UHGV virus genome: UHGV-1858859
Length of the DNA stretch: 44,515 bases
Reading direction: 5' to 3' (one strand)
Source: a virus
Shown: one piece after another, positions 1 through 44,515 of the stretch
How positions within the stretch are numbered: the stretch's first letter is position 1
Layout of the letters: the number at the start of each line of letters is the position of its first letter
Program-made: the position numbers and the translations under genes
Notes under the pieces: generated by a model
What the model was told of the DNA's origin: nothing
Seen by the model: the letters and a program-made list of their open reading frames with translations, nothing else
The model's database searches: none

Positions 1-459
1 ATCGCGGATTGTGTTGCTAACTTATCGACAGGGGTTATTTACGCAGGCGCCCCCGGCAGCGATATAGCAGAGCTTGGTAATGGTTGGTATCGATTTACAG
101 AAACGGTAGCTATACGCCAGGGTGGCGCGTCTTCTCTGCTTTTAGCGTCATGGGTGTACAACAACTCCGCCGTTGGTTCATTTGTCGGTGACGGGGTTAG
201 TGGTATATTAGTGTGCGCGATGCAAATAGAAAAATCACCGTTTGCCACATCGCCGATAGTAACCGACGCATCACCATCCGCACGCCCCGCGGCATCGGCA
301 AAAGTAGCCATGAATGGTGCGACAAGCATCGACATTACATACTCTGATGGTTCCACCGTAAACGTGCCCGCAGTAGATAACTACGCCACCATCCCCCAAG
401 CGGATTCGGCGTGGGGTAGTAAATATATCACCCGTATTGATTTTAATGTGGACGGTTAA
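1..459 (+). CDS. 3' portion of a tail-module protein (5' end lies outside the window)
   Basis: Frame 1 is open from position 1 to the stop at 457-459; sits directly upstream of the minor tail / tail tip genes. Confidence 0.5.
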   Translation: MADCVANLSTGVIYAGAPGSDIAELGNGWYRFTETVAIRQGGASSLLLASWVYNNSAVGSFVGDGVSGILVCAMQIEKSPFATSPIVTDASPSARPAASAKVAMNGATSIDITYSDGSTVNVPAVDNYATIPQADSAWGSKYITRIDFNVDG

Positions 460-462
460 CTT

Positions 463-978
463 ATGAGCCAGGAATCAGTAGAAGCAGCCTACCGCCGTAA
501 GCTGGCCTCAAACCCCGACGGCGAGATTGACTACACGACGCTGGAGATAGTGCATCCGCTTCTTTCGAAGCGGTATTTACTTGTGCGCGGAACTTCTGAC
601 CTGACGGCAACGTTAGAGACCGGAGAAGTAGTTACGTTTGAGGCCACACCAATGGAGGCTAAAGGGGCCGCCAACAATAACGACATGGACCAGCGAGCAT
701 CGTTCGCATTGCCCGATATTGGAAACCAGTTAGACGATGAGATGGATAGGATACCGCCCGATAATACCGTGTTGCCTAAGTTTATATTCCGCCGTTTTGT
801 TAGTACCGATTTGTCTTACCCGGCTGACGGGCCTGTTGTGTACGAGTTGCAGTCGATAAACCAGGAAAAGGGGCTATTTACCGCCGACGTTGGCGTTCCT
901 ATGTTGAACCAAAGGGCCACTGGTGAACTAATGACCCCTTCAGTAATCCCATTGTTACGGGGCGTTTTGTCCACATGA
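463..978 (+). CDS. minor tail protein (in the position of lambda gpL)
   Basis: 171-aa ORF, ATG 4 nt after the upstream stop, in a tightly packed tail-tip gene string; assignment by position and weak N-terminal resemblance only. Confidence 0.4.
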   Translation: MSQESVEAAYRRKLASNPDGEIDYTTLEIVHPLLSKRYLLVRGTSDLTATLETGEVVTFEATPMEAKGAANNNDMDQRASFALPDIGNQLDDEMDRIPPDNTVLPKFIFRRFVSTDLSYPADGPVVYELQSINQEKGLFTADVGVPMLNQRATGELMTPSVIPLLRGVLST

Positions 979-1340
979 ATATTAATTCTTATACAGGGTT
1001 GCCGTACGACTTTCGCCGTCGTAATTGCTGGCACCATGTCCGTAACGTTCGTGCGGATGTAGGCCTCTTTACGCCTGAGTTTAACGTCGCTTCGCCAACA
1101 CAGATTAACGACGCCTTCGAAGAAGGCCATAAAGATACTAAAGGCCTTGTACGCGTAGAAACTCCGCAAAACTTCGATGCCGTGCTGATGGCAACACGGC
1201 ACAGAAACCGTGTAATCTGGCACGCCGGAGTATACTATGACGGTATGGTTAGTCATTGCGAGCTGGCGAGTCGCCAGGTACGGTTAGACCGTCTGGAAGA
1301 CTTGCGCGAAACTTATGCGGAGATAGAATTTTGGCGCTGA
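975..1340 (+). CDS. tail assembly protein (in the position of lambda gpK)
   Basis: 121-aa ORF overlapping the upstream gene by 4 nt (ATGA junction); Cys/His-containing N-terminal region; positional assignment. Confidence 0.4.
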   Translation: MNINSYTGLPYDFRRRNCWHHVRNVRADVGLFTPEFNVASPTQINDAFEEGHKDTKGLVRVETPQNFDAVLMATRHRNRVIWHAGVYYDGMVSHCELASRQVRLDRLEDLRETYAEIEFWR

Positions 1341-1402
1341 CATTACATTACACCCGTAACGAAGACGGTACTTTCGACCGCGAACGGCACAACGTACCGC
1401 CG

Positions 1403-3886
1403 ATGGAATACGTCGTCGCTAACATCCCCGACGGGGTGCCTGTACGTATTTACCGTGGCGAGATCGGCGAGGACACGGAAGTAACTGAAGATTTCGAAGC
1501 GCTGAAAGAAGACGATGTTTTCCATATTATCGAAGGCGCTGGTGGCGGTGGCGGTTTTCTGGGTAAACTCCTGGACCCTTTGGGTGTGCTTAAATTTGTT
1601 ACCAAGTTGATTTCTCCGTCGCAGAAAACGCCTAAAACGAGTTTAGCGAACCAGCAGGCTGAGTCCCCCAACAACAGCCTGACGGACCGAAACAATAAAC
1701 CCCGTCCATATGAACGGTCGTATGATATTTGCGGCAGAGTCCAGACTATCCCTAATGACCTCATGACTACCTATAAAATATTCGATGAATCTGGTCGCAT
1801 TATTGAATACGGATACTACGATGCCGGTCGTGGGTATCTGGACATCAAGGCCGAAGATATTACCGACGGCGATACTAAGGTACAGGAGATTACGGGGACC
1901 TCTGTCGCGGTGTACGCACCGTTTACATCCCCCAACAATACAAATACCCCGCAGCTTCTGGTGGGGGAACCTATCAATCAGAATCTTTATATAACTATCG
2001 CGTCTAATGAAGTAGATGGAGCCGTTCTTAAAGCCCAGAACGATATTCGGGTCAACCCAAGCGACACGGGCCGCGTGAGATATGACTCTGCTACAAAAAT
2101 TGGATACCTGTATGACGACACGGGGGATTCTGGCTTCGCGGAAATATTATCGGTGGGCGATACCGCGTCGTTCAATAACTTCGACGTTCCGGACGTGACA
2201 AACACCAACGGCAACTTCCGCGTTCTTTATGTCGATAACTTCGAGCTACGAGTTGACACTGGCGGCGCGTCTAACTGGGCAGCTTTAGGTTCAACAACCT
2301 ATTCACTTTCCCAGAGAAGTGACACTTGGGTTGGGCCTGTCGATACATATGAAAGAACACTGACAGACTGGACCACCTTAAACCGCCTAGAAGTTGAGCG
2401 TGTAGTTGCTAACATTGCTGCCGCAAATGGTATGTACAAGGACAATGGTAGTAAATTGCGTACATCGGTAACTGTCGAGCTTCAATACCAACTACTCAAT
2501 GAAACCGGGGTCCCGTACGGTGGTATTTATTCAAAGCAGGCTGTTATATCGGGCCGGTCCGCCGATTACACTGGTGTTACTATTTACGCTGACTTGCCGT
2601 TGCGGTCGAAAGTTAGGGTACGTGCCCGTCGTGTTACCAACCTGGACCTTGATTTCGAGGGCACCGTGGTAGACGAGGTTTCCTATATCAACCTTTACGG
2701 TCAGGTCCGTGACACTACGCCACATTACGGCAATCGTACTACCGTACACTCGGCACGTAAGCAGACGCCGCGGGCCGCAGAGATTAAGCAACCACAGTTA
2801 CGTATGGTCGCCACAGAGATGGTGTACAAATACCTCGGTAATGGTGTATTCGACACCGTAATGACACCGAATACTCAGGCCATTCAATCATTAATACGTC
2901 TCGCCCGTGACCCAGTAGTAGGTAATCTCAACCTAACAACATCCAATATGGACAAGTTGTTAGCGACTCAGACCGAGATTGAGAATTATTTCGGTAACGT
3001 GGAGGCGGGTCAATTCTGCTACACTTTTGACGACTATAAAATGACCATGCAGGATATCATCAGCACAATAGCCGATGCTATTTTCTGCACTCCATATCGT
3101 AAAGGGCAAGACATATTACTGGATTTCGAGCGCCCGCGTATGGGGCCGGAAATGGTATTCACACATCGAAGTAAGACAACAGCTTCGGAAAAGTGGACGC
3201 GCACATTCAACGACGCTCAGGTATACGATAGTCTTAAGTTCTCCTACATCGACCCAGATACTAACGTAAAAGAGACCATCAGCATTCCCGCCGAGGGCGG
3301 TGTTAACACAGAAACGTATGACTCTAAAGGTATACGTAATTATCGTCAGGCGTACTGGGCGGCGTACCGTCGGTACCAGAAGAACCTGTTGAAGAAGGTG
3401 ACGGTATCATTCACGGCGACAGAAGAAGGGGTTTTTGTGCTTCCAGGACGGGCAATAAGCGTAGTTAAAGGCTCGCGAGTAGCACCTCAAGATGGTTATG
3501 TCGTTGCCGTTAATGGGCTTACCCTTACTCTTTCTCAGCCGGTTACGTTTACTCCGGGGGATGACCACTCACTGATTCTTAAGAAGAGAGACGGCGGAGT
3601 TCAAAGTGTTGCTGTTGTGCCTGGAGGCCACGACCGTGAAGTGGTTATGCTCTCTGCGCCTCAAGAGGCGATATACACAGGGAATAGCGCACTAAAAACT
3701 GAGTTTTCATTCGGTAACGAAGCAAGGCATAATGCTCAGATGATTCTTGTTTCTACAGTTGACCCCGGAGACGACAGAACGGTTAAGATTACCGGGATTA
3801 ACTATGAAGCAGATTTCTATAAATACGACGGCGTCGCGCCATACGGCAGCGGTTTCTCCGACGGATTCAGCGATGGTTTTAATTAA
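1403..3886 (+). CDS. tail tip / central fibre protein with gpI-like N-terminus
   Basis: Long ORF (track 1256-3886 from a TTG; first ATG at 1403). N-terminal region with a poly-Gly stretch (HIIEGAGGGGGFLGKLLDP) resembles lambda gpI; C-terminus ends in GFSDGFSDGFN repeats. Confidence 0.55.
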   Translation: MEYVVANIPDGVPVRIYRGEIGEDTEVTEDFEALKEDDVFHIIEGAGGGGGFLGKLLDPLGVLKFVTKLISPSQKTPKTSLANQQAESPNNSLTDRNNKPRPYERSYDICGRVQTIPNDLMTTYKIFDESGRIIEYGYYDAGRGYLDIKAEDITDGDTKVQEITGTSVAVYAPFTSPNNTNTPQLLVGEPINQNLYITIASNEVDGAVLKAQNDIRVNPSDTGRVRYDSATKIGYLYDDTGDSGFAEILSVGDTASFNNFDVPDVTNTNGNFRVLYVDNFELRVDTGGASNWAALGSTTYSLSQRSDTWVGPVDTYERTLTDWTTLNRLEVERVVANIAAANGMYKDNGSKLRTSVTVELQYQLLNETGVPYGGIYSKQAVISGRSADYTGVTIYADLPLRSKVRVRARRVTNLDLDFEGTVVDEVSYINLYGQVRDTTPHYGNRTTVHSARKQTPRAAEIKQPQLRMVATEMVYKYLGNGVFDTVMTPNTQAIQSLIRLARDPVVGNLNLTTSNMDKLLATQTEIENYFGNVEAGQFCYTFDDYKMTMQDIISTIADAIFCTPYRKGQDILLDFERPRMGPEMVFTHRSKTTASEKWTRTFNDAQVYDSLKFSYIDPDTNVKETISIPAEGGVNTETYDSKGIRNYRQAYWAAYRRYQKNLLKKVTVSFTATEEGVFVLPGRAISVVKGSRVAPQDGYVVAVNGLTLTLSQPVTFTPGDDHSLILKKRDGGVQSVAVVPGGHDREVVMLSAPQEAIYTGNSALKTEFSFGNEARHNAQMILVSTVDPGDDRTVKITGINYEADFYKYDGVAPYGSGFSDGFSDGFN

Positions 3887-3898
3887 AGAGGACTCTAT

Positions 3899-6136
3899 AT
3901 GTCAAGCGGATGCGGTGACGTTTTAAGCCTGGCGGATTTACAAACCGCCAAGAAGCACCAGATTTTCGAAGCTGAGGTTATCACCGGTAAATCCGGCGGT
4001 GTTGCTACGGGTGCTGATATCGATTACGCGACAAATCAGGTTACTGGGCAGACACAGAAGACGTCACCCGCCGTGTTGCGTGATGCTGGTTTTTCTCCTG
4101 TATCGTGGGATTTCTCCTCTGGCGGTACGTTAACAGTTAATGACCGCGACAAAGTGGTGTACGACCCTGTAAGTAAAACGTGGTACTCGTACGCGGGGAC
4201 GTTACCGGTTACAGTTCCCGCGAGTTTTAATCCCGTAGGTAACGCTAACTGGAGGCCACAGACCGATCCTAATTTACGTGGTGAGTTATCCATCATTGAA
4301 AACATAGCTGAGCTTATGTCTAAAACGCCAAACCCAGAACTCACGTACACCGTGAAAGGCTATGCCCCCGGTACGACTTTCGGCGGGGGCATTTTCTACT
4401 GGGACGCCGCCCTCCCTAAGTCACAACACAACGGCATCACTGTATTTAGTCCAACGGTGCCATGGGACGGAACCTACACCACTCTCGCGACCTTCTTAGC
4501 TGGCACAGGGGAAACCACCCCATCCGGCAGCGGATGCTGGGTCCGTATGCAGAACAGCCGCGACATGCTCGTTTCTTGGGGCGGCGTTGACATCACAGGG
4601 ACGAACGTTGCGGACGCCGCTGTAACCGCTGTTATTAAGTATGCTAATACGGTCAAGCGTTCTGTTAGATTTGACTCTGGTGCAAATATTAAATGGGGCT
4701 TCTCTACCCTTGTCCAGCACTTTGACAAGTTCAATCTTAATGCGCAATGTTCTGTTGTTCTGGAGAATATCAGCGGGATTAAGGTTTACGCGGAGAATGA
4801 CGTTGAGTTCAACACTGACCACCCTACTTATGCGGAGCGTGTTGTCTTTCGCCTTAAAAACTGTAGCGAAGTGGAATTCTCTGGATTCAACTTCAACTCC
4901 AATTTCACCGACTATTCGACGACGACATCGGACACTACGTACAAGCCCCAAGAATGGTGGCAGGGCTTCACAGCCGAAGGTTGTTCTAATCTAGAAATCA
5001 CTAAGCATCACGTTAATGCGTGCCAAGTATTTGTAAGGGCTGATTGTACAAACTTAGCAGCAAACCTTCATAACATAAATATTCATGTTACAGATAACAT
5101 GTTTAAGTATGTAACGAATTACTGCGTTATTTCCAGAAACATAAATCTGGTTGAATTCAGCCGCAACAAGGTTTCATTTAATGGGCGTAACTGGCACACA
5201 TTCGGAGAGGCGTTCGCCCCGACGACAGGCTCCCTTAATATAATTGCCAAAGATAACATTTTTACTAACCAAATTGCGCAGCAGTCGTGTATTACGTCAA
5301 CTCTGGGCGCTTCATCTGTAACTATTCAAGGTAATTATTGCCGTCGACATTATGGTATTTTTGTCGAACTCGGTAGTTCGAGCAATGTGTTAATTTCAGG
5401 TAACACATCAATAAGTACTGGCGAACGTGCGGATACACCACACATTCTTATGGTTGGAGAGGTAGACGGCAACACGGCGGGAGGTCTTTCAAACGTCAAC
5501 ATTACTGCAAACTATTTTGAGGGTGGTGGTTTTGCCGTTCAAGAATACAATACCGGGCCTGCATTGCGCAGGGCTTTCAGTATAACTAACAACCATATGG
5601 TTGACTGCAAGTTACCCGCCATAACCAACCAATCTTACATTGGCGTGACTGTTCGCGGTAACTATATGGAAGCACCCACTAACTTTCCTGATTTAGCTAT
5701 CGCAGGACAGAGGCCTGTTATAGACGGTAACATGTTTGTTGGTGTTAGGGTGCGTGCAAGAGATTTAGGGTATAGCGTAATAGCTCCTAAGGTAACCAAC
5801 AATGTATGGAGAGCAAACTCCCTGGGGGAATCATATCCAGCACTTATCGACTATACCGAATTCACCGCATTAGTGGCGGATGGCAACGACTCAACAGCAG
5901 CGGCGTACACGGACTTCATTGTCCACCCTTCAAATTGTAATAATGCAGGGTTCCGTAGGGTAGGCCCAACTGAAGGTTTTAGCGTTAGCCCTTCCGCTCG
6001 TTTCGGCGCTAAATTGACGGACGCGCATGTGGGCGATTTTGTGGCTAATTCATCTCCTACGGCATCGGGTACTTATGCGTGGGTATGTGTTAATCAAACA
6101 ACAAAAACATTCAGTTCTATCGCATTGAGTGCATAA
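3899..6136 (+). CDS. tailspike protein (right-handed parallel beta-helix, probable polysaccharide depolymerase)
   Basis: 745 aa; N-terminal particle-binding-like region followed by repetitive beta-helix-like segments (e.g. NIHVTDNMF, ISGNTSIS); last gene of the tail module, followed by a terminator. Confidence 0.65.
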   Translation: MSSGCGDVLSLADLQTAKKHQIFEAEVITGKSGGVATGADIDYATNQVTGQTQKTSPAVLRDAGFSPVSWDFSSGGTLTVNDRDKVVYDPVSKTWYSYAGTLPVTVPASFNPVGNANWRPQTDPNLRGELSIIENIAELMSKTPNPELTYTVKGYAPGTTFGGGIFYWDAALPKSQHNGITVFSPTVPWDGTYTTLATFLAGTGETTPSGSGCWVRMQNSRDMLVSWGGVDITGTNVADAAVTAVIKYANTVKRSVRFDSGANIKWGFSTLVQHFDKFNLNAQCSVVLENISGIKVYAENDVEFNTDHPTYAERVVFRLKNCSEVEFSGFNFNSNFTDYSTTTSDTTYKPQEWWQGFTAEGCSNLEITKHHVNACQVFVRADCTNLAANLHNINIHVTDNMFKYVTNYCVISRNINLVEFSRNKVSFNGRNWHTFGEAFAPTTGSLNIIAKDNIFTNQIAQQSCITSTLGASSVTIQGNYCRRHYGIFVELGSSSNVLISGNTSISTGERADTPHILMVGEVDGNTAGGLSNVNITANYFEGGGFAVQEYNTGPALRRAFSITNNHMVDCKLPAITNQSYIGVTVRGNYMEAPTNFPDLAIAGQRPVIDGNMFVGVRVRARDLGYSVIAPKVTNNVWRANSLGESYPALIDYTEFTALVADGNDSTAAAYTDFIVHPSNCNNAGFRRVGPTEGFSVSPSARFGAKLTDAHVGDFVANSSPTASGTYAWVCVNQTTKTFSSIALSA

Positions 6137-6140
6137 AACT

Positions 6141-6166
6141 AAGGCCCCAAACGGGGCCTTTTCTCT
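6141..6166 (+). terminator. rho-independent terminator (hairpin also usable from the minus strand)
   Basis: aaggcccc-aaac-ggggcctt stem-loop followed by ttctc; 5 nt after the tailspike stop. Confidence 0.6.
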
Positions 6167-6207
6167 ACTCTTCCGATAACTTCTCCAGTACAAACGCCAG
6201 TTGCGCA

Positions 6208-6702
6208 TTAGCGGCGTCTCTTGACGCCGTGGTTTTCATGAAATCCGTAAGCAGCTTCTGCGGCTTTACGAACGGCAACCGCCTCTTCTAATGCGCAAAA
6301 GAATCCAAGGTTAATGTGTTCGCCGTCAACACGAATAGTTGCGCGCCACTTCGATACATCCTTTCGCCAATACACGCCGGTGTATCCCGACTTATTATTA
6401 GTTAATAGCGCCCTGTTTCTGGAGTTACCTTTATTATTCGTTTTCCTTAAATTCTCTATCCTATCGTCCGCTCTGTTGTGATTGATGTGGTCTATTTGGT
6501 CGCCTTTATTTAATTTATCGGTTGGATTATGCATCTCCCATACGATATGACTAACTTTGTACTTTTTACCCAAACAGCTAACATATCGGTATCCGTTTTT
6601 GTTCACAGAACCTGCAACTATCCCCTCGGGCTTGTTCTTGCAAGGCTTATTAACCCAGTAAAGAACTCCTGAATCGTACCGGAAAACACTATACCAATTC
6701 AT
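6208..6702 (-). CDS. HNH homing endonuclease with AP2 DNA-binding domain
   Basis: HNH motif GDQIDHINHNRADDRIENLR, then AP2-like segment SGYTGVYWRKDVSKWRATIRVDGEHINLGFF. Confidence 0.8.
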   Translation of the reverse strand: MNWYSVFRYDSGVLYWVNKPCKNKPEGIVAGSVNKNGYRYVSCLGKKYKVSHIVWEMHNPTDKLNKGDQIDHINHNRADDRIENLRKTNNKGNSRNRALLTNNKSGYTGVYWRKDVSKWRATIRVDGEHINLGFFCALEEAVAVRKAAEAAYGFHENHGVKRRR

Positions 6703-6842
6703 TCCACTCCACCCGTTATGATTTCAACAAATATCTGTATCTGAGAGTTTGCACTGTCGAGTTGCTGCCGTAGGCGTAGAACCTCTTCTTCAAGTTCCTT
6801 GATACGTTTTTGCAATGCAGGAATCGGGGCTATGATGTTCAT
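6699..6842 (-). CDS. small coiled-coil protein (47 aa)
   Basis: ATG overlaps the helicase stop (ATGA) and its own stop overlaps the HNH start (ATGA); below the ORF-track length cutoff. Confidence 0.3.
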   Translation of the reverse strand: MNIIAPIPALQKRIKELEEEVLRLRQQLDSANSQIQIFVEIITGGVE

Positions 6843-8269
6843 TTCTTACCTCGTCTCTTCATATAATTAAGTAGTTCGTCCTGTACAGACCTTTTCTCGT
6901 CCGTACGCGCTGCGACAACTTCATCTAGAGTATCTCGGGCTATTATTTGATAAATGAATACAGACCGTTTGTACCCAGACTGCATCTGCCTCACCGGACC
7001 TATGCGCTCGATAACCTGCAAATAGTGTTCCAGGTTCCACCCCTGACTCATAAAGGCCATGTGATGTCCGCCGTGTTGTAGCGACAGCCCGTGGCCCGCG
7101 GAGGCTGGATGTATCAGGAGCATAGGTATTTCCCCGCGGTTCCACGCTTCCATCTGCTTATTACCCTTAGCTCCTTTGGCGAACGCCTGTGCCTGCGGGA
7201 ATCGCTTAAGAATTCGCTCCAGTTCGTGCTTGAACTGATAGGCTACCAGTAACGGAGCACCCTGCAACTCCTCAACAATGGACTCGAGCGCATCCAGTTT
7301 CGTGTCGTGCACTTTCTCCCAGTCTTTCGTTGCTTCTCCGTCCGGTCCCGATACATACACGGCACCAGATGCAATCTGCAAACACTTCGACGTCTTCGCC
7401 GCGGCGTTAGCAGCTTCAACTTCTCCGCTCTCCAGTTCCGCGAATAACTTCTCCTCCATATCGATGTACGCCTGACGTGCTTTCTTCGGCAGGTCAATTT
7501 CAACCGGAACAATAATCGGCGCTTCACACCCGAACCACTCAGCGGCGTCAATCGTGAGACTAATGTCCTTCATCTTCTGGTGAATCTCATTATCCGCCCC
7601 CGGGCGCGCATGATACTCTCGCGCCATCGCCGACTTACCTTTCTGGACAGAGTTAAACCATCGGTCGGTGAATGCCGTGTATGAAGAACCGAGGCGCTCG
7701 CCAGCGTCGATAAACCAGTTCTGGCCCCACAGGTCTTTGAGGCCATTTGGTGATGGCGTACCGGTAAGGTTGATGAAACGCTTAACCTTACCGAATGCCA
7801 CTTTACTAAGCGCCTTTGCCCGCTTGCTGCCACCTGAACGGCTACGGAAAGATTTCAGTTTCGTGCTTTCATCGGCAACAATAACCGTAAAAGGCCAGTC
7901 GTCTTTGCCGTAGTAGTCAATCAGCCACTCGATAACTTCGTAGTTAGTGCACACCACGTTAGCATCTGACTCCAGCGCCGCGATGCGGCGCTTCTCTGAA
8001 CCGGTCGCATCTACGACGCGCAGACACGGGAATCCCCACTTAGTTTGTTCTGATGGCCATGTGCCGGACGCAACACGCAGCGGGGCGAGGATTAACACTC
8101 GGTCGTCATCATTAAGTTGGCCGTTGCGGAACAGTCGGTTAAGCACCCACATCGTTGCGGAACTTTTGCCCGCGCCCATCGAAGCCCAAATATTACAGCG
8201 CGGATGTTGCAACATGAACGAAGTCATGAGCTTCTGGTACTCCCTGCGGGTAAATTTAGACATAATCAA
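6839..8269 (-). CDS. SNF2/DEAD-like superfamily 2 helicase
   Basis: Walker A MGAGKSS, DExx-type motif VADESTKLK, motif III LTGTP, C-terminal helicase motif HPASAGHGLSLQ. Confidence 0.8.
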   Translation of the reverse strand: MIMSKFTRREYQKLMTSFMLQHPRCNIWASMGAGKSSATMWVLNRLFRNGQLNDDDRVLILAPLRVASGTWPSEQTKWGFPCLRVVDATGSEKRRIAALESDANVVCTNYEVIEWLIDYYGKDDWPFTVIVADESTKLKSFRSRSGGSKRAKALSKVAFGKVKRFINLTGTPSPNGLKDLWGQNWFIDAGERLGSSYTAFTDRWFNSVQKGKSAMAREYHARPGADNEIHQKMKDISLTIDAAEWFGCEAPIIVPVEIDLPKKARQAYIDMEEKLFAELESGEVEAANAAAKTSKCLQIASGAVYVSGPDGEATKDWEKVHDTKLDALESIVEELQGAPLLVAYQFKHELERILKRFPQAQAFAKGAKGNKQMEAWNRGEIPMLLIHPASAGHGLSLQHGGHHMAFMSQGWNLEHYLQVIERIGPVRQMQSGYKRSVFIYQIIARDTLDEVVAARTDEKRSVQDELLNYMKRRGKK

Positions 8270-8460
8270 CCCTTAACGTAGAGTACCAGCTCTTTCCGCC
8301 CGAACGCCGTAACGTTACCAGTTACATCTTCGATAACCAGTTTACCGTTTGACTCGACGAACACAGTATCAACGGCAACAGGCTGGCGGGTCTTAACGTT
8401 GAAAATCATGTCGCCAGGTACGATGTCACGAGCTGGTTTTCGGTCATATTCGTGTTTCAT
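8266..8460 (-). CDS. hypothetical protein
   Basis: 64-aa ORF translationally coupled (ATGA) to the helicase start. Confidence 0.4.
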   Translation of the reverse strand: MKHEYDRKPARDIVPGDMIFNVKTRQPVAVDTVFVESNGKLVIEDVTGNVTAFGRKELVLYVKG

Positions 8461-8471
8461 TTCTCAATTCC

Positions 8472-8777
8472 TTATATTGTTGGTGTATGACTACTATAGT
8501 AGTTCGCTATTAGGTCGTCAACCTGTTTGAACGACCCGACGATAAAAACATTTGCACCACGTTTACGCATCCGCTCGTGCTCCCGTAGCTGGTGCGGGTC
8601 TGGCTTCGTGTTTTCGTCTTTCTTAACCTCGACAAACCAGACGATGCCGCCGGGGAGAATCACCAGCAGGTCGGGAGCGCCGGAACGTCCTTCGTAGGAA
8701 AGTTTACGAACGAGGCCGCCGAGGGCCTCGAATCGCTCTTTTGCATATTTCTGTATTTTGCCCTCAGGCGTACTCAT
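8472..8777 (-). CDS. VRR-NUC domain nuclease
   Basis: GAPDLLVILPGG ... VEVK pattern typical of VRR-NUC (PD-(D/E)XK fold). Confidence 0.65.
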   Translation of the reverse strand: MSTPEGKIQKYAKERFEALGGLVRKLSYEGRSGAPDLLVILPGGIVWFVEVKKDENTKPDPHQLREHERMRKRGANVFIVGSFKQVDDLIANYYSSHTPTI

Positions 8778-8858
8778 CTATACACCTCTCCCGTTTCGTA
8801 TGTTCAATCCCACAGCGCGGACAGATTCGGCAGTCTTCTTCATAGAACCAGTAAATTT

Positions 8859-8990
8859 TCATTCCAGCACCCACAGATAAATCGCGATGAACATACCTAA
8901 TACGGCGACCATCATGCCGTATTGGCCCTCGTGACAGTAGACACCGGCGGCAAATCCCGCCAGTACCGCGATAATCAGTTTACTTGGCAT
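8859..8990 (-). CDS. small hydrophobic protein (43 aa)
   Basis: MPSKLIIAVLAGFAAGVYCHEGQYGMMVAVLGMFIAIYLWVLE; its ATG overlaps the polymerase stop codon. Confidence 0.3.
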   Translation of the reverse strand: MPSKLIIAVLAGFAAGVYCHEGQYGMMVAVLGMFIAIYLWVLE

Positions 8991-11900
8991 AACGCTTCAT
9001 CTCCGCACCTTCCGCGACAAGAGGGAAGCCTTCTGCCCACTCAGGCAACGCGCACATTAATTTTTCCAGCTCAGGCACCGTGTAATCCGGCGTATCTGGA
9101 GTTTCACATACCAGTTCATCGTGTACCGAAAGCACGATGGGATACCCGCCACCCTCAACATTAATCATCGCATATGCGAGTAAATCACGGCACAGCGCCT
9201 GAACAATGTTTTCGCAGGCTTTGCCGCCGTGTGTGTACAGGGTAGTCCATTGGCGGGTTAACTGGTTTTCACCTTGGTACTTGATTCGCACATTCGTGTT
9301 TACCCGTCCGTCTTCGTCTGTTTCTTTTGTCACGCTAACGCCGATTCCTGGATACGAGAGGATACGGCCCGACGGCAACTCCATACACAACCACCAACCG
9401 GGAACCTTCCTGCCGGATGAATCGAATTCTACCGTACGCCATATGCGGATAGCCCTTTCCCTGTTCCTGCGCAAGTGTGCTCCCGCCCAAAATTCACGAC
9501 CAGGATTGCGAACAGCGGCTAAAATTCCGTCTTTAAGGTCGCGCCAGAACGCTACTGTTTCCGGGTGTGACTCACGCCACATACGCTTGATTGCGTCACA
9601 GGTACGCCATACTTTCTTATCAAGAATGTACGATGGTCTGTCATCCTTTTCACCAGGATGCGGTGGTCGCTTGGCTTCCTGAATACGCGCCCATTCATAA
9701 CCACGTGCAGTAGCCGCCCATATATGATCAGGGAAAGTACCGTCCATTGTTTTTGCCATCTCGATAAGGTCAAGACCTAAGTTTTTGGCGAACGTAACGA
9801 ACGCTCCGACGCCGCCCTCGTAGCCGAGACCGAGCTCGCAGTTATGCGCCACAAGAAAGCCAGAGTCGGAAGCTATGAGAAAACGGTTGCCGTCGTCCAC
9901 ATCAATCAGGTCGTAAACCGGCTCGCAGTAGGTTAATTTCCCGTTCAAGCTCAGCAATGCGGGCAACGGCAGCATCGTACTTTCGTTGAAGCTCAGGTAT
10001 CCGCCGTCTGTTACGGCAGTTTTCCGAACGGCTGACAAACCGAATGTTTCCAGGCTCGTAGTTACCGTCTGTGTCGATTCTGTCCATTTCGAGGTTTGGG
10101 TCATCCCAGCCTTCCAGAGTTTGAACATATCTAAGAAACGACCTTTTATCGGTCCTCCACTGGTCACACACCGTGATACCCCTTGCCCCATAGTTTTTAT
10201 AACCCTTATCTCTGGGGCTTGTTGTTCGCACGATTGCCGCCGACAACCGGTTGAGCAATCGCGTTCTGTGCGCGTCATCTGGCATTGCGTCTTCGTAGCA
10301 GAAATATTGTTTACGATATCTTTTTGTCGCTTCAAGCGCGCAGCGGTTGCATTGAGTGGTTTTACCCGCTCTGACATTGTCATAATAGACCCGCCCTGGC
10401 ATCTCCCCACAATCACATTGGGCGAGTAGTTGTCTTTGGCCTTGTCGTTTAGATAGCTCACGTAGGATAACCAGGCGACCCCACCTCTCCCCAGGGCGAG
10501 GCCCATCATATATTTGTTTGAAACGAGTTGCTTTGCCGCCTTCCAGGAATGCGTCAAGATTTTGTGGTCTTCGGTCATTAGAACCCCGTCCACATTTATC
10601 ACTGGTTTCCACCCCATAAGGTGCGCGCCTTTTGTATTCACCCATTTTTCGCCACTCCATACTTTATCTGTTGGTGTAACCGCCATAATATCCTTAAATC
10701 CGCCATCGGTCAAAACTTGGGTATGACGGTGAAGGCAAGCCTTACCTATCTGGCGTAAGTCTTTACGTTCTTTCTTAATATCGTCGGGGTCCATGCCAAA
10801 CATCTTGCCCGCGGTTACACAGTAAATATCCAGTCCGGCGCGGAACGTATCGAGCGCGGTTTCTTCACCTGCCAGCCAAGCAAGCCCGCGGCCTTCAACG
10901 TTAGAGTAATCGGCGACGACAAACTTACGCCCGGCTTCCGGTATTATGCAGCTACGCACAGTAGATGCCGTTAGTTTGGCTACATCAAAACGGCGATGGG
11001 CGCGGCCCTTAAGTAACGCCGAAATGCCTTTATCCAGCTCATAATCGTGATAGTAACCGCGTGCCAGGTTCTGCGGCTGGAAGCCTTTACCTGCCCATCG
11101 CAGAGTACGTTTTGCCCCACCGTACTGCAAGCAACCGCGACGGCGGTCGTCCGAAGAGCGGCCCAGCAGCAGCGGGTTATATTTCGTTGACGCGGTGGAC
11201 GCGGCCCCGAGGCGCATTTCGATAATTGTGCGTGCGTCGTCCGGTAAATCATCGTCCGCAAGCAAGTCATTCAGTGTCGACTTCTGCGCGTTGTGAATAC
11301 GGTGTGCAGGCGCAAGTTCACGCAGAATCGGAAGAAAGTCCTTACCAGTAAGCGAGCCGCCGTATTTGCGTTGGGCTTCCTCCTGTAACTGCGCTTTGTG
11401 TTTCTCCACGGCTTCAATAGCGGCTTCCGCCAGTGCAACGTCAACCTTAAACCCGCGGTCGTTGATTAACTGGTCCAGCTCCAGTACACGGTCTTCGAAC
11501 TCAGAGTTACCCCAACGCGGCAGCTTATGGAAGACTTCACGCATCGCAGTGATGTCGCTCACGGCGTACTTGATGAACAGCGCCCACTCGTCCGGGTGTG
11601 TTTCTGCGGTGTAGCGGCGGATTTTGTAATTCTTCGGTGTCGGTTTAGAGAAACGCTGAATCAGCGCCTTGCCGCGTTTATCTTTTGCGTTGTCTGCTGA
11701 CACGCCCAGCACTTCGCACAACGCATCGAGGGAACCCGGCAGCGCGTGACGAAACGCCCAAATCATCGTATCAATGGTGTTGCCTACAGGAATATCAAAG
11801 TCCCAGCAGTGTTTCATGATGAGCCTATCGAACATTGAGCCGTTGTGCCATACCATCTTAATACGACTGTTCGGCTTAACCAGGCGGCGCAGTGCGCGGT

Positions 11901-12078
11901 GCAAATCACCCGGCATGTCGCTGCCGTCGGTGCAATCCCATACCCGCACAGGCTCGTCGTCAAAAGCATATGTGCAGATAAGCACTTCGGTAGTCGGGTG
12001 TTCGGCGTAAGCGTAGGAGCCGACTTTCTTCAAATCGGCTTCGGAGAATGTTTCAAAGTCCAGGTATAAGTAGCTCAT
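8980..12078 (-). CDS. family A DNA polymerase (3'-5' exonuclease + polymerase) interrupted by an in-frame intein
   Basis: Exo I motif LDFETFS near the N-terminus, motif A DYSNVEGRGLAWLAGE, motif B split as RQIGKA / CELGLGYEGG around the intein, motif C LSVHDELV. Start set at ATG 12078 (MSYLYLDFETF) with an AAGGA RBS rather than the track start at 12132. Confidence 0.85.
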   Translation of the reverse strand: MSYLYLDFETFSEADLKKVGSYAYAEHPTTEVLICTYAFDDEPVRVWDCTDGSDMPGDLHRALRRLVKPNSRIKMVWHNGSMFDRLIMKHCWDFDIPVGNTIDTMIWAFRHALPGSLDALCEVLGVSADNAKDKRGKALIQRFSKPTPKNYKIRRYTAETHPDEWALFIKYAVSDITAMREVFHKLPRWGNSEFEDRVLELDQLINDRGFKVDVALAEAAIEAVEKHKAQLQEEAQRKYGGSLTGKDFLPILRELAPAHRIHNAQKSTLNDLLADDDLPDDARTIIEMRLGAASTASTKYNPLLLGRSSDDRRRGCLQYGGAKRTLRWAGKGFQPQNLARGYYHDYELDKGISALLKGRAHRRFDVAKLTASTVRSCIIPEAGRKFVVADYSNVEGRGLAWLAGEETALDTFRAGLDIYCVTAGKMFGMDPDDIKKERKDLRQIGKACLHRHTQVLTDGGFKDIMAVTPTDKVWSGEKWVNTKGAHLMGWKPVINVDGVLMTEDHKILTHSWKAAKQLVSNKYMMGLALGRGGVAWLSYVSYLNDKAKDNYSPNVIVGRCQGGSIMTMSERVKPLNATAARLKRQKDIVNNISATKTQCQMTRTERDCSTGCRRQSCEQQAPEIRVIKTMGQGVSRCVTSGGPIKGRFLDMFKLWKAGMTQTSKWTESTQTVTTSLETFGLSAVRKTAVTDGGYLSFNESTMLPLPALLSLNGKLTYCEPVYDLIDVDDGNRFLIASDSGFLVAHNCELGLGYEGGVGAFVTFAKNLGLDLIEMAKTMDGTFPDHIWAATARGYEWARIQEAKRPPHPGEKDDRPSYILDKKVWRTCDAIKRMWRESHPETVAFWRDLKDGILAAVRNPGREFWAGAHLRRNRERAIRIWRTVEFDSSGRKVPGWWLCMELPSGRILSYPGIGVSVTKETDEDGRVNTNVRIKYQGENQLTRQWTTLYTHGGKACENIVQALCRDLLAYAMINVEGGGYPIVLSVHDELVCETPDTPDYTVPELEKLMCALPEWAEGFPLVAEGAEMKRYAK
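9841..10737 (-). mobile_element. intein (299 codons) inserted in DNA polymerase motif B
   Basis: Block A CLHRHTQVLTDGG right after motif B Lys-Ala; block B GVLMTEDHKILT; blocks F/G VYDLIDVDDGNRFLIASDSGFLVAHN followed by Cys +1. Removing it restores RQIGKACELGLGYEGG. Confidence 0.7.
9902..10660 (-). CDS. HNH endonuclease encoded inside the intein in a different reading frame
   Basis: 252-codon ORF in another frame of the same strand; contains KGYKNYGARGITVCDQW ... EMDRIDTDGNYEPGNIRFVSRSEN, resembling free-standing phage HNH endonucleases. True start uncertain. Confidence 0.6.
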   Translation of the reverse strand: MEWRKMGEYKRRAPYGVETSDKCGRGSNDRRPQNLDAFLEGGKATRFKQIYDGPRPGERWGRLVILRELSKRQGQRQLLAQCDCGEMPGRVYYDNVRAGKTTQCNRCALEATKRYRKQYFCYEDAMPDDAHRTRLLNRLSAAIVRTTSPRDKGYKNYGARGITVCDQWRTDKRSFLRYVQTLEGWDDPNLEMDRIDTDGNYEPGNIRFVSRSENCRNRRRIPELQRKYDAAVARIAELEREINLLRAGLRPD

Positions 12079-12230
12079 TTCTTTTTCCTTAAATCCAGTG
12101 CCTTCGTTTCGCTGAGTCTTATTTTCATACAATCACGACAAATCCACACATGCCTGTACCCGGCGCGGTACTCATCCGCGTACCACGGAAGCGGTTTCAT
12201 ATATCGGTATACGTGCTTACAGAAAAACAT
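12075..12230 (-). CDS. small Cys-containing protein (51 aa)
   Basis: MFFCKHVYRYMKPLPWYADEYRAGYRHVWICRDCMKI...; stop overlaps the polymerase ATG (ATGA); below track cutoff. Confidence 0.3.
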   Translation of the reverse strand: MFFCKHVYRYMKPLPWYADEYRAGYRHVWICRDCMKIRLSETKALDLRKKK

Positions 12231-12250
12231 GATTTTCGACCCTTAGTAAA

Positions 12251-12270
12251 AAGGCCCAATGAAGGGCCTT
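12251..12270 (-). terminator. stem-loop downstream of the SSB-like gene, weak T-run
   Basis: aaggccc-aatgaa-gggcctt hairpin about 20 nt after the stop at 12290; only ttt follows on the minus strand, so probably partial termination. Confidence 0.4.
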
Positions 12271-12289
12271 AGTTAAATTGATTCAGATA

Positions 12290-12916
12290 TTAACGGCGGC
12301 GACGTTCGCGGCGCGGTGCTTCATCTTCTTCGTCGTCTTCCAGGTCATTGACGCTTGCGGCGACTTTAGAACCACCAAACGCTTTACCTTCGCCAACATA
12401 TTTAATTGCCAGCAGGTTAACGCCTAGAACTTTATATTTCTGGCTGAACCAGATTTCAACGCTTACATTAGCTACGCAGCCACTGTAAACCTGTTCACCT
12501 TCAATCTGTTCGCCGTCTACGTTGAAGTCCTGCTCTACCTGAGTCTCACCTTTTTTAGATGTTACAATCAGTGGCTGTTTCTGTGCCTTAGCTTTGAAGT
12601 AGAAGCCTTCCGGGAAGTCTTCAAACGGATTGTCGCGTTCAGCAATATCTTTAATTGCACATTTATCCATGTGCTTACCTTCGCCGTAGTTGGACTTCAT
12701 CCACTTCTCGGCAGCGGCTGCGCCTAACGCTTCTTCAACTACAGCGTAGACAGTGTCGTAGAGCGCGTCGATTTGCGCGTGGTCAGACGGCAGGATTATA
12801 GTCGCGCTGTACTGGCCTTTAGTGGTGGAGCCATCATCGTTTTCACGGTCTTTTTCGCGTTCGAATACGTTAACCCAGGCAGTGTTTACTTTACGCAGAT
12901 TCAGCTTAATACCCAT
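12290..12916 (-). CDS. ssDNA-binding-like protein with acidic C-terminal tail
   Basis: 208 aa ending in DLEDDEEDE...RRERRRR; sits between a Cas4-like nuclease and the polymerase, as in a conserved phage replication cassette; own promoter upstream. Confidence 0.5.
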   Translation of the reverse strand: MGIKLNLRKVNTAWVNVFEREKDRENDDGSTTKGQYSATIILPSDHAQIDALYDTVYAVVEEALGAAAAEKWMKSNYGEGKHMDKCAIKDIAERDNPFEDFPEGFYFKAKAQKQPLIVTSKKGETQVEQDFNVDGEQIEGEQVYSGCVANVSVEIWFSQKYKVLGVNLLAIKYVGEGKAFGGSKVAASVNDLEDDEEDEAPRRERRRR

Positions 12917-12971
12917 ATCTCGATTCCTCAGTTTTTAGTTTACTCCGGGAAGCTGCCCGGCCAGTGATTAG

Positions 12972-13000
12972 AACTATAATAGCCAACTATTCAGGTGTCA
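12972..13000 (-). promoter_or_regulatory. sigma70-like promoter TTGACA-N17-TATAGT with embedded palindrome
   Basis: Minus-strand reading ttgaca cctgaatagttggctat tatagt; contains ATAATAG-ccaa-CTATTCA (plus strand 12975-12992). Confidence 0.6.
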
Positions 13001-13005
13001 ACACT

Positions 13006-14247
13006 TTATTCCAAATCTTCTTCACTAACCTGATTCCACTCAGGCCGTTTGTCGTCTGCCGTTGTGATGCATGGGGCACCTGGTTTACGTGTGATGAAGT
13101 CTTTCAGTTCTTCTTCCGGCACAACTTTAACCGCTTCGGTCGGCGTCATGAGCACTTCTTTAGTCAGCTTGTCGCCGTAGAGTTCTGTTACTTTCTCCGC
13201 GTCTTTCCACGCACGATTGCCCATCTTACCTTCAACCAGCTTGTACCCAGGAACTTTCTTACCGGAATGCAACGCGGCAGCCATAGCTTTCTCAACCTTG
13301 TCGATGTGCTGGCGCAACAACGGCAACTTCTCGTACTCAGCTACGAGTTCCTCCGGCGTAAGTTCCAGCGCAAAGTCGTCCTCCAGTTCTTCCGCCAGCA
13401 CCGCGTTGACGGTTTTTGTACGCGCGGCGCACTGCTCTGAGAAACGGCACCATTGGCAACCGTCGACAGACGGCCTGAAGTCCGACGCTTTCAGGTTCTT
13501 TTTACCACGGAAATACGCATCAAGAGCTAACAGCGCCCGTTTCTGCGCAAACTTAGCGAACAGTTCCAGACCTTCAACCGAGATGTCCCACTCCGACGCG
13601 CCGCCAGCGTATGGCTGAAAGATGACCAGACGAACGGTTGTTATGTTATAACGTCTCTTGAGTCGGCGATAAACACCTAGAGCGTAGAGCATAAGCTGCT
13701 TGTTTTCTTTCGCTTCGACACGATGCCGTCCTGTTTTCAGGTCGCCGATGATAAGCATGTGCCCGTCAGTGTTAGCCAGTTCCTGAACGGCAACAAGGTC
13801 AGCGGTTCCGAACGTCTCAACGCCTTCATACCCAGGATGCAATACCTCAGTAAGATTGACGCGCATTTCCAGCTTGGCGTAAGTTGCTACATCGATAATC
13901 GGTTTGCAGTAGTCGGTGTACTTTCGCACCTGCTCAATCATGTCCGCCGTAATCAGTACCGCGCCTTTCATCGGGCTGATTAGCGCCTTAATCTGGCCTT
14001 TACCCTCATCCAGCACGTAAGCGCCAACTTCACGCTCTAACGGCAACGCAGTGCAGCGGATATAGGCGTTGAGATGGACTTCAGCTATGGTGTGGCACGC
14101 TGTCCCCGTAACGGCGGATTTACCCGACGTGTTAGGAATATCTTTTTCACAGGCCAGTGATGCAGCGCATGACAGCCATTTTTTAGCACCTGACGGCGAA
14201 AGTAAGGCGTGAACATCGTTATTGCCGCCGCGTTCTTTTAGAATCAT
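13006..14247 (-). CDS. PD-(D/E)XK nuclease, Cas4-like with Cys cluster
   Basis: IIGDLKTG motif, N-terminal LSCAASLAC and C-terminal CQWCRFSEQC cysteines consistent with a Cas4/RecB-like Fe-S nuclease. Confidence 0.65.
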   Translation of the reverse strand: MILKERGGNNDVHALLSPSGAKKWLSCAASLACEKDIPNTSGKSAVTGTACHTIAEVHLNAYIRCTALPLEREVGAYVLDEGKGQIKALISPMKGAVLITADMIEQVRKYTDYCKPIIDVATYAKLEMRVNLTEVLHPGYEGVETFGTADLVAVQELANTDGHMLIIGDLKTGRHRVEAKENKQLMLYALGVYRRLKRRYNITTVRLVIFQPYAGGASEWDISVEGLELFAKFAQKRALLALDAYFRGKKNLKASDFRPSVDGCQWCRFSEQCAARTKTVNAVLAEELEDDFALELTPEELVAEYEKLPLLRQHIDKVEKAMAAALHSGKKVPGYKLVEGKMGNRAWKDAEKVTELYGDKLTKEVLMTPTEAVKVVPEEELKDFITRKPGAPCITTADDKRPEWNQVSEEDLE

Positions 14248-14606
14248 CGTAAACTCTCCAAATACAAGTTTAATGCCTGTAGCTGTTCTTCTGAGGGGGT
14301 GAAAGAATCATCGCGATGTAAGTCGCTTAACTGTTGCAACATTCCTGCGAACTGACGTCTTGCGTCAACAGCGGCCATGTGATGCTTTTCACTTTTGTAT
14401 ATTAATGTTTTCGGGTAATCCTCAAGCCTACCAGAAGATTTATTCACGCGGAGCGCCCGGGCTTCATGCGCAATGTGGATGTACTTTTTGCCGTTTTGTA
14501 ACACAGTAGCTACGCCGCTGTTCTTTCTGCGGTCACCGACGGTGTAAACCTTGTCACCGCTGCGCAAATTAAGCCACCATTTATCCGTCATACCCTGCTC
14601 TCCCAC
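14244..14606 (-). CDS. hypothetical protein
   Basis: 120-aa ORF in the leftward early operon, overlapping neighbours by a few nt. Confidence 0.5.
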   Translation of the reverse strand: MGEQGMTDKWWLNLRSGDKVYTVGDRRKNSGVATVLQNGKKYIHIAHEARALRVNKSSGRLEDYPKTLIYKSEKHHMAAVDARRQFAGMLQQLSDLHRDDSFTPSEEQLQALNLYLESLR

Positions 14607-14860
14607 TGGTCAATTAAATGTCTGGTCTGGTGCTGGCAATGCATGGCCCATCCATACATCGACTCGAAGACATAAAAGTCAGGCTTGGCAAAAGTCGTGC
14701 GCTTAATCTGCGACACATGACGGCCTATATCTTTAGCCCGCGGTACTTTGCCTAAGTACGCCATCTCTTCCATCTGGTGCGCACCTGACGGCGCACGCAA
14801 CAGCCACAACGCCTCTGTGTTATCCCGCCTGTCAACGGCGCGGTAGAGTTGGTAAATCAT
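14588..14860 (-). CDS. hypothetical protein
   Basis: 90-aa ORF in the leftward early operon. Confidence 0.45.
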   Translation of the reverse strand: MIYQLYRAVDRRDNTEALWLLRAPSGAHQMEEMAYLGKVPRAKDIGRHVSQIKRTTFAKPDFYVFESMYGWAMHCQHQTRHLIDQWESRV

Positions 14861-14903
14861 AATTACGACCCTCAGTTAAAGCGGCCCGAAGGCCGCGAGA
14901 TAA

Positions 14904-15404
14904 TTATTCTTCTTCGAAATACTTGTTCTTGATTGCTGTCAGGCGTTCCAGGTACTCGGCCAGGTCTTCGTCTTTAATCGCGGCAATCTTCATCTTCTTA
15001 CCGGTGAACTCTTCCAGCAGTTCATCAGAATCGTCGCACGCGGCATCGCTCGGACCTTCGTTAATTGCATCGTCGATAGCCTGAATCTGGTCACGAAGAG
15101 ACTGGTAATCGACCTCTTCTTTCTCTTCTTCTGGTTCTGGCGTCGACTCCTCTACTTTAGCTTTACGCGGCTTACGTTTTGGCTTCTCTTCTTCTGCCGG
15201 TTTAGTGTCGACGATGTCTTCACCTTCAACCGGGATTTCTTTTGTTTCTTCTTTAATACTTTCAGAGAACTGCTCAATTTTATGAGCGGCTACTGCGGCA
15301 GCCTCTTTGGCAGTAGTTGGCGCGAACTGTTTCGCACTATTCGCAGCAATCAGTTCATGTGCAACTACGAAACGTTCCAGTAATACTAAGAATTTCTCTA
15401 ACAT
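14904..15404 (-). CDS. acidic early protein
   Basis: 166 aa, Glu/Asp/Lys-rich; first gene downstream of the leftward promoter; RBS GAGGAGAG 6 nt before the ATG. Confidence 0.55.
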   Translation of the reverse strand: MLEKFLVLLERFVVAHELIAANSAKQFAPTTAKEAAAVAAHKIEQFSESIKEETKEIPVEGEDIVDTKPAEEEKPKRKPRKAKVEESTPEPEEEKEEVDYQSLRDQIQAIDDAINEGPSDAACDDSDELLEEFTGKKMKIAAIKDEDLAEYLERLTAIKNKYFEEE

Positions 15405-15435
15405 TTGTTTCTCTCCTCTCGTTTGGTATGGGCTA

Positions 15436-15464
15436 ACTATAATAGTGAACTATTCACATGTCAA
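15436..15464 (-). promoter_or_regulatory. sigma70-like promoter TTGACA-N17-TATAGT with embedded palindrome
   Basis: Minus-strand reading ttgaca tgtgaatagttcactat tatagt; contains ATAATAG-tgaa-CTATTCA (plus strand 15439-15456). Confidence 0.6.
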
Positions 15465-15468
15465 TGGG

Positions 15469-15497
15469 CTTTTCTAAAATAATTAATATGGTACTAT
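15469..15497 (+). promoter_or_regulatory. candidate rightward extended -10 promoter with degenerate motif copy
   Basis: tggTACTAT (TG-n-TACTAT) at 15489-15497 with a poor -35 (cttttc); CTATTCA half-site at 15494-15500; about 30 nt upstream of the HTH gene. Confidence 0.35.
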
Positions 15498-15528
15498 TCA
15501 CATATCAACTAACTAAGGAGTAATTGTC

Positions 15529-15744
15529 ATGCAACCATCTGAACTAGGCATCCGTGTAGAAAAACGCCGTAAAGAACTCGGCATCTCCCAGCGCCGTCTG
15601 GCGGTGCTGACCGGGGTTTCCCAGGGCGCAATTAACCAGCTGGCACTTGGGGTAACCCAGGACGTCCGCCCGGCAACGCTGTTTAAACTGGCGGAAGTGC
15701 TGGAGGTAGACGCCAAGTGGCTGGCGCTAGGTGAAGGGGCTTAA
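15529..15744 (+). CDS. XRE/Cro-type helix-turn-helix transcriptional regulator
   Basis: 71 aa; HTH signature ISQRRLAVLTGVSQGAINQLALG; AAGGAG RBS; divergent from the leftward operon. Confidence 0.8.
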   Translation: MQPSELGIRVEKRRKELGISQRRLAVLTGVSQGAINQLALGVTQDVRPATLFKLAEVLEVDAKWLALGEGA

Positions 15745-15760
15745 TGCCCCTTTCTTTTTA
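15734..15760 (+). terminator. rho-independent terminator
   Basis: aaggggc-ttaat-gcccctt hairpin spanning the stop codon, followed by tttcttttt. Confidence 0.6.
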
Positions 15761-15761
15761 C

Positions 15762-18002
15762 CTACTCCAAATCCTCCTCTGTCACCACCAGCATTTCATT
15801 CGGTTCGTATATTGTCTTCGGTCTTAATCTGTCGCCCATCTTTTCCGGTATCCTGTATGTGCCCGGTATAACTTCACCGTTAACATCGCACCCTAGCATC
15901 AACTCACCATCTTTCAGCATCTTCTCGAGATGGTGGTTGGTGATGGCGTGGTCGCCTGAGTTCACCACTATCTGCCGTTGGGTAAAACCGCGTCCGGTGT
16001 CGTCAGCCTGCTGCAGGTCTTCCAGCGCGGCGAGTATTGATTCCTTACGCCCTTCATCCTTCCCGCGTTTTACAGCATTCTTTACGTTTTCTTTACCTTC
16101 TTTCGTCAGCCCTTCTTCCCGCTCTTTCTCCTCGTCAGTTTTGAACGGCTCGAAGCCCCACGGCATCAACACAAGTGCCTTATGTGGTTCTGGCAGGTCG
16201 AGGTTTACGATTGTGCCGTATTCCTCTGTGCTACCCAGGAACTCAACCGCACGGTACTCTTTCGGCGGCGGGGCTTCACGGAACTGTACCGACTCCAGCA
16301 CCATACCAACCGTCTTCTGTTGAGGCCCGTGCTTAAATTTAGAGTGGTATACATTTATCTGACGGTCGGTTGCGCGTTCAATTGTCAGTTCCACATCGAC
16401 GCCTGCGTACAGCGCGCCACTACCACGGGCTTTCTTTCCACCCTTCGGGGTATGGTGGACGACGCCTACCGCGGCTTTAGTTGTGTCGCGTACTTCTTTC
16501 ATGATTGCGATAACTTTACCCATACCGATTGCCGTTGATGAACTGTTCTCGTCGAACTTATCGATCGTCAGGGCCAGCGTCTGGTTGAGGGTGTCAAACG
16601 CAACCATGCCAATAGGTTCATCCCCCGCAGTTTCGCGCATTAACTTAATCAGGCTTTTCAGTTTTCCGACTTCGCCCATGTCGATGACATGTACATAATC
16701 TTTACCTTCCTCGCCGTATTTAGCCGCGAGTGCGTCAATACGTGTGCGTGTAGCCGCGCCACCCTCACCGTCGATATAGAAGTGATGGCAACGCTGGGTG
16801 TCCGCCCCGGCGAACCGGTATCCGGCGGCGCTAAGATACATCATCCCCAGCGTATAGAACGATTTGTATGTGCCCGACTCCCCGACGATATCCCAGATGC
16901 AGTCTGACGGCATATAACCTTCAACGACGAAATCAGCCTTTACCGGTTCCGGTAGCTCGTCCTCCTCTGAGCCATCATCGTCTTCCAGGTCGTCCAGGCT
17001 GCATGAAACAGATTCACGCGCACCCCATCCGATAGCCTCGGCAACTTCACTGAACGGCAGCCCGGTCGCATCACACGCATACTTCCACACCTCTTTCGGC
17101 GACATGCCTTCGGTTGCCGTAATGTCAGTGTCGTGGATCATGGTTACGTTCGGCGCTTCGTAGCCCTCGCGCGGGAAGCACAGCAGGAAGTCGTCCGGGC
17201 GCGGCGTAGGGTCGCTGTAATTTTCTGCATGTTCCGGCGTAGCTGGCATCTTAAGGCCGCGGGGCGTCATAACACCGCCGTACTCAAACGCCAGTGCCTC
17301 AAACGCATCAGTAAACGCGGTACGCAGTTCTTCTGGTATCTGGTAGTCAGATGCGCTGCTCACCTCGTAATCCGGGATGCCTTCCAGTAACTCTTCCGGG
17401 TCAATCAGGTCGTTTCGGCGCGACCAGATAACGGTAGAGCCAACCGGCGGCAGGTACATAGGCTGCGACAGAGTGAAACCGCTGCGGTCCGCGCCCATGC
17501 CTTTGAAGAAGTGTTCCAGCAATCCATGGCGAACACGGATGATGTCTCCGCCTTCAACCGGGCGGCCCAGCGGCATGACGACGCGAAAGCGTGGTGACTC
17601 ATCGGTATGGGATGCCGTGGTGTAGAGGCACATAGCCTGGCGGCTGCGCTTAACCAGGAGCACAGCTTCCTGATACTCTTCCGGTGTTGCGCTGTCGAAG
17701 TCAAGATACGCCAGCGACGATTTGCTTACAGACGCATCGCAGCGATAGAAGAAGCCTTTGCGTGCTTGCTTAAAGTCTCCAGTTTCCGGGTCTTTTACAG
17801 TGCTGTGCGTCGAGTCGCACGCGGCAGTGATATAACCAGGCGCGGTCTTCGGGTTAACCCCGTCACGAACAGCATCGAGCGGCCGGAGTAGCTCTTTCAG
17901 GTCGTCCAGTGTTGCCGCATGTGTTGTTCTGACGTTTATATCCTTTTTCTCAGCCCGCGCGTTGCGGCGGGACCACGAGTAGGATAAAATTACATCGGAC
18001 AT
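15762..18002 (-). CDS. DNA primase/helicase (primase-polymerase-like N-terminus, P-loop NTPase C-terminus)
   Basis: 746 aa; DFD and SHTD motifs in the N-terminal half; P-loop-like VGESGTYKS and Walker B-like MVAFDTL in the C-terminal half. Confidence 0.6.
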   Translation of the reverse strand: MSDVILSYSWSRRNARAEKKDINVRTTHAATLDDLKELLRPLDAVRDGVNPKTAPGYITAACDSTHSTVKDPETGDFKQARKGFFYRCDASVSKSSLAYLDFDSATPEEYQEAVLLVKRSRQAMCLYTTASHTDESPRFRVVMPLGRPVEGGDIIRVRHGLLEHFFKGMGADRSGFTLSQPMYLPPVGSTVIWSRRNDLIDPEELLEGIPDYEVSSASDYQIPEELRTAFTDAFEALAFEYGGVMTPRGLKMPATPEHAENYSDPTPRPDDFLLCFPREGYEAPNVTMIHDTDITATEGMSPKEVWKYACDATGLPFSEVAEAIGWGARESVSCSLDDLEDDDGSEEDELPEPVKADFVVEGYMPSDCIWDIVGESGTYKSFYTLGMMYLSAAGYRFAGADTQRCHHFYIDGEGGAATRTRIDALAAKYGEEGKDYVHVIDMGEVGKLKSLIKLMRETAGDEPIGMVAFDTLNQTLALTIDKFDENSSSTAIGMGKVIAIMKEVRDTTKAAVGVVHHTPKGGKKARGSGALYAGVDVELTIERATDRQINVYHSKFKHGPQQKTVGMVLESVQFREAPPPKEYRAVEFLGSTEEYGTIVNLDLPEPHKALVLMPWGFEPFKTDEEKEREEGLTKEGKENVKNAVKRGKDEGRKESILAALEDLQQADDTGRGFTQRQIVVNSGDHAITNHHLEKMLKDGELMLGCDVNGEVIPGTYRIPEKMGDRLRPKTIYEPNEMLVVTEEDLE

Positions 18003-18059
18003 GTTGTATTTCCTTCAGCAAGTAATTTGGCCTCGGCGCTCTAACGTCGGGGCTTTCTT

Positions 18060-18293
18060 TTATTCCAGGTCTTCTAAAGTAGCGGTCATTCCGCGAACTT
18101 CAGCAATGGCACTATATTTCCCGCCGACATTTTTCACGACACCGGATTTAACCAGCACCTTCAACGACCCTTCAATAATGGCGGAACTATAGTACCTAAA
18201 ATAACTGCGGCGCAAGTCCATAACGCTGCACGAACCTTTTTTACGTGTTAAGGAAACTACCGCCGTAAATACGCGTGACTGGAACTCGGTCAT
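18060..18293 (-). CDS. hypothetical protein
   Basis: 77-aa ORF; its ATG overlaps the stop of the upstream HTH gene (ATGA). Confidence 0.5.
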   Translation of the reverse strand: MTEFQSRVFTAVVSLTRKKGSCSVMDLRRSYFRYYSSAIIEGSLKVLVKSGVVKNVGGKYSAIAEVRGMTATLEDLE

Positions 18294-18460
18294 TTTACAT
18301 TCTCCTTAATCCACGCTTCCACTTTCTCCGGGTCAAACGTGCCAGGCTGGCGACGGCCCATAATGCGGATACAACAATCCGGGAACTTCCCGCTCTTTAA
18401 CCAGTTATTCAGCGTGCGACGGGTAACCCCGATACGCTCAGCCACCTCATTCTGTGTCAT
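18290..18460 (-). CDS. AlpA/Xis-like HTH DNA-binding protein (56 aa)
   Basis: MTQNEVAERIGVTRRTLNNWLKSGKFPD... matches the AlpA/excisionase-like HTH pattern; GAGGG RBS; below track cutoff. Confidence 0.5.
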   Translation of the reverse strand: MTQNEVAERIGVTRRTLNNWLKSGKFPDCCIRIMGRRQPGTFDPEKVEAWIKENVK

Positions 18461-18492
18461 TCTTAAACCCTCATTATCAGTTAACGAAACCG

Positions 18493-18521
18493 AGTATACA
18501 TTGCGAATAATGGGAAATCAA
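18493..18521 (-). promoter_or_regulatory. candidate sigma70-like promoter TTGATT-N17-TATACT
   Basis: Minus-strand reading ttgatt tcccattattcgcaatg tatact, about 30 nt upstream of the AlpA-like gene. Confidence 0.4.
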
Positions 18522-18892
18522 ACATAATTGCACCTATTGACATTATGAAAATCTTCGTTTAAGGTGCTTCTATATCTTAGTTACTTTGATTCCTGTTCAC
18601 CTTGTAAGAATGCTTAACCCGTGCGTTAAGCAAAGGGTTAAGCAGCAGGCTTACTGAACACGAGAATTATTGTAACTTTCCTTCCTAAGTATCTCCGGTT
18701 GCCCTGGGCAAGCTCTATTCTCATCGGCGGCATATCTCTTAAGTATCTGATTTTCTTAATGTGCCGTAGATTCGCAACCGTAAAAATGTAACGATTATTG
18801 GGCAGGCTTAGGGCCTGCCCTTTAGTTACCAAGTAATAAGAATAAAGGCACAACTCTACCTGAAGAATCACAACGGCAACGTAACTATTTTC

Positions 18893-18921
18893 TTGCACAC
18901 CCCAACATAATAGGATACTAT
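18893..18921 (+). promoter_or_regulatory. sigma70-like promoter TTGCAC-N17-TACTAT with embedded palindrome
   Basis: ttgcac accccaacataatagga tactat; motif ATAATAG-gata-CTATTCA at 18907-18924; a 36-bp block is repeated as an exact inverted copy at 40388-40423. Confidence 0.65.
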
Positions 18922-18946
18922 TCACTTATCGAAACGAGACAGATGA

Positions 18947-19147
18947 GTGAGGGTTATGTTTAAGAAGGGTCAGTTGGTGAAAACGATGTACGGTAGCTTA
19001 GGTATTATTGAAAAGAAATCGACAGTGTACCGAAGTTCTTATGTCGTTAGCTTACTCAGGGAGCACGGGTTAAGTTCCACGGCGTATTACCGAGAGTATG
19101 AAATGAAGCTCATCGGCAACAATTTTAAATTCAAAGGGGCGAAGTGA
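18947..19147 (+). CDS. hypothetical early protein
   Basis: First ORF downstream of the rightward promoter; start ambiguous (GTG 18947 or ATG 18956). Confidence 0.4.
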   Translation: MRVMFKKGQLVKTMYGSLGIIEKKSTVYRSSYVVSLLREHGLSSTAYYREYEMKLIGNNFKFKGAK

Positions 19148-19398
19148 TGGAAGAATTAATTTGTATTGAGTCTAAAGCAGAAATGGGCGGTTGGTTTATA
19201 AAAGGCAACGAGTATTCGTTGAAAGTACACTACGACGGTCGTCTCTACGTTTTAGACGAGGAAGGTGATGAGTGGGATTTAGAGCAATCACATGGTGAAG
19301 CCTTTACCGTGAATGCCCTGGGCACACCGGCGGTAACATTCAGAACGGCATCGAATCATGATGCTCGTGCCGACGACTCTGAGGGAGGTTGCCGTTAA
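19144..19398 (+). CDS. hypothetical early protein
   Basis: 84-aa ORF with ATGA overlap to the upstream gene. Confidence 0.45.
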   Translation: MMEELICIESKAEMGGWFIKGNEYSLKVHYDGRLYVLDEEGDEWDLEQSHGEAFTVNALGTPAVTFRTASNHDARADDSEGGCR

Positions 19399-19589
19399 TG
19401 AGAATTCGAATAATTGATGTCGATTATGTGCTGCCGCCGAGGTATGGTGACCATTCTTTGCGCCACTTTGGTGTTTCGATAGGCGATGAGTTTGATATTA
19501 CTTACCGCAACGACTACGGGTATCTTGTAGAAAAGGATGGTGAAGAACTGTTTATTCGTAACAGAGAGGCGGAGATTATCTATGAATAA
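19389..19589 (+). CDS. hypothetical early protein (paralog A)
   Basis: 66 aa, MPLMRIRIIDVDYV...GVSIGDEF...; overlaps the upstream gene. Confidence 0.45.
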   Translation: MPLMRIRIIDVDYVLPPRYGDHSLRHFGVSIGDEFDITYRNDYGYLVEKDGEELFIRNREAEIIYE

Positions 19590-19649
19590 TTACCCGTTCA
19601 TTTTAATCATCAGCGCCGTTTATGTGGCGCACGCGTTGCGGGGGTTGGT

Positions 19650-19805
19650 ATGAGAATCCGTATAACTGACCGCAGGCTTGTAGATTTCGGTATCTCGGTA
19701 GGTGATGTTTTTATGGCGTTCAGCAGCAACCATTATGGTTTTATGATTGAGTACAAAGGGTCGTTATTGTTCGTGTATCGGGATGAATGCGAGGTTCTGG
19801 TATGA
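19650..19805 (+). CDS. hypothetical early protein (paralog B)
   Basis: 51 aa, MRIRITDRRLVDFGISVGDVF...; same MRIRI...G(V/I)SVGD pattern as 19389-19589; below track cutoff. Confidence 0.35.
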   Translation: MRIRITDRRLVDFGISVGDVFMAFSSNHYGFMIEYKGSLLFVYRDECEVLV

Positions 19806-19963
19806 GAGAAGCATTCGAACGGTGGGCCGTCGTCGAGGGTCTGCCGGTTAACAAGGGGCCAAAGAAAGAGTACCTGAACGTTAAGACGCGTCTCGCGTGG
19901 CGGGCGTGGAAAGCTGGTGCGAATGTAATGGCTGGTGCATTCGAAAAGAGAGGTGATTTATGA
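19802..19963 (+). CDS. hypothetical early protein (53 aa)
   Basis: ATGA-coupled at both ends between neighbouring ORFs; below track cutoff. Confidence 0.3.
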   Translation: MREAFERWAVVEGLPVNKGPKKEYLNVKTRLAWRAWKAGANVMAGAFEKRGDL

Positions 19964-20160
19964 GCGAGTGGATTAAGTGTAGTGAGATGCTACCAGGTAA
20001 CGGAAGTACTGATAAAGAGTTCCTGGCGTATGAAACGTTGAATAACGCAGTTCAGCACGACTATTACATCGTTCCTGATGACGGGAGAAAGCCGTTCTGG
20101 AATCACTATGATAAGTACGTGACACACTGGATGCCGTTACCAGAGCCGCCAGAAGTGTGA
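19960..20160 (+). CDS. DUF551-like protein
   Basis: C-terminal VTHWMPLPEPPEV recalls the conserved DUF551 C-terminus (from memory). Confidence 0.5.
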   Translation: MSEWIKCSEMLPGNGSTDKEFLAYETLNNAVQHDYYIVPDDGRKPFWNHYDKYVTHWMPLPEPPEV

Positions 20161-20193
20161 TGTTCAATAGTTTGGGATTTTACTGAGTGACTT

Positions 20194-20226
20194 ACGCTGC
20201 TACACGGCAGCGTATCATTTTTCTCA
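20194..20226 (+). terminator. rho-independent terminator
   Basis: acgctgc-tacacg-gcagcgt hairpin followed by atcatttttctcattttt. Confidence 0.5.
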
Positions 20227-20284
20227 TTTTTGTTCTATTTAACCAAACGCAACAATCGAAGCGACTATTGCAGGAGATGCAACA

Positions 20285-20455
20285 ATGAAACTGAATGACA
20301 TCGTAACCTGGACTGGTAGAAACGGAGAAAAGCGATTCGGGCTTATTGTTGCGTCAGACGGCAACAAGTACCGTGTTATGCGATGGCGTCAGTGGGCGAG
20401 ACGCCCGAGGTACTACTGGATTCGCGGTGAACAATTATCGTTAAAACACCAATAA
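20285..20455 (+). CDS. small basic protein (56 aa)
   Basis: ATG preceded by GCAGGAG RBS; Arg/Trp-rich; below track cutoff; no obvious promoter of its own. Confidence 0.3.
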   Translation: MKLNDIVTWTGRNGEKRFGLIVASDGNKYRVMRWRQWARRPRYYWIRGEQLSLKHQ

Positions 20456-20462
20456 AATTTAC

Positions 20463-20491
20463 TTGCACACTTGGATAGAATAGGCTACTAT
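20463..20491 (+). promoter_or_regulatory. sigma70-like promoter TTGCAC-N17-TACTAT with motif copy
   Basis: ttgcac acttggatagaataggc tactat; CTATTCA at 20488-20494; followed by leader cgaacgagaggagagacagaag-ATG. Confidence 0.65.
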
Positions 20492-20522
20492 TCATTTACA
20501 CGAACGAGAGGAGAGACAGAAG

Positions 20523-20672
20523 ATGGTTACTTTGATGGTTATGGAGTTTGAGAACAGCACCGCAACTTACCGCGAGATGACTATGGCGCAGGCGTATCAC
20601 CTGGCCTCAAACGGCAACTTCTACAAAGCGCAAATCATCAATGAGTTCGGGGTGATTGACTATGAATTTTAA
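20523..20672 (+). CDS. small early protein (49 aa)
   Basis: ATG 7 nt after a GAGGAGAGA RBS; below track cutoff. Confidence 0.4.
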   Translation: MVTLMVMEFENSTATYREMTMAQAYHLASNGNFYKAQIINEFGVIDYEF

Positions 20673-20934
20673 CAGCTACACCGTTACCGTTTATTTTGAG
20701 GGGCTGGAATTGCCCCTACCTAACAACTACCGATATATCTCACGCGATCGTAACGGGTTTATTCAGGGGTGGAGGAACAAACCGACAGACACTGAGTTTG
20801 GGATGTCGGGCGGAGAAGAGATGCCGATCACTTTCGGGCATCAGAGCAGCCACGAAGAACTTAAAACGGTGATTCGTAAGTATCGCCGCCGAGGTAACCC
20901 CGGGCTTATCGCGATAACAGGTGCTGTTGAATAG
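20662..20934 (+). CDS. hypothetical early protein
   Basis: ATG at 20662 (MNFNSYT), ATGA-type overlap with the upstream ORF; track start at 20656 is a TTG. Confidence 0.45.
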   Translation: MNFNSYTVTVYFEGLELPLPNNYRYISRDRNGFIQGWRNKPTDTEFGMSGGEEMPITFGHQSSHEELKTVIRKYRRRGNPGLIAITGAVE

Positions 20935-20952
20935 ACGAGAGGGGAGACAGAG

Positions 20953-21432
20953 ATGAGTAACAAAAACGAAGTATTCGAGTACCTGATTGACCAGCTACGG
21001 CAGCAGGTAAATAACAACCAGTGCGAAGACTTGGCACATGAGGTGCAGTCACTTAAGAATCAGTTACGTGATGCTTCGGCGCAGATTAAGGAGTTGCATC
21101 TGGCGTTGGTTAAAGCTACCGGTGACATAGGCGCTTATATAGCAGCAGAGCAATCTGGTTGCCGTAAGGAAGATACTCAGTACAACGCCTGGAGGCCGCA
21201 TTATGGTGCACGACAACCTGTGCCGGATGGGACTATGGTATTTATCCGGTATCGCAACGGGGAGGAGCCGAAACACAGTGTAGCAGCAGAAAAGCGGTCG
21301 TGGATTTGGGATGGAACATACGCAGACATAGTGGAATACAAGATTGACACACAGGAATGCGAGCATGACTATCGTTTGGTTCTGTGGTGTAGCGACTTAC
21401 AGCAGTGCTCTAAATGCGGGGTGATCAAATGA
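20953..21432 (+). CDS. hypothetical early protein with C-terminal Cys motif
   Basis: 159 aa; preceded by leader gacgagaggggagacagag-ATG; C-terminal CEHDYRLVLWCSDLQQCSKCG. Confidence 0.5.
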   Translation: MSNKNEVFEYLIDQLRQQVNNNQCEDLAHEVQSLKNQLRDASAQIKELHLALVKATGDIGAYIAAEQSGCRKEDTQYNAWRPHYGARQPVPDGTMVFIRYRNGEEPKHSVAAEKRSWIWDGTYADIVEYKIDTQECEHDYRLVLWCSDLQQCSKCGVIK

Positions 21433-21632
21433 CCAGCATATTATTTATCTGGGTACTGTCCGCAGGCCAGTTACAACTTGCGGCATCAGAAACGTTTTAC
21501 TCGATGGAGGCGTGCCAGTCAGCGGCACGCGCCGCAGAGAACGCGCACTTCCTGTTTCAGGGCGACAAGCCCAACGATTCAGAGGTACGCGCTATCTGCT
21601 CACCTAAGCGACTTGGTAAACAGGAGAAATAA
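21429..21632 (+). CDS. small protein with hydrophobic N-terminus (possible signal peptide)
   Basis: MTSILFIWVLSAGQLQLAASE...; ATGA overlap with the upstream gene. Confidence 0.4.
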   Translation: MTSILFIWVLSAGQLQLAASETFYSMEACQSAARAAENAHFLFQGDKPNDSEVRAICSPKRLGKQEK

Positions 21633-21634
21633 TT

Positions 21635-21889
21635 ATGGTACAGAGATATTTATTACAAGGTGGTTTAATAGGACCGCACGACGATGGTGACTGGGTTGGT
21701 TATGACAGCTACAAGGAACTGGACGACAGTTTCCAGGACTACATAACCACTACGGACATGGAGATAGAAGGGCTTGTGTCAAGACTGGCAGAAGTAAACG
21801 CCGAGTTACAGAAATACAAAGACCAGTTCCCTGATTACGTCGAGTGCGCGAACTGTGGGTCAGTTACACATGTGGAAGGGGTAGAGTGA
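21635..21889 (+). CDS. hypothetical early protein
   Basis: 84 aa; begins MVQRY like the next ORF; C-terminal CANCG motif. Confidence 0.45.
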   Translation: MVQRYLLQGGLIGPHDDGDWVGYDSYKELDDSFQDYITTTDMEIEGLVSRLAEVNAELQKYKDQFPDYVECANCGSVTHVEGVE

Positions 21890-22083
21890 TGGTACAGAGG
21901 TATGAGGTGGAAAAATGGGGCCTGCCAGAGCCTGAGATGGCTGAGTACGCATACGGCGATTATGTAGAATACGACGCTTATCTTAAACTGGAAGCAAAGT
22001 TACGTGAATTCGCTGAACAGGTAATGTACGAACCTTGTTCGAAAGTTACAGAAGAAATGGCCCGCGAGATTCTCGGAATATGA
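21889..22083 (+). CDS. hypothetical early protein
   Basis: ATG overlaps the upstream stop (GTGATGG); begins MVQRYEVEKWG. Confidence 0.4.
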   Translation: MVQRYEVEKWGLPEPEMAEYAYGDYVEYDAYLKLEAKLREFAEQVMYEPCSKVTEEMAREILGI

Positions 22084-22373
22084 GCCTTGCAACTGACATC
22101 CTGAAACGAAGCGGCCTTGCGCCGCTGTCACCGAGAACGAACACCCGAATATACAAGCGCCGCCGTAACGCGCTGTACCCTGAGATTCAAGCCAGACGCA
22201 AAGCAGTCCGCGCCTGCGGATTCCAGAACGGGAAGGCCGTGAATCTCGGTGAGTTTAAAACAAAGGAACGTGCAGCAATCGCTAATCGGTTATTTAATTA
22301 CTGGAAATCGCTGGGGTACGATGATATTCCGACGAAGCCACAGAGACGACAATACATCTGGAGACACAAATAA
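22080..22373 (+). CDS. hypothetical basic protein
   Basis: ATGA-coupled start; 97 aa, Arg/Lys-rich. Confidence 0.4.
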   Translation: MSLATDILKRSGLAPLSPRTNTRIYKRRRNALYPEIQARRKAVRACGFQNGKAVNLGEFKTKERAAIANRLFNYWKSLGYDDIPTKPQRRQYIWRHK

Positions 22374-22448
22374 ACCGTTATTAGGATAATTCCTACCCGT
22401 GGTATCCTCCAGTTACTGCATACTTAATACGCACCTGGAGGATTCATC

Positions 22449-22757
22449 TTGGATAAATTTACTGAAACAGTGACAGGCTGGCTTCTCGCTGCCGCGCTAG
22501 CCGGAGGGGTAATCGGACTACGGCAACATAAGTCCGCTATTTCCGGCCCTATCGACGGATTCTGCTTTATCGCAACTGGCTTCACTTGCGCTGTATTTGG
22601 CGCACCTCTTGCCGCTCAATGGTTTGGCATCACAGGCGACCGTGAAATCGCCGGGTTGGGCTTCATTATCGCTATTCTCTGGATGCCTATCTATTCCCGC
22701 CTTTCTGGCATCGTCGCCGGAGAATACATTGCACGTCGAGGAGGTCCAGATGAATGA
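22449..22757 (+). CDS. holin-like membrane protein
   Basis: TTG start with strong GGAGGA RBS; several hydrophobic segments; immediately upstream of the endolysin. Confidence 0.5.
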   Translation: MDKFTETVTGWLLAAALAGGVIGLRQHKSAISGPIDGFCFIATGFTCAVFGAPLAAQWFGITGDREIAGLGFIIAILWMPIYSRLSGIVAGEYIARRGGPDE

Positions 22758-23022
22758 GTTATTCTGGTTCGGCGGTATGCTGGCAATCGGCGGCACATCG
22801 CTGTTTAATGTGTATCATCCCAGCGTGGACGACGGGTTATTCGGTCGGGTGCTCTATATCCTGACAGCTATCGTCTGCGCAGCCGGATGTATCCACCTGT
22901 TGCAGGGCAGCATGTCACCAACGCTGCCTGAGACATTAATCACATTAGTTGCGCTGCGCCAGATTCGTCAGGCGTGGCTGTCATACGGAGGACATAAGCG
23001 TGTCTCGAAACATTTCAGATAA
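22750..23022 (+). CDS. second small membrane protein of the lysis cassette (holin or antiholin candidate)
   Basis: ATG with AGGAGG RBS; two hydrophobic segments (FWFGGMLAIGGTSLF, LYILTAIVCAAGCIHLL). Confidence 0.45.
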   Translation: MNELFWFGGMLAIGGTSLFNVYHPSVDDGLFGRVLYILTAIVCAAGCIHLLQGSMSPTLPETLITLVALRQIRQAWLSYGGHKRVSKHFR

Positions 23023-23488
23023 TGGATTGCATTTTACCGCTGCGTTCGAGGGCTTCCGGGGAACCGCGTACCTCGCTACGCCGGATGAGAAGTACCTGAC
23101 TATAGGCTACGGGCATTATGGGCCTGACGTAACCCCGGGCAAGACCATCACGCCGGGGCAGGGTCTCCTGCTACTGAATCGCGATATGGCTAAGGCCGTA
23201 GCTGCGGTTGACGCTGCGGCGCACCATTCACTGACACAGGCGCAGTTCGACGCAGTGTGCGACCTGGTCTACAACGCAGGTGCTGGCGTGATTGCGGCTA
23301 CTACCGGCACGGGCAAGGCACTGCGTTCTGGTGATATTGTAACTCTGCGGGGTAAGCTGGCGCTGTTCATCAACCAGAACGGCAAACCATTACTCGGCCT
23401 GCGTCGCCGTACTGCGGGCCGTCTGGCCCTGTTCGACGGCAAACCGTGGCAGGAGGCAGAGGCTATCGGGCGCGCGGTGAAAGGTTGA
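23000..23488 (+). CDS. endolysin, GH24 (T4/lambda-type) lysozyme
   Basis: FEGFRGTAYLATPDEKYLTIGYGH catalytic Glu/Asp/Thr spacing; QFDAVCDLVYNAG; in-frame GTG with GGAGGA RBS. Confidence 0.75.
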   Translation: MSRNISDNGLHFTAAFEGFRGTAYLATPDEKYLTIGYGHYGPDVTPGKTITPGQGLLLLNRDMAKAVAAVDAAAHHSLTQAQFDAVCDLVYNAGAGVIAATTGTGKALRSGDIVTLRGKLALFINQNGKPLLGLRRRTAGRLALFDGKPWQEAEAIGRAVKG

Positions 23489-23544
23489 CACCTGAGACTA
23501 ATCCGACGATACTTAAATCACCTCCTGTTCCATCCCTCTGCTCT

Positions 23545-23580
23545 CCAGTTTTATCCCGGCCCTGACCCAGCCGGGATTTT
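23545..23580 (+). terminator. rho-independent terminator after the lysis genes
   Basis: cccggc-cctgaccca-gccggg hairpin followed by atttttatctatttt. Confidence 0.55.
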
Positions 23581-23666
23581 TATCTATTTTCTGCAATGAC
23601 TAGTTGACTATTACCTTAGACCCTATTATATTTACTCCATCAACAACGAGAACGGAGTAGAGAGAA

Positions 23667-23855
23667 ATGATGACTAAGATTAAACATACCGATGACTGGG
23701 GTGATTTCATGGAGATAGAGAAGTGCAGGGATGGTTCATTACTTATAACTTGCACCGACGGTGATAGTGACGAATGGGCTAATGTTAATGTGAGCCTGGA
23801 CGATTTTGAGATTATTGTTGAGCAGGTTATGGCGTTTTATGGAGATGTTAAATGA
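23667..23855 (+). CDS. hypothetical protein
   Basis: 62-aa acidic ORF with GGAG RBS. Confidence 0.4.
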   Translation: MMTKIKHTDDWGDFMEIEKCRDGSLLITCTDGDSDEWANVNVSLDDFEIIVEQVMAFYGDVK

Positions 23856-24001
23856 AAATCACAGATATCGAAGCATTCGAAGACGCACAACTGATGGCAC
23901 GCATTGCCGTTAGTAACCTAGGCGGAAGCATTCCTGCGGACGCGTTCTGGTCCGCAGGAATGCAGGCACTGAAAGCAGCTTATGCAGGAGATAAGAAATG
24001 A
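23852..24001 (+). CDS. hypothetical protein (49 aa)
   Basis: ATGA-coupled; below track cutoff. Confidence 0.3.
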   Translation: MKITDIEAFEDAQLMARIAVSNLGGSIPADAFWSAGMQALKAAYAGDKK

Positions 24002-24153
24002 GCGAACAAGGTCAAGTAAGTCAACCCTTACGAGTAGGCCGTAAAGTCAGTCACACCCCGTTCCCGACACGCGAGGAATTGATGAAACGTAACAGTTTCC
24101 CAGGGCCGGACAAGAACAAGTATCTCAATCGCATGTGGGGAGAGCAGAAATGA
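23998..24153 (+). CDS. hypothetical protein (51 aa)
   Basis: ATGA-coupled at both ends; below track cutoff. Confidence 0.3.
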   Translation: MSEQGQVSQPLRVGRKVSHTPFPTREELMKRNSFPGPDKNKYLNRMWGEQK

Positions 24154-24338
24154 CTGATCGTGAATACGAAAAGATGATGGTGGACGCTGCAAATGGAAAA
24201 ACGCAGAATGCTAAAGCTGAAATAGGGATACTCGATAAGCGGATAGAAGAACAGGCTCGATACCTTGACCGCCTTATGGAACGCCGCCGTGAACTGATTA
24301 ATCGCTTCAACCTGAACAAAGGTGACGCCAATGCCTAA
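24150..24338 (+). CDS. hypothetical coiled-coil protein
   Basis: ATG at 24150 (MTDREYEK) overlapping the upstream stop. Confidence 0.4.
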   Translation: MTDREYEKMMVDAANGKTQNAKAEIGILDKRIEEQARYLDRLMERRRELINRFNLNKGDANA

Positions 24339-24570
24339 AATAACAATCGCATCACTTGAGCGCCGTATCCTGGTACTTGAGTCAGAGAAACAGACGTTAG
24401 GTGGGCAACTGTCGATTAACGGTGAGTTTCAACTGGAGGCGTTTAAGTTGTTACTTGATAAGTTGAAAGCGGACGAAAAGCCTTGCGCGCATGACTACTA
24501 CATGCATTTAGTTGATGGGGTACATCGGGTTACATGCATTAAATGCGGTAAAGCGTATGGAGTCGCCTAA
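24331..24570 (+). CDS. hypothetical protein with C-terminal zinc-ribbon-like motif
   Basis: CAHDYYMHLVDGVHRVTCIKCG; start overlaps the upstream gene. Confidence 0.4.
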   Translation: MPKITIASLERRILVLESEKQTLGGQLSINGEFQLEAFKLLLDKLKADEKPCAHDYYMHLVDGVHRVTCIKCGKAYGVA

Positions 24571-24739
24571 ACCAGTAGTTATAGATGGCGTCCTGTGGAA
24601 ACCCTACTCGGTTAACCACATCGACGCCGACGGGAAGAAGTTCAGCTTCTACATTTTTGCAATTAGCCGCGAACACGCCGCCTGTGTGGTCGATGATATA
24701 CGAGAAACGGCGTGGCTTGGCGATGAGGTAGTGGGGTGA
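24557..24739 (+). CDS. hypothetical protein
   Basis: ATG at 24557 (MESPKPVV), overlapping the upstream gene. Confidence 0.4.
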   Translation: MESPKPVVIDGVLWKPYSVNHIDADGKKFSFYIFAISREHAACVVDDIRETAWLGDEVVG

Positions 24740-24741
24740 TT

Positions 24742-24912
24742 ATGTTCAGTGACATCAACGCAGCAATCGAAGAAGCAATATGGCGGCGCTATAACGGCGA
24801 GCAACAGCGGCACTTTTGCCTCGTGCAACGCGGTAACATGATTGCCGTAGTGCAGGACCGCGATAACAAATATCCGAATGCAATGTGGACGACGAGGAAT
24901 TTCGTAGGATGA
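24742..24912 (+). CDS. hypothetical protein (56 aa)
   Basis: ATG 3 nt after the upstream stop; stop overlaps the next ATG (ATGA). Confidence 0.3.
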   Translation: MFSDINAAIEEAIWRRYNGEQQRHFCLVQRGNMIAVVQDRDNKYPNAMWTTRNFVG

Positions 24913-25145
24913 TTACCAGCATTCCGAACCTGATTAAAGAATACGGCACGATGGCGGAGACGTGCCGACGGACCGGCATCAACGAAATGACGATTGCAAA
25001 GTACAGCAAAGACGTTAACTGCGAGCGCCACGTAATTTATAACAACCGTCTTATGACGCATGTTAAGACAAGCCCGGTGTTATTCACTCGCCGCGGTATC
25101 ACTAAAACTGAGCAACGCATTGCTAAAGAGGAGAGTGAGGAGTGA
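24909..25145 (+). CDS. putative small DNA-binding protein
   Basis: HTH-like segment AETCRRTGINEMTIAKYS. Confidence 0.35.
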   Translation: MITSIPNLIKEYGTMAETCRRTGINEMTIAKYSKDVNCERHVIYNNRLMTHVKTSPVLFTRRGITKTEQRIAKEESEE

Positions 25146-25307
25146 AAAAGTTAACTGTCTACCGGAAAACCGGCGCTACGTCAGAACTCGATGTTTTCAG
25201 TGTAACGCAGTGTGAGAAGTTCTGGTGCGCAGAAACATTCAACGGAGAAGTGAGAATACCAATCGCACTGGCAGACGGCGGCGATATAACCGAATAGTCA
25301 CACCACA

Positions 25308-25331
25308 AGCCCTCTACGGAGGGCTTTTCTG
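25308..25331 (+). terminator. rho-independent terminator closing the early region
   Basis: agccctc-tacg-gagggct hairpin followed by tttct. Confidence 0.55.
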
Positions 25332-25424
25332 TACATCCTGCCTAATCCCCTTATATAATCCCTTTAGACGCGTAGGGCGCGTCTGGTGCGCTCTGATGGT
25401 CAGACGCATATGCAAGGGGATTCT

Positions 25425-25970
25425 ATGAAGCTGAAACTCAAGCAGCCATCGCCAGAGGTGGTGCAAGCTGCACATGAAGAAGCCGTTAGCGCAAACCGTC
25501 GCCGTAAACGACCGCGCGGTAAACAGAGCATTTATCAATCATCCCGTAATTCCGCCGCGTTGTGGGACCCGGACTATTGCGATGCATTGATTCGTTTCTT
25601 CGACCGCACGTCATGGGAGCTTGTACCTACGTCTAAGGGTGACGAACGCCCGCTGATTCAGGACAAACCGCCGTCACTGGCCCGCTTTGCCTTACGCATC
25701 GGCGTCACTATCCCGATTATTAAGCTGTGGCTGCGCGAGATTCCCGCATTCGCAGAAGCATGGGAGACAGCGCAGGCATTGGAAGAGGCATACTTCACTG
25801 AGACAGGGGCCGCAGGTATCTCTGCTACGTTTGCCGCTGCGAAACTTGGCCTTGGCAAAGAGAAACCAGTTGAATCCGCCGAAGAAACGGCACCGACTGA
25901 GATTATTTTCAGTGTTGCGGAGCCTGTAGGTAAAATTGTAACAACGAACATGGGTGAGGTAGAGGAATGA
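25425..25970 (+). CDS. terS: terminase small subunit
   Basis: Immediately upstream of and overlapping terL; basic N-terminus and HTH-like segment; start chosen at ATG 25425 with AAGGGG RBS. Confidence 0.55.
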   Translation: MKLKLKQPSPEVVQAAHEEAVSANRRRKRPRGKQSIYQSSRNSAALWDPDYCDALIRFFDRTSWELVPTSKGDERPLIQDKPPSLARFALRIGVTIPIIKLWLREIPAFAEAWETAQALEEAYFTETGAAGISATFAAAKLGLGKEKPVESAEETAPTEIIFSVAEPVGKIVTTNMGEVEE

Positions 25971-27217
25971 GTATTCAGCTATCCGCGCCGCAGGCACTGT
26001 TCCTGAATTGTGACAACAAATACAAGGCCTACGTAGGCGGCTTCGGTAGTGGCAAGACGTTTGTCGGCTGCCTTGACCTGCTTACGTTTATGCTTAAGCA
26101 CCCCGGTACGCGCCTTGGTTACTTCGGCCCGACCTACCCGGCTATCCGCGACATCTTCTACCCGACATTCGAGGAAGCTGCTAACCTCCTGGGCCTTGAT
26201 GTGCTGGTTAAATCCGGCGACAAAGAGGTCGTCGTTACGAGAGGTAAGACAGTAATCGGTACAGTAATCTGCCGTTCGATGGATAACCCAGGCTCTATCG
26301 TCGGTTTCAAAATAGCCGCGGCGGTCGTTGATGAACTGGACGTTCTGAGCCGCGAGAAAGCGGAACTGGCGTGGAACAAAATCGTAGCCCGTATGCGTCT
26401 GGTTATCCCTGGAGTGGTAAACCACATCTCCGTTACCACGACACCGGAGGGATTCAAGTTCGTCTACGCCAAGTTCAAAGAGAACCCGACACCGAGTTAC
26501 TCAATGGTGCAGGCTTCCACCCACGAGAACGCGCGATTCCTGCCGCCTGACTACATTAGCTCGCTGACCGAGACTTACCCAGCGCAACTGATTAACGCGT
26601 ACCTGAATGGGGAGTTCGTTAACCTGACATCCGGCAGCGTCTACTACGCCTACGACCGACGTAAGCATCGCAGCAAAGAGACAATCCAACCGGGCGACAC
26701 GCTGTACATCGGGCAGGACTTCAACGTTACGAAGAACGCCAGCGCCGTGTATGTGCAACGTAAAGACGGCTGGCACGCGGTAGCAGAACTGAAGGGCCTG
26801 TTCGATACGCCAGATACCGTGCGTGTGATTACCGAGAAGTGGAAGTCGCAAGGCCACCGCATCGTCGTTTACCCGGACGCCAGCGGCAAGAACCGCAAAA
26901 CCAACTCGGCGTCAATCTCCGATATCGCCTTACTACAGCAGGCCGGTTTTGATGTTCGCGCTAAATCCGCCAACCCACCGGTTAAAGACCGTGTTTTAGC
27001 CGTGAATACCGCGCTGGAAAAAGGTAAGCTGTGGGTTAACGACCACTTATGCCCTGAGATAGCGAAGACGCTGGAGCAGCAGGCATATGATGATAACGGA
27101 GAGCCTGCTAAAGACGGCGTCATTGACCATATGGCGGATGCTCTCGGCTATCCTGTAGTTTATGAGATGCCGGTGGTTAAACCAGTAATCAACATCCCGG
27201 TGACTTTCGCACTTTAA
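25967..27217 (+). CDS. terL: terminase large subunit
   Basis: Walker A GGFGSGKT, Walker B AAVVDELD, C-terminal nuclease-like acidic motifs (GQDFN, DASG, DHMADALG). Confidence 0.85.
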   Translation: MSIQLSAPQALFLNCDNKYKAYVGGFGSGKTFVGCLDLLTFMLKHPGTRLGYFGPTYPAIRDIFYPTFEEAANLLGLDVLVKSGDKEVVVTRGKTVIGTVICRSMDNPGSIVGFKIAAAVVDELDVLSREKAELAWNKIVARMRLVIPGVVNHISVTTTPEGFKFVYAKFKENPTPSYSMVQASTHENARFLPPDYISSLTETYPAQLINAYLNGEFVNLTSGSVYYAYDRRKHRSKETIQPGDTLYIGQDFNVTKNASAVYVQRKDGWHAVAELKGLFDTPDTVRVITEKWKSQGHRIVVYPDASGKNRKTNSASISDIALLQQAGFDVRAKSANPPVKDRVLAVNTALEKGKLWVNDHLCPEIAKTLEQQAYDDNGEPAKDGVIDHMADALGYPVVYEMPVVKPVINIPVTFAL

Positions 27218-27229
27218 GAGGATTATTCA

Positions 27230-28711
27230 ATGTTAACTATGAACGGTCAGAATCAGGGTGTTAAGACAAAACACCGGGAATGGCTGCATCACTTCAATAA
27301 ATGGCAGAAGGTGCGCCACGCGCTGGAAGGCGACCTCATCCGTTACCTGCGCAATGTCGGGAAGAACGAGCCTGACCCGACCTATGCGGCACAGCGCCAG
27401 GAAGAATACGAGAACGGCGCTATCTGCTACAACTTCACTAAACGTACCCTGGCGGGGATGGTCGGCAGTGTTATGCGTAAAGACCCTGAGCAGATTATCC
27501 CGCCTGAACTTGAGTACCTGTTACGCAACGCTGACGGTTCGGGCGTCGGGCTATGGCAGCACGCGCAGGATACTTTGATGGAAATTGACTCGGTAGGTCG
27601 TGGCGGGTTGCTGGTTGATGCACCAGAGACCGCCGCAGCAACGGCAGCCGAACAGAACGCAGGATTATTAAACCCGGTCATCGCATTCTACACCGCGGAG
27701 AACATCATCAACTGGAGACTGACCCGCGTCGGTTCAGTTAACCGCGTGACAATGGTCGTGTTGCGCGAAGTATGGGAATACTCTGAACCCGGTGCAGAGT
27801 TCGAAACAAAGTTCGGTGAGCAGTATCGCGTTCTCGATTTGATTGACGGGCGCTACCGCCAGCGCATTTACCGCTTCGATGCCGAAGGTGGTGTTCATGG
27901 TGAAGTAATCGAAATATTCCCGGAACTTGGCGAACAGTTACGCGGCAAAATCCCGTTCACGTTCATCGGGGCAAGCAACAACGATGCCGCCATCGACGAC
28001 GCACCTTTGCTACCGTTAGCTGAGCTGAATATCGGGCATTTCCGTAACAGCGCGGACAATGAAGAGTCCAGTTTCGTTGTAGGCCAGCCCACTCTGTTCA
28101 TCGCCCCGGGCGAGAACATGAGCATGGAACAGTGGAAAGAGGCCAACCCACACGGCGTGCGCATGGGGTCTCGTTCAGGCCATAACATCGGGTACGGCGG
28201 CAACGCGTTTCTGGTTCAGGCAGGGGAGAACAACCTGGCTAAGCAGAACATGCTGGATAAAGAGAATCAGGCCATCCAGATTGGCGCGCAGCTTATCACC
28301 CCGACGCAGCAAATAACCGCTGAATCGGCCCGCCTGCAACGTGGTGCGGATACGTCTGTTATGGCGACAATCGCACGTAACGTAAGCATGGCGTACACCG
28401 ATTCGTTGCGCTGGGTGGCTGCGATGCTAGGGTTGCGTGAAGGCACAGAGATTGAGTTCAAACTTAACATGGAGTTCTTCCTGCAACCGATGACCGCTCA
28501 GGACCGCGCTCAGTGGATGGCGGACATTAATGCCGGTCTGCTGCCAGCGACCGCTTACTACGCCGCGTTGCGTAAAGCAGGGGTGACTGACTGGACCGAC
28601 GAGGATATTCAGAACGCTATTGAGGACGCACCTCTGCCGTTAGGTGCTGTTACTCAGGTGGCAGGAGAGATTCCGCAGTCGGCGCAGCAACAAGATGTCA
28701 CTCAGCAGTAA
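27230..28711 (+). CDS. portal protein
   Basis: 493 aa immediately after terL; size and position typical of portal. Confidence 0.7.
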   Translation: MLTMNGQNQGVKTKHREWLHHFNKWQKVRHALEGDLIRYLRNVGKNEPDPTYAAQRQEEYENGAICYNFTKRTLAGMVGSVMRKDPEQIIPPELEYLLRNADGSGVGLWQHAQDTLMEIDSVGRGGLLVDAPETAAATAAEQNAGLLNPVIAFYTAENIINWRLTRVGSVNRVTMVVLREVWEYSEPGAEFETKFGEQYRVLDLIDGRYRQRIYRFDAEGGVHGEVIEIFPELGEQLRGKIPFTFIGASNNDAAIDDAPLLPLAELNIGHFRNSADNEESSFVVGQPTLFIAPGENMSMEQWKEANPHGVRMGSRSGHNIGYGGNAFLVQAGENNLAKQNMLDKENQAIQIGAQLITPTQQITAESARLQRGADTSVMATIARNVSMAYTDSLRWVAAMLGLREGTEIEFKLNMEFFLQPMTAQDRAQWMADINAGLLPATAYYAALRKAGVTDWTDEDIQNAIEDAPLPLGAVTQVAGEIPQSAQQQDVTQQ

Positions 28712-28721
28712 GTTCACATAT

Positions 28722-28744
28722 AGCCCCGAAAGGGGCTTTCTTAT
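28722..28744 (+). terminator. stem-loop / partial terminator after the portal gene
   Basis: agcccc-gaaa-ggggct hairpin followed by ttcttat. Confidence 0.45.
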
Positions 28745-28780
28745 AGTATGCTATTAACTTTAGCGCCACAGGGTTTATCT

Positions 28781-29824
28781 ATGAGCTTACTTACATCTCT
28801 AATCAGCCACCAGATATGGCTGCAACGCACTGCATCCGGTGAGGTGAAAGACCTCGCGCCGTTCATTAAGGAGATGCGGGACGAAATAAAACGGCAGGTG
28901 CTGTTATTCGGTGACGACGGGCGGAGCACTGCGCGACTGAATAAGCTGTTACTCGACCTTGAAGAAGCACTGACGGGGCTTACAGGCGACTGGCAAACAA
29001 AGCTGACAGAAGACCTTAAGGAACTGGCCGCATATGAGGCTGAGTGGAACGTAAAAACACTGACCGCCAACGTTGACGCGGAATTTGTTACGCCTACCGC
29101 CGAACAGGTGTGGGCTGCTGCCGAGTTTCAGCCGCTGTCGTTAAGCGACAAGCCCGTCGATTTCACTAAGCTGATGGCAGGCTGGGGTGAAACGGAGGCC
29201 GCGCGCCTCGTAACCGGCGTTAAGATGGGGTTTGTTCAGGGCCAAACCACACGGCAGATTGTTAAAAATGTCGTAGGCGCTGGTGGGCTGGCGGACATCT
29301 CTGAACGCAACGCGGCTACGGTAATCCGCACCGCGCTGTCTCACGTATCCAACGAAGCCCGCAACGAGACATACCGCCAGAACGACGACATCATCGAGAA
29401 ATACGAATGGGTGTCAACGCTGGACAGCCGTACCAGTACGATTTGCAGGGCCAGAGACGGGATGACGTGGGAAATCGGTAAAGGTCCGATGCCCCCCGCC
29501 CATTTTGGATGTCGAAGTACCACTGCACCGGTAATAAGTTCGGAGTTCGACTTCCTAGATAAAGGTGCAAAACGCGCGGCTAATGGTGCGGACGGCGGTA
29601 TGCAGGTAAGCGCAGACACCACCTATTACGAGTTCCTGAAACAGCAACCGGCATGGTTCGTGGATGAAGCACTCGGACCTACCCGCGGTGCTATATTCAG
29701 GAATAGTGGGATATCCCCAGAGGAATTCCGGGTAATATCCGTCGACGCTTTTGGTAGACCTTTAACCTTGAAGGAGATGGCGGCGTTAGATAACAGGGTT
29801 GCTGAATATCTTAGGTCGGTATAA
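28781..29824 (+). CDS. head morphogenesis protein (Mu gpF / SPP1 gp7-like)
   Basis: Conserved C-terminal motif STLDSRTSTICRARDGMTWEIGKGPMPPAHFGCRST; start chosen at ATG 28781 downstream of the hairpin. Confidence 0.65.
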   Translation: MSLLTSLISHQIWLQRTASGEVKDLAPFIKEMRDEIKRQVLLFGDDGRSTARLNKLLLDLEEALTGLTGDWQTKLTEDLKELAAYEAEWNVKTLTANVDAEFVTPTAEQVWAAAEFQPLSLSDKPVDFTKLMAGWGETEAARLVTGVKMGFVQGQTTRQIVKNVVGAGGLADISERNAATVIRTALSHVSNEARNETYRQNDDIIEKYEWVSTLDSRTSTICRARDGMTWEIGKGPMPPAHFGCRSTTAPVISSEFDFLDKGAKRAANGADGGMQVSADTTYYEFLKQQPAWFVDEALGPTRGAIFRNSGISPEEFRVISVDAFGRPLTLKEMAALDNRVAEYLRSV

Positions 29825-29882
29825 AGTATATCTAGTAGCTAGCTTTGGTCGGTGAACTACTAAAAATAGAGAAAGAATATAA

Positions 29883-29938
29883 CCCCATGAAGGTATGCCT
29901 ATCTCTGGCATCGACCAATCTTCATGGGGTTTTCTTAT
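29883..29938 (+). terminator. long stem-loop with T-run
   Basis: ccccatgaag ... cttcatgggg 10-bp arms with a 27-nt loop, followed by ttttcttat; encloses the ATG at 29895 used by the track. Confidence 0.4.
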
Positions 29939-29948
29939 AGGGTTTAAT

Positions 29949-30518
29949 ATGGGAATTGTTTTTGGTGTGGGTATTAACGATGTTTCACCAATAAGTTGCG
30001 GAGGGGTGCATATAGCGTCCTACGCCGTATGGAAGAACATGTTAAAGAGGTGCTACGACAAGAAATGGCAGCAAAGAAACAGAACTTATATAGGTTGCCG
30101 TGTGTCGGACGATTGGTTGGTGTCCAGTAATTTCAAGGTCTGGTCTGATGATTTTTATGTACCTGGGTGGCAGATAGATAAGGATTTACTTAACCCGGGA
30201 AATAAGGTTTACGATGCTTCTAACTGTGTTTTCATCCCTAAATCCCTCAATACTTTCCTAACAGCCCACGACGCTCTTCGAGGCGAACACCCACTCGGCG
30301 TACATTTCCATAAACAAAAGAAAAGATTCATCGCTCAAGTATCCGTGGATGGCGTATCTGAACAAATAGGCGCTTACGAAACCGCTCAAGAGGCACACGT
30401 AGCATGGTTTCATAGAAAAATTGAATTAGCATATGAATACAAAGGTCTTTGCGATAGCATAGACCCACGCCTTTTCGAAGGCGTCTTACGTAAGATTAAC
30501 TCAATGAAAGAGGTTTAG
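29949..30518 (+). CDS. HNH-family homing endonuclease with C-terminal AP2 domain
   Basis: N-terminal WKNMLKRCY ... WQIDKDLLNPGNKVYDASNCVFIP nuclease-like region; AP2-like HKQKKRFIAQVSVDGVSEQIGAYETAQEAHVAW. Start uncertain (ATG 29949 chosen). Confidence 0.55.
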   Translation: MGIVFGVGINDVSPISCGGVHIASYAVWKNMLKRCYDKKWQQRNRTYIGCRVSDDWLVSSNFKVWSDDFYVPGWQIDKDLLNPGNKVYDASNCVFIPKSLNTFLTAHDALRGEHPLGVHFHKQKKRFIAQVSVDGVSEQIGAYETAQEAHVAWFHRKIELAYEYKGLCDSIDPRLFEGVLRKINSMKEV

Positions 30519-30521
30519 TTT

Positions 30522-30980
30522 ATGGGCTTTTTTAAAGTAACTGATGTGCCGTCGCGTCGCGTAGTCCAGTACGCCCGTGTATCCGGTTCTGGTGAGAACG
30601 TAACCTACGTTGAAGATGAAAGTGTACTAGGTACACCTGTAGACGAGATGCCGTATGCGGACAAGACCGGTATCGCACTCTCTGCTGCTGGTATGCTTTA
30701 TGAGATTCCGTATCTGGCAGATGCTGGTGATGTGTATTTCTCTGTGCAACCGAAAGACACCGAGCTGGTCGACGGTAGCGCCACCATCACTGTCGAAGTT
30801 AAGGCGGGTAAAGCGCCGTATGTACTGACCTGGTACAAAGACGGGAAGGAAGTGGTGAACGCCCCGGAAGAGGCTCTGTCTCTGACTGTTAATGCGGCTG
30901 GTGAATACTTCGTTAAAGTTACTGATGCCGATGGTGCGGAGGCCGTAAGCAAAGCGGCGAAGGTCTCTAAACCAGGATGA
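30522..30980 (+). CDS. Ig-like domain protein (possible capsid decoration)
   Basis: PYVLTWYKDGKEV ... EYFVKVTDADG pattern of an Ig-like fold. Confidence 0.45.
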   Translation: MGFFKVTDVPSRRVVQYARVSGSGENVTYVEDESVLGTPVDEMPYADKTGIALSAAGMLYEIPYLADAGDVYFSVQPKDTELVDGSATITVEVKAGKAPYVLTWYKDGKEVVNAPEEALSLTVNAAGEYFVKVTDADGAEAVSKAAKVSKPG

Positions 30981-30983
30981 TAA

Positions 30984-31014
30984 AAGGCCCCATAATGGGG
31001 CCTTAGTTTTATTT
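30984..31014. terminator. bidirectional rho-independent terminator
   Basis: aaggcccc-ataat-ggggcctt hairpin with T-runs on both strands (agttttattt on plus, ttttatcatc on minus); lies between convergent genes. Confidence 0.6.
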
Positions 31015-31530
31015 AAATCGCGCAGGCATTAACACCATAAAGGCCGTGTTTGAAAATTGTATTTTGCATCCTCTGGTTTGGTCCTGGAAATCGAAACGAG
31101 CAATTTCATTTTTGTATGCCTTAGAAATCTTGTACGCGTCTGCCAAATAGCGCAGAGTGAACCCTATACTGTCGACAACACCCGGTGTGATGTGCGCCAC
31201 GCGTCTCCAGTCAGGAAAGTTTCCTTCTACAACATCTACCGGAAGTGTACATATAAGCGCACGATTATCGTCATAGAAAGATACACTGCCGTTGTCGTGG
31301 TTTACCTCTGCGTAGTTAAATTTAGAAGGCTCTCTCCCTTTGATGTCTATGAGAGTCCCTTTCTCAACGTTGGTCTTCACATTGTCGCAGAACAATCTAT
31401 GACCGTCCGTAGACACTATCAATCCTTCAGGGTCTATGTAAAAAGCGTTCAAATAGTAGCGAACATCATTTTTAGCCCTGCATATTTTCGCCCCTACATA
31501 CGCAGGGAAAGTAATTACTGTAGTAACCAT
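31009..31530 (-). CDS. truncated DnaN (DNA polymerase III beta sliding clamp)-like protein
   Basis: DVRYYLNAFYIDPEGLIVSTDGHRLF, VVEGNFPDWRRV and C-terminal AFMVLMPARF match E. coli DnaN segments (DVRYYLNGMLFE...ATDGHRLAV, VDGRFPDYRRV, AYVVMPMRL) recalled from memory; only 173 aa against 366; AGGAG RBS and own promoter. Confidence 0.6.
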   Translation of the reverse strand: MVTTVITFPAYVGAKICRAKNDVRYYLNAFYIDPEGLIVSTDGHRLFCDNVKTNVEKGTLIDIKGREPSKFNYAEVNHDNGSVSFYDDNRALICTLPVDVVEGNFPDWRRVAHITPGVVDSIGFTLRYLADAYKISKAYKNEIARFDFQDQTRGCKIQFSNTAFMVLMPARFK

Positions 31531-31556
31531 TTCTCATCTCCTGTTTAAGTTAACTG

Positions 31557-31585
31557 AATAGTACCCTATTATGTTGGTGCGCGCA
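31557..31585 (-). promoter_or_regulatory. sigma70-like promoter TTGCGC-N17-TACTAT with embedded palindrome
   Basis: Minus-strand reading ttgcgc gcaccaacataataggg tactat, with ATAATAG-ggta-CTATTCA. Confidence 0.6.
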
Positions 31586-31861
31586 AACTATTTATTTACG
31601 TATTCCAGTTATTCCACTCAATTGTAAACGTTGGAATAAACTATTCGAATAGTTGACTTTTCACTGAAAATATGATAAGCTCCACCTGAGCTTGTGAAGT
31701 ATGAGCAAGCGACCGCGGCGCGGGCAGGTAACGGAGCGGGACGTAAGTCCTGAGTGTAGTTACGCTGACGCGTTCGGAAGGGCCATACTCTATTGCTTGT
31801 GTAAAAAGTAACTGGTTTACTGAGATTACGCCGTTTCTATGTTTAAATGATAAGGACTAGC

Positions 31862-31888
31862 GCCCCGCTTTAAGGCGGGGCTTTACTT
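31862..31888 (+). terminator. stem-loop with short T-run just upstream of the Rz-like gene
   Basis: gccccgc-tttaag-gcggggc followed by tttactt; function unclear (terminator or attenuator-like). Confidence 0.35.
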
Positions 31889-31905
31889 ATTGAGAAAGGG
31901 GAAAC

Positions 31906-32292
31906 ATGAATCTTAAAGCAACTGTCGTAGCCGGAGCATGTTTCGTCGTCCTAGCCTACGCACACGGCATCTATCAATACCGCAGCGGCTGGGGTGAAGG
32001 CCGTGCTAATCTCGTTTCGCAGCAACAGCAGAAAGCACAGGCTGAGCTGACGAAGAAAACACAACGGCAGCAGCAGGATGAATCAAAGGCCGCCGCCGCT
32101 GACAACGAAGGCAAGACGAAATCAGAGGTGATTACCCGTGAAGTCGTTAAGTACATTAAAACGCCTGGCCGCAGCGTGTGCACTTTCGACGATGCTCGCG
32201 TCCTGCTCAAGTCCCACGCCGTTGCCAACGCCAATTCCATCCCCGGATACGACGATGATGCAGCCGCCGTGCAAACTGGCACCGCCAAGTAG
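31906..32292 (+). CDS. i-spanin (Rz-like)
   Basis: N-terminal transmembrane segment (ATVVAGACFVVLAYA), Gln/Lys-rich coiled-coil region, overlapping lipoprotein ORF in another frame; AAGGGGA RBS. Confidence 0.6.
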   Translation: MNLKATVVAGACFVVLAYAHGIYQYRSGWGEGRANLVSQQQQKAQAELTKKTQRQQQDESKAAAADNEGKTKSEVITREVVKYIKTPGRSVCTFDDARVLLKSHAVANANSIPGYDDDAAAVQTGTAK

Positions 32293-32401
32293 CGACGCTG
32301 ACGAGGATTTAGCTATCGACGTTCAGAACGCCGAATGTGTACGGCAACTGAGACTGAAAGTGTTCATGTTGCAGGATTACGTGAGGAATATTCTGGAATA
32401 G
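32138..32401 (+). CDS. o-spanin (Rz1-like lipoprotein), overlapping the i-spanin in another frame
   Basis: Lipoprotein signal with lipobox LASC, followed by Pro-rich mature region; begins inside the Rz-like gene and extends past its end. Confidence 0.6.
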   Translation: MKSLSTLKRLAAACALSTMLASCSSPTPLPTPIPSPDTTMMQPPCKLAPPSSDADEDLAIDVQNAECVRQLRLKVFMLQDYVRNILE

Positions 32402-32483
32402 TTGCCTTGTATGTTGGAATAATTTATTCTTGACATGTAAATCCGGGAGGCCCGGATTCCAACGTCCAGGGGACATACTGACT

Positions 32484-33185
32484 ATGAATCGTTTTTTACA
32501 CTATCCGTTCCAGGAAGAAGCTGGGGCAGAAGATAAATCTGGCGGTGGCGACGCTCCAAAAATGTTCACCGCTGAAGAAGTTCAGGCGCTGATTGAGAAA
32601 GAAGTTGCCGGGCTTAAGGCTAACCAGGAAGCATTGCTGGCTGAGAAGAAAGAAGCCGCTCGTAAAGCAAGAGAGGCCGAAGAGGAACGTCAGCGCGCGC
32701 ACCAGGAGGCGCTAAAAGCCGCCGGTAAGATGGACGAGTTCGAAAAGACGATTCGTAGCCAGTATGACCCGGTGTTAGCCGAGAAAGATGGTCGCATCAC
32801 CAAAATGGCTGAGCGCATCCTCGGCAGCGAACGTAAAGCGGTGTTAGGCTCTTTCGCAGGTGACTTTATTACCCCGGAAGCAGTAGACATTCTTGCTCCG
32901 TTCGTTAAGACTGAGTTCGAAGGTGATGATGTGGTTACTAAGTTTGTTGGGCCAGACGGCGGTGTAATCACGACTGACCCTGAACAGTTCCGCAAATACC
33001 TGCGCGAACACAAAGCGTTTTCGCATTTGATTAAAGCAAATGCAGCTTCCGGCGGCGGGGCTTCCGGTGGTAAAGGCGGCGGGGCCGCACCAGCGTTTAA
33101 AGACATGAGTGAAGCGGAGCGTTTAGCTCTGTATAAATCGAACCCTGCCGAATTTGAACGGCAACTTAAAGCCCTGAGGAAATAA
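32484..33185 (+). CDS. scaffolding protein
   Basis: Charged, alpha-helical, Ala/Glu/Lys-rich protein immediately upstream of the major capsid gene; ATG at 32484 chosen. Confidence 0.55.
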   Translation: MNRFLHYPFQEEAGAEDKSGGGDAPKMFTAEEVQALIEKEVAGLKANQEALLAEKKEAARKAREAEEERQRAHQEALKAAGKMDEFEKTIRSQYDPVLAEKDGRITKMAERILGSERKAVLGSFAGDFITPEAVDILAPFVKTEFEGDDVVTKFVGPDGGVITTDPEQFRKYLREHKAFSHLIKANAASGGGASGGKGGGAAPAFKDMSEAERLALYKSNPAEFERQLKALRK

Positions 33186-33187
33186 TA

Positions 33188-34237
33188 ATGGCAATTACCA
33201 CTATCGGCGATATCGTAACTGGCAACATCCCGGTCCTGGCGTCTTATATGACCGAGGACCCGGTAGAAAAAACCGCGTTCTTTCAGTCTGGTATTCTGAC
33301 CCCGACCCCATACGCTGCCGAGATTGCCCGCGGCCCGTCCAACGTCGCTAATATTCCGTTCTGGAAAGCGATTGATACTTCTATCGAGCCTAACTACTCG
33401 AACGATGTATACCAGGACATCGCCACCCCGCGTAACGTGCAAACCGGCGAGATGATGGCCCGCGTTGCGTACCTGAACGAAGGTTTCGGCCAGGCGGATT
33501 TGACCGTTGAACTGACCAGCCAGAACCCGCTGCAATCTGTGGCTTCTCGCCTGGATAACTTCTGGCAGCGCCAGGCACAACGCCGTCTGATTGCTACCGC
33601 GCTCGGTCTGTACAATGACAACGTAGCCGCTACCGACGCATACCACGAGCGGAACGACATGGTAATTGACGTGTCCTCTACTCTGGGCTTCGATGCAGGC
33701 GCGTTCATCGACGCCACCCAGACTATGGGCGACGCGCTGATTGGCAACGGCGGTGAAGTGCTGGGTGCTATCGCGATGCACAGCTTTGTTTACGCGCAGG
33801 CCCGTAAGCAGCAGCTCATCGACTTCGTGCGTGACGCGGACAACAACACCATGTTCGCCACCTACCAGGGCTACCGTGTGATTGTTGATGACAGCATGAC
33901 CGTAGTCGGTACTGGTAATGACCGCAAGTTCATCAGCATCATCTTCGGCAACGGCGCTATCGGTTACGGCGAAGGGTCTCCGTCCAACCCGTTGGAATAC
34001 GAGCGCGAAGCGTCTCGCGGCAACGGCGGTGGCGTTGAAACCCTGTGGACCCGTAAGACCTGGTTGCTGCACCCACTGGGCTACAGCTTTACCAGCGCAG
34101 TAATCACCGGTAACGGCACCGAGACCGTCGCACGTTCTGCTTCCTGGCAGGACCTGGCGAACGCTTCCAACTGGAATCGTGTGGTTGACCGTAAGCACGT
34201 ACCTATTGCCTTCCTGGTAACTGGTGTCGGGGCTTAA
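33188..34237 (+). CDS. major capsid protein
   Basis: 349 aa directly after the scaffold gene and before a terminator; size and position typical. Confidence 0.75.
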   Translation: MAITTIGDIVTGNIPVLASYMTEDPVEKTAFFQSGILTPTPYAAEIARGPSNVANIPFWKAIDTSIEPNYSNDVYQDIATPRNVQTGEMMARVAYLNEGFGQADLTVELTSQNPLQSVASRLDNFWQRQAQRRLIATALGLYNDNVAATDAYHERNDMVIDVSSTLGFDAGAFIDATQTMGDALIGNGGEVLGAIAMHSFVYAQARKQQLIDFVRDADNNTMFATYQGYRVIVDDSMTVVGTGNDRKFISIIFGNGAIGYGEGSPSNPLEYEREASRGNGGGVETLWTRKTWLLHPLGYSFTSAVITGNGTETVARSASWQDLANASNWNRVVDRKHVPIAFLVTGVGA

Positions 34238-34252
34238 GGTTAAGATATAATC

Positions 34253-34281
34253 GAGAGGGACTTCGGTCCCTCTTTTCATTT
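34253..34281 (+). terminator. rho-independent terminator after the major capsid gene
   Basis: gagaggga-cttcg-gtccctct hairpin followed by tttcattt. Confidence 0.5.
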
Positions 34282-34296
34282 ACTAAGAGGTAAATT

Positions 34297-34596
34297 ATGG
34301 CTAAGACCGGAAAAGGCTTGCCGCGCAGCCTTCAGAATGTCGACTTCGGCGACTTTGATATCCCAGTCACGCCTGCTACTACCAGCGTAGTTGGTGGCGT
34401 TAAAAAGTCGGCTACTGTAGCCGCACCTGCGGCCATTACTGCTGCTGCCGGAGTTCAGGCCGTCGCAGTCCCGACTAAGGCAGAGTTTGATGCGCTTGTA
34501 GCGGAGTACAACAAACTCCGAACCGATGTTACCGCGCTGCGCACTACCGTAGCAAATTTGTTGACTGCGCTTAAAAACGCAGGAACCGTAAGCTAA
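34297..34596 (+). CDS. hypothetical head-associated protein
   Basis: 99 aa, Ala/Thr/Val-rich with C-terminal helical segment; AAGAGG RBS. Confidence 0.45.
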   Translation: MAKTGKGLPRSLQNVDFGDFDIPVTPATTSVVGGVKKSATVAAPAAITAAAGVQAVAVPTKAEFDALVAEYNKLRTDVTALRTTVANLLTALKNAGTVS

Positions 34597-34608
34597 AGGA
34601 GCTTAAAA

Positions 34609-34959
34609 ATGGTTGATGTAATTAAACGTCGCATTACTGGTGTCTCCGACGACTCCCCGGCCGATGGTCAGGTAGAAATTGACATGGAGAATATTTCTCC
34701 GGCGTCTTTCTTTACCGCACTTGCGGCCACCACCGCAGTTACGGCAGGACAGACCATTACGCTGACCGTAGCAGTAACCGGAGGGGCCGAACCGTATTCA
34801 TACCAGTGGTACAAAGATAACAACGCTATCGCTGGCGCAAACGCTGCTTCCTATGCTAAAGCGTCAACCACTACCGCAGATTCGGGCACGTATAAAGTGG
34901 TTGTTCACGATGTGTATGGTAATATTATCTCCAGCAGCACCGTAGCAACGGTATCTTAA
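34609..34959 (+). CDS. Ig-like domain protein
   Basis: PYSYQWYKDNNAI ... SGTYKVVVHDVYG pattern; second Ig-like protein in the head module. Confidence 0.5.
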   Translation: MVDVIKRRITGVSDDSPADGQVEIDMENISPASFFTALAATTAVTAGQTITLTVAVTGGAEPYSYQWYKDNNAIAGANAASYAKASTTTADSGTYKVVVHDVYGNIISSSTVATVS

Positions 34960-34995
34960 TACGGCGGCCCTTCGGGGCCGTAATAAGGAAAGGTC

Positions 34996-35175
34996 ATGGC
35001 AGATAATTACGTAATCCGCGAAAAGTACACCCACGTTGATATTGTTGACGGTCAGGTAATGCCGGTTCGCGGTGTTGTAGAAGCGGATGAACTGGTTGCG
35101 ACTCAACCGGACAACGAAGAAGCGCACAACAACGGCGGTGGTACTAAGCGTCGTCGCCGTAAGTCAGAGGAATAA
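34996..35175 (+). CDS. small acidic protein with basic C-terminus (59 aa)
   Basis: AAGGAAAGG RBS; ends KRRRRKSEE; below track cutoff. Confidence 0.35.
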   Translation: MADNYVIREKYTHVDIVDGQVMPVRGVVEADELVATQPDNEEAHNNGGGTKRRRRKSEE

Positions 35176-35178
35176 TTT

Positions 35179-35691
35179 ATGCCGCTAATCGTGGAAACTG
35201 GGGTGATCGTCCCAAATGCCGACAGTTACATTAGTCTGGCTGACGCCCGCGCGTTAGCGGCTAATTATGGCCTTGAGCTGCCGGAAGACGATACCGCAGC
35301 AGAGGTGGCCTTACGCAACGGTGCTACTTATGTAGGGCTTGCAGAACCGCAGATGTGCGGTCGTCGAGTATCCGCCGAACAGTCTCTTGCATACCCCCGC
35401 ACCGGCGTTACGTTAAACGGGTTCCCGGTGGCCAACAACGCCATTCCGAAACAGGTGATTCTTGCGCAGGTAATCGCTGCCGCTACATATGGCGAGGGCA
35501 CCGAAGTCCGGGCTAACTCAGACGGCCGCGCCGTGCAGACTGAGCGTGTCGAGGGTGCGGTAACAGTGACCTACTTCAACAATGGCAACAGTGGCGCTAC
35601 GACCGCGATTACCGCTGCTGACGACGCTTTACGCCCGTTATTGTGTGGTGGTCTTAACAATGGTTTCTCGTTTAACGTGTACCGGGGTTAA
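35179..35691 (+). CDS. head-tail connector/adaptor protein
   Basis: Position between head and neck genes; assignment by synteny. Confidence 0.4.
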   Translation: MPLIVETGVIVPNADSYISLADARALAANYGLELPEDDTAAEVALRNGATYVGLAEPQMCGRRVSAEQSLAYPRTGVTLNGFPVANNAIPKQVILAQVIAAATYGEGTEVRANSDGRAVQTERVEGAVTVTYFNNGNSGATTAITAADDALRPLLCGGLNNGFSFNVYRG

Positions 35692-35693
35692 AA

Positions 35694-36308
35694 ATGGCGA
35701 AGACTAAATCAGAGATATTCACGCTAATCGGTTCCGAGCTACCGGACAACACGACCGGACTTATTACGCCTGCGAAGTTGCGCGGGGTATTAACCCAGAT
35801 GGCTGACTCACCTATTTACGCCACTCCGGGTGTTAAAGAGGTTGAAGTTCTCCGCGCTGCGTCGACAGTAGCGCAAGCGCCTACCGCAGTAGATACGGCG
35901 TTGCAGGTATCGTTCGGCTCTGCTCAGGGTAGTGCATCTGACCTGGTAATGATTAATGCTGCGGGGTTGGTTACGTTCAACACCGCGGGTAACTACGCCG
36001 TTCGCATCAAGTTACAGGCAGGCCGCACTGGTGCTAGCGGAACCTCTATCTTGCTATCGTGCATTCTGGTTAATGGCGCACAATACGGCTCGCCAGCCGC
36101 TACGAAACTGGTAAGCGCGGATACTACAATTCCTATTGAGTCTCGTGTTGCTATTAACCCGACCGCAGGCCCGACGTTTGCCGTTGAGATTATGCGGGAT
36201 AGCACCGGGAGTAACTTCGGCGGCGTATACCCACAAGCCGCTACGGTAACCGCATGGGGTACCGCCCCGTCGGCACTACTGGTTATTTCGAGACTGGAGG
36301 CCGCTTGA
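35694..36308 (+). CDS. hypothetical structural protein
   Basis: 204-aa ORF starting 3 nt after the upstream stop. Confidence 0.45.
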   Translation: MAKTKSEIFTLIGSELPDNTTGLITPAKLRGVLTQMADSPIYATPGVKEVEVLRAASTVAQAPTAVDTALQVSFGSAQGSASDLVMINAAGLVTFNTAGNYAVRIKLQAGRTGASGTSILLSCILVNGAQYGSPAATKLVSADTTIPIESRVAINPTAGPTFAVEIMRDSTGSNFGGVYPQAATVTAWGTAPSALLVISRLEAA

Positions 36309-36402
36309 TGAATAAGTTCACATGTGGTGTAGTTTTTGGTTTTCTTACCGCGGTAGTCTTGCACAGTTACGGTGTTCTTTTGACGCTGCAAGAGGTGCTA
36401 AA

Positions 36403-36762
36403 ATGAGCACCGCTTTCAGTAAACGTATGCAAGGCGTGGGTACACGCCTGCTAACCAAATTCGGTAGCACGGTATCTCTGGTTCGCGCTGGCTCGAAAGT
36501 GTGGGATGAAGTTCTCGGTGAGTATGTCCGGTCCGCGGATGAAGTGCTGCCGTTGAAAGCTGTTCCGGTTCCGGTAAACGCGGGACTGGTGAACGGTACG
36601 ACGATTCAGGCGGGAGACGTGATTGTTAAAGCCGATTGCAGCGTCGTACCGAATATGGAAGACAAGGTGCAATTCGGCGGCGAGCAATGGTCCGTCGTAG
36701 CCATTGAGAAGAAGATGGTTAACGATGATGTCGTGGCCTACTTTATTCAGGTGAGAAAATGA
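36403..36762 (+). CDS. head closure / neck protein
   Basis: ATG at 36403 (MSTAFSKR); positional assignment. Confidence 0.4.
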   Translation: MSTAFSKRMQGVGTRLLTKFGSTVSLVRAGSKVWDEVLGEYVRSADEVLPLKAVPVPVNAGLVNGTTIQAGDVIVKADCSVVPNMEDKVQFGGEQWSVVAIEKKMVNDDVVAYFIQVRK

Positions 36763-37154
36763 GTTTCGCGCTGGACGTCTCTAAGTTTGTGGAAAAGGCG
36801 AAGAAGAATCCTGAGAAGGTGATGCGTCAGGTGTCTATCAAGCTGTTTTCCGCTATCATAAAGGCTAGTCCAGTGGACACCGGCCGCTTTCGTATGAACT
36901 GGATGGCGTCTGGTGGTACTTCTGCTTCCGGGATTACGGACGCCACCGATAAATCAGGAAACACGGCAACCGGAAACGCTACAAGTTTCGTACTGAAAGC
37001 CACCGACTGGCACGAGTTCACGCTAACAAATAATCTGCCGTATGCTCAACGGCTGGAGTATGGTTGGTCGCAGCAAGCGCCGCAGGGCATGGTCAGGACT
37101 AACGTGTCTCGCTTCCAGCAACTCATTAACGAAGAAGCCAACAAGGTGAAATGA
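36759..37154 (+). CDS. neck / tail completion protein
   Basis: ATGA overlap with the upstream gene; positional assignment. Confidence 0.4.
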   Translation: MSFALDVSKFVEKAKKNPEKVMRQVSIKLFSAIIKASPVDTGRFRMNWMASGGTSASGITDATDKSGNTATGNATSFVLKATDWHEFTLTNNLPYAQRLEYGWSQQAPQGMVRTNVSRFQQLINEEANKVK

Positions 37155-37567
37155 TGGGCTACTTTGAGGACTTAACCAAAGCATTTGATGTGCCGCTGGT
37201 AGCCTTCGGAACAACCAACGGCATCAAGGTCTCGCTTGAAAACATCGACGCGCCGACGTCAACCGATACGCCGTATCTGGCAAGTTACATGTTACTTGCG
37301 GATACAGAACAGGCGGATTTGTTCTTCACAGAACAACGCTCAGGTGTTTATCAGGTCGACATTAACTACGCATCGGTGAAAGGTAGCGCGCCAATCAATA
37401 AAATGGCAGACTTACTTAACACGGCATTTAAAGCAGGTAAGTCATTTTCACGTAACGACATCTGCGCCGAGGTTCAATCGGTAAGCCTGGGGCCGCTGAT
37501 TGTAGAAAACGGATGGGCCAAACGACCATTGTCAATTAACTTTATTGCATTCACCAAGAGGCTGTAA
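37151..37567 (+). CDS. tail terminator-like protein
   Basis: ATGA overlap; immediately upstream of the major tail gene. Confidence 0.4.
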   Translation: MMGYFEDLTKAFDVPLVAFGTTNGIKVSLENIDAPTSTDTPYLASYMLLADTEQADLFFTEQRSGVYQVDINYASVKGSAPINKMADLLNTAFKAGKSFSRNDICAEVQSVSLGPLIVENGWAKRPLSINFIAFTKRL

Positions 37568-37569
37568 AT

Positions 37570-38736
37570 ATGGCTACAACTCCTTTTAAGGGCGCGAATA
37601 CAGCGCAATTCTATGTGGCGGAAGTGACCCCGGGCGTAACCCCAGACAACCCTGTCTGGTCGCCGCTGCGCAATACGGGCGGTGTTCCTGCGGTAACCCG
37701 CGATGCGCTGACCTCCAACGAACTCGACGGCAGCCGAGAAACTACATCCATCCGAACCGGCAACAAACAGGTTAGCGGGGAGTACGCCATCGAACTTAGC
37801 TCCCGTAGCCAGGATGATTTCCTCGCGGGTGCTATGACTTCTACGTGGCAAGCTGGGGTAGAGATTACGGGTGCAGAAATTACGGTCGCTCCAGCAGGTA
37901 AAACATTCACCCGCGCTGCTGGTAGCTTCATTACTGACGGTGTAGAAGTTGGCGACCTGATTGCGTTCACCGGCTTAACCAGCGACAACGCAAAACCGTT
38001 TATCGTGACCGAGGTTTCTGCTCTTGTAGTTACGGGTTCTGGCATTCAACACACGCTGACAGCAGAGACTGTAACCACCGGCGCTAAAACAGGCGATAAA
38101 TTGGAAACCGGTAACGCATGTAAGACGTTCTCCATCCTGACATGGTTCAAAGGACAGTGCGGGAACCCTGACGCGTACATGCTGACCAAAGGCGTGGAAA
38201 TCTCCGGTTTCACCATTGAACAGGCCGTAAACGCGATGGTGACAGGCAGCTTCCCGTTCATCGGTCTGAGTCAGGAAATTCTTTCTGCACGGCCAGCAGG
38301 TTCTGATTTCTCTCAGGTGACGTTTACCGATGAGCCGTTCTCATCCGTAGATGTGTCTGTGTTCGACGGTTCTACGCCGTTGCGTTGCGATACTCTGACC
38401 ATCACCAACGACAACGGTGCTTCCGCACAGTTCGAACTCGGCAACAGTAGTGTTGCGTTCGTGGAACGTGGCCGCGCAGCTAACACATTCTCCATCTCTG
38501 GTAAGCTGTACGACATGGCGATGATTCAGAAGTTTATCAACGAACAGCAGGTAGAGATTAACTCTATTCTGGCGGGGGTAAACGGGGCTATGTCTTTCAG
38601 CCTGAAACGTGCCGAGTTGACCGCAGTTACGCCAGAAATATCTGGCCCAGAATCAATCACCCAGAGCATAGAGGGACAGTCCACCGGCAATCAGTACCAG
38701 TCATCTATCGTAATTCAACGTATCACCTACGCATAA
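37570..38736 (+). CDS. major tail protein
   Basis: 388 aa, Thr/Gly/Val-rich, followed by a strong terminator and located before the chaperone and tape measure genes. Confidence 0.6.
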   Translation: MATTPFKGANTAQFYVAEVTPGVTPDNPVWSPLRNTGGVPAVTRDALTSNELDGSRETTSIRTGNKQVSGEYAIELSSRSQDDFLAGAMTSTWQAGVEITGAEITVAPAGKTFTRAAGSFITDGVEVGDLIAFTGLTSDNAKPFIVTEVSALVVTGSGIQHTLTAETVTTGAKTGDKLETGNACKTFSILTWFKGQCGNPDAYMLTKGVEISGFTIEQAVNAMVTGSFPFIGLSQEILSARPAGSDFSQVTFTDEPFSSVDVSVFDGSTPLRCDTLTITNDNGASAQFELGNSSVAFVERGRAANTFSISGKLYDMAMIQKFINEQQVEINSILAGVNGAMSFSLKRAELTAVTPEISGPESITQSIEGQSTGNQYQSSIVIQRITYA

Positions 38737-38740
38737 AACT

Positions 38741-38766
38741 AAGGCCCCTTTCGGGGCCTTTTTCTT
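38741..38766. terminator. rho-independent terminator (near-identical copy of the one at 6141)
   Basis: aaggcccc-tttc-ggggcctt followed by tttctt; also terminates the convergent minus-strand cassette. Confidence 0.6.
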
Positions 38767-38995
38767 ACTCATCAATATTACTTCGGTACTCCCGTAACTT
38801 CTCCAGACTTTCTATTGCTTCCGCTAAGTCGGTTCCGGTGTCCTTGTGCCCGCGAAGGCCCATACACAGAAGTTTCTTCAACGCGTGCTGTAGTGCCGGG
38901 TCGCGGATGTCGAAGGCGCGTAGCACATCATAAACGTCTACTGTCATTGTGCTGCCGTGAGTATTTGTCATTGTGCGGTTGTATTTTGAAGTCAT
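38765..38995 (-). CDS. hypothetical protein
   Basis: 76-aa ORF, last gene of the minus-strand cassette. Confidence 0.45.
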   Translation of the reverse strand: MTSKYNRTMTNTHGSTMTVDVYDVLRAFDIRDPALQHALKKLLCMGLRGHKDTGTDLAEAIESLEKLREYRSNIDE

Positions 38996-40122
38996 CCCAG
39001 CATCTCCGGTGAAATAGTTAAACGTGCCACCTCCCCATATTCGGCGCTATAAGTTATCACGTTAGCACTACGACCGGACATCCAGCCCCCTCGCGATGCG
39101 TAAGCATCTTTCGCGGCCAGGGTTCGGTGTTGTTCGACTACCATATTGCGGCTTTCTACTAATTTCTGATGATGTAGATGCCCTACATGAGCGTAGCTGT
39201 ATGTGCTTTCTCCAAAAGCCTTACGGAATTTAGAAATCATTACTGACTCTATGGCGTCGAATCTCGCACGGTGTCCATGATGCATGAATAGCGTAGTTTT
39301 CCCGTGCTGGACCATCTTGTATACGTCGGGGGAGGTGTCCACAAATACGCGAGGTTCGTTATCGTACAATGTACAGAACATTTCGGCGAGCCATACAGAG
39401 CCTACAGGGTCGTGGTTACCTTGAACTATTAAGAGTTTGACTGTGTGATGTTTAACAAGCGCCATATCGACAACACGACGCACCATACGAATCATGTAGC
39501 GAACTAGTTTCTGATAGCGAGTATCGGCGTCTAACACATGACGCGACTCAGGGGTAACGGCATCAAGACTATCGAAGTGCGCGAAGTCTCCTAGCAGGTT
39601 AATAACTCCTGTTCCCGCGTCTGGTGCTTTCTGGAACGCTGCGTCAAACCAACGGGAGAACAGGTCTTCCGCAATCTTCATGTCCCAGTCGTCGCCGCTC
39701 TCGTCAGCCCAGGCCAGCATACCGAGATGGAAATCAGACACAGTGTAAAGATTGAGTAGTTTATCGTCGCGTTTGGCGCGAACGGCTTTAACAGGAGCAA
39801 CGGGGGTAATCTCCGACTTCATGCCTTCGATTACGGCCTTCATTAACTCGACCTGACGTTCTGCGTCAGTGTCGGTCTTAACCCATTGCAGTTTAGTGTT
39901 GCCGAACTCGTCCACCAGAGACGACGTACCTTTAATCTTGTAGCCGTCAGGCACAAGGTGACTAACGTCGCGACCGTGGCCTACACCTTTCTTAGCCAGC
40001 TTCGCTTTACGGATACGGATAACGCGGTCTGAGATTCCGTACTTACGTGCGATATCAATAATTTTTGTTCCGGCGTTCAATTCTTCCCGTAACTGTTCGT
40101 CGGTTATTTTCTTATGAGCCAT
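38992..40122 (-). CDS. calcineurin-like metallophosphoesterase with N-terminal HTH
   Basis: Metallophosphatase motifs GDFAHFD, GNHD, GHLHH; N-terminal HTH-like segment KIIDIARKYGISDRVIRIRKAK. Confidence 0.7.
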   Translation of the reverse strand: MAHKKITDEQLREELNAGTKIIDIARKYGISDRVIRIRKAKLAKKGVGHGRDVSHLVPDGYKIKGTSSLVDEFGNTKLQWVKTDTDAERQVELMKAVIEGMKSEITPVAPVKAVRAKRDDKLLNLYTVSDFHLGMLAWADESGDDWDMKIAEDLFSRWFDAAFQKAPDAGTGVINLLGDFAHFDSLDAVTPESRHVLDADTRYQKLVRYMIRMVRRVVDMALVKHHTVKLLIVQGNHDPVGSVWLAEMFCTLYDNEPRVFVDTSPDVYKMVQHGKTTLFMHHGHRARFDAIESVMISKFRKAFGESTYSYAHVGHLHHQKLVESRNMVVEQHRTLAAKDAYASRGGWMSGRSANVITYSAEYGEVARLTISPEMLG

Positions 40123-40161
40123 GCTTTACTTCCTCGTGTTTAGGATTTGTCCTATACTAGC

Positions 40162-40353
40162 TCACTTCTCTTTGACATTCGAGTTGCACGCCCAGATTAA
40201 AATAAATACCCACGGCAGCAGAACCCAACCGAGAAACAGATTAGCCATGAATATCGCTAATTTAGCTTTATGGTTGCGCATATGCGCCACGAGAAATGGG
40301 ATAAAATAAACTAAAACGATAATGATTAAGAAGAACATAGTAATACCTGTCAT
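40162..40353 (-). CDS. superinfection-immunity-like small membrane protein
   Basis: YFIPFLVAHMRNHKAKLAIFMANLFLGWVLLPWVFILIWA resembles the Imm_superinfect family signature (from memory); AGGAG RBS. Confidence 0.5.
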   Translation of the reverse strand: MTGITMFFLIIIVLVYFIPFLVAHMRNHKAKLAIFMANLFLGWVLLPWVFILIWACNSNVKEK

Positions 40354-40394
40354 GGGGTAGCTCCTGTTTGAGTTAACATTGTTGGTGTAAGTGA

Positions 40395-40423
40395 ATAGTA
40401 TCCTATTATGTTGGGGTGTGCAA
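40395..40423 (-). promoter_or_regulatory. sigma70-like promoter TTGCAC-N17-TACTAT, exact inverted copy of the 18893 promoter block
   Basis: Minus-strand reading cttgcacaccccaacataataggatactattcactt is identical over 36 nt to plus strand 18892-18927. Confidence 0.65.
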
Positions 40424-40530
40424 GTAATGTGTTAGAATTATTTTGCGCCTAGTGTCGCACACGAAAAGCGGGTGGTTCCCGTCTGGCGCATTAACCTTAA
40501 CCAGTAACCTCTTAACCAAAGGATTAAAGA

Positions 40531-40947
40531 ATGAAACTTTCTGATTTTTATTACGAAGCTGAGGCAGAAAAAGGCGCCCGTATGCCAATACCACTGAAAG
40601 ACGGCACCGATTCAGGGGAGTGGCTGAACGTTGTTTCACCGGAGGCAGACGTTGCCGTTAAAGCTATGAGGGCGTTTACACTTGCGTACCGCGCGGCATT
40701 AGGTAAATTGAAACCGCTTCGTGATAAATGCGAGGAACTGAAAGATTTCTCGGAATACAATATTAAGATGGAAGACGCCGCGACGGACCTTAACCGCCAG
40801 TTAGCACTTGAACTGGTTAACGGTTGGAGTCTCGACGATGAATTTAATAAAGAGAACCTGAACACTCTTTTCTCACAATATAAACGCCTCGCTGAACACG
40901 TTGTTGTTTTCCACAACGAACAGCTTCACCAATTGCAGGAAAAGTAG
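40531..40947 (+). CDS. tail assembly chaperone (G-like)
   Basis: 138-aa acidic protein immediately upstream of the tape measure gene; -1 frame ORF continues past its stop. Confidence 0.55.
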   Translation: MKLSDFYYEAEAEKGARMPIPLKDGTDSGEWLNVVSPEADVAVKAMRAFTLAYRAALGKLKPLRDKCEELKDFSEYNIKMEDAATDLNRQLALELVNGWSLDDEFNKENLNTLFSQYKRLAEHVVVFHNEQLHQLQEK

Positions 40948-41312
40948 ACGCGTTGCTCCAGTTTGCCCGTTGGAACTTCATAACCCGCCACAAACGGCGG
41001 GAGTTTGACAGCATTGCCGACGGACATAAAGCCGCGCTAATTGCTATGGGGGTTATGCAAGACGCGCCGGAAGCAACGCAGGATACCGGGCCAGAATGCC
41101 CCCCTGAGCTATTAACCACCTTCGAGAAGTACCGGGAAATCAAATTTACCCGCCGAGTGGATGACGACGGCATCAAGATGTACCCGCGCGAACAGTTAAG
41201 ATGGTCGGATTTAGTGGCATACAGCACCGTTTCGGGCCAGAATATAGACATGTTTGAATCTGACATCATCATGAGCTTAGACGCTATTTTCGAGGGCAGA
41301 AACGATGGCTGA
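40531..41312 (+). CDS. tail assembly chaperone frameshift product (GT-like), inferred
   Basis: Join of the G frame to the -1 frame ORF 40953-41312 via slip near 40938-40944; conserved arrangement upstream of tape measure genes. Confidence 0.4.
40938..40944 (+). other. candidate -1 programmed frameshift site (GGAAAAG) for a G-T fusion chaperone
   Basis: Heptamer sits 1 codon before the G stop; the -1 frame is open from here to 41312 (GKVDALLQFARWNF...). Confidence 0.45.
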
Positions 41313-43641
41313 TGTAGCTAGTTTAGTTGTAAAAGTATCAGAGCAAGGCGCGAAAGCTACCTCAGACCGTCTTGATAACCTTTCCAAGTCCGCAAAGGTA
41401 GCCGGGGCCGCGGTAGCGGGCCTCGCTTCCATCGTCGCTGCTACCGCGTACAAGGCCGCACAGGAACTGGTAGACTCCCAACGGCAACTGGACAAGATGT
41501 CCGCCAGCCTGAAAACACTAACCGGAAGCACGCAGGGGGCAAGACAGGCATTAAGCATCCTGCAAGACTTCGCGCGCGACACTCCGTATGGTCTTGAACA
41601 GGCAGTAGAGGGATTCCGTAAACTTGTGGCGCTTGGTCTTACACCATCAGAAGAAGCGTTGCGCTCCTATGGCAACACTGCCGCTGCTATGGGTAAAGAC
41701 CTAAATCAGATGATTGAGGCCGTTGCGGACGCCAGTACGTTTGAATTTGAGCGCCTTAAAGAATTCGGCATCAAGGCTAAGCAGAACAAAGACGATGTTG
41801 AATTTACATTCCAGGGCACTACTACGGTGGTTAAGAAGAGCGCTGCCGATATCGAGCAATACCTGCTCAACATTGGTAACGTAAACTTCGCTGGGGCTAT
41901 GGCGGACCAGGCTAACACACTTAACGGGGCCATAGCCAGTGCCAGCGACTCATGGTCGCAGTTAAAAATGACACTGGCTACCAGTCTTGATGTTGGTGCG
42001 CTCGCCGAACCTATCCGATACATCGATGATTTAATCCAGGAACTTAACGCACAGGTTGCATCCGGTGAACTTGCCGCAGAGATGCGTATGTGGGGTGACA
42101 TCGCGTCGGAAGTAGGAAGCGCGATAGAGATGTCGTTCGACGCGGCATTTGGTTTTGTAGGTGACGCGATAAATGGACTGAATGAACTTTGGGATTTTAG
42201 CAGTAAAAGTATCACCGACAGCGGCGAACAAACGGCGACAACCATCGCGGAATCAGCAGCCGATGCGCTCGATTTCATCGCGGAAGAATTTACCGCGATG
42301 GAGCGCTTCTTTGAAGATATGGTTAAAGGGGCGCAGGACGCTGGCCGGTTGGTGAAAGCAGCCTTCACACCAGGGGAATCTGTAGACGTAGCAAAAAACA
42401 TTAACTTCCAGCTAGGGATGGCACTGGATACTCAGCGCGATGTTGCGGACCTGACCCGTAAAAGTTTCCGCGAACAGGTGGAGGCTCAGCAAAATATCGT
42501 CGCGCTTAAACGCGCGGCATATGACATCGACAAAGAAGCCGCTAAGGAAGAAGGGCTTAGTAAATTTAAGGTAACTGGTACTGGTGGCGGGTCCGAAGAT
42601 GATAATGCTGGTGCAAAAGCCGCCAAGAAAGCTGCGGACGCGTTCGAGCGCCAGAAGAAAGCCGCGGAGGATTTCTACTACCAGTCGATTCATCTCAATG
42701 ACGACGTATTCCAGAAAATAGAAGCTAATCAGGAGCAACAGTTAACCAAGCTACAAGAGTTTTACGGCAACCAGCTTCTTAGCGACCAGCAATACGAGAA
42801 CGCCAAAACTCAAATTATGCTGGAGGCGGACACCGCACGTCAGGAAGAACTCGCCAAGCGGGAGAAAGAACGGCAGGAGAAGAACCAGAAAGGCGAGGAC
42901 TTCATGGCTCAGATTATGGGCCAGAATGCTGCCGAGCTTGAGCTTCTGGAGATTCAGGAACAACAAAAACTGGACGTTGCTGATAGATACCGTGAACAGA
43001 ATCTGATTAACGAGGAGCAGTACCAGGCAGCGGTTAACGCGATAAACGACCAGTACGCATTGAAACGTGCCAACGCTACCGGTAACGCTTTTGGCATGAT
43101 GGCGGACAACATTAAGTCATCGCTAGGCGAGGCGTCCTCCGCGTATAAAGCATTCGCTATCGCTCAGGCCACAATAGCCACATACACATCCGCCATCGAG
43201 GCTTATAAATCTGCGTCCGCGATTCCTATTGTCGGTTGGGTACTTGGTCCGGTGGCTGCCGCCGCGGCGGTAGCCGCAGGTCTGGCTAACATCGGCAAGA
43301 TTCGTTCGGCCCGTGAGCAGGGCGGTAACTTAGCTGCAGGTCAGTTATCTACTATCGCGGAACGTAACAAGCCAGAAGTTATTATGCCTGCAGGGGCGTC
43401 ACGCGTACGTACCGCGGAACAGATGCGCCAGATTATGGGCGAGAACGGCAACAAGTCAGGCGGTGACAGCGTTACAATCGTCAACAACACCACCGGACGA
43501 GTTGATTCCGCCGTTACAGAGCGTGACGACGAAGGGCGGTTACGTGTTATTATCAGCGAAACAGTATCGGCGGCGTTGCAGGACAGCAACAGTGCGATCT
43601 CCAAGTCCCGCCGTGCTACACGAAACCAGCCGGGGTATTAA
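41305..43641 (+). CDS. tail tape measure protein
   Basis: 778 aa, Ala/Gln/Glu-rich helical protein with a Gly/Ala-rich hydrophobic segment near the C-terminus (VGWVLGPVAAAAAVAAGLANIG). Confidence 0.8.
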   Translation: MADVASLVVKVSEQGAKATSDRLDNLSKSAKVAGAAVAGLASIVAATAYKAAQELVDSQRQLDKMSASLKTLTGSTQGARQALSILQDFARDTPYGLEQAVEGFRKLVALGLTPSEEALRSYGNTAAAMGKDLNQMIEAVADASTFEFERLKEFGIKAKQNKDDVEFTFQGTTTVVKKSAADIEQYLLNIGNVNFAGAMADQANTLNGAIASASDSWSQLKMTLATSLDVGALAEPIRYIDDLIQELNAQVASGELAAEMRMWGDIASEVGSAIEMSFDAAFGFVGDAINGLNELWDFSSKSITDSGEQTATTIAESAADALDFIAEEFTAMERFFEDMVKGAQDAGRLVKAAFTPGESVDVAKNINFQLGMALDTQRDVADLTRKSFREQVEAQQNIVALKRAAYDIDKEAAKEEGLSKFKVTGTGGGSEDDNAGAKAAKKAADAFERQKKAAEDFYYQSIHLNDDVFQKIEANQEQQLTKLQEFYGNQLLSDQQYENAKTQIMLEADTARQEELAKREKERQEKNQKGEDFMAQIMGQNAAELELLEIQEQQKLDVADRYREQNLINEEQYQAAVNAINDQYALKRANATGNAFGMMADNIKSSLGEASSAYKAFAIAQATIATYTSAIEAYKSASAIPIVGWVLGPVAAAAAVAAGLANIGKIRSAREQGGNLAAGQLSTIAERNKPEVIMPAGASRVRTAEQMRQIMGENGNKSGGDSVTIVNNTTGRVDSAVTERDDEGRLRVIISETVSAALQDSNSAISKSRRATRNQPGY

Positions 43642-43644
43642 CCA

Positions 43645-44515
43645 ATGAGTGATTTGAGATTCCCTATGTCCCTTCGACCAATAGTGTCGAAAGGATACTC
43701 CCAAACGAGAGGGAGTAATATCTGGCGTACAGAAGTTCAGGGCGGTGTGCCTCGTCAGGGGCGTGATACATACTTTGAGCCAGTGCCGATTAGCGTTACG
43801 CTCGTCGTATCGTCGCTCGGGCGACAGGCGTTCTATAGCTTCCTGAACAACATAGACGGCGGTGCGTCTTCATTTATCATGCCGCACGATACGGGTTTAG
43901 GTCTCGAAGACCACCAGGTACTTATTACGTCGGACATTAGCGACAGCACCGACGATGGTAAAAACTGGGTAATTACTTTCACAGCAACCGCGGAGCGGAC
44001 TGCGATTCAGGAAGATACCTGCCTTACGAAGAATCTACCGGATTTGTATGGTTGCTACGGGGATTGTCTGGGTAGTTTCCTGAAAATATACGCGAACTAC
44101 GAAACTACGTTCCCGCGCATCTGGAGCAATGAAGGGCCTGCCGGGTATCCACCGATTAACCTTCTGGCGTCGACTCTTGATAGCCGCATTGTTTACGACG
44201 GGCCGCAGGTTTATTACATCAACCGCAACGGCAATCTTGTGCAGTCCGCCGCTAATGAATGGCCTCTTACGTTTATTGATGGGGTTGCTGTTGGACGTGT
44301 TCCGCCGGAATCCGCGTCCAGTAATATCCTGATTAAATCGTCGAAATTATCTGACGCATCGTGGACTAAAACTAGAGCAACAGTGTCGGATGCAGTTGAC
44401 GGATTTCTAAACGGTGGTACGTTCTCGCTAGTCCCGAACCAGACAAACGACAGCCATCTCGTATATCAATCGGTGTCTTCCGCTTTTGCGGAGGGTGATG
44501 TATACACTCTCAGTT
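43645..44515 (+). CDS. distal/minor tail protein, gpM-like N-terminus (3' end outside window)
   Basis: ATG 4 nt after the tape measure stop; frame open to the window end; N-terminal GYSQTRG ... ISVTLVVSS ... FYSFL loosely resembles lambda gpM. Confidence 0.5.
   Translation, partial: MSDLRFPMSLRPIVSKGYSQTRGSNIWRTEVQGGVPRQGRDTYFEPVPISVTLVVSSLGRQAFYSFLNNIDGGASSFIMPHDTGLGLEDHQVLITSDISDSTDDGKNWVITFTATAERTAIQEDTCLTKNLPDLYGCYGDCLGSFLKIYANYETTFPRIWSNEGPAGYPPINLLASTLDSRIVYDGPQVYYINRNGNLVQSAANEWPLTFIDGVAVGRVPPESASSNILIKSSKLSDASWTKTRATVSDAVDGFLNGGTFSLVPNQTNDSHLVYQSVSSAFAEGDVYTLS

Follow-up and report, generated by a model that had tools for sequence, protein, structure and literature searches.

Results

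Genome and features

The window, by which we mean the whole 44,515-nt stretch of viral DNA that was analysed, matches Kagunavirus genomes along its length and, on sequence, is a complete Kagunavirus genome (Guernseyvirinae). At three junctions where late (plus-strand) and early (minus-strand) genes converge, the 28-nt stop-to-stop spacer is filled by a copy of a short cassette (A, B and C), which is the sole non-coding sequence there. Copy D, the only one not at a convergent junction, comes after the minus-strand SSB gene. The features considered are as follows.

3899..6136, plus strand: tailspike gene; weak Tail_spike_N match; annotated as tailspike in relatives
6134..6167, no strand assigned: cassette A, with TAA (6134-6136), AACT, hairpin, TTCT and CTA (6165-6167, stop of a small minus-strand ORF); stop-to-stop spacer 28 nt
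6141-6160: cassette A hairpin, AAGGCCCC-AAAC-GGGGCCTT
6165..6233, minus strand: 3' part of a conserved 45-aa ORF, C-terminus ...LAFVLEKLSEE*; contains TAACTTCTCCAG (6177-6188)
12244..12279, minus strand: copy D, weaker, AACTAAGGCCC-TTCATT-GGGCCTTTTT; 7-bp stem at 12251-12270
30978..31011, no strand assigned: cassette C, inverted motif, minus strand TAA-AACTAAGGCCCC-ATTAT-GGGGCCTTTTA-TCA; hairpin 30984-31004; spacer 28 nt
31551-31586: twin promoter-like repeat, heading a one-gene island that ends at cassette C
37570..38736, plus strand: tail tube (major tail) gene; Pfam Phage_tube_2, E 6e-34; conserved; stop fused to cassette B
38734..38767, no strand assigned: cassette B, with the tail tube TAA, AACT, hairpin, TTTC and TTA (38765-38767, stop of minus-strand ORF 38765-38995); spacer 28 nt
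38741-38760: cassette B hairpin, AAGGCCCC-TTTC-GGGGCCTT
38765..40353, minus strand: gene island in the tail operon, with a promoter repeat at its start and cassette B at its end; holds a 76-aa ORF, a metallophosphoesterase gene (38992-40122) and small ORFs
40388..40427, minus strand: promoter-like repeat (TTGCAC, 17-nt spacer, TACTAT), heading the island that ends at cassette B

Across the genus, the N-terminal anchor of the tailspike is conserved as far as about 4092-4295, and the exchangeable receptor-binding module of the gene runs from 4296 (or 4093) to 6133, where the stop is fused to cassette A. The 45-aa minus-strand ORF beyond it is split in the window by an HNH endonuclease gene (6208-6702), with its 5' part at 6763-6851. 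Cassette C is flanked by an Ig-like head decoration gene (30522-30980, plus strand) and a beta-clamp-like ORF (31009-31530, minus strand), and copy D lies after the SSB gene (12290-12916, minus strand; domain match of the product to Enc34_ssDNA-bd) and before the DNA polymerase gene (8980-12132, minus strand). The consensus of the promoter-like repeat agrees with that in PMC9825357.

A repeated cassette

The pattern GCATAAAACTAAGGCCCC-N4-GGGGCCTTTT is exact at 6131-6162 and 38731-38762, where the sole difference is in three of the four loop bases (AAAC/TTTC), and a repeat-family search of the window gives the A/B repeat a length of 43 nt at 84% identity. With up to three mismatches allowed, the pattern has two sites only in the window (6131 and 38731) and was matched in none of 100 dinucleotide shuffles, which bears out the near-identical repeat described in an earlier note on this DNA. 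The related hairpins that it placed at 30984-31004 and 12251-12270 are real as well: the core AACTAAGGCCC occurs four times against 0.57 expected, a count reached in 0 of 100 shuffles, and these two occurrences are the inverted ones, with the same motif on the opposite strand. That both A and B open with GCA TAA, the final codon and stop of ORFs 3899-6136 and 37570-38736, can be read directly. The shared GCA is, judged by the relatives, coincidental, since their many tailspike ends have only the TAA stop in common.

The repeat extends in degenerate form past the stems. The window has just two copies of the 12-mer TAACTTCTCCAG, at 6177-6188 and 38795-38806, respectively 17 and 35 nt beyond the stems of A and B. 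As this 12-mer stands only next to A and B, and the small ORFs adjoining them are weakly similar to each other, the two copies probably share an origin, and would descend from an old duplication of the terminator together with the 3' end of a small minus-strand gene. A crossover between A and B would delete 32.6 kb.

Conservation in relatives

Conservation was assessed at helicase-anchored and tail-tube-anchored loci, samples picked independently of the motif. At the former (helicase identity at least 89%, with enough flank), AAGGCCCC-N4/5-GGGGCCTT is carried by 47 of 48, and the one exception has AAAAGGGCC-GAAA-GGCCCTTTT at the same place. The tail-tube-anchored close relatives have the hairpin in 32/34 and one-base variants in 2/34. 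More distant relatives have variant or compensated stems, with changed letters and pairing kept (AAAGGGGC/GCCCCTTT, AAGGGCC/GGCCCTT). Pairing is seen in 96% of cells among site-B orthologues, and two-sided changes at four of eight pairs, figures drawn from a hairpin-finder set in which pairing is partly built in. By these comparisons the cassette is retained throughout the Guernseyvirinae. Its loops at A and B are site-specific rather than genome-specific, and no homogenisation of A and B was seen within genomes.

Predicted terminators

All four copies fold as GC-rich hairpins that lie between an A-tract and a T-tract. The RNA folding that the earlier note had proposed predicts stable hairpins on both strands, at -13 to -22 kcal/mol (z-scores -2.1 to -5.7), with -18.3 (plus) and -18.9 (minus) for cassette A, -15.4 (plus) and -22.0 (minus) for cassette B, and -13.7 for copy D on the minus strand. 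A simple terminator scan flags A (minus), B (plus and minus) and C (plus). In the GenBank record of the Jerseyvirus Ent1, the hairpin orthologous to site B is a putative rho-independent terminator on both strands, and Kagunavirus genome papers give predicted terminators. The anatomy, in the form of predicted folds, A- and T-tracts, convergent 3' ends, two-sided stem changes and the Ent1 annotation, supports the claim that the repeats are terminators. We consider it likely that they form one family of Rho-independent terminators, two-way at A, B and C, whose role in the tailspike swap is that of a passive border. Termination, its two directions and any recombination role are what we infer for the cassettes from sequence comparison and predicted folds.

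A stop codon, a short A-rich tract, an 8-bp GC-rich palindromic stem, a loop of 4-5 nt, a T-rich tract and an opposing stop make up a design that would stop transcription from both directions at A, B and C. On the plus strand the T-tract of A is broken (TTTTCTCT), and on the minus strand the tails are AGTTTTAT, so termination efficiency may be partial. Copy D resembles a terminator or attenuator acting in one direction within the early operon, where it would end or attenuate the SSB transcript.

Being a short palindrome in several copies, the element might instead bind a protein, act as a signal for packaging or replication, or be a small mobile repeat like REP or MITE elements. We find it most improbable that the cassette is one of these instead of a terminator. 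The copies always lie between stops at orthologous gene ends and are never scattered, and they have no target-site duplications or terminal repeats. The kept pairing of changed stems in distant relatives points to a structure and not to a sequence-specific site, and A- and T-tracts on either side are a usual mark of intrinsic terminators. An Rfam search of the cassette gave no family match.

Homology boundaries

At site A, the aligned columns have a mean pairwise identity of 0.27 up to -9, 0.72-0.94 over TAAAACT and 0.90 downstream, with 26 unrelated tailspike 3'-end classes upstream against one conserved class downstream; homology starts at the tailspike stop codon. Compared with genomes that have other tailspikes, the window loses homology at 4092/4295 and regains it at 6134-6136. 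At site B, identity falls from 0.88 upstream to 0.35 from +9 on, the terminal gene of the minus-strand island falls into five classes between genomes, and the variable genes start at the far edge of the cassette. The comparison of breakpoints in relatives, also proposed in the earlier note, thus finds them coinciding with the cassette, which serves, as far as these alignments indicate, as the constant right-hand limit of tailspike exchange. Because it is the sole non-coding DNA of the junction and is kept throughout the subfamily, the cassette is the first conserved sequence beside exchangeable genes, which would be the receptor-binding module at A and the variable minus-strand genes at B and C.

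The cassette has moved with the tailspike receptor-binding domain (RBD) into the Skatevirus-cluster phage Bas81. There, TAAAACTAAGGCCCCGAAAGGGGCCTTTTCTCTA plus CTTCTGATA stand after an RBD 82-84% identical to Kagunavirus tailspikes, with 14 extra flanking bases in common and a remnant of the Kagunavirus small ORF. Gamaleyavirus Bas96 and Bas81 agree at 98.75% identity as far as TAAAACTAAGGCCC, beyond which the two are unrelated; the cassette is left in Bas96 as a half-hairpin scar, followed by another hairpin (CCCCTCC...GGAGGGG). Transfer tracts end 11, about 42 (Bas81 against Bas76) and about 110-135 nt (locus L017) past the stop, and the tailspike tract of the window, ~99% identical to Ivi and Hrm2, continues past the hairpin to an end point somewhere between 6221 and 6838.

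It is very unlikely, in our estimate, that the design of A-tract, GGCCCC stem, tetraloop and T-tract was reached repeatedly, with no link by common descent or exchange. The differing, site-specific loops of A and B would fit such convergence, as would the presence of the 20-nt core AAGGCCCC-N4-GGGGCCTT in numerous IMG/VR contigs that are unrelated and of every size, among the matches listed. However, the shared flanks (AACT/TAAAACT and TTTTCT(C/T)TAC) exceed the needs of the fold, the 12-mer is confined to A and B, the extended cassette is found almost only on Guernseyvirinae-sized contigs of 41-45 kb, and Bas81 carries both additional flanking bases and the small-ORF remnant. Other predicted terminators of the same genome have unrelated hairpins, which argues that this sequence is not required for function. 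For the extended cassette (TAAAACTAAGGCCCC...GGGGCCTTTTCT), convergence is largely refuted by these comparisons. Since the bare core is common in unrelated viral contigs among the matches listed, part of the likeness of A, B, C and D could be convergence on good terminator design rather than common descent.

Discussion

The earlier note had also suggested that the repeats act as recombination points for module exchange. Breakpoints do coincide with them, and in transfers between families the cassette moves whole or as a half; a crossover inside the hairpin is not supported, the tract ends being scattered, and there is no sign of A and B recombining with each other, loops and flanks being site-specific. 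An active joint, at which the palindromic hairpin itself promotes exchange and cassettes are joined at the stem in either orientation, is in our view unlikely. It could work by hairpin or cruciform extrusion with template switching in replication, by breaks from HNH homing endonucleases that repeatedly adjoin the hairpin, or by short-homology annealing through a phage SSB/annealing protein and a PD-(D/E)XK exonuclease; genes for an Enc34/gp2.5-like SSB and a DUF2800/PDDEXK nuclease are present in the phage. HNH genes lie directly at the TAA|AACT junction (loci L002-L004 and L155), between two hairpin copies (L165) and, in the window, 48 nt from cassette A. The Bas81/Bas96 junction falls inside the left arm of the hairpin, locus L172 joins two TAAAACTAAGGCCCC halves into a chimeric 34-nt perfect palindrome, and the motif at site B has opposite orientations in Jerseyvirus and Kagunavirus. 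Against these observations stand the transfers that end further past the stop and the window's own tract, which passes the hairpin. Within the genus, all DNA to the right of the hairpin is homologous, so a boundary is to be expected there in any case.

In all four groups with near-identical flanks and different loops, the loop is an exact reverse-complement flip (GAAA to TTTC, AAAC to GTTT or GGAA to TTCC, in either direction), so strand-switch or inversion events do occur in these stems, and such frequent flips count in favour of the active joint. In plastid non-coding DNA, hairpin loops between inverted repeats are well known to undergo small inversions; the flips here differ in lying in predicted phage terminators.

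As a predicted ordinary two-way transcription stop signal, the 40-bp repeat would belong to an already known kind of element. It shares with bidirectional Rho-independent terminators a GC-rich hairpin between an A-tract and a T-tract, directly after the stops of two convergent genes, with one palindrome serving both strands (as the Ent1 orthologue is annotated), and differs in nothing essential. More notable are the extreme compaction, with 28 nt from stop to stop at three junctions, and the near-same sequence at four places in one 44.5-kb genome.

The modular theory of phage evolution is said to go back to Botstein, morons in tailed phages to Hendrix and colleagues, and boundary sequences in lambdoid phages to Clark et al. 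2001. The B and C islands resemble morons in that each has a promoter copy, gene(s) and a terminator copy within a late operon, but the main early operons here draw on these promoter and terminator families too, and the islands therefore look like regular early units, not foreign additions. As at mosaic-junction linkers, variable genes adjoin a short conserved sequence, although crossover inside the linker is only a candidate for this cassette.

PMC10408124 (Virol J 2023) describes a conserved, non-coding, terminator-like 20-nt sequence, "motif three", 0-19 nt past the stop of the RBP gene, together with a second conserved motif where the N-terminal anchor ends; both were proposed to aid cross-genus RBD exchange, an idea similar to the active joint. 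In that paper, motif three is listed for Gamaleya-, Kutter- and Justusliebigviruses and single Kayfuna- and Nouzillyviruses, a list from which Kagunavirus is absent. Here, our left limit (about aa 65-132, overlapping the weak Tail_spike_N match) and right limit (the cassette) play the same parts, and cross-genus exchange is seen in the RBD common to Kagunavirus, Bas81 and Bas96. The cassette is likened to motif three by its position and terminator-like form.

Because recent tract ends vary beyond the hairpin and A and B do not homogenise each other, the link of the cassette to recombination is probably passive, and not that of an active hotspot. With all 28 nt between the two genes taken up by the cassette, any viable junction has to fall in or near it; in-gene junctions would be lost by selection, which biases the survivors to the spacer, and the coincidence of breakpoints is therefore partly forced. 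Together with the conserved genes beyond, the cassette would form a patch where homologous exchange can resolve, and it would travel with the module when that moves into other groups of phages.

Genome organization and copies of the cassette

Escherichia phages of the genus Kagunavirus, subfamily Guernseyvirinae, align with the window along its length, and its size of 44.5 kb is about that of the complete relatives. The plus strand carries the late structural genes and the minus strand the replication and early genes, with two small minus-strand islands embedded in the structural region. The four copies of the hairpin cassette (A to D) and the genes around them are:

3899-6136, plus strand: tailspike ORF, annotated as tailspike in Ivi, fEg-Eco19 and fFiEco02, with a weak Pfam Tail_spike_N match
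6137-6164, spacer with copy A: between the tailspike gene (plus) and the end of the main minus-strand operon (small ORF, HNH gene, helicase)
6208-6702, minus strand: HNH endonuclease gene (Pfam HNH_3; flanks 6136-6233 and 6763-6851), which splits a conserved 45-aa minus-strand ORF beside cassette A
12251-12270, minus strand: copy D, after the SSB gene (12290-12916, minus; Pfam Enc34_ssDNA-bd) and before the DNA polymerase gene on the same strand
30981-31008, spacer with copy C: between the Ig-like head decoration gene (30522-30980, plus) and a beta-clamp-like ORF (31009-31530, minus)
37570-38736, plus strand: tail tube ORF (Pfam Phage_tube_2, E 6e-34)
38737-38764, spacer with copy B: between the tail tube gene (plus) and the minus-strand island 38765-40353
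40388-40427 and 31551-31586, minus strand: sigma-70-like promoter repeats heading the islands that end at B and C

The distance from stop to stop is exactly 28 nt at each of A, B and C, and the cassette is therefore the whole intergenic spacer there. The stem begins 4 nt past the stop at these three sites and 19 nt past it at D. With a promoter repeat at one end and cassette B or C at the other, each island thus consists of a promoter copy, its gene or genes and a predicted terminator copy.

The near-identical 40-bp repeat that the earlier note described at 6131-6170 and 38731-38770 is real. Both 6131-6162 and 38731-38762 read GCATAAAACTAAGGCCCC-NNNN-GGGGCCTTTT and differ solely in the loop (AAAC versus TTTC), while the repeat as a whole reaches 43 nt at 84% identity. 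A search of the window allowing up to three mismatches found no further site, and 100 dinucleotide-preserving shuffles contained no match at all. The note also had both repeats begin at the last Ala codon and stop (GCA TAA) of a structural gene; the positions hold, but the shared GCA is coincidental, because among the tailspike classes only the window's own ends in GCA. The related hairpins at 30984-31004 and 12251-12270 are likewise genuine and carry AACTAAGGCCC on the opposite strand, so that C and D are the same motif on the other strand. In all, AACTAAGGCCC occurs four times (6137 and 38737, plus; 30998 and 12264, minus) against 0.57 expected, a count reached in none of 100 shuffles. Read in motif orientation, A, B and C share the layout TAA-AACT-AAGGCCCC-loop-GGGGCCTT-TT(T).., followed by the reverse stop.

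A predicted bidirectional terminator

In every respect testable here, the cassette is a predicted bidirectional intrinsic terminator. RNA folding, the check proposed for it at the outset, gave the expected hairpin on all eight strands (four sites, both strands), with minimum free energies of -12.9 to -22 kcal/mol in 51-nt windows. The z-scores were -4.3 to -5.7 at B and A (plus) and -3.5 at A (minus), and weaker at C and D; none of 200 shuffles folded as well as A or B. Stems are 7-9 bp long with 5-7 G-C pairs (5 in copy D, 6-7 in A-C). On the motif strand, a U-rich tract lies 3' of the stem, GGGGCCTTTTCTCT in A, GGGGCCTTTTTCTT in B, GGGGCCTTTTATC in C (minus) and GGGCCTTTTTAC in D (minus), the bases after the stem being TTTTCTCT, TTTTTCTT, TTTTATC or TTTTTAC. 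The opposite-strand tail, CCTTAGTTTTAT, is weaker, and the stem there is followed by AGTTTTAT. A simple terminator scan flagged A (minus), B (both strands) and C (plus).

Position agrees with this prediction: the copies stand at the ends of transcription units, after a stop codon, and the minus-strand units have promoter-like repeats at their opposite ends. At A, B and C a plus-strand gene ends on one side and a minus-strand gene on the other, with an A-tract 5' and a T-tract 3' of the stem, which gives either strand a hairpin with a U-tract; copy D is one-way only. The GenBank record of the Jerseyvirus vB_SenS-Ent1 marks the orthologue of site B as a putative rho-independent terminator on both strands, and genome papers on Kagunavirus give lists of predicted terminators but do not discuss them. 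No family reached the gathering score when the whole window was scanned against Rfam. We rejected a REP- or MITE-like mobile repeat, as every relative examined has its copies at the same three or four gene junctions and nowhere else.

Other terminator-like hairpins, unrelated in sequence to the AAGGCCCC family, occur at 28722-28737, 34253-34274, 15733-15753, 18029-18054 and 18800-18820; their places include the 3' sides of the portal and major capsid genes and the convergent regulator/primase junction. Since these predicted terminators have unrelated sequences, the sequence shared by the four copies is unnecessary for terminator function as such.

Conservation in relatives

Relatives were gathered from IMG/VR without using the motif, 68 loci through the helicase protein and 58 through the tail tube protein. 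At site A, the tailspike junction, AAGGCCCC-N4/5-GGGGCCTT was present in 47 of the 48 loci with helicase identity of at least 89% and enough flank, and the sole exception has AAAAGGGCC-GAAA-GGCCCTTTT in the same spot before the same downstream sequence. At site B, past the tail tube gene, the hairpin was found in 32 of 34 close relatives (31 times starting 4 nt past the stop and once past an inserted gene), and the remaining two carry one-base variants. Distant relatives, with 67-79% tail tube identity, have a hairpin in the same place built from other stems: AAAGGGGC/GCCCCTTT, AAGGGCC/GGCCCTT or AAAGGCCCC/GGGGCCTTT. In a stem alignment including them, 96.2% of cells pair, a figure to be read with the caveat that the sequences were collected with a hairpin finder; two-sided changes occur in 4 of 8 pairs, and none of 500 shuffles reached the score. 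Independently of this alignment, nearly every tail tube locus has a hairpin of at least 7 bp within 12 nt of the stop.

A 45-nt query against a phage collection matched 1190 places in 541 records, almost all of them Salmonella and Escherichia phages of Guernseyvirinae. The bare 20-nt core, among the matches listed, is common in unrelated viral contigs; being generic, the core alone is no evidence of relatedness, and only the extended cassette is diagnostic.

Module boundaries at the cassette

Comparison with relatives, which the earlier note had called for, places module boundaries sharply at the cassette, with a step in column identity at the stop codon. Among 32 non-identical Kagunavirus loci, with positions counted from the stem, mean pairwise column identity at site A stays at the random level of 0.27 from -150 to -9, rises to 0.47 at -8 and to 0.72-0.94 over TAAAACT, and is 0.90 over the next 100 nt downstream. 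Here, 26 unrelated classes of tailspike 3' end meet a single downstream class, and most of them have AACTAAGG immediately after the TAA stop. When the window is compared with genomes carrying other tailspikes, homology breaks off at 4295 (fEg-Eco19, fFiEco02) or 4092 (Bas76) and returns at 6134-6136. Site B is the mirror image: identity is 0.88 upstream and 0.35 downstream from +9, and five unrelated downstream genes each have their stop codon against the T-tract. At site C, at least five different minus-strand genes occur on the A-tract side. Thus, at A, B and C alike, a short conserved sequence directly abuts non-homologous alternative genes.

Transfers between phage groups

Bas81 is a 47.6-kb phage that its taxonomy and the BASEL paper assign to the Skatevirus cluster; a weak match in Veterinaerplatzvirus had pointed to Drexlerviridae. 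The receptor-binding domain (RBD) of its tail fibre has 82-84% protein identity to tailspikes of the Kagunaviruses Bas74-76, NTEC3 and others, and the fibre is 93.8% identical to a tail protein of the Gamaleyavirus Bas96. One O16-type RBD is common to Bas74-76, Bas81 and Bas96. Past its stop, Bas81 (locus L213, 3501-3545) reads TAAAACTAAGGCCCCGAAAGGGGCCTTTTCTCTA and then tgCTTCTGATA, which is the Kagunavirus cassette followed by what is left of the small ORF of Kagunavirus; at the nucleotide level, homology to Bas76 runs until about 42 nt past the stop. Bas81 and Bas96 are 98.75% identical over 1766 nt until stop +11, the last match being TAAAACTAAGGCCC, inside the left arm, and Bas96 (locus L327, 3223-3240) retains half a hairpin only, the TAAAACTAAGGCCC scar. 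A 72.9-kb contig (L017) has 73% nucleotide identity to a Bas96 tail gene and, past its tailspike, the cassette with about 110-135 nt of a Guernseyvirinae small ORF. Bas80, a Skatevirus-cluster phage with a different RBD, carries TAAAACTAAGGCCCCGAAAGGGGCATTTT past the tail fibre stop. Two siphovirus groups at least therefore have the cassette as a common border on the right-hand side.

Passive border or recombination hotspot

The earlier note had suggested that the repeats could act as recombination points, for example in swapping the tailspike, as well as terminators. The coincidence with module boundaries stands, but we favour a passive border over an active hotspot, because transfer ends are scattered, one tract runs through the hairpin, a boundary is expected there in any case, selection shapes which junctions are seen, and a published study found no correlation. 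An active hotspot seems unlikely to us. So does its most elaborate form, to which we would give little credence: that the palindromic terminator serves as an orientation-independent cut-and-paste joint within Guernseyvirinae and between Kagunavirus, the Skatevirus cluster and Gamaleyavirus, driven by hairpin-induced template switching and/or HNH homing endonucleases repeatedly lodged against it, the unit of exchange being a gene with half a hairpin.

The Bas96 junction falls inside the stem, which would suit a hotspot, but the ends of the transfers are otherwise scattered: beside the one at stop +11 there are others at about +42, at about +110-135 and between 6221 and 6838, a record of few datable events seen through selection-biased survivors. 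The last of these belongs to the window's own lineage. In a comparison of pairs sharing a tailspike, which was ungapped and disturbed by HNH insertions and offsets and thus yields coarse identities only, the last 400 nt of the window's tailspike match Ivi and Hrm2 at about 99% identity, whereas at the 3' end of the helicase gene identity to these two is 76-77%, against 93% to fFiEco02. The exchange tract therefore crossed the hairpin and ended between 6221 and 6838; with about 90% identity among all genomes, the small ORF next to the hairpin is too uniform for crossovers to be resolved in it. Within the genus, moreover, a boundary at the hairpin is expected wherever crossovers fall, because all sequence to its right is homologous, and junctions inside the flanking genes would be removed by selection. 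A study of RBD-flanking motifs also saw no correlation between the presence of a motif and the number of events (PMC10408124).

Several arrangements around the stem would nevertheless suit a hotspot. Where loops differ between near-identical flanks, they are exact reverse complements in four of four groups at sites A and B (loci L001-L212), as in L001 versus L013 and L015 versus L048: GAAA exchanges with TTTC, AAAC with GTTT and GGAA with TTCC, the 120-nt flanks differing by at most 4 bases and none of the four groups owing its loop difference to point changes, a pattern that points to strand switching in the stem. Locus L172 (about 3096-3130) has a perfect 34-nt palindrome, TAAAACTAAGGCCCC-GAAA-GGGGCCTTAGTTTTA, with both convergent genes, tail tube and a Jerseyvirus-type minus-strand gene, carrying a TAAAACTAAGGCCCC half, and the motif orientation is reversed at Jerseyvirus site B. 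HNH genes recur at the cassette: a 143-aa one in L165 (3664-4230) has a hairpin copy on either side, four genomes (L002-L004, L155) have one exactly at TAA|AACT past the tail tube gene, and in the window the HNH gene and cassette A are 48 nt apart.

A comparison of loops and flanks across genomes gave no evidence that copies A and B of one genome interact. A crossover between them would delete 32.6 kb. Loops are site-specific (A: AAAC in 15 loci, GTTT in 7; B: TTTC in 17, GAAA in 9), so that concerted evolution by gene conversion was rejected, and the flanks are site-specific too. The two copies probably share an old origin. The window has just two occurrences of TAACTTCTCCAG, one 17 nt past stem A and the other 35 nt past stem B. 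Each encodes LEKL close to the C-terminus of the adjacent minus-strand ORF, and the two ORFs show weak similarity to each other (38% over 39 aa, pairwise E 0.001).

Other features of the window

A second repeat family occurs on the minus strand at 8492-8521, 12972-13001, 15435-15464, 15484-15508, 18893-18932, 31551-31586 and 40388-40427, and on the plus strand at 20459-20505. Its members are sigma-70-like promoters (TTGACA/TTGCAC, 17-nt spacer, TATAGT/TACTAT) with an embedded palindrome, GAATAGT-N3-CTATTAT, and match the "phage promoter" consensus of fBC-Eco01, tgAATAGTa-ccTATTat-T (PMC9825357). Because it lies over the -10 region, this palindrome may serve as an operator; one candidate to bind it is the small HTH regulator at 15529-15744. 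About 320 nt at 31587-31905 are non-coding, with a promoter-like site at about 31645-31679 (TTGACT, 17-nt spacer, TG-n-TAAGCT) and a strong hairpin with a T-run at 31862-31881, directly before the spanin gene at 31906; this stretch, for which Rfam gave no match, could be a leader or small RNA. The DNA polymerase ORF (8980-12132, minus) encodes 1050 aa in the window and in fEg-Eco19 and about 733-746 aa in Ivi, Hrm2 and fFiEco02, a difference in length that suggests an insertion of about 300 aa, possibly an intein or endonuclease domain.

Relation to known systems and significance

The cassette resembles, by description, the motif three of PMC10408124: a 20-nt hairpin 4 nt past the tailspike stop here, a 20-nt motif 0-19 nt past the stop of receptor-binding protein genes there. 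That motif is conserved, non-coding and a predicted terminator, was proposed to flank RBDs, and was reported from genera that exclude Kagunavirus (PMC10408124). In its behaviour the cassette also resembles the conserved sequences that form boundaries in mosaic phages. The literature, when searched for bidirectional terminators placed at mosaic junctions, yielded nothing specific. Terminators of this general kind, and the proposal that they mark or aid recombination borders, have nonetheless been published before, and no concept is changed here.

Tailspike swapping determines which hosts Kagunavirus and Jerseyvirus phages infect, and these phages are candidates for therapy and engineering. It is of practical use to have the limits of the exchangeable module, which starts where the N-terminal anchor ends (about codon 65-132) and stops at the stop codon fused to the conserved 28-nt predicted terminator. 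Knowing that the border is common to Skatevirus-cluster phages is useful as well, because RBD swaps can then be designed around junctions that occur in nature and are tolerated. In terms of phage evolution, the cassette provides a clean, well-sampled case of a regulatory element doubling as a mosaic boundary, together with datable cross-family transfers of one O16-type RBD.

Follow-up and report, generated by a model that had tools for sequence, protein, structure and literature searches.

The window, a stretch of 44,515 nucleotides from a Kagunavirus-like siphophage of Escherichia coli, contains three HNH-type genes, which raises the question whether these are homing elements and how each of them is accommodated in the genome. 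They are located at 6208-6702 (minus strand, named hnh1), 9902-10660 (minus strand, the nested open reading frame hnhI) and 29949-30518 (plus strand, hnh3). Coordinates and strands could be verified, and each gene matches an HNH-endonuclease family of PHROGs, namely phrog_99 for hnh1 (E=6.9e-56), phrog_374 for hnhI (E=8.5e-46) and phrog_953 for hnh3 (E=3.7e-76), which confirms the three HNH-type genes described in a sequence-only reading of this DNA. A six-frame scan of the window with the family profiles gave no further copies of the three families, and hhalign between the families returned links of low probability. It had also been expected that relatives differ at these sites, and an alignment for clean insertions was suggested; when this was run, all three sites were found as precisely filled and precisely empty alleles among the relatives, and none of the genes was uniformly present. 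Because presence and absence are clean at all three sites, the homing interpretation is largely supported, and we consider it probable that the window harbours three homing-type endonuclease elements, which are selfish and independent of each other. The distribution and the signatures of transfer described below speak for this interpretation, and the lack of the canonical catalytic histidine in two of the three proteins speaks against it. The filled and empty alleles as such could also come from deletion or from ordinary homologous flank exchange.

The free-standing gene hnh1 encodes 164 residues, and its start codon overlaps the upstream open reading frame in an ATGA, with GGAG ahead of it. 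The N-terminal part is I-HmuI-like: the family profile matches I-HmuI (1U3E) over residues 7-102 with E=5.9e-9, and the shared features are an N-terminal beta-rich region and the D-H...N...N motif, with D71-H72, N84, N93 and N96 in hnh1. D71-H72 is invariant, so that the catalytic histidine of the D-H motif is present, and hnh1 alone has a Pfam HNH_3 match above threshold (E=6.2e-9, 35.8 bits with a cut-off of 24.8). The C-terminal part, approximately residues 104-155, is an AP2 domain, for which the family profile matches the solved plant AP2 domains of WRI1 (E=9.9e-6) and TEM1 (E=1.6e-3); the Pfam AP2 match (PF00847) is sub-threshold (E=0.43, 11.3 bits with a cut-off of 33.3). I-HmuI itself is encoded by an intron and binds DNA through C-terminal modules other than AP2. 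Unlike I-HmuI, hnh1 is free-standing, possesses an AP2 domain and interrupts a small protein-coding gene.

This interruption is caused by a cassette of 539 nt (6223-6761), at whose ends an imperfect direct repeat of 12 nt is found (CTACGGCAGCAA / CCACGGCGTCAA) and across which empty-site relatives join 6222 to 6762. It splits a conserved 45-codon gene (gp33 in fPoEco01), leaving a hybrid open reading frame at 6699-6842 on the minus strand, whose initial 27 codons (6762-6842) belong to the original gene and whose final 20 derive from the cassette, and an orphaned 3' part at 6164-6221. The site is where tailspike and replication genes converge, and a terminator-like hairpin is found there at 6141-6160 (minus strand). 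Where both anchors could be located, the related phage L006 alone has the cassette, and the other 39 loci lack it. Between the window and L006 it is 100% identical, whereas the adjoining helicase 3' ends are only 67-78% identical, a pattern that is consistent with homing and does not prove it. As the cassette was found in one other locus only, a single comparison speaks for its recent mobility.

The second free-standing gene, hnh3, encodes 189 residues and is part of a 693-nt cassette (29812-30504) that is missing from empty-site relatives, in which 29811 abuts 30505; six loci are filled and about 32 are empty. The cassette is inserted inside the head module, directly at the 3' terminus of the head-morphogenesis gene MuF, where it substitutes the last four MuF codons by a new end and stop (RSV*), and the hnh3 frame terminates in the original MuF terminal codons (KEV*). 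The description of the genes as lying at module boundaries thus applies to hnh1 and fails for hnh3 and for hnhI, which is located inside the polymerase gene, and the "intergenic-like" character of the sites has to be given up, given that one free-standing cassette splits a gene and the other replaces the end of one. The hnh3 protein combines a His-Me finger that lacks the histidine, with invariant D77-K78-D79, Y88 and N101, and an AP2 domain at approximately residues 113-160; the family profile matches WRI1 (E=1.6e-6) and AtERF1 (E=3.2e-3). A Pfam scan of hnh3 found neither an HNH nor an AP2 (PF00847) match, and precomputed PF00847 matches exist on several homologues of hnh1 and of hnh3. By the fold of a three-stranded sheet plus helix and by profile similarity to solved AP2/ERF domains, the assignment of AP2 domains to two of the three proteins, hnh1 and hnh3, holds, albeit below the Pfam threshold. 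Upstream of hnh3 a pair of hairpins (29881-29955, plus strand) consists of a strong one at 29881-29931, a U-rich run and a second one at 29932-29955 that pairs the hnh3 start codon, and this pair is probably an expression brake for the gene. The 3' end of MuF (29650-29811, plus strand) may serve as target and immunity tract: relatives without the HNH gene are 64-72% identical over it, as compared to 87-94% further upstream, and over the last 160 nt empty-site relatives show 31% nucleotide differences, mostly synonymous, versus about 10% upstream. This hyperdivergent tract beside hnh3 again fits homing but is no proof of it.

The third gene is located within the family A DNA polymerase gene (8980-12078, minus strand), whose frame is open to 12132 and most likely starts with the ATG at 12078, giving a precursor of 1032 residues, the same as in fPoEco01. 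This precursor is interrupted in polymerase motif B by a class-1-type intein of 299 residues (897 nt, 9841-10737, minus strand) with the junctions RQIGKA|C...VAHN|CELGLGY, and in alleles that lack the intein the sequence runs on directly as RQIGKA-CELGLGY. The window possesses the expected splicing residues, namely Cys1, T-x-x-H, the terminal H-N and the +1 Cys; in a mini-intein alignment of 22 diverse copies C1, T55/H58 and H136/N137 are invariant, and position +1 is occupied by C or S in the loci sampled. When the intein was searched as a single sequence against PDB and Pfam, nothing was matched, and the mini-intein profile matched the solved inteins NEQ068 (E=8.7e-5), PI-MtuI (mini-inteins, about 1e-3) and the DnaX mini-intein (3.3e-3), followed by the DnaB intein (0.079). 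Judged by position, splicing residues and HINT homology, the insertion is an intein, for which splicing itself is predicted. It is present in 11 loci and precisely missing in about 44, in which N- and C-exteins abut exactly; most of the empty alleles already possess the +1 Cys, and a minority of diverged alleles has Met. The N-extein tract at 10738-10770 (minus strand) appears to have been inherited together with the intein: compared with the near-isogenic but intein-less L006, the window has eight mismatches at 7-33 nt from the junction and then one in the next 330 nt, L006 being otherwise 99-100% identical beside the tract, whereas within it the window shares 100% identity with L039 and 98% with L032, both of which have the intein. 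On these alignments, the tract of about 35 nt adjoining the intein is a co-conversion tract, the signature of a transfer.

Within the intein, hnhI (9902-10660, minus strand) occupies the +2 frame with respect to that of the intein and extends over some 50 codons of the N-terminal splicing domain. Its start is likelier at 10645 ("MG...") than at 10660, which gives 247 residues, and homologues share a conserved "MG" start. The protein shows a CxC...CxxC zinc ribbon, a His-Me finger without the histidine (D193-R194, Y201, N205 and N214, of which D193-R194 is invariant) and a C-terminal coiled coil; it contains no AP2 domain, a Pfam scan gave no match, and the PHROGs HNH family is its sole family match. 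A Shine-Dalgarno sequence precedes the start clearly in the window (GGAG), and its core motif is found in only 11 of 73 loci; a promoter-like match at 10713-10685 is no better than expected by chance. It is probable that hnhI is translated from its own internal start.

In standard inteins the endonuclease is carried in frame. It might accordingly be asked whether the nested frame is open by chance, or results from a sequencing frameshift in an in-frame endonuclease domain, and an 899-nt copy with broken frames in SS3e (L038/L128) would fit such a view. However, in ten of ten intact 897-nt copies the intein frame is free of stops, and the nested frame stays open in all copies, whereas the third frame contains about 30 stops. 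For intein nt 241-760, the pN/pS ratio amounts to 0.10 when calculated for the HNH frame and to 1.31 for the intein frame, and of the 72 variable sites, 45 are third positions of HNH codons; at the two ends of the intein its own frame is under constraint (ratios of 0.18 and 0.07). Translated in frame, the linker did not match any family. In IMG/VR, where the best 80 of 568 confirmed matches were kept as independent loci with homologues of 40-94% protein identity, the host frame is open across the HNH frame in 79 of these best 80, the HNH frame is always +2, and an H-N-C/S junction leads into polymerase motif B wherever the C-terminal junction falls inside the locus; three further contigs show the same overprinted arrangement. 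Together with the shared "MG" start, these open frames and the selection on the nested frame refute a chance frame or frameshift, whose probability we regard as negligible. The gene hnhI is a separate out-of-frame gene under purifying selection and lies outside the intein polypeptide, so that "intein-nested" is right for the DNA and wrong if it is taken to mean an intein domain. No endonuclease domain is carried in frame as in canonical inteins, and selection and the stop-free frame identify a non-canonical intein with an out-of-frame endonuclease.

The two remaining explanations concern function. It is conceivable, though unlikely in our opinion, that hnhI and hnh3 are dead relics or domesticated DNA-binding proteins and that the allele pattern goes back to mobility in the past, to deletion or to ordinary recombination and not to homing at present. 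Arg194 in hnhI and Lys78 in hnh3 stand where the catalytic histidine would be, an equivalence of D-R and D-K to D-H that rests on a weak hhalign alignment, so that the canonical D-H motif is missing in both; neither has a Pfam HNH match, and their similarity to the nuclease fold is weak. Both possess an invariant tyrosine, which may correspond to the one that replaces the histidine in PacI; the similarity to PacI is weak, and a sequence-profile match to PacI was not obtained. His-Me finger groups that lack both the histidine and a substitute tyrosine are inactive (PMC5714182). Far less probable still is an accessory, phage-serving role of the HNH genes in packaging, in degradation of host or competitor DNA, or in superinfection exclusion. 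Terminase-adjacent HNH proteins are required for packaging in some phages (PMC3592412), and hnh3 does lie within the head-gene block, but none of the three genes adjoins the terminase genes at 25386-27217. Moreover, most close relatives are complete phages without each gene, the cassettes are precisely bounded, one of them breaking a conserved gene, and paralogous HNH genes occur in relatives at other, scattered sites.

We return to three probable homing elements, whose anatomy, distribution and selection patterns are directly seen in the sequences and for which cleavage, repair, splicing and translation start can be proposed as follows. One element is the 539-nt cassette inside the 45-codon gene, with an I-HmuI-like HNH nuclease and an AP2 DNA-binding domain in hnh1, and another the 693-nt cassette at the MuF end, with AP2 and a Lys-for-His His-Me finger in hnh3. 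The third is a composite, in which the 299-residue intein allows an 897-nt insertion in motif B of the essential family A polymerase, and the central part of the intein is overprinted, in the +2 frame, by the 247-residue zinc-ribbon HNH-like gene. In a mixed infection with an element-less relative, the nuclease would nick or cut the empty allele, and recombinational repair from the element-bearing genome would copy the element together with some flank. Protein splicing would take the stop-free, otherwise unconstrained linker out of the polymerase, and the nested gene would probably be translated from its internal start. Active homing by the three genes is thus what we infer from the sequence data.

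T4-like seg and mob genes occur sporadically between or at the ends of conserved genes, with empty sites and divergent or co-converted flanks. The cassettes of the window resemble them, as hnh1 and hnh3 show both the sporadic presence with empty sites and the flank divergence of free-standing homing endonuclease genes, but differ in combining AP2 with HNH or with a His-less HNH and in that one cassette lies inside a gene. Free-standing HNH-AP2 genes as such are ordinary and common in phages (PMC2248197). An out-of-frame intein endonuclease is likewise an already known, reportedly rare architecture: out-of-frame or antisense endonucleases of inteins have been described (Gorbalenya 1998; bioRxiv 10.1101/2025.01.02.630785; bioRxiv 10.64898/2026.09.14.751524), among them an endonuclease VII-like frame-3 ORF, ORFs of LAGLIDADG or VSR-like type that run antisense in actinophage genes and a LAGLIDADG ORF in the +2 frame of a cyanobacterial dnaX intein (bioRxiv 10.64898/2026.09.14.751524), and these papers call the architecture rare. 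Common to these cases and the polymerase intein are an endonuclease ORF in another frame, an in-frame linker without recognisable fold, purifying selection on the endonuclease frame with a relaxed intein frame, and coexisting intein-free alleles. Unlike the reported inteins, this one interrupts a family A polymerase, in enterobacterial siphophages as well as in many uncultured phages, and the overprinted ORF, which also covers part of the N-terminal splicing domain, encodes a His-less His-Me finger with a zinc ribbon. PacI (His-Me finger group 20), to which hnhI and hnh3 bear a weak likeness, is a restriction enzyme and not a nuclease of a mobile element. In the hidden HNH insertions of the ShiLan type in phage methylase genes (PMC11855218), the HNH ORF is also out of frame in an insertion kept stop-free in the host frame; ShiLan lacks a splicing domain, whereas the insertion in the window is a recognisable intein.

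A description of the motif-B intein with its overprinted HNH family was not found in the literature searched. In contrast to the reported rarity, at least 568 matches occur in IMG/VR, and we tentatively suggest, at slightly less than an even chance, that the polymerase element is one ancient and very widespread composite, in which the motif-B intein is always accompanied by a +2, His-less, zinc-ribbon, PacI-like HNH gene. If this is true, an endonuclease read out of frame within an intein is a common and not a "rare" feature of phages, and many of the "HNH endonuclease" entries of about 245 residues in databases are in fact intein residents. A related phage (L045) contains a second, independent intein with an out-of-frame ORF elsewhere in the polymerase gene.

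Kagunavirus siphophages of E. coli (Guernseyvirinae) are 90-97% identical to the window at the nucleotide level, and Salmonella Jersey-type phages are about 85% identical. In the gene order, as taken from the annotated genomes of fEg-Eco19 and fPoEco01, the tail genes and then the tailspike gene (3899-6136) on the plus strand are followed by a minus-strand replication block with the helicase (6839-8269), a VRR-NUC protein and the family A DNA polymerase (8980-12078), next by early and lysis genes, and then by plus-strand head genes for terminase, portal, a MuF-like head morphogenesis protein (28748-29824) and an Ig-like decoration protein (30522-30980). A sequence-only reading had placed three HNH endonuclease ORFs in this genome, and all three were found where it had put them, at 6208-6702 (hnh1, minus strand), 9902-10660 (the nested gene, minus strand) and 29949-30518 (hnh3, plus strand), each matched by PHROGs HNH endonuclease families (E=6.9e-56, 8.5e-46 and 3.7e-76, respectively). 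No fourth HNH copy was detected in a six-frame translation of the window with HMMs built from homologues of the three. The head block also contains a minus-strand gene (31009-31530) with PHROGs matches to a RusA-like resolvase and a DNA polymerase processivity factor, the counterpart of which is annotated as "possible moron" in fEg-Eco19.

An alignment with relatives, proposed by that reading as a check for clean insertions, revealed clean filled and empty alleles at all three sites. The three HNH genes are real, and their interpretation as probable homing elements is well supported by these alleles. As first stated, they are ordinary for this phage group: HNH-AP2 genes of the free-standing type form a class already recognised in phages (PMC2248197), and both inteins and free-standing HNH genes have already been reported in Guernseyvirinae (PMC6763661; PMC8425127). 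The HNH and intein genes of such phages are relevant mainly as markers of mosaic junctions and as annotation traps. Most interesting is that the nested gene is overprinted in another reading frame and belongs to a family without the canonical catalytic histidine.

At 9841-10737, 299 codons are inserted in frame into the polymerase ORF, between RQIGKA and CELGLGY. This intein is present in eleven relatives, and the flanks abut exactly in about 44; most of the empty alleles already possess a Cys codon at the site, and a minority of diverged ones a Met codon. Diverse intein copies share an invariant Cys1, T-x-x-H, terminal H-N and +1 Cys, and a profile of the N- and C-terminal parts matches the solved inteins NEQ068 (E=8.7e-5), PI-MtuI (about 1e-3) and the DnaX mini-intein (3.3e-3). 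The in-frame linker of the intein gave no family match. Contrary to the view of the HNH domain as a part of the intein, the ORF 9902-10660 lies wholly inside the intein DNA but in the +2 frame. In ten copies of 897 nt the intein frame has no stops and the nested frame is open, while the third frame has about 30 stops. Between intein nt 241 and 760, pN/pS is 0.10 for the nested frame versus 1.31 for the intein frame; of the 72 variable sites, 45 are third positions of nested-frame codons. Selection acts on the intein frame at the intein ends (ratios 0.18 and 0.07), and nt 78-240 are constrained in both frames. Thus the intein presumably supplies the splicing activity, and a gene that is probably translated separately encodes the presumed nuclease. 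The spliced polymerase would have 733 residues and the free intein 299.

Homologues of the nested protein start with "MG", which places the likely start codon at 10645, within the conserved intein motif W-D-G-x-x-W-V (also written W-x-G-x-x-W-V). Programmed -1 frameshifting into this frame would be an alternative to separate translation; inspection by eye around 10640-10680 revealed no slippery heptamer of the canonical type. For the nested gene, a Shine-Dalgarno sequence is clear in the window but not conserved, being present in just 11 of 73 loci. A candidate promoter at 10713-10685 (10/12 sigma-70-like) was likewise rejected, as the region has no more matches than shuffled sequence, and the -35 element of the match derives from conserved Leu-Thr codons.

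When IMG/VR was scanned for the pattern of the nested-protein alignment, at least 568 matches were confirmed, and the best 80 of these (40-94% identity) were kept for frame analysis. In 79 of these best 80 the host frame is free of stops over 269-1280 codons and covers the entire HNH match; the exception (L175) is cut by a contig end. In this set every HNH ORF lies in the +2 frame, the host frame exceeds 600 codons in all but one frame-damaged copy, and wherever the C-terminal junction lies within the locus, an H-N-C/S junction leads into polymerase motif B. The damaged copy, that of Salmonella phage SS3e (L038/L128), was counted via the shortest open span (269 codons); it has 899 instead of 897 nt with both frames broken, and reflects an error in sequencing or an element in decay. 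The inteins are 277-299 residues long, and the same arrangement occurs in three contigs from other collections. The overprint thus appears, from these frames, to be conserved in hundreds of phage polymerase genes. Database homologues of the nested protein mostly reside on contigs of about 0.9-1.1 kb (also given as 0.85-1.2 kb), near the intein length, and we suspect that in mixed phage populations assemblies break where the intein borders are polymorphic. In one relative (L045, 1-2655) the motif-B intein is absent, and another intein is found further downstream in the polymerase gene (GGKLAEN|C...VIAHN|CTQALCRD). It contains an out-of-frame (+1) ORF (1718-2362; 215 residues) with 28% identity to the nested protein, and is an independent case of the same architecture.

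Out-of-frame or antisense endonucleases within inteins were, according to papers that cite the work, proposed by Gorbalenya in 1998. Actinobacteriophage inteins have been described with an endonuclease VII-like ORF in frame 3 and with antisense LAGLIDADG and VSR-like ORFs (bioRxiv 10.1101/2025.01.02.630785), and a cyanobacterial dnaX intein with a +2 LAGLIDADG ORF was subjected to the same sort of frame-specific selection analysis (bioRxiv 10.64898/2026.09.14.751524). Hidden HNH genes without a splicing domain are known from methylase genes (PMC11855218). The architecture is termed rare in these papers. A report of the polymerase motif-B intein with this nested HNH family was not found in the full-text literature searched, the coverage of which leaves out most subscription journals. 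The polymerase intein represents a large natural series in which the same DNA serves, in two frames, for one intein and for one endonuclease gene that is probably translated on its own. It bears on endonuclease acquisition ("splicing domain first, invasion by a free-standing gene") as well as on the upkeep of overlapping genes.

With respect to intein transfer, the most informative relative is a single IMG/VR contig, UViG_3300010279_000003 (comprising L006 and L073), which carries both free-standing cassettes and an N-extein 99-100% identical to that of the window, and from which the intein is absent. Compared with this contig, the window has eight mismatches 7-33 nt from the intein junction versus one in the next 330 nt. 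Within this short N-extein tract, two loci that do bear the intein, L039 and L032, share 100% and 98% identity with the window, respectively, and just about 83% further out from the intein. This mismatch pattern suggests that the short tract is a co-conversion tract, the mark of a recent intein transfer. A single such tract on the C-extein side is disfavoured by a mosaic pattern, with mismatches dense at 9598-9736 and few at 9737-9840. The exact cassette ends, the empty alleles and this near-isogenic intein-less phage make homing directly testable.

The three proteins differ in their domains. For the two free-standing ones the sequence-only reading had proposed AP2 domains, which at the Pfam threshold could not be confirmed (E=0.43 for hnh1, nothing for hnh3) but are supported by profile and fold. 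The hnh1 family profile aligns over residues 7-102 to I-HmuI (1U3E, E=5.9e-9) and over residues 104-155 to the plant AP2 domains of WRI1 (E=9.9e-6) and TEM1 (E=1.6e-3); that of hnh3 matches the AP2 domains of WRI1 (E=1.6e-6) and AtERF1 (E=3.2e-3), and in the AP2 region both families align with 97% hhalign probability. The nested protein lacks an AP2 domain; it combines a zinc ribbon (CxC...CxxC) with a core resembling the His-Me finger and a coiled coil at the C-terminus. The active site of hnh1 is canonical, with D71-H72 and conserved Asn residues. Those of the other two are not: D193-R194, Y201, N205 and N214 are invariant among 47 homologues of the nested protein, and D77-K78-D79, Y88 and N101 among 43 of hnh3, and this invariance identifies both as conserved variants rather than decayed copies. 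Single-sequence PDB searches with all three proteins and the mini-intein gave chance matches only, so that profiles were required, and Pfam at E<=10 gave no match for the nested protein, hnh3 or either intein part. The nested-family profile reached neither PacI nor any other nuclease in the PDB, only zinc-ribbon look-alikes. In hhalign the nested family aligns with the other two HNH families at the expected motif, but at low probability (4% and 16%), which lends weak support to a putative motif equivalence. Both nuclease families without the canonical active-site His are large, with 62,316 cluster representatives for the nested protein and hnh3 at E<=1e-10, and Tyr-based DNA cutting as in PacI, if shown, would tell what very many "HNH" annotations do.

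At the hnh1 site, 68 helicase-centred IMG/VR loci were compared with the window. In most relatives 6133-6222 is joined directly to 6762 onward, so that 6223-6761 (539 nt) is an insertion, carried only by L006 among the 40 loci that could be anchored on both sides. The site had been regarded as intergenic-like, but in 32 loci an uninterrupted 45-codon ORF (MNIIAPIPALQKRIKELEEEVLRLRQQRDAANAQLAFVLEKLSEE) runs across the junction, with a nearly invariant protein and 35 of 54 variable sites at third codon positions. In fPoEco01 the intact gene is found at 24580-24717. The window keeps 27 of these codons plus 20 new ones, ending in an ATGA overlap with the hnh1 start, upstream of which GGAG is found. 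At its end the insert has CCACGGCGTCAA, which matches 9 of 12 positions of the CTACGGCAGCAA in front of the insert. The L006 cassette is 100% identical to that of the window, whereas the adjoining helicase 3' end is just 67-78% identical, and the helicase allele of the window also occurs in loci without the cassette, which indicates that the cassette has moved between backgrounds.

The helicase/small-gene neighbourhood is a cassette hotspot, as the distance from the helicase stop to the small gene in relatives is 0, 62, about 178, 226-244, 478-490 or 508 nt. The inserts of 478-490 nt encode HNH-AP2 paralogues 43-46% identical to hnh1. The 508-nt cassette, equivalent to window position ~6841, occurs in nine relatives (L005, L015, L017, L022, L027, L028, L041, L043 and L050) and encodes a product of about 168 residues with Toprim-like motifs recognised by eye only (TESIFKAV...AGDNDKAG), and the cassette of about 178 nt encodes a 58-residue protein in ten others. 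The 45-codon gene and terminator (6133-6222 and 6762-6842) are 90-98% identical in nearly all E. coli and Salmonella relatives, with far more variable flanks in the tailspike and the helicase 3' end (about 70-78% for 6900-7100). From these identities, the block looks like a conserved junction between exchangeable cassettes.

For the hnh3 site, 44 MuF-centred loci were compared. Position 29811 is joined to 30505 in about 32 of them, which defines 29812-30504 (693 nt) as an insertion, and six loci are filled. In fEg-Eco19 the junction of the MuF and decoration genes lies at about 9400-9700. The insertion point lies four codons ahead of the MuF stop; MuF receives substitute end codons (RSV*) from the cassette, and the displaced MuF codons (KEV*) close the HNH ORF. 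In empty-site relatives the final 160 nt of MuF are 64-72% identical to the window versus 87-94% just upstream, with about 49 differences in 159 nt yet only about 10 amino-acid changes. In filled loci this tract is 95-97% identical, or about 85% in the more divergent L090. Such divergence would be expected if a candidate target of the putative nuclease lay there and the filled allele were immune. The 124-nt spacer ahead of hnh3 contains a strong hairpin with a U-rich tail and then another one in which the start codon is paired (z=-2.9); these may limit expression.

Other insertions occur at and around this site in relatives. At the hnh3 site, the junction of the MuF and decoration genes, L075 (4066-4878) has a MuF C-terminal extension with ADP-ribosyltransferase-like motifs, and L102 (3980-5080) a minus-strand ORF of 308 residues with a PAPS-reductase-like N-terminus, both recognised by eye. 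MuF-gene inteins of about 830-890 nt are found in L105-L107 (insert ~3757-4587) and L108 (3693-4586), which map to window ~29503 and ~29440. An opposite-strand ORF of 272-293 residues extends across most of each, and they resemble the inteins with antisense endonucleases that have been reported from minor capsid genes of actinophages. Further HNH-like genes reside in L001 (18559-19191, 11334-11840 and 24270-24920) and L002 (12559-13191), and two of them are 33-37% identical to hnh3. Their positions, behind the tail tube gene, between the genes for spanin and scaffold, and behind the tape measure gene, are unoccupied in the window (38736-38765).

Follow-up and report, generated by a model that had tools for sequence, protein, structure and literature searches.

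A dyad-symmetric motif laid over sigma70-type promoters of a Kagunavirus: a candidate operator of a 434-Cro-like protein

Regulators of the 434 Cro type bind dyads of 14-18 bp as dimers. The operators of phage 434 are 14 bp long with a weakly specified centre, and those of c2 and Cro in P22, a lambdoid, temperate phage whose switch is bistable, are 18 bp long, of the AAG-N4-CTT type, with a 7+4+7 layout in which the middle 4 bp vary. In restriction-modification systems, C proteins bind dyads overlapping promoters and set the timing of gene expression once DNA has entered a naive cell, and the promoter-early stem-loop (PeSL) elements of T4-type phages are mobile regulatory cassettes. Here we describe the dyad (T/G)AATAG-N4-CTATT(C/A) in a window of 44,515 nt, the complete genome of a virulent E. 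coli phage of the genus Kagunavirus (Guernseyvirinae). It lies in nearly every early and DNA-replication promoter, an arrangement which would make a plausible and ordinary kind of gene switch. We put at about even the chance that it is the operator of a dimeric HTH repressor of the phage, most likely the 71-aa 434-Cro-like protein encoded at 15529-15744.

The motif already appears in published work, wrongly labelled. Identical sequences at orthologous positions in fBC-Eco01 (PMC9825357) and VB_EcoS-Golestan (PMC7203180) were given as PHIRE 'phage promoters', with the consensus tgAATAGTa-ccTATTat-T and seven sites per genome; dyad symmetry, surrounding sigma70 hexamers and a candidate repressor were not noted in either paper (PMC9825357, PMC7203180). 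The fBC-Eco01 paper calls the repeats promoters for a phage-encoded RNA polymerase (PMC9825357), a reading which draws on their recovery by PHIRE as the dominant repeated 20-mers and to which we assign almost no likelihood. No RNA polymerase or sigma factor was found in annotated relatives or Pfam scans, and the motif, a palindrome found in either orientation with respect to downstream genes, sits within sigma70-type -35/-10 pairs.

An initial annotation had reported the motif, as ATAATAG-N4-CTATTCA, in six sigma70-like promoters, and this was confirmed. The core AATAG-N4-CTATT is present in 6 exact copies in the window (about 0.04 expected), all in a TTGnnn-N17/18-TAnnnT context, and every one of the six strong sites lies within a TTGnnn-N17-TAnnnT promoter of sigma70 type. 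A search with ATAATAGNNNNCTATTCA allowing up to 2 mismatches returned 8 matches against 0.17 expected, a count reached in 0 of 100 shuffles. The annotation had also proposed a weight-matrix scan; using a matrix trained solely on sites of other genomes, the six sites scored 26.6-28.1 of 29.0 bits, compared with a mean peak of 12.4 bits and a maximum of 19.2 in simulated windows. Weaker copies were located at 8496, 15483, 23597 and 31646, all in promoter-like contexts; the annotation had seen the copy at 15483 and had missed the promoter-associated ones at 8496-8513, 23597-23614 and 31646-31663.

With respect to promoter position, the copies fall into several arrangements. In class 1, the site at 12976-12993 is inside leftward TTGACA (13001..12996)-N17-TATAGT (12978..12973), centred at about -18.5, ahead of the genes for an Enc34-type SSB (12290-12916) and the DNA polymerase. 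The second, designated O1 (15439-15456), is inside leftward TTGACA (15464..15459)-N17-TATAGT (15441..15436), a promoter that precedes 14904-15404, a ProQ_C-like gene and a DUF2800/PD-(D/E)XK exonuclease gene. A possible rightward promoter, TTCACA-N16-TAAAAT (15453-15480), has its -35 element overlapped by O1 as well. A weaker class 1 copy, ATAGTAGTTCGCTATTAG at 8496-8513, is inside leftward TTGACG (8521..8516)-N17-TATAGT (8498..8493) at the 3' end of a resolvase-like gene, and orthologous sites elsewhere have a perfect core. In class 2, the copy at 18907-18924 is inside rightward TTGCAC (18893-18898)-N17-TACTAT (18916-18921), centred at -12.5, upstream of small early genes from 18947, and that at 20477-20494 (AGAATAG..., 1 mismatch) is inside rightward TTGCAC (20463-20468)-N17-TACTAT (20486-20491). 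The two remaining class 2 sites serve minus-strand cassettes: 31555-31572, inside leftward TTGCGC (31586..31581)-N17-TACTAT (31563..31558), for the cassette 31009-31530, and 40392-40409, inside leftward TTGCAC (40423..40418)-N17-TACTAT (40400..40395), for the cassette 38765-40353, which carries genes for a superinfection-immunity protein and a metallophosphatase. Two degenerate operator-like dyads are centred on -35 elements. TGACTAG-TTGA-CTATTAC (23597-23614, centre -33.5) overlies TTGACT (23604-23609)-N17-TATATT (23627-23632), a plus-strand promoter preceding small genes and the terminase/head operon, and is kept in phage Jersey as ATAATAGTTGACTAGTAT. CGAATAG-TTGA-CTTTTCA (31646-31663) overlies TTGACT (31653-31658)-N17-TAAGCT (31676-31681), a rightward promoter past the first cassette (31009-31530), whose fBC-Eco01 orthologue has been listed as host promoter HP1 (PMC9825357).

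Four of the six promoter ranges in the annotation stand, and two were off by one, 12972-13000 being 12973-13001 and 31557-31585 being 31558-31586. Its view of a palindrome over the -10 element is right only for the class 2 promoters; the class 1 dyads cover mostly spacer, and those of two further promoters the -35.

The 125-bp divergent region of the XRE-type gene at 15529-15744 (+) holds the strong O1 and a weak O2, their centres 44 bp apart. O2 (15483-15500; TTAATATGGTACTATTCA), correctly recorded by the annotation as a degenerate copy beside the HTH gene, has one core mismatch and covers an extended -10, TGgTACTAT (15489-15497), upstream of that gene. It resembles a tandem copy of the class 1 promoter that has decayed, and has orthologues in all Kagunavirus genomes examined. 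The gene is followed by a bidirectional terminator at 15733-15753. Its product belongs to HTH_3 (Pfam E 2.5e-12) and matches 434 Cro in the PDB with an E of 2.2e-6 over residues 6-68, at about 40% identity, both proteins being 71 aa long. The structural model comprises five helices; its best fold matches were 434 repressor, 434 Cro, SinR, C.AhdI and P22 c2. These are DNA-binding domains of well-known regulators that act at operators, and several of the structures include operator DNA.

Both protein and site resemble those of 434. The candidate reader is a full-length homologue of 434 Cro that shares its five-helix fold and retains the first Gln in the recognition helix; the core has the same 14-bp length and a weakly specified centre, the sites overlap promoter elements, and a site pair lies in a divergent control region adjoining the gene. 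Unlike 434, this phage has no CI partner, integrase or lysogeny module, and Kagunaviruses have been described as strictly lytic; the sites are spread over some ten promoters genome-wide rather than clustered in one immunity region, the half-site is unrelated to ACAA, and binding here is a prediction. The 7+4+7 layout with its variable central 4 bp is shared with the P22 operators, and the P22 c2 DNA-binding domain was among the best sequence and fold matches, but the half-site differs. The C proteins C.AhdI and C.BclI are likewise small HTH_3 proteins among the top fold matches; they differ in acting on one or two promoters of the R-M operon, as activator and repressor at adjacent sites, and their paired OL/OR architecture was not seen in this phage except possibly in O1/O2.

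The dyad was found in eleven Kagunavirus and Jerseyvirus genomes or contigs, comprising eight complete genomes (5-9 copies each) and three Kagunavirus-like contig segments of 10-20 kb (5-7 copies). Cornell-type phages carry a variant dyad, ATATTA-N6-TAATAT, in orthologous promoters (5 copies each); these dyads are looser, and the degenerate pattern TAWTAS-N4-STAWTA, defined after viewing them, gave 4 copies each against 0.03 in simulation. Orthologues of the Cro-like protein were present in all three lineages, i.e., in every lineage with a dyad, and we consider the XRE-type HTH a sound candidate, as the annotation had proposed. The hosts of the motif-carrying phages, E. coli, Salmonella and Proteus, could point to a transcription factor of the hosts E. 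coli and Salmonella, and the arms of the ARG box, TGAATA...TATTCA, loosely resemble the dyad. We regard a host factor as very improbable: ARG-box spacing is off by 4 bp, Cornell-type and Jersey-type Salmonella phages differ in dyad although the host genus is the same, and multi-copy occurrence in IMG/VR was confined to Kagunavirus-like contigs.

Alternatively, there may be no dedicated regulator, the motif being an extended promoter consensus within a portable promoter-leader cassette that was spread by duplication and recombination and for which host RNA polymerase suffices. On this account -10-like hexamers (TACTAT, TATTAT, TATAGT), being rich in A and T and almost self-complementary, create the palindromic appearance, and one dyad arm does supply part of a -10 or -35 hexamer in every class. 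Two promoters share an identical block, 18892-18928 matching the reverse complement of 40388-40424; the annotation had this identity right but gave 36 nt rather than 37 and a pairing shifted by one. The site at 20477-20494 is part of a conserved promoter/operator/leader module of about 75 nt, kept while the genes on either side differ between phages, and Jersey's Kagunavirus-like sequence stops just past the SSB promoter. Moreover, conservation within Kagunavirus extends over the entire 33-75-nt promoter module, which makes that of the dyad inseparable there from that of the promoter. Like PeSL elements, these are conserved promoter-leader modules before unrelated small genes that bound hypervariable regions; unlike them, they have no stem-loop component. 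A role of the module in recombination is only suggested, by the one junction next to the SSB promoter.

Several observations nevertheless set the dyad apart from the promoter. Its centres occupy four registers (-18.5, -12.5, -15.5 and -33.5), and copies run either with or against the direction of transcription. Information stands at 2 bits for each position of the invariant arms and drops to 0.1-0.6 bits over the middle four positions, other than where these begin a -10. The dyad of the orthologous cassette promoter begins 8 nt after the -35 in Kagunavirus and 5 nt after it in Jersey, a 3-bp shift which leaves it intact. Registers, arms and shift together argue for the dyad as a separate element, beyond promoter consensus. 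G5 and C10, both invariant, lie within the spacer, a region in which sigma70 polymerase is not known to recognise bases; Cornell-type phages change both arms symmetrically; and in general the sites are not bidirectional promoters, as a usable -35 is lacking on the opposite strand. The absence of a dedicated regulator keeps a small though appreciable probability. The comparative sequence evidence supports an independent dyad laid over sigma70-type promoters and fits a single regulon, as the annotation had supposed.

The recognition helix of the Cro-like protein is SQGAINQ in all Kagunavirus, SQSLITH in Jersey-type and TQSAISH in Cornell-type phages, and half-site variants track the helix, a covariation that rests on three lineages and would fit any phylogeny-tracking protein equally well. 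The SSB gene and promoter of Jersey are Kagunavirus-like (about 90% nucleotide identity), yet the operator flank carries the Jersey-type A (CTATTAA) and not the Kagunavirus C. Sites in Kagunavirus are consistently asymmetric (ATAATAG versus TGAATAG), which a homodimer would not predict. Another DNA-binding protein common to all lineages could be the reader, such as the NinH-like Fis-type HTH at 24885-25145, which Kagunavirus, Jersey-type and Cornell-type phages share at 64-69% identity and whose HTH differs between lineages, likewise tracking the variants. NinH/Fis-type proteins are low-specificity DNA benders, and this gene belongs to the operon preceding the terminase genes, a long way from any pair of operators, its own promoter having no operator except the degenerate -35 copy; we find this reading quite improbable.

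The other regulator named by the annotation, the AlpA-like HTH_17 protein of 56 aa at 18290-18460 (-; Pfam HTH_17 E 5.9e-7), proved a poor candidate. It has a DNA-binding domain, is found in all genomes with exact AATAG-N4-CTATT, and could read the dyad, possibly activating weak class 2 promoters, alone or with the Cro-like protein. Its gene is the first in a leftward AlpA-like/p76/helicase-primase operon, whose putative promoter (18521..18493) is without a dyad, which would suit such a role. However, SP-031 and TS6 have no AlpA-like protein, yet carry a variant dyad network. Its helix is TRRTLNNW in both the window and Jersey though flanking bases differ, and SPMTLNRW in K1G or TRQTINNW in phiEc3 and Bas70 with the motif unchanged. 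At 56 aa it has no dimerisation module, the 17-bp spacers do not need MerR-type realignment, and Xis/MerR-like HTH_17 proteins do not typically read symmetric dyads. In its favour, an HTH gene, probably the AlpA-like one, was among only four 'early' genes in RNA-seq of K1B4 (PMC12645636). Overall, this protein appears an unlikely reader; together with its neighbour it was disfavoured, both being missing in Cornell-type phages and both varying without change in the motif. The label invites comparison with Pseudomonas aeruginosa AlpA and lambdoid Q, whose binding element is likewise placed within a sigma70 promoter, between its -35 and its -10 (PMC9371919). That AlpA is an eight-helix protein with DNA-contact residues to position 142 and an N-terminal ring entering the RNA exit channel, binds a 6-bp GGGACG element as a monomer and requires a sigma-dependent pause (PMC9371919); the phage protein is an HTH only, and the motif a symmetric 16-18-bp dyad.

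With the Cro-like protein as reader, a switch can be proposed. After injection, host sigma70 RNA polymerase would fire the near-consensus leftward class 1 promoters for DNA metabolism, and likewise the rightward early and cassette promoters of class 2. The Cro-like protein would build up from its own weak promoter and, binding as a dimer, fill the dyads over the -10 (class 2), over the spacer and upstream edge of the -10 (class 1), and over the -35 of the two late-operon promoters, so that polymerase would be excluded. Given a hierarchy of affinities, perfect sites would shut first and degenerate sites, namely 8496, the one in the promoter of the Cro-like gene itself and those in the two promoters that precede structural genes, would be hit later or less, which would yield autoregulation and temporal order. 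The RNA-seq time course of the Kagunavirus K1B4, a coarse one, showed no obvious early shut-off (PMC12645636).

One further copy of the motif in the window, at 28740-28757, is doubtful.

The 44.5-kb window is a complete, circularly permuted Kagunavirus genome (subfamily Guernseyvirinae). Its nearest record was Escherichia phage vB_VIPECOTPH05A (95% identity), hundreds of relatives are known from E. coli and Salmonella, and its gene order was that of annotated relatives. The structural operon runs rightward from ~25.4 kb across the end of the window as far as 6.1 kb and contains two minus-strand cassettes; DNA-metabolism operons (6.2-15.4 kb) are leftward, an HTH gene (15529-15744) stands alone and is rightward, an AlpA-like/p76/helicase-primase operon (15.8-18.5 kb) is leftward, and small early genes together with lysis genes (18.9-23.5 kb) are rightward. 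Neither the annotations of relatives nor Pfam scans of window ORFs contained an RNA polymerase, sigma factor, integrase or CI-type repressor, and Rfam applied to the whole window returned no family at threshold. Near-identical bidirectional terminators, AAGGCCCC-N3/4-GGGGCCTT, were present at 6141-6160, 30984-31004 and 38741-38760, at the junctions of rightward structural genes with leftward blocks (the two cassettes and the DNA-metabolism block); the same sequence was also recovered as a dyad of AAGGC with a 10-bp spacer, in four copies. The DNA polymerase ORF (8980-12132, minus strand) encodes 1050 aa compared with 726 aa in phage Bas73, with the Pfam DNA_pol_A match limited to residues 388-464, and is likely to carry a large insertion (intein or mobile element); the polymerase gene of Proteus phage ABTNLP14 is similarly long.

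The initial annotation had described a quasi-palindrome, ATAATAG-N4-CTATTCA, embedded in at least six sigma70-like promoters, and its presence was far beyond chance. The core AATAG-N4-CTATT occurred exactly six times in the window where ~0.04 were expected and was the most over-represented dyad in the genome, while the full motif at <=2 mismatches gave 8 matches against 0.17 expected. Scored with a weight matrix for which other genomes had supplied all training sites, the six sites came highest (26.6-28.1 of 29 bits; simulated sequences, mean 12.4 and maximum 19.2), and a further tier of 14-18 bits appeared at 15483, 23597, 8496, 28740 and 31646. All of this second tier had promoter-like contexts and were kept in relatives apart from 28740, which is doubtful. 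There, in the interval that separates portal from head-morphogenesis genes, an operator-like CTTATAGTATGCTATTAA (28740-28757) lies directly past a terminator (28722-28737); it is kept in other Kagunaviruses, has no surrounding -35/-10 pair, and is among the PHIRE listings for phage VB_EcoS-Golestan (PMC7203180).

The promoter hexamers and 17-bp spacers agreed with the earlier description, as did the promoter ranges overall, two of which were shifted by one base; a block said to be identical over 36 nt was present and extended to 37 nt, 18892-18928 being the reverse complement of 40388-40424. As consensus predictions, the promoters fall into distinct arrangements, and every perfect copy of the dyad overlaps predicted -35/-10 hexamers. 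Class 1 promoters (8521, 13001 and 15464, leftward) read TTGAC(A/G)-N17-TATAGT, with a dyad that begins 2 nt past the -35 and reaches into the -10, of which it covers the first three bases (centre -18.5). Class 2 promoters (18893, 20463, 31586 and 40423) read TTGC(A/G)C-N17-TACTAT, and here the dyad is inverted relative to class 1, begins 8 nt past the -35 and includes the -10 (centre -12.5). At 23604 and 31653, rightward promoters that precede structural genes carry a degenerate dyad (centre -33.5) whose central tetramer TTGA, together with the next CT, forms the -35 TTGACT. Jersey-type cassette promoters used a fourth register (-15.5), in which the arm CTATTAT supplies the -10 TATTAT. Generally bidirectional promoters were rejected because the opposite strand offers no -35 except at 40373-40401, where a plus-strand candidate, TTAACA-N17-TAGTAT, has the operator at 40392 in common with the leftward cassette promoter; this candidate was not conserved in K1G and could restart tail-gene transcription.

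The 125 bp of 15404-15529, which adjoin the HTH gene, hold a strong site, O1 (15439-15456), and a weak one, O2 (15483-15500), 44 bp apart. Upstream of the HTH gene, O2 lies over an extended -10 (TGgTACTAT), and for an alternative promoter, TTCACA-N16-TAAAAT, the -35 would fall under O1; the Jersey equivalent of O2 keeps only one good half-site. O2 and its flank (15479-15508, TTGATAtgTGAATAGTACCATATTAA) resemble the class 1 promoter at 15464, TTGACAtgTGAATAGTTCACTATTATAGT, at an offset of 44 bp, and the O2 region appears to be a decayed tandem duplicate of that promoter, re-used on the opposite strand as the HTH-gene promoter.

Several results indicate that the dyad is more than a promoter consensus. 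Within Kagunavirus the whole promoter-leader module is conserved, and the argument therefore depends on comparison between classes and between genera. The dyad was found in four registers and in both orientations. An information profile was drawn from 25 distinct Kagunavirus sites and 13 of Jersey type: its arms were invariant (2 bits per position), and the central four positions carried 0.1-0.6 bits unless they doubled as the TA of a -10; the Jersey-type sites form a perfect 16-bp palindrome, TAATAG-N4-CTATTA. At the immunity/phosphatase cassette promoter the dyad starts 8 nt past the -35 in Kagunavirus and 5 nt past it in Jersey, and is intact in both with conserved flanks. Phage Jersey also has a Kagunavirus-like SSB gene and promoter (~90% identity; ~70% in typical Jersey-type phages), and the operator flank there is the Jersey-type CTATTAA, not the Kagunavirus CTATTCA. 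MerR-type spacer activation, which calls for an over-long spacer of 19-20 bp with the dyad at its centre, was rejected: spacers measured 17 bp, or 18 bp at a few Jersey sites.

The motif was present in all members of a set comprising eight complete genomes, five from Kagunavirus (the window included) and three Jersey-type (one of them from a Proteus phage), and three metagenomic contig segments of Kagunavirus-like type. Each complete genome had 5-9 copies, at corresponding promoters, and the Kagunavirus logo was A-(T/G)AATAG-N4-CTATT(C/A)-(A/G). An unbiased dyad scan of Cornellvirus SP-031 and its relative TS6 (Cornell-type) returned ATATTA-N6-TAATAT as the top AT-rich dyad, in five copies apiece, which overturned the proposition that the motif is absent from Cornellvirus and tracks the AlpA-like gene. 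The promoters that contain these sites read TTGACA/TTGCAA-N17-TAATAT and serve early genes and minus-strand cassettes; for some of them, the leader has an orthologue in the window. TAWTAS-N4-STAWTA, a pattern set after the sites had been seen, occurred four times in each of SP-031 and TS6 compared with 0.03 in simulation, and each motif type was missing from the other group at <=1 mismatch. In IMG/VR the exact 18-mer gave single chance matches everywhere, and contigs with multiple copies were mostly 41-45 kb, the genome size of Kagunavirus; the scan therefore showed no new lineage or regulator.

Two HTH proteins had been put forward as regulators. The first, the 71-aa product of 15529-15744 (hereafter the Cro-like protein), gained in standing. 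It matched Pfam HTH_3 (E 2.5e-12) and, as a full-length homologue, 434 Cro (E 2.2e-6, residues 6-68), and its predicted model (pLDDT 78, five helices) had 434 repressor, SinR, C.AhdI, 434 Cro and P22 c2 as best fold matches. Several of these proteins bind 14-18-bp dyads as dimers, and several of the structures were solved on operator DNA. The Cro-like protein was the sole Cro/CI-type HTH protein found in all three lineages, and its gene adjoins the O1/O2 pair. Its recognition helix was identical in every Kagunavirus examined, though the rest of the protein was only 75-79% identical in some. Jersey-type phages have a different helix and Cornell-type phages yet another, matching the changes in the half-site. 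This covariation agrees with the Cro-like protein being the dyad's reader, but is no proof, since only three lineages were compared; the NinH-like Fis-type HTH (24885-25145), kept in all lineages, would fit it too. When a database was searched for distant homologues of the two HTH proteins outside this setting, it gave Guernseyvirinae-like relatives only.

The second candidate, the 56-aa AlpA-like HTH protein (18290-18460), was disfavored. It is absent from Cornell-type phages. The window and Jersey share its helix, though the flanking bases of the motif differ between them, and the helix differs in K1G, phiEc3 and Bas70 with the motif unchanged. The neighboring gene p76 (18060-18293) was rejected as reader, being replaced by unrelated proteins in K1G, phiEc3, Bas70 and two metagenomic relatives with the motif unchanged, and missing from Cornell-type phages as well. 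Q/AlpA-type antitermination was rejected on protein architecture: a regulator of that type has an N-terminal ring for the RNA exit channel and a C-terminal HTH, but the HTH_17 match here covers residues 1-53 of the 56 aa; Pae AlpA has eight helices (PMC9371919). The sequence AAACGAGAGGAG is a conserved leader and is not -10-like.

From the presence of the sites we infer every further step of a likely mechanism. Host polymerase would start at all dyad-bearing promoters, and the Cro-like protein, as it accumulates, would block the -10, the spacer or the -35, depending on promoter class, filling perfect sites first and degenerate sites last (its own promoter, 8496 and the two ahead of structural genes). 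The one available Kagunavirus RNA-seq series, on K1B4 (PMC12645636), has samples to 120 min and three coarse classes, and lacks the resolution to test early shut-off. Such a system would work like a 434/P22-type Cro-operator pair but differs from a lambdoid immunity region: both CI and a lysogeny module are missing, and the sites are scattered through the genome. A lambdoid immunity region as such was rejected: no CI-type partner repressor with a cleavable C-terminal domain and no integration functions are annotated in Bas73, Jersey, K1G or phiEc3, Kagunavirus genome papers report no lysogeny genes (PMC7203180, PMC9825357), and the Cro-like protein consists of a DNA-binding domain alone. A more far-reaching proposal, which we regard as improbable, is that the lineage-specific dyads (Kagunavirus KAATAG, Jersey TAATAG, Cornell ATATTA) define "immunity groups" of strictly virulent phages, where an orphan Cro-like repressor would act genome-wide as a single-input module over nearly all promoters and silence co-infecting genomes with the same operator, and where a further factor, AlpA-like or NinH-like, might compete for these sites. 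If this were true, newly gained genes would plug into the regulon via portable promoter-operator-leader cassettes.

The repeats themselves had already been published. In VB_EcoS-Golestan, seven "conserved promoter sequences" from PHIRE are these repeats (PMC7203180), and in fBC-Eco01 seven "phage RNAP promoters", also from PHIRE, have the consensus tgAATAGTa-ccTATTat-T (PMC9825357). Both papers are silent on the dyad, on the sigma70 hexamers around it and on any repressor (PMC7203180, PMC9825357). The phage-polymerase reading conflicts with gene content, as no RNA polymerase or sigma factor was found in annotations or Pfam scans of the window ORFs. Promoters of that kind would also be asymmetric, with a fixed orientation and distance from the start site, whereas this element is two-fold symmetric and was found in both orientations and in four registers. 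In the literature searched, no proposal of an operator or Cro-like regulon for Guernseyvirinae was found, and searching by sequence string returned noise only. Kagunaviruses and Jerseyviruses are common isolates in work on therapy and biocontrol, are represented in the BASEL reference collection and serve as small engineering chassis. A correct promoter reading would replace the wrong "phage RNA polymerase promoters" label, would supply defined repressible promoter parts for payload timing, and would add a Cro-type repressor running the transcription program of a virulent phage without a lysogeny module. The mechanism would be textbook, and its value would lie in the corrected label and a testable regulon, not in surprise.

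A leader, AAACGAGA(G)GAG, was observed between the -10 and start codon at promoters 15464, 18893, 20463 and 23604 and is shared even by Kagunavirus and Jersey-type phages; a second type, ACACCAACAAT..., lies behind promoters 8521 and 40423. A ProQ C-terminal-like protein (14244-14606), also encoded by the phage, could be an RNA-binding partner. The ~75-nt promoter-operator-leader module at 20440-20510, which holds the 20463 promoter, was conserved with its orthologues (L001, L006, L007, L128, L130-L132), and the genes on either side were unrelated between phages. In phage Jersey (L003, ~32930) a similarity breakpoint adjoins the SSB promoter, with Kagunavirus-like sequence ending just past it. 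Promoter cassettes of this kind may serve as linkers through which recombination shuffles genes, in the manner of T4 PeSL-like mobile regulatory cassettes.

The AlpA-like gene and the 18893 promoter are separated by ~430 bp of conserved non-coding sequence (18461-18892), which may be an origin or control region. It contains a hairpin (18800-18820, 9-bp stem and T-run) and a leftward promoter candidate without a dyad, TTGATT-N17-TATACT (18521..18493). A 95-aa ORF at 18638-18925 (minus strand) is probably not a gene, since homologous Jersey and K56 DNA has in-frame stops. Finally, the promoter at 31653 (TTGACT-N17-TAAGCT) is followed by a ~200-nt leader and a strong terminator (31862-31881), with a gene starting directly after at 31906. 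Rfam gave no match to 31653-31905, a segment that could specify a small RNA or act as an attenuated leader.

Follow-up and report, generated by a model that had tools for sequence, protein, structure and literature searches.

A repeated purine-rich leader in a Kagunavirus phage as the likely end of a duplicated early promoter-leader cassette

Several early genes of this phage start behind nearly the same purine-rich leader, which is likely to be a strong Shine-Dalgarno leader whose copies owe their likeness to shared ancestry and the exchange of cassettes, and to form the end of a duplicated early promoter-leader cassette. The window, the whole stretch of 44,515 nucleotides that was analysed, comes from an E. 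coli phage of a known group, Kagunavirus (Guernseyvirinae): virulent siphoviruses with genomes of about 44 kb, under development as small chassis for phage engineering and therapy. The cassette appears to mark the site at which small early genes are exchanged in this group. It reveals no new kind of regulatory element, and a separate regulatory signal within the leader is unsupported.

Leaders and their promoters

The 17-mer ACGAGAGGAGAGACAGA occurs in the window in three copies with at most 2 mismatches, each with an ATG 1-2 nt downstream. The perfect copy (20504-20520, plus strand) stands two bases before ATG 20523, the start of a 49-aa DUF7170 protein; ACGAGAGGGGAGACAGA (20935-20951, plus strand, 1 mismatch) stands one base before ATG 20953, where a 159-aa phrog_6094 protein begins; and ACGAGAGGAGAGAAACA (15406-15422, minus strand, 2 mismatches) stands one base before ATG 15404, where the leftward early operon opens with a gene (14904-15404, minus strand) whose 166-aa product (phrog_3127) is of unknown function. 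All three open reading frames match phage protein families. Taking at least 4-5 nt of complementarity to the 16S rRNA 3' end (CCUCC), 5-10 nt before the start of a real gene, as the mark of a Shine-Dalgarno sequence in a short 5' leader, every copy has one: upstream of each ATG, at 8-10 nt, there is a core of A(G)AGGAG or GAGGGG. Purines occupy 18 of the 20 positions before each of these codons, the maximum for the genome.

The initial annotation had placed a near-identical leader at these same starts and supposed that it went beyond a plain Shine-Dalgarno sequence; both points hold up. Three copies compare with 0.11 expected: with up to 3 mismatches allowed the window yields 4 matches, the mean for shuffled sequences is 0.11, and none of 100 shuffles reached 4. 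The fourth match (26237, 3 mismatches) lies within a gene and is due to chance. For each of the 74 genes called on the window, the 30 nt upstream of the start were searched for the closest match to the 17-mer, and the resulting scores are bimodal: 17, 16 and 15 for the three leader genes, at most 11 for the other 71. The similarity thus extends well past the GGAG core and is confined to these genes, rather than being a general ribosome-binding feature of the phage.

Two of the copies lie directly downstream of a promoter-like module. In module A (minus strand), TTGACA-17 bp-TATAGT (15436-15464) matches the sigma70 consensus at 11 of 12 positions and carries in its spacer the palindrome (T/G)AATAG-N4-CTATT(C/A) (15440-15455); ACGAGA, the 5' end of the leader, starts 13 nt past the -10. 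A second copy of the palindrome, AATATGGTACTATTCA (15485-15500, plus strand), lies upstream of a divergent Cro/CI-type HTH gene (15529-15744, plus strand), which has its own plain leader, AAGGAGTAATTGTC-ATG. Module B (20451-20491, plus strand) consists of an UP-like A/T-rich stretch, AATAAAATTTAC, a -35 TTGCAC (20463-20468), a 17-bp spacer and a -10 TACTAT (20486-20491) overlapped by the palindrome GAATAGGCTACTATTC. By hand count it scores 7/12 and is absent from the promoter scan output; it is present in all 117 matching Kagunavirus-type GenBank records.

The diverged copies that had been proposed before 18947/18956 and 23667 are real but weaker, sharing with the main copies only ACGAGA and a purine-rich Shine-Dalgarno sequence, at the same position after a promoter. 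A B-type promoter, TTGCAC-17 bp-TACTAT (18893-18921, plus strand), with palindrome AATAGGATACTATT over its -10, precedes ACGAGACAGATGAGTGAGGGTT (18934-18955, plus strand) and ATG 18956 (63 aa, phrog_12538). The other belongs to a paralogous promoter-leader module (23604-23666, plus strand), TTGACT-17 bp-TATATT, which scores 10/12 and has its palindrome over the -35; here ACGAGAACGGAGTAGAGAGAA (23646-23666, plus strand) starts 13 nt past the -10 and is followed by ATG 23667. The leaders at 15406 (minus strand), 20504 (plus strand), 18934 and 23646 thus each lie 12-13 nt after a sigma70-like -10 with the same palindrome, and the promoters of module A and of the 23604 module align along their full length, which bears out the suggestion that the leaders are the footprint of duplicated promoter-leader modules.

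The palindrome, of the type GAATAG-N4-CTATTC, has about 9 copies in the window and is probably an operator. Its folding energy is -7.1 kcal/mol at module B and -2.9 kcal/mol at module A, the latter no better than shuffles; the palindromes have no T-run, and the scan listed nothing resembling a terminator at modules A and B.

The 17-mer would then be the 3' end of an early expression cassette of about 75 bp, present several times per Kagunavirus genome. Its parts are upstream DNA rich in A/T, -35 and -10 hexamers of sigma70 type, the palindrome and a leader of about 25 nt, almost U-free and purine-rich, whose GAGGAG, 8-10 nt upstream of the ATG, is predicted to pair with the 3' end of 16S rRNA. 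If host RNA polymerase begins about 7 nt past the -10, as expected, ACGAGA would fall at about +7/+8, with nearly the whole leader inside the ribosome footprint. Such a leader should provide a strong ribosome-binding site for any gene placed first, and its identity past the Shine-Dalgarno core would come from the descent of paralogous cassettes, with no second signal.

Gene exchange at the leader

The right-hand early region is mosaic. In the closest relative (L076) and in another (L090) the phrog_6094 gene lies directly behind the module B promoter, and the two-gene cassette found here in between (20523-20934, plus strand; genes 20523-20672, 49 aa, and 20662-20934, 90 aa) is missing. Compared with both, the cassette and one leader copy form a 431-bp insertion between direct repeats of the leader: window positions 20444-20525 and 20935-24452 map to 10235-10315 and 10295-13838 of the reverse complement of L076, and the 21-nt overlap is the leader. 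The copy at 20935, directly after the TAG at 20932-20934, is promoterless and is the right-hand repeat of this insertion, which further supports the duplication footprint. It appears to be a recombination scar: insertion between a promoter and its leader-bearing gene would leave a promoterless leader inside the operon. A second, independent promoterless leader is found in one relative (L080) upstream of a gene encoding MFLECKS, which in another (L087) lies directly behind the promoter.

To survey relatives independently of the motif we fetched 42 loci via the helicase-primase gene. Nearly all the Kagunavirus relatives among them have the leader at modules A and B. Across 25 unique instances module B is a unit of about 75 bp, with column identity of 0.7-0.99 from AACACCAATAAAAT to GACAGAA, falling to about 0.3 directly past the ATG; the 18 distinct N-terminal hexapeptides behind it stand for 14 or more first genes unrelated to one another. 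Conservation likewise breaks off at the ATG in module A and the 23604 module, with unrelated genes behind them. Some breakpoints lie within the leader itself, directly after ACGAGAGG (L089, L111, L087, L076 and L113). The cassette could thus act as a homology patch for exchange, insertion and deletion of small early genes.

Within the leader GAGG alone is invariant among the relatives. The 5' part drifts to ACAAGA, GCGAGA, ATGAGA, ACGGGA or GTGAGG in Kagunavirus, and reads ATGAGA, ACGAAA, ACGAGG or GCAAAA in Jersey-like phages; the counterpart of the 18934 leader in L089 is ACGAGACAGAGGAGTGAGGGTT. Kagunavirus relatives keep the module A promoter, and Salmonella Jersey-like phages keep it in part; in Jersey-like phages the leader of the 23604 module is nearly unchanged, and ACGAGA(C/A)AAGAGGATGAATC precedes the same MFKKGQL gene as at 18956. 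The Jersey-like helicase is only 64% identical, yet ACGAGA holds its distance from the -10 across several paralogous promoters. This is beyond easy neutral drift and makes some selection possible, for example for promoter escape or a bound factor.

Other readings of the leader

Besides module duplication, which stands, the initial annotation had raised a shared regulatory or RNA-processing element, and neither of these drew support. The whole window has no match in Rfam; folding of the leader with the first codons gives no signal against shuffled sequences (z = -0.42, -0.03 and +0.81); no second, complementary copy of the 17-mer was found elsewhere in the genome; and, GAGG apart, the bases of the leader differ between relatives. 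Judged by family match or better-than-shuffled folding, the leader does not qualify as a structured cis-regulatory RNA. The median unpaired probability of the ribosome-binding site is 0.60 in the leaders (range 0.31-0.93) against 0.49 for all genes, a weak hint that a purine-only leader may keep the site open before any gene.

The leader, and ACGAGA(GG) especially, might instead bind a factor in trans through which the opening genes of several early transcripts are regulated together. This could be a DNA-binding protein at about +7 to +20 or, on the mRNA, an RNA chaperone or translational repressor of the phage. The fixed spacing of ACGAGA from the -10 in four promoter modules and their distant Jersey-like counterparts speaks for this, and a 115-aa protein of the leftward operon (14244-14591) offers a possible RNA-binding candidate through a borderline Pfam match, 'Phage ProQ C-terminal-like' (27.1 bits, cut-off 27). 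We nevertheless consider it improbable. The putative site tolerates many substitutions; the promoters at 31531 and 40354, which bear the same palindrome, use an unrelated, pyrimidine-containing leader, TTAACTYAAACAGGAG; in Jersey-like phages one and the same MLEKFL gene is found behind either type of leader; for the promoterless copy, such regulation would be out of context; and that borderline match apart, Pfam yielded no recognised domain of a translational regulator or repressor when 20 early proteins were scanned. In a bolder version, slightly less probable still, four early transcripts carry ACGAGA(GG) at about +7/+8 as a Guernseyvirinae-wide cis-signal read by a phage or host factor, and the leader is a crossover point as well. 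If so, the reader of ACGAGA (such as the ProQ-C-like protein of the leftward operon, or polymerase during escape) would govern when, or how strongly, each early operon expresses its first gene, and the leader would also be where cassettes akin to the promoter-early stem-loops (PeSLs) of T4-type phages are exchanged in small siphoviruses.

Selection acting mainly on promoter escape, through the initial transcribed sequence, or on evasion of RNase E by a U-free leader is also unlikely as the chief cause, and would add to the main explanation rather than replace it. The strong N25 promoter of phage T5, with its initial sequence GAGAGAGGAG, invites comparison with the purine-rich leader, which contains no T, reaches the genome's highest purine content and would lie at roughly +7 to +23; but the 20935 copy has kept its sequence with no promoter, and the 31531 and 40354 promoters combine the same -35/-10 and palindrome with pyrimidines in the leader. 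As for chance likeness of ordinary Shine-Dalgarno regions, the three copies do have a normal GAGG/GGAG core, and of the 74 IMG/VR stretches with the 17-mer pattern about half are in unrelated contigs (37 of 79 matches), roughly the level estimated for chance in such a collection. The shuffles, the gene-wide scores and the finding that dozens of relatives have the copies at corresponding loci refute it, and we give it practically no weight.

With the leader read as the end of a duplicated cassette, these results provide a usable map of early transcription units for Kagunavirus: four or five promoter-leader cassettes, a common palindromic putative operator and exact gene-swap junctions. For engineering, the cassette would be a natural "landing pad", since relatives tolerate many unrelated genes directly behind it. 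For evolution, regulatory cassettes serving as recombination patches, known from T4-type phages, would extend to a siphovirus subfamily.

Comparison with known systems

Juhala et al. in 2000 and Clark et al. in 2001 are said to have described short conserved boundary sequences at the gene junctions of mosaic lambdoid phages. Those too are homology patches at gene starts that join unrelated genes, with breakpoints at start codons or ribosome-binding sites; here, however, the patch is a whole promoter-leader unit, in several paralogous copies per genome and in a virulent group. Strong phage ribosome-binding leaders, such as that of T7 gene 10 and the initial transcribed region of T5 N25, resemble the present one in being short, unstructured, purine/A-rich 5' leaders with a strong Shine-Dalgarno sequence directly behind a strong early promoter. 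Their identity with it is limited to GAGAGGAG-like purine runs; the extended identity among the leaders here is explained by paralogy.

The palindrome has been met before. In Kagunavirus fBC-Eco01 PHIRE detected the repeat tgAATAGTa-ccTATTat-T in 7 copies, against about 9 here, and it was called a promoter for a phage-encoded RNA polymerase (PMC9825357). It is the same palindrome as at the leader promoters; the leader goes unmentioned in that paper. In the related phage Bas73, no gene is annotated as an RNA polymerase.

The best reading of the Kagunavirus cassette is as a functional likeness, outside their family, of the PeSLs, the mobile regulatory cassettes of T4-type phages (Arbiol et al. 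2010, PMC2839356; PMC4122927). Each is a short intergenic unit, present repeatedly, that combines an AT-rich stretch with a sigma70-like early promoter and an inverted repeat and ends in a Shine-Dalgarno sequence and start codon. The inverted repeat of PeSLs lies between the -35 and -10, over the -10 or over the -35, and all three placements occur in the window. In both, the genes that follow are small, have no known function and lie in variable regions, and the cassettes delimit insertions, deletions and replacements. They differ in host phage, a Guernseyvirinae siphovirus of about 44 kb as against T4-type myoviruses, and share no sequence similarity. The PeSL is defined by a GC-rich terminator hairpin, whereas the Kagunavirus palindromes are short, AT-rich (6+4+6) and operator-like, lacking both a T-run and a stable terminator or attenuator stem-loop. 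Recombination between PeSL cassettes yields encapsidated mini-circles (PMC2839356; PMC4122927). In Kagunavirus the conserved leader and Shine-Dalgarno sequence belong to the repeat itself, and it is there that the breakpoints fall.

A leader repeat confined to a few genes

Megablast of positions 15000-21500 against GenBank phages matched 427 records, headed by Escherichia phage vB_VIPECOTPH05A at 95% identity, behind which come many Kagunavirus and Salmonella Jersey-like phages; the window, at 44.5 kb, is essentially a complete Kagunavirus (Guernseyvirinae) genome. The gene order across the leader region is a leftward early/replication operon, of which the first part falls here, then a small gene for a 71-aa Cro/CI-type HTH protein (15529-15744), the helicase-primase gene, an AlpA-like gene (18290-18460), and finally small genes without known function, the first of a long array that reads rightward. 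The leftward operon also encodes, at 14244-14591 (minus strand), a 115-aa protein, possibly RNA-binding, that barely clears the Pfam cut-off of 27 bits for PF24203, 'Phage ProQ C-terminal-like domain' (score 27.1; E = 7e-6).

The 17-mer ACGAGAGGAGAGACAGA has four matches with three or fewer mismatches in the window, against 0.11 in dinucleotide-preserving shuffles, none of 100 of which reaches four: the leader repeat is real and non-random. Three good copies, at 15406-15422 (minus strand), 20504-20520 and 20935-20951, end 1-2 nt 5' of the ATGs at 15404 (minus), 20523 and 20953, where the initial annotation had placed them. Its proposal that the likeness extends beyond a plain Shine-Dalgarno (SD) sequence was upheld for these three genes: when the 17-mer was scored over the 30 nt before each start of 74 genes, obtained with a simple codon-bias caller, the three gave best scores of 17, 16 and 15, and the remaining 71 gave 11 or less. 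The likeness clearly exceeds the SD core yet is confined to these few genes; the contrary expectation, that nothing beyond GGAG would be conserved once more genes were included, is correct for the genome at large and wrong for the leader copies. The diverged leaders (18934-18955 and 23646-23666) have in common only ACGAGA and a purine-rich SD region. ACGAGA itself is special in position only, not in abundance: it was counted 25 times genome-wide, against about 22 estimated from sequence length alone, and is not enriched. A small hairpin just past the tape-measure gene (41305-43641) has one occurrence, probably unrelated to the leader, in its loop (43690-43725; ACTCCC-AAACGAGA-GGGAGT).

Putative promoter modules and their palindrome

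Of the leaders, copies 1 and 2 and the two diverged ones lie directly downstream of promoter-like sequences with a common palindrome, (G/T)AATAG-N4-CTATT(C/A). The corresponding pattern, AATAGNNNACTATTCA, has 12 matches over both strands (shuffles, 0.92) at about nine loci, the 16-bp sites being 12978-12993, 15440-15455, 15485-15500, 18909-18924, 20479-20494, 23597-23612, 31555-31570, 31646-31663 and 40392-40407. At these promoter-like sites the palindrome is placed over the -35, in the spacer or over the -10, and two copies occupy the divergent region adjoining the HTH gene. The palindromes look like a genome-wide operator set for early-promoter shut-off in a virulent phage.

Module A (promoter 15436-15464, leftward) reads TTGACA-17-TATAGT, matching the consensus at 11/12 positions, and its palindrome occupies the spacer. 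In the 23604 module (promoter and leader, 23604-23666, plus strand), which reads TTGACT-17-TATATT (10/12), the palindrome lies across the -35. These two modules can be aligned end to end, and are therefore paralogues. In module B (promoter 20451-20491, plus strand) and its sister at 18893-18921, TTGCAC-17-TACTAT comes after an A/T-rich AATAAAATTTAC stretch, and the palindrome overlaps the -10. By consensus module B is weaker (7/12 by our own count), and it is absent from the promoter scan's list. TAGAAT/CATAAT, 8 nt upstream of TACTAT, was rejected as the module B -10 because no -35-like hexamer is present 16-18 bp upstream of it. ACGAGA starts 12-13 nt past each -10, which, given transcription starts about 7 nt past the -10, would put it at +7/+8 of a leader of about 25 nt. 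Leader copy 3 (20935) has no promoter and abuts the TAG stop codon of the preceding ORF.

Elsewhere (31531, 40354), promoters that share hexamers and palindrome with those above are followed by a quite different leader, TTAACTYAAACAGGAG; the sequence GTTAACT(T/C)AAACAGGAG is common to 31531-31556 and 40354-40392 (both minus strand), behind two promoters of module B type. We take this second leader type to resemble that of T7 gene 10, TTAACTTTAAGAAGGAG, the 'epsilon' enhancer. In Jersey-like phages ACTAAACAGGAG is found as an alternative leader before a gene beginning MLEKFL, the same gene being preceded by either leader type. The promoter of the Gp2.5-like ssDNA-binding gene (12290-12916), TTGACA-17-TATAGT (11/12) in 12917-13001 (minus strand), lacks the ACGAGA leader and has instead a leader with a conserved hairpin, CCGGGCAGCTTCCCGG, retained in Jersey-like phages too.

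Conservation to the start codon and unrelated genes beyond it

To avoid selection on the leader, 42 loci were retrieved via the helicase-primase protein. In Kagunavirus relatives (helicase 84-99% identical) modules A and B nearly always carry the leader; in Jersey-like phages (64-65% identical) the promoters and palindrome are kept, and the leader is reduced to ACGAGA(GG) and a purine-rich SD. Module B instances were collected using the upstream AATAAAATTTACTTGCAC as anchor, leader excluded, and their columns aligned with MAFFT. Among the 25 unique instances, which differ by 1-2 nt in spacing, column identity is 0.7-0.99 from AACACCAATAAAAT to GACAGAA and collapses to about 0.3 right after the ATG; it also drops upstream of the cassette. 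These instances are followed by 18 distinct N-terminal hexapeptides, which belong to no fewer than 14 unrelated first genes. The same pattern, conserved to the ATG and then divergent, is seen at modules A and 23604. In GenBank, module B is present in 117 Kagunavirus-type records, and module A in the same 117 and partly in 75 Salmonella phages.

In an exact-pattern scan of IMG/VR with the 17-mer, 42 of the matches lay in related contigs; the other 37, in unrelated contigs, are about the number that we estimate for chance. A recurrent unrelated phage group (contigs L010, L012, L015, L022, L035, L040, L044 and L062, 11-49 kb) carries CACACGAGAGGAGAGACACA-ATG(TTTCACGTG...), preceded by its own promoter-like sequence, TTGCGC...TGCTAGAGT; an 801-bp stretch of L010 around CACACGAGAGGAGAGACACA found no counterpart among GenBank phages. 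This leader would have arisen either by convergence towards a similar purine-rich ribosome-binding site or through ancient exchange.

The promoterless copy can be traced in L076, the closest contig by helicase (99%). Window segments 20444-20525 and 20935-24452 correspond to 10235-10315 and 10295-13838 of its reverse complement, where they overlap by 21 nt, the leader; the window therefore has a 431-bp insertion, comprising two small ORFs and one leader and bounded by leader direct repeats. The gene at 20953 (MSNKNEV...) is directly behind the promoter in L076 and in another contig, L090. An independent case is provided by L080, with a promoterless leader before an MFLECKS gene that in L087 directly follows the promoter, and in several relatives homology breaks within the leader, just past ACGAGAGG. 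At gene boundaries of the mosaic rightward early array there are conserved patches, the leader being one. Junction segments of 55-60 nt at 19107-19161 and 19343-19402, which take in stop and start codons where small ORFs adjoin, match relatives at 95-96% identity; the intervening ORF bodies cannot be aligned. Two pairs of small ORFs lying next to each other resemble tandem paralogues that have diverged: 21635-21889 and 21889-22083 both start MVQRY, and 19398-19589 and 19650-19805 align over a stretch of about 47 aa.

Origin of the leader and relation to known systems

The leader probably forms the part that binds the ribosome in an early promoter-leader cassette of about 75 bp that has been duplicated, its copies alike through paralogy and gene exchange. 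The selected core would be GAGGAG, 8-10 nt before the ATG, and the rest would be alike because the cassettes are paralogous and serve as a homology patch for swapping small early genes; exchange at the cassette would hold similarity within and between genomes and leave promoterless leader scars. Among relatives GAGG is invariant and the leader bases outside it drift, the 5' part reading ACAAGA, GCGAGA, ATGAGA, ACGGGA or GTGAGG in Kagunavirus relatives and ATGAGA, ACGAAA, ACGAGG or GCAAAA in Jersey-like phages. The sole observation that fits a descent-only reading less comfortably is the fixed distance of ACGAGA from the -10 across two genera. A trans-acting factor reading ACGAGA is an unlikely explanation. 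Selection on a purine-rich initial transcribed sequence, or one free of U, is similarly unlikely as the explanation, and is compatible with the duplicated cassette.

Searches for a role in the RNA itself were negative: an Rfam scan of the whole window found no family; the three leaders, folded together with their first codons, showed no excess stability over shuffles (z = -0.42, -0.03 and +0.81); and no complementary copy that could furnish an antisense RNA occurs elsewhere in the genome on either strand. An insulated, always-open ribosome-binding site was rejected as the explanation and kept as a weak addition, the unpaired probability of the site being 0.60 in the leaders against a genome median of 0.49, a small shift with a wide spread. 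Ordinary phage biology, a common promoter-leader cassette at mosaic junctions, probably explains the leader.

For promoters and transcription starts, the Kagunavirus/Jerseyvirus literature yielded only PHIRE-type palindrome predictions, and for the leader no description. The palindrome is already known: PMC9825357 describes it in Kagunavirus fBC-Eco01 as a repeat detected by PHIRE and calls it a promoter for a phage RNA polymerase. Bas73, a related phage, has no RNA polymerase gene listed in its annotation. The closest described system is the promoter-early stem-loop (PeSL), a mobile regulatory cassette of T4-type phages: an AT-rich stretch and sigma70 early promoter, with an inverted repeat placed over the -35, over the -10 or between them, ending 3' in an SD and start codon, and located before ORFans and bounding indels (PMC2839356). 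The terminator stem-loop that defines PeSLs is not matched by the present palindrome, which is short and AT-rich without a T-run; on this ground, and because the phage group is unrelated to T4-type phages, the present cassette is not a PeSL member, but it works alike in its promoter, inverted repeat, SD and start, ORFan and indel features.

Follow-up and report, generated by a model that had tools for sequence, protein, structure and literature searches.

A candidate transcription control hub with a conserved, predicted ~255-nt structured non-coding RNA in Kagunavirus

A 486-bp gap (18461-18946) separates the replication genes from the early genes of an E. coli phage of the genus Kagunavirus (Guernseyvirinae), the source of the 44,515-nt stretch of DNA analysed here (the window). 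Judged from its sequence, this gap looks like the phage's transcription control hub, with three predicted promoters and a conserved, folded non-coding RNA of ~255 nt. Two of the promoters, P_left and P1, lie back-to-back in the left 110 bp; the ~255-nt unit follows, and P2 lies 65 nt 3' of the unit's terminator-like hairpin. A first-pass annotation had picked out divergent promoters and several inverted and direct repeats here; what it missed is that the inverted repeats belong together, as helices of a single conserved structured RNA unit and its terminator-like hairpin. The RNA is unannotated in any database or genome record, our literature search found nothing on the hub region, and the sole Kagunavirus transcriptome paper is at gene-level resolution.

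Promoters and conservation of the hub

We matched the gap to 448 phage records, 301 of which cover at least 80% of the region. Salmonella phages of the genus Jerseyvirus match at 75-80% identity, on par with a coding gene (spanin, ~75%). One match labelled as a plasmid is confined to the P2-proximal end of the query, and a search for host mimicry in 5,426 E. coli genomes returned no similarity to the hub RNA. Conservation is modular: relatives bear other 5' classes and other 3' modules, and even phages that share a host can have strongly different hub classes. The exchange point between 5' classes and 3' modules is the junction AAGTWWCTGAT, which in the window reads AAGUAUCUGAU on the plus strand, is part of the central hairpin segment described below, and is common to other hub classes. 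The terminator-bearing 3' module hardly differs between the phages of E. coli and those of Salmonella. Cornellvirus is without the large hub.

The hub borders a T7-like replication set comprising a helicase-primase, a family-A polymerase and a gp2.5-like SSB. The gene next door encodes a 56-aa HTH_17 (excisionase-like) regulator, whose gene belongs to the early set of a related phage. No RNA polymerase gene is annotated in the complete Bas73 and Sciku records, and we found no tRNA or tmRNA.

All three putative promoters combine near-consensus sigma-70 hexamers with a 17-nt spacer, and hexamers and spacing are kept across classes and genera. On the minus strand, a promoter scan placed P_left at 18521..18493 (-35 TTGATT, 18521..18516; 17-nt spacer; -10 TATACT, 18498..18493), from where it would drive the operon of the HTH regulator, a 77-aa product and the helicase-primase. 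Its AGTATAC and AATGGGAAATCAA elements are invariant across all class-A relatives while the spacer diverges, and class-B relatives carry the analogue TTGCTT-17-TATACT. P1, found by pattern match, faces right at 18537-18565 (TTGACA, 18537-42; 17-nt spacer; TAAGGT, 18560-65), with a predicted start near A18572. The P1 -10 fits the consensus at three of six positions, retaining the key T1, A2 and T6. Across 25 of 25 class-A sequences CACCTATTGACATT and TAAG[G/T]T are kept and spacers diverge, and the counterpart in class-B relatives and at a second locus of the window is TTGACT-17-TAAGCT. This retention of hexamers and spacing over diverging spacers, in P_left as in the rightward promoters, bears out the earlier proposal of a hub between divergent promoters. 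A further plus-strand candidate flagged by the scan, TTGCGA-16-CATAAT (18501-28), is not kept in Salmonella relatives and was discarded.

P2 (18893-18921, plus strand; TTGCAC, 18893-98; 17-nt spacer; TACTAT, 18916-21) is positioned to drive the early ORFs, whose ATG is at 18956. A 37-nt exact copy of P2 lies at 40424..40388 (minus), with further copies at 31585..31555 (minus) and 20463-20494 (plus); the genome carries at least four near-identical P2-type promoters. Overlapping the -10 of P2 is the palindrome AATAG-GATA-CTATT (18909-18922, plus), whose pattern AATAG-N4-CTATT has 12 genomic copies where 1.27 would be expected. Regulator binding in the hub, as the first-pass annotation had supposed, is plausible; as candidate operator, though, this palindrome ranks ahead of the inverted repeats listed there. 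Directly 5' of P2, the block GAAGAATCACAACGGCAACGTAACTATTTTC (18863-18892, plus) holds 94-98% identity in class A, B and C hubs, even in those with a wholly different sequence on its left side, and may serve as an UP element or as a site for a regulator. We also considered the tandem CAACG-N-CAACG 5' of P2 as an operator (18 copies genome-wide against 4.6 expected); because the copies lie mostly inside coding sequence, they are not a specific operator set.

A predicted structured RNA unit and its counterpart at a second locus

The class-A hub RNA, as predicted from the P1 start to the terminator-like hairpin, spans 18572-18827 on the plus strand. Folding of the plus strand (18568-18830) gave -88.6 kcal/mol against -61.3 ± 4.6 in shuffles (z = -5.9; 0 of 200 as good), and z = -3.05 on the minus strand. 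The repeats noted in the first pass all exist, with coordinates a few bases off, and the pattern goes beyond chance. Most of the unit's 5' part forms SL1 (18579-18677), a 99-nt irregular hairpin of five helices with a variable tip: helix P1 (AGUUAC/GUAACU), helix P2 (UGAUUC/GAAUUA), helix P3 (UGUUCA/UGAACA), helix P4 (GUAAG/CUUAC) and helix P5 (UGCUUAACCC/GGGUUAAGCA). Folded independently, 24 of 24 class-A relatives, which include phages of both E. coli and Salmonella, give an identical helix order.

Sequence changes within SL1 follow its pairing. Helix P2 becomes UAAGUUU/AAACUUA in Salmonella phages, helix P3 carries a compensated 1-nt insertion (GUUUCA/UGAAAC), and helix P4 shows three pair types at two positions. 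Double-sided changes fall in helices P2, P4 and P5, and nine pairs carry them. With sequences aligned by fitting to the structure model, and against shuffles that ignore the relatedness of the sequences, paired cells reach 86.4% (80.8 ± 0.5% in shuffles), double-change cells 70 (29.8) and the covariation score 0.185 (0.120), none of which was reached in 500 shuffles; slid controls gave 30-51% paired. These comparisons draw on 28 of 448 hub sequences and, for the second locus described below, ~10 of 181. A shuffle-beating fold, compensatory changes and the lack of a conserved frame on either strand identify the unit, as modelled, as a conserved structured RNA. A leader peptide search likewise yielded no conserved plus-strand small ORF in the hub. 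In E. coli phages SL1 is clearly strand-asymmetric (13 of 13), which is not so in Salmonella phages; as proof of RNA, asymmetry holds for class B and E. coli class A and fails for Salmonella class A, and we set it aside.

Relatives also revise one repeat within SL1. The pairing gcttaac/gttaagc described earlier is real (18611-18618 with 18625-18632; I20), but relatives conserve a longer alternative, I7, in which 18611-18620 pairs with 18635-18644 at 10 of 10 positions. Four relatives (L009-L012) carry UGUUUAACCC/GGGUUAAACA, which keeps I7 and breaks I20. The two copies of gttaagca (18625-32 and 18637-44), correctly listed as a direct repeat, are therefore alternative 3' partners of one 5' arm.

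Downstream of SL1 lies a CU-rich linker, UUCCUUCCUAAGUAUCUCCGG (18678-18698, plus), predicted to be single-stranded and unpaired in both minimum-energy and centroid folds. Within it, CCTTCCTWAGTATCT is nearly invariant across both genera. The linker also contains the first copy of UAAGUAUCU (18686-94), the taagtatct repeat of the earlier reading; the second copy (18740-48) spans stem and loop of the central hairpin. SL2 (UUGCC-CUG-GGCAA, plus) follows at 18699-18711, rather than at the 18705-18720 first given for this inverted repeat, and is 92.9% paired in relatives, with one-sided changes only. Directly 3' of SL2 is the motif GCUCUAUU (18712-19, plus); in every class and genus examined, motifs of the type [G/C]UCUAUU or GCUAUAUU stand 3' of the long hairpin. 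The central hairpin (18725-18766, plus), obtained from a consensus fold of 19 sequences, has CGGCG/UGCCG closing UUAAG/CUUAA.

The unit ends in an intrinsic-terminator-like hairpin, GGGCAGGCU-UAG-GGCCUGCCC (18800-18827), followed by UUUAGUU and recovered on the plus strand only in our terminator scan. Its core, gggcaggc...gcctgccc at 18800-18820 ahead of TTTAGTT, is the third inverted repeat of the first pass. The stem has nine pairs, seven of them G-C, with a top pair that covaries C-G / U-A in relatives; the U-tract behind it is short and broken up. Relatives with another 3' module have other GC-rich hairpins there, and the U-tract after these is weaker or absent. In four Salmonella relatives (L016, L017, L033 and L040) nothing resembling a terminator hairpin separates P1 from the first ORF, and therefore the RNA there must be a 5' leader. 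A terminator/antiterminator switch through the 9-nt repeat GCAGGCTTA (18645 and 18802) was rejected, as the two copies do not co-vary in relatives.

Known RNA families did not account for the unit. Across the whole window, Rfam release 15 gave 0 matches at gathering thresholds; the best sub-threshold hits, sbrA (19.3 bits; threshold 45) and Ref55 (19.5; threshold 43), are terminator look-alikes, and a search of both hubs at E-value thresholds gave nothing meaningful.

The window holds a second unit of similar design at 31653-31890 (plus strand), of class B, with the promoter TTGACT-17-TAAGCT, a ~200-nt structured leader and the terminator GCCCCGC-UUUAA-GGCGGGGC-UUUACUUAUU. It ends 16 nt 5' of the spanin ATG (31906), at the head of the spanin-scaffold-capsid operon, and a promoter scan between the unit and that ATG found none. 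This second unit is homologous to the class-B RNA found at the HTH hub of other Kagunaviruses, and phage Sciku has one and the same class of RNA at both hubs. One position of its terminator stem shows three pair types, and in 10 of 10 class-B variants the fold of the plus strand beats that of the minus strand by 6-15 kcal/mol. Typical Jerseyviruses also carry a class-B-like leader upstream of the spanin gene, while in one Cornellvirus the resemblance at this locus does not go beyond motifs; the U-tract is absent in the Jerseyvirus and Cornellvirus versions. We found no homology between classes A and B: the class-A covariance model recovers 28 class-A loci and 0 class-B loci at E <=1, and the two loci may therefore be analogous rather than homologous. 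An Arg-rich 36-aa ORF in the second RNA was considered as a leader peptide and dropped: three hub-2 relatives have it cut to 9 aa, and most other class-B copies have a shorter version or no ORF at all.

Candidate functions of the hub RNA

What the RNA does can be narrowed to a few readings, of which a cis-acting structured leader or attenuator is our preferred one, held tentatively at somewhat under an even chance. P_left would send RNA polymerase into the HTH and helicase-primase operon, and P1 would send it rightward into the ~255-nt non-coding stretch. We infer that the region is transcribed from P1, and the leader so made would fold into SL1, the CU-rich linker, two small hairpins and the terminator-like hairpin, at which most polymerases from P1 would be expected to stop. 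Read-through, whether basal, promoted by the leader or mediated by a phage factor, would add P1 transcription to the rightward operon, while P2, with its operator-like palindrome, would separately start the early genes. We favour action in cis because a unit of like design heads the spanin-scaffold-capsid operon, which has no other recognisable promoter; with this placement, such an RNA heads both long rightward operons. Against it, the hub unit has its own terminator and the early genes their own P2, as is classically seen where a small RNA gene stands by itself. Nor can regulated termination be what these RNAs do in every phage, since the U-tract is absent at the second locus of Jerseyvirus and Cornellvirus. 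We scanned 25 products against PHROGs, namely 22 early ORFs, two proteins of the replication side and the spurious ORF discussed below; nearly all matches were to families of unknown function, and no antiterminator of the N, Q or another known type appeared. The leaders of both units contain no canonical boxA.

Nearly as likely as a cis leader is a free-standing RNA acting in trans, a possibility to which we give a little under one chance in three. P1 and the terminator would then delimit a ~255-nt gene for a small RNA, or for a decoy of protein or RNA, in which the linker and the two UAAGUAUCU copies, or the scaffold, bind host or phage RNA or protein, and the tip either sets specificity or is unconstrained. 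The unit's own promoter and terminator suit such a gene, given that a separate P2 serves the downstream genes, as do the conservation of unpaired motifs across genera and the near-identity of the terminator-bearing 3' module in E. coli and Salmonella phages. In antisense RNA systems loops determine specificity, and the combination of a variable tip with a conserved scaffold recalls them. A target, on the other hand, did not emerge: the best complementarities within the phage are 11-12 nt, at chance level (E ~1), changes in the hairpin tip are not mirrored in the match at 19063-74, and E. coli genomes hold no related sequence. The short, interrupted U-tail is atypical for Hfq-dependent small RNAs, some relatives are without the terminator, and the analogous 31.7 kb unit is positioned as a leader.

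A bolder form of the cis leader, which we consider unlikely, is that the hub RNAs constitute a new cis-acting RNA family that reprograms host RNA polymerase, in a put-like or phage-factor-dependent manner, at the head of both long rightward Guernseyvirinae operons, with exchangeable 5' classes and hypervariable tips as specificity modules. If true, this would place a lambdoid-style antitermination timing circuit in strictly lytic therapy phages without a known timing mechanism.

Slightly less probable again is a replication origin, the other role proposed for the hub in the first pass, in which the P1 transcript would serve as primer or activator, or single-stranded DNA hairpins would be recognised by the phage helicase-primase. 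The hub does sit where leftward and rightward gene blocks diverge and adjoins the T7-like replication set, and primer-type origins accommodate a promoter-driven structured RNA of this kind. We ran the GC-skew check suggested for it: the cumulative minimum does lie near 19 kb, at the hub, but it coincides with, and is fully explained by, the switch in gene orientation, and is for that reason not diagnostic. The promoter part (18450-18600) is 30-37% GC, and the promoter pair is the only AT-rich stretch in the hub. Sequence elements of an origin did not materialise. The direct-repeat families have two copies each and form no iterons, the DnaA box (TTWTNCACA) is absent from the hub, and there is no P4-type iteron cluster. 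The P4 origin octamer TGTTCACC, the iteron of the alpha primase-helicase, occurs once in the hub (18594) and in four scattered copies in the window against 1.2 expected; in Salmonella relatives the hub copy becomes TGTTTCAC, its extra U compensated in SL1 helix P3. TWAGTWAC, also tried as an iteron, is likewise neither enriched nor clustered (6 against 5.5 expected), and its hub copies are arms of SL1 helix P1 and of the stem flanking the terminator. An origin also fits poorly with an analogous unit within the structural gene region, with Cornellvirus having no large hub, and with class-B hairpins that are strongly strand-asymmetric, as expected for RNA.

Improbable in our view is a purely DNA-level regulatory region, in which the repeats are operators for the HTH regulator or another protein, the RNA structure is incidental and no functional RNA exists. 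The HTH_17 regulator encoded next door, the strong over-representation of AATAG-N4-CTATT across the -10 of P2-type promoters, and an invariant block at 18863-18892 that could be a binding site would all agree with this. Operators, however, leave unexplained the compensatory changes between arms 20-95 nt apart, as well as the compensated insertion and a helix order kept despite full replacement of helix sequence; SL1 arms are absent at other promoters, and the over-represented palindrome lies outside the structured part.

A genuine small protein gene in the 95-codon minus-strand ORF (18638-18925) has a negligible chance, for although the frame is open in the window, L001, L002, L003, L006 and L011 and is annotated in the Bas73 and NTEC3 GenBank records, its GTG start lies inside P2, it matches no PHROG family, its annotated lengths conflict (Bas73 has 106 aa and NTEC3 has 71 aa, while K1ind1 has no entry for it), and it is spurious, as first suspected, because it is broken in close relatives (in-frame stops or frameshifts in L009, L010, L012 and L014; open but shortened in L008) and absent from every Salmonella relative despite 75-80% DNA identity.

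Kagunavirus and Jerseyvirus are among the most often isolated phages of E. coli and Salmonella (~450 records here) and are used in therapy, biocontrol and synthetic biology. A conserved, modular RNA heading their main operons would offer a concrete, testable handle on the timing of phage gene expression, and genome engineers should not regard the hub as a disposable spacer. For annotation, the 95-aa hub ORF and the 36-aa second-locus ORF, both entered as hypothetical proteins, are probably not genes, which corrects existing records. Since phage leaders and small RNAs are a familiar kind, we regard the finding as useful rather than field-changing, unless antitermination is proved.

Comparison with known systems

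Among short non-coding transcripts of regulatory regions, lambda OOP, P22 Sar and P4 CI RNA invite comparison, and P4 likewise pairs an excisionase-like HTH protein (Vis) with a primase-helicase. Each of these RNAs controls an operon to which it is antisense or from which it is processed, whereas the hub RNA is divergent from the HTH/primase operon and has no detectable antisense target. The RNase III sites and 5' stabilising hairpins of the T7 early leader resemble SL1 as long irregular hairpins with internal loops in an early leader made by host polymerase; T7 sites are intergenic and many, while the hub units have one such hairpin each. ColE1 RNA II, T7 phi1.1A/B and T4 oriF/oriG are promoter-driven structured non-coding RNAs beside replication genes, and in the ColE1 family, as in the hub RNA, the scaffold is conserved and loops vary. 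In contrast to these primer RNAs, the hub has no antisense promoter by our scan, no downstream AT-rich unwinding element and no iterons, and a second copy stands among structural genes.

The nut sites of lambda and rrn share with the hub a hairpin followed by a short conserved single-stranded leader motif, and the first five bases of GCUCUAUU are those of boxA GCUCUUUA. Beyond GCUCU the hub motif differs from boxA, and relatives have ACUAUAUU or GUCUAUUG in its place. We found no boxA (GCUCUUUA or CGCUCUUA) in the leader and no N-like family; the only canonical boxA string (18392) lies upstream of P1 and is therefore not part of the leader.

The HK022 put RNAs, which act in protein-independent processive antitermination, resemble the units in arrangement, being leader stem-loops with no dedicated protein known, present twice per genome at the head of two long operons, with similar architecture and different sequence. 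Put elements are ~70 nt with two stem-loops, whereas the hub has a 99-nt five-helix hairpin and further hairpins and shows no sequence similarity to them; the strong class differences among same-host phages are also hard to square with a fixed docking site on RNA polymerase. The lambda late leader PR'-6S RNA-tR' works by Q antitermination; for the Kagunavirus units we found no Q homologue among the products scanned and no evident conserved -10-like pause element, their leader is highly structured and conserved, and Jerseyvirus and Cornellvirus have versions without the U-tract. In lambda a host-type promoter, a ~200-nt non-coding leader and an intrinsic terminator stand before an operon that begins with lysis and structural genes. 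The predicted layout of the second unit (31653-31890) is like this, and so, with an extra promoter, is that of the hub unit.

Promoters and genomic setting of the hub

The window belongs to an E. coli siphophage of the genus Kagunavirus (Guernseyvirinae), and its hub (the gap at 18461-18946), with flanks, is 97.9% identical to phage vB_VIPECOTPH05A and matched 248 phage records at megablast level. Three minus-strand genes flank it on the left: one for an HTH_17 (excisionase-like) regulator of 56 aa (18290-18460), one for a 77-aa protein with no assigned function, and one for a helicase-primase of 746 aa that contains an AAA_25 domain; in the annotated relative Bas73, more replication genes follow farther leftward. 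Rightward, a long run of small early ORFs gives way to lysis, terminase, portal, and head genes. Given this layout, the hub is the point where the two largest transcription blocks diverge. One Kagunavirus transcriptome paper, at gene level, lists the HTH gene as early.

The left part of the hub (18461-18570) holds a back-to-back pair, P_left (minus strand, TTGATT-17-TATACT) and the P1 promoter (plus strand, TTGACA-17-TAAGGT). Across 25 aligned relatives, their hexamers and 17-bp spacing vary little or not at all, but the spacers are wholly different between the E. coli and Salmonella groups. Relatives with the hub swapped for unrelated sequence again carry leftward TTGCTT-17-TATACT and rightward TTGACT-17-TAAGCT. 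Together with the P2 promoter at the right end (18893-18921, plus strand, TTGCAC-17-TACTAT), this pattern bears out the divergent-promoter hub proposed in the first-pass annotation. P2 lies in a 37-nt exact repeat (18892-18928, and 40388-40424 on the minus strand) with close copies at 31555-31585 (minus) and 20463-20494 (plus), a near-identical promoter kept at four genome places, each ahead of genes.

The palindrome AATAG-N4-CTATT overlaps the -10 of P2, and of P2-type promoters at the sites checked. With at most one mismatch it occurs 12 times in the genome versus 1.27 expected (12978, 15441, 15485, 18909, 20479, 31557, 40394, and five others). No other sequence in the region is as good a candidate operator; its ligand would be a dimeric regulator, possibly the 56-aa HTH protein.

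Around the hub, the first early ORF (18956-19147) has the same RBS and N-terminus (MFKKGQLV) across most relatives, with the remaining protein swapped for unrelated sequence; a recombination boundary lies just within this ORF and its counterparts. Strong terminator-like hairpins stand on the plus strand within the rightward blocks (20193-20214, 28722-28737, 30984-31004, 34253-34274, 38741-38760), for instance directly after the major capsid gene. Because some have no recognisable downstream promoter, read-through must happen at these hairpins. Over 38 nt, at 97%, the P2-proximal end of the hub query also matches CP088689.1, a 44-kb "plasmid" of an E. coli blood isolate that may in truth be the genome of a Kagunavirus, recorded as a plasmid.

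A structured element on the plus strand

The middle of the hub, about 18572-18827, is neither promoter nor gene. Gap identity is 90-98% among E. coli phages and 75-80% in about 330 Salmonella phages, the latter on a par with a coding gene compared across the two genera (spanin, ~75%). The plus strand of 18568-18830 folds at -88.6 kcal/mol against -61.3 +/- 4.6 for shuffled sequences (z = -5.9; none of 200 shuffles did as well), and the minus strand has z = -3.05. The repeats named in the first-pass annotation are all present at slightly shifted coordinates, and this fold and conservation argue that they are not chance. Its three inverted repeats are helix P5 of the hairpin SL1, the small hairpin SL2, and the terminator-like hairpin, and the second of its two gttaagca copies is the conserved 3' arm of helix P5. 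Its idea of a regulator-binding region is plausible, but at the P2 palindrome rather than at the listed inverted repeats, which are helices of the predicted RNA.

SL1 (18579-18677) comprises five helices, and the same 98-110-nt hairpin, with the same helix order and a varying tip, forms in 24/24 non-identical relatives, each folded alone. Helix P1 (AGUUAC/GUAACU in E. coli phages) has a core that never varies, to which Salmonella phages add 1-3 pairs. Helix P2 is UGAUUC/GAAUUA in E. coli phages and UAAGUUU/AAACUUA in Salmonella phages or other variants; in the same order, helix P3 is UGUUCA/UGAACA and GUUUCA/UGAAAC (an extra U balanced by an extra A), helix P4 is GUAAG/CUUAC, GUAAA/UUUAC, or GUAAU/AUUAC and GUGAG/CUUAC or GUGAG/CUCAC, and helix P5 is UGCUUAACCC/GGGUUAAGCA, UGUUUAACCC/GGGUUAAACA, CGCUUAA/UUAAGCG, or CCGCC/GGCGG and CUUAGCG/CGUUAAG. 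On the 3' side of SL1 follow a conserved, unpaired CU-rich linker, SL2 (18699-18711; UUGCC-CUG-GGCAA) and then GCUCUAUU, a central hairpin (18725-18766, plus strand), and a GC-rich hairpin followed by UUUAGUU. The terminator scan picks up this last hairpin on the plus strand alone, and in relatives its top pair changes from C-G to U-A. Judged from motif conservation, transcription would run from the P1 promoter and end at 18827.

RNAalifold on a plain MAFFT alignment found three pair types at two helix P4 positions and a CG/UA swap in helix P2. In addition, we used a covariance model of the complete structure to re-align 28 loci, and took pair counts from the result. Standard pairs filled 86.4% of cells versus 80.8 +/- 0.5 in shuffles, double-change cells numbered 70 versus 29.8 +/- 6.2, and the covariation score was 0.185 versus 0.120, counts to be read with the relatedness of the sequences and the fitting of the alignment to the model in mind. 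None of 500 shuffles reached any of the three values, and sliding partners by 1-3 columns left only 30-51% paired. Counted as pairs that show at least one double change, the figure (9 versus 7.8) is unexceptional by itself. We regard it as well supported that the hub is made up of promoters and a conserved, structured, non-coding plus-strand element, rather than being a gene or a set of operators.

Module exchange and a second unit ahead of the spanin gene

The hub is a mosaic. Its 5' part (promoters and SL1 domain) comes in three or more unrelated classes, including A (the window's), B, and C, which meet the 3' modules at a common junction, AAGTWWCTGAT. E. coli phages carry three alternative 3' modules, each with its own GC-rich hairpin, and Salmonella relatives an additional module, M3; the invariant block GAAGAATCACAACGGCAACGTAACTA and P2 are common to all hubs. 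In the 3' module of class-B relatives (L023, L026, L027, and others), a CTCA/CACT tetranucleotide run of variable length sits just 5' of a GGUGCC-UUCG-GCACC hairpin, about three units longer in L023 than in L027.

Searching the window for P1-like promoters revealed a second non-coding hub at 31531-31905, with a leftward P2-type promoter (31585..31555, minus strand), a rightward promoter (31653-31681, plus strand, TTGACT-17-TAAGCT), a structured plus-strand stretch of ~200 nt 3' of it, and a strong plus-strand terminator (31862-31890) that lies 16 nt short of the spanin start codon (ATG at 31906). The spanin gene is the first of the scaffold, capsid, and tail operon, and the promoter scan found no other rightward promoter before it. 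At least 80% of this hub is covered by 179 phage records, with identity of 90-99% in nearly every one. Over its 5' 150 nt the unit has a homologue in other Kagunaviruses, the class-B hub RNA; phage Sciku has class B at both positions, the first 80 nt identical and the hairpin tip different. Class-B basal stems covary (CGGCGC/GCGUUCG, CGGAGC/GCUUUCG, CGGUGC/GCAUUCG), as do its terminator stems (GCCCCGC/GCGGGGC, GCCCUGC/GCAGGGC, GCCCAGC/GCUGGGC), and the plus strand is more stable than the minus by 6-15 kcal/mol in 10/10 variants. A 36-aa Arg-rich ORF (MSKRPRRGQV..., 31701-31811), a hypothetical protein in two GenBank records (Bas73_0007 and CPT_Sciku_007; L049, L050), is cut to 9 aa in three relatives of the second hub (hz69, SZH-1, K1ind2) and shortened or missing in most other class-B copies, and is therefore probably no gene.

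The class-A covariance model detects no class-B locus, so we treat the classes as analogous units of common design. In both, a promoter of the P1 type comes with a long variable-tipped hairpin, a motif of the [G/C]UCUAUU type, the AAGUWWCUG junction, and a 3' hairpin. A long non-coding leader precedes the spanin gene in all three genera, with class-B similarity shown for Kagunavirus and Jerseyvirus only: typical Jerseyviruses have a class-B-like leader, and one Cornellvirus has a long gap resembling class B at motif level only, both versions with a 3' hairpin lacking a U-tract. No large hub stands beside the Cornellvirus helicase-primase gene; in Shemara (L061, 5198-5318) this gene points the same way as the early ones and the divergent hub spans just ~120 nt, which marks the large class-A hub RNA as specific to Kagunavirus and Jerseyvirus. 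At the second hub's left edge, Salmonella phage celemicas carries a putative tRNA-Ser(tga) (L058, 382-460, minus strand; called by ARAGORN and the GenBank record) that overlaps the tail-protein gene end and terminator; ER1 and Shemara lack it at that position.

Function of the hub RNA and related systems

We lean, tentatively, towards a cis-acting leader or attenuator. The unit at 31.7 kb is positioned such that a leader is the sole reading there, four Salmonella relatives have no terminator between the P1 promoter and the first ORF, and each long rightward operon has one of the two units at its head, which calls to mind lambda PR'-tR' and the paired put or nut sites of lambdoid phages. Against this, P2 renders P1 read-through unnecessary in the window, no known antiterminator was found among 25 products scanned against PHROGs, and the U-tract is weak or missing in many versions. 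A free-standing trans-acting RNA, which would suit an element with its own promoter, its own terminator, and conserved unpaired motifs, is nearly as likely, although a search of the phage for targets and of E. coli genomes for related sequence found none. The replication origin suggested in the first-pass annotation is unlikely: every specific signature tested for is absent from the hub, although its position and GC skew are compatible. More improbable still is a purely DNA-level operator region, which leaves the long-range compensatory changes unexplained. A real 95-codon minus-strand ORF, open in the window and five close relatives, is scarcely credible given in-frame stops or frameshifts in L009, L010, L012, and L014, a shortened frame in L008, no counterpart in any Salmonella relative, and no PHROG family. 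The first-pass annotation had rightly noted that it looks spurious, and GenBank records give it differing lengths or omit it. No conserved plus-strand small ORF was found in the hub among relatives; the region is non-coding.

The hub element matched no Rfam family, is not annotated in the GenBank records inspected, and goes unmentioned in the searchable literature. Were a polymerase-reprogramming function true, the finding would be of high interest. As a candidate nut-type site, the element was rejected on testing for membership. It belongs in kind with phage leader RNAs and small RNAs, and lambda PR'-6S-tR' and the HK022 put elements appear nearest to it in layout; less ordinary are the exchange of 5' classes and 3' modules and the presence of two loci per genome.
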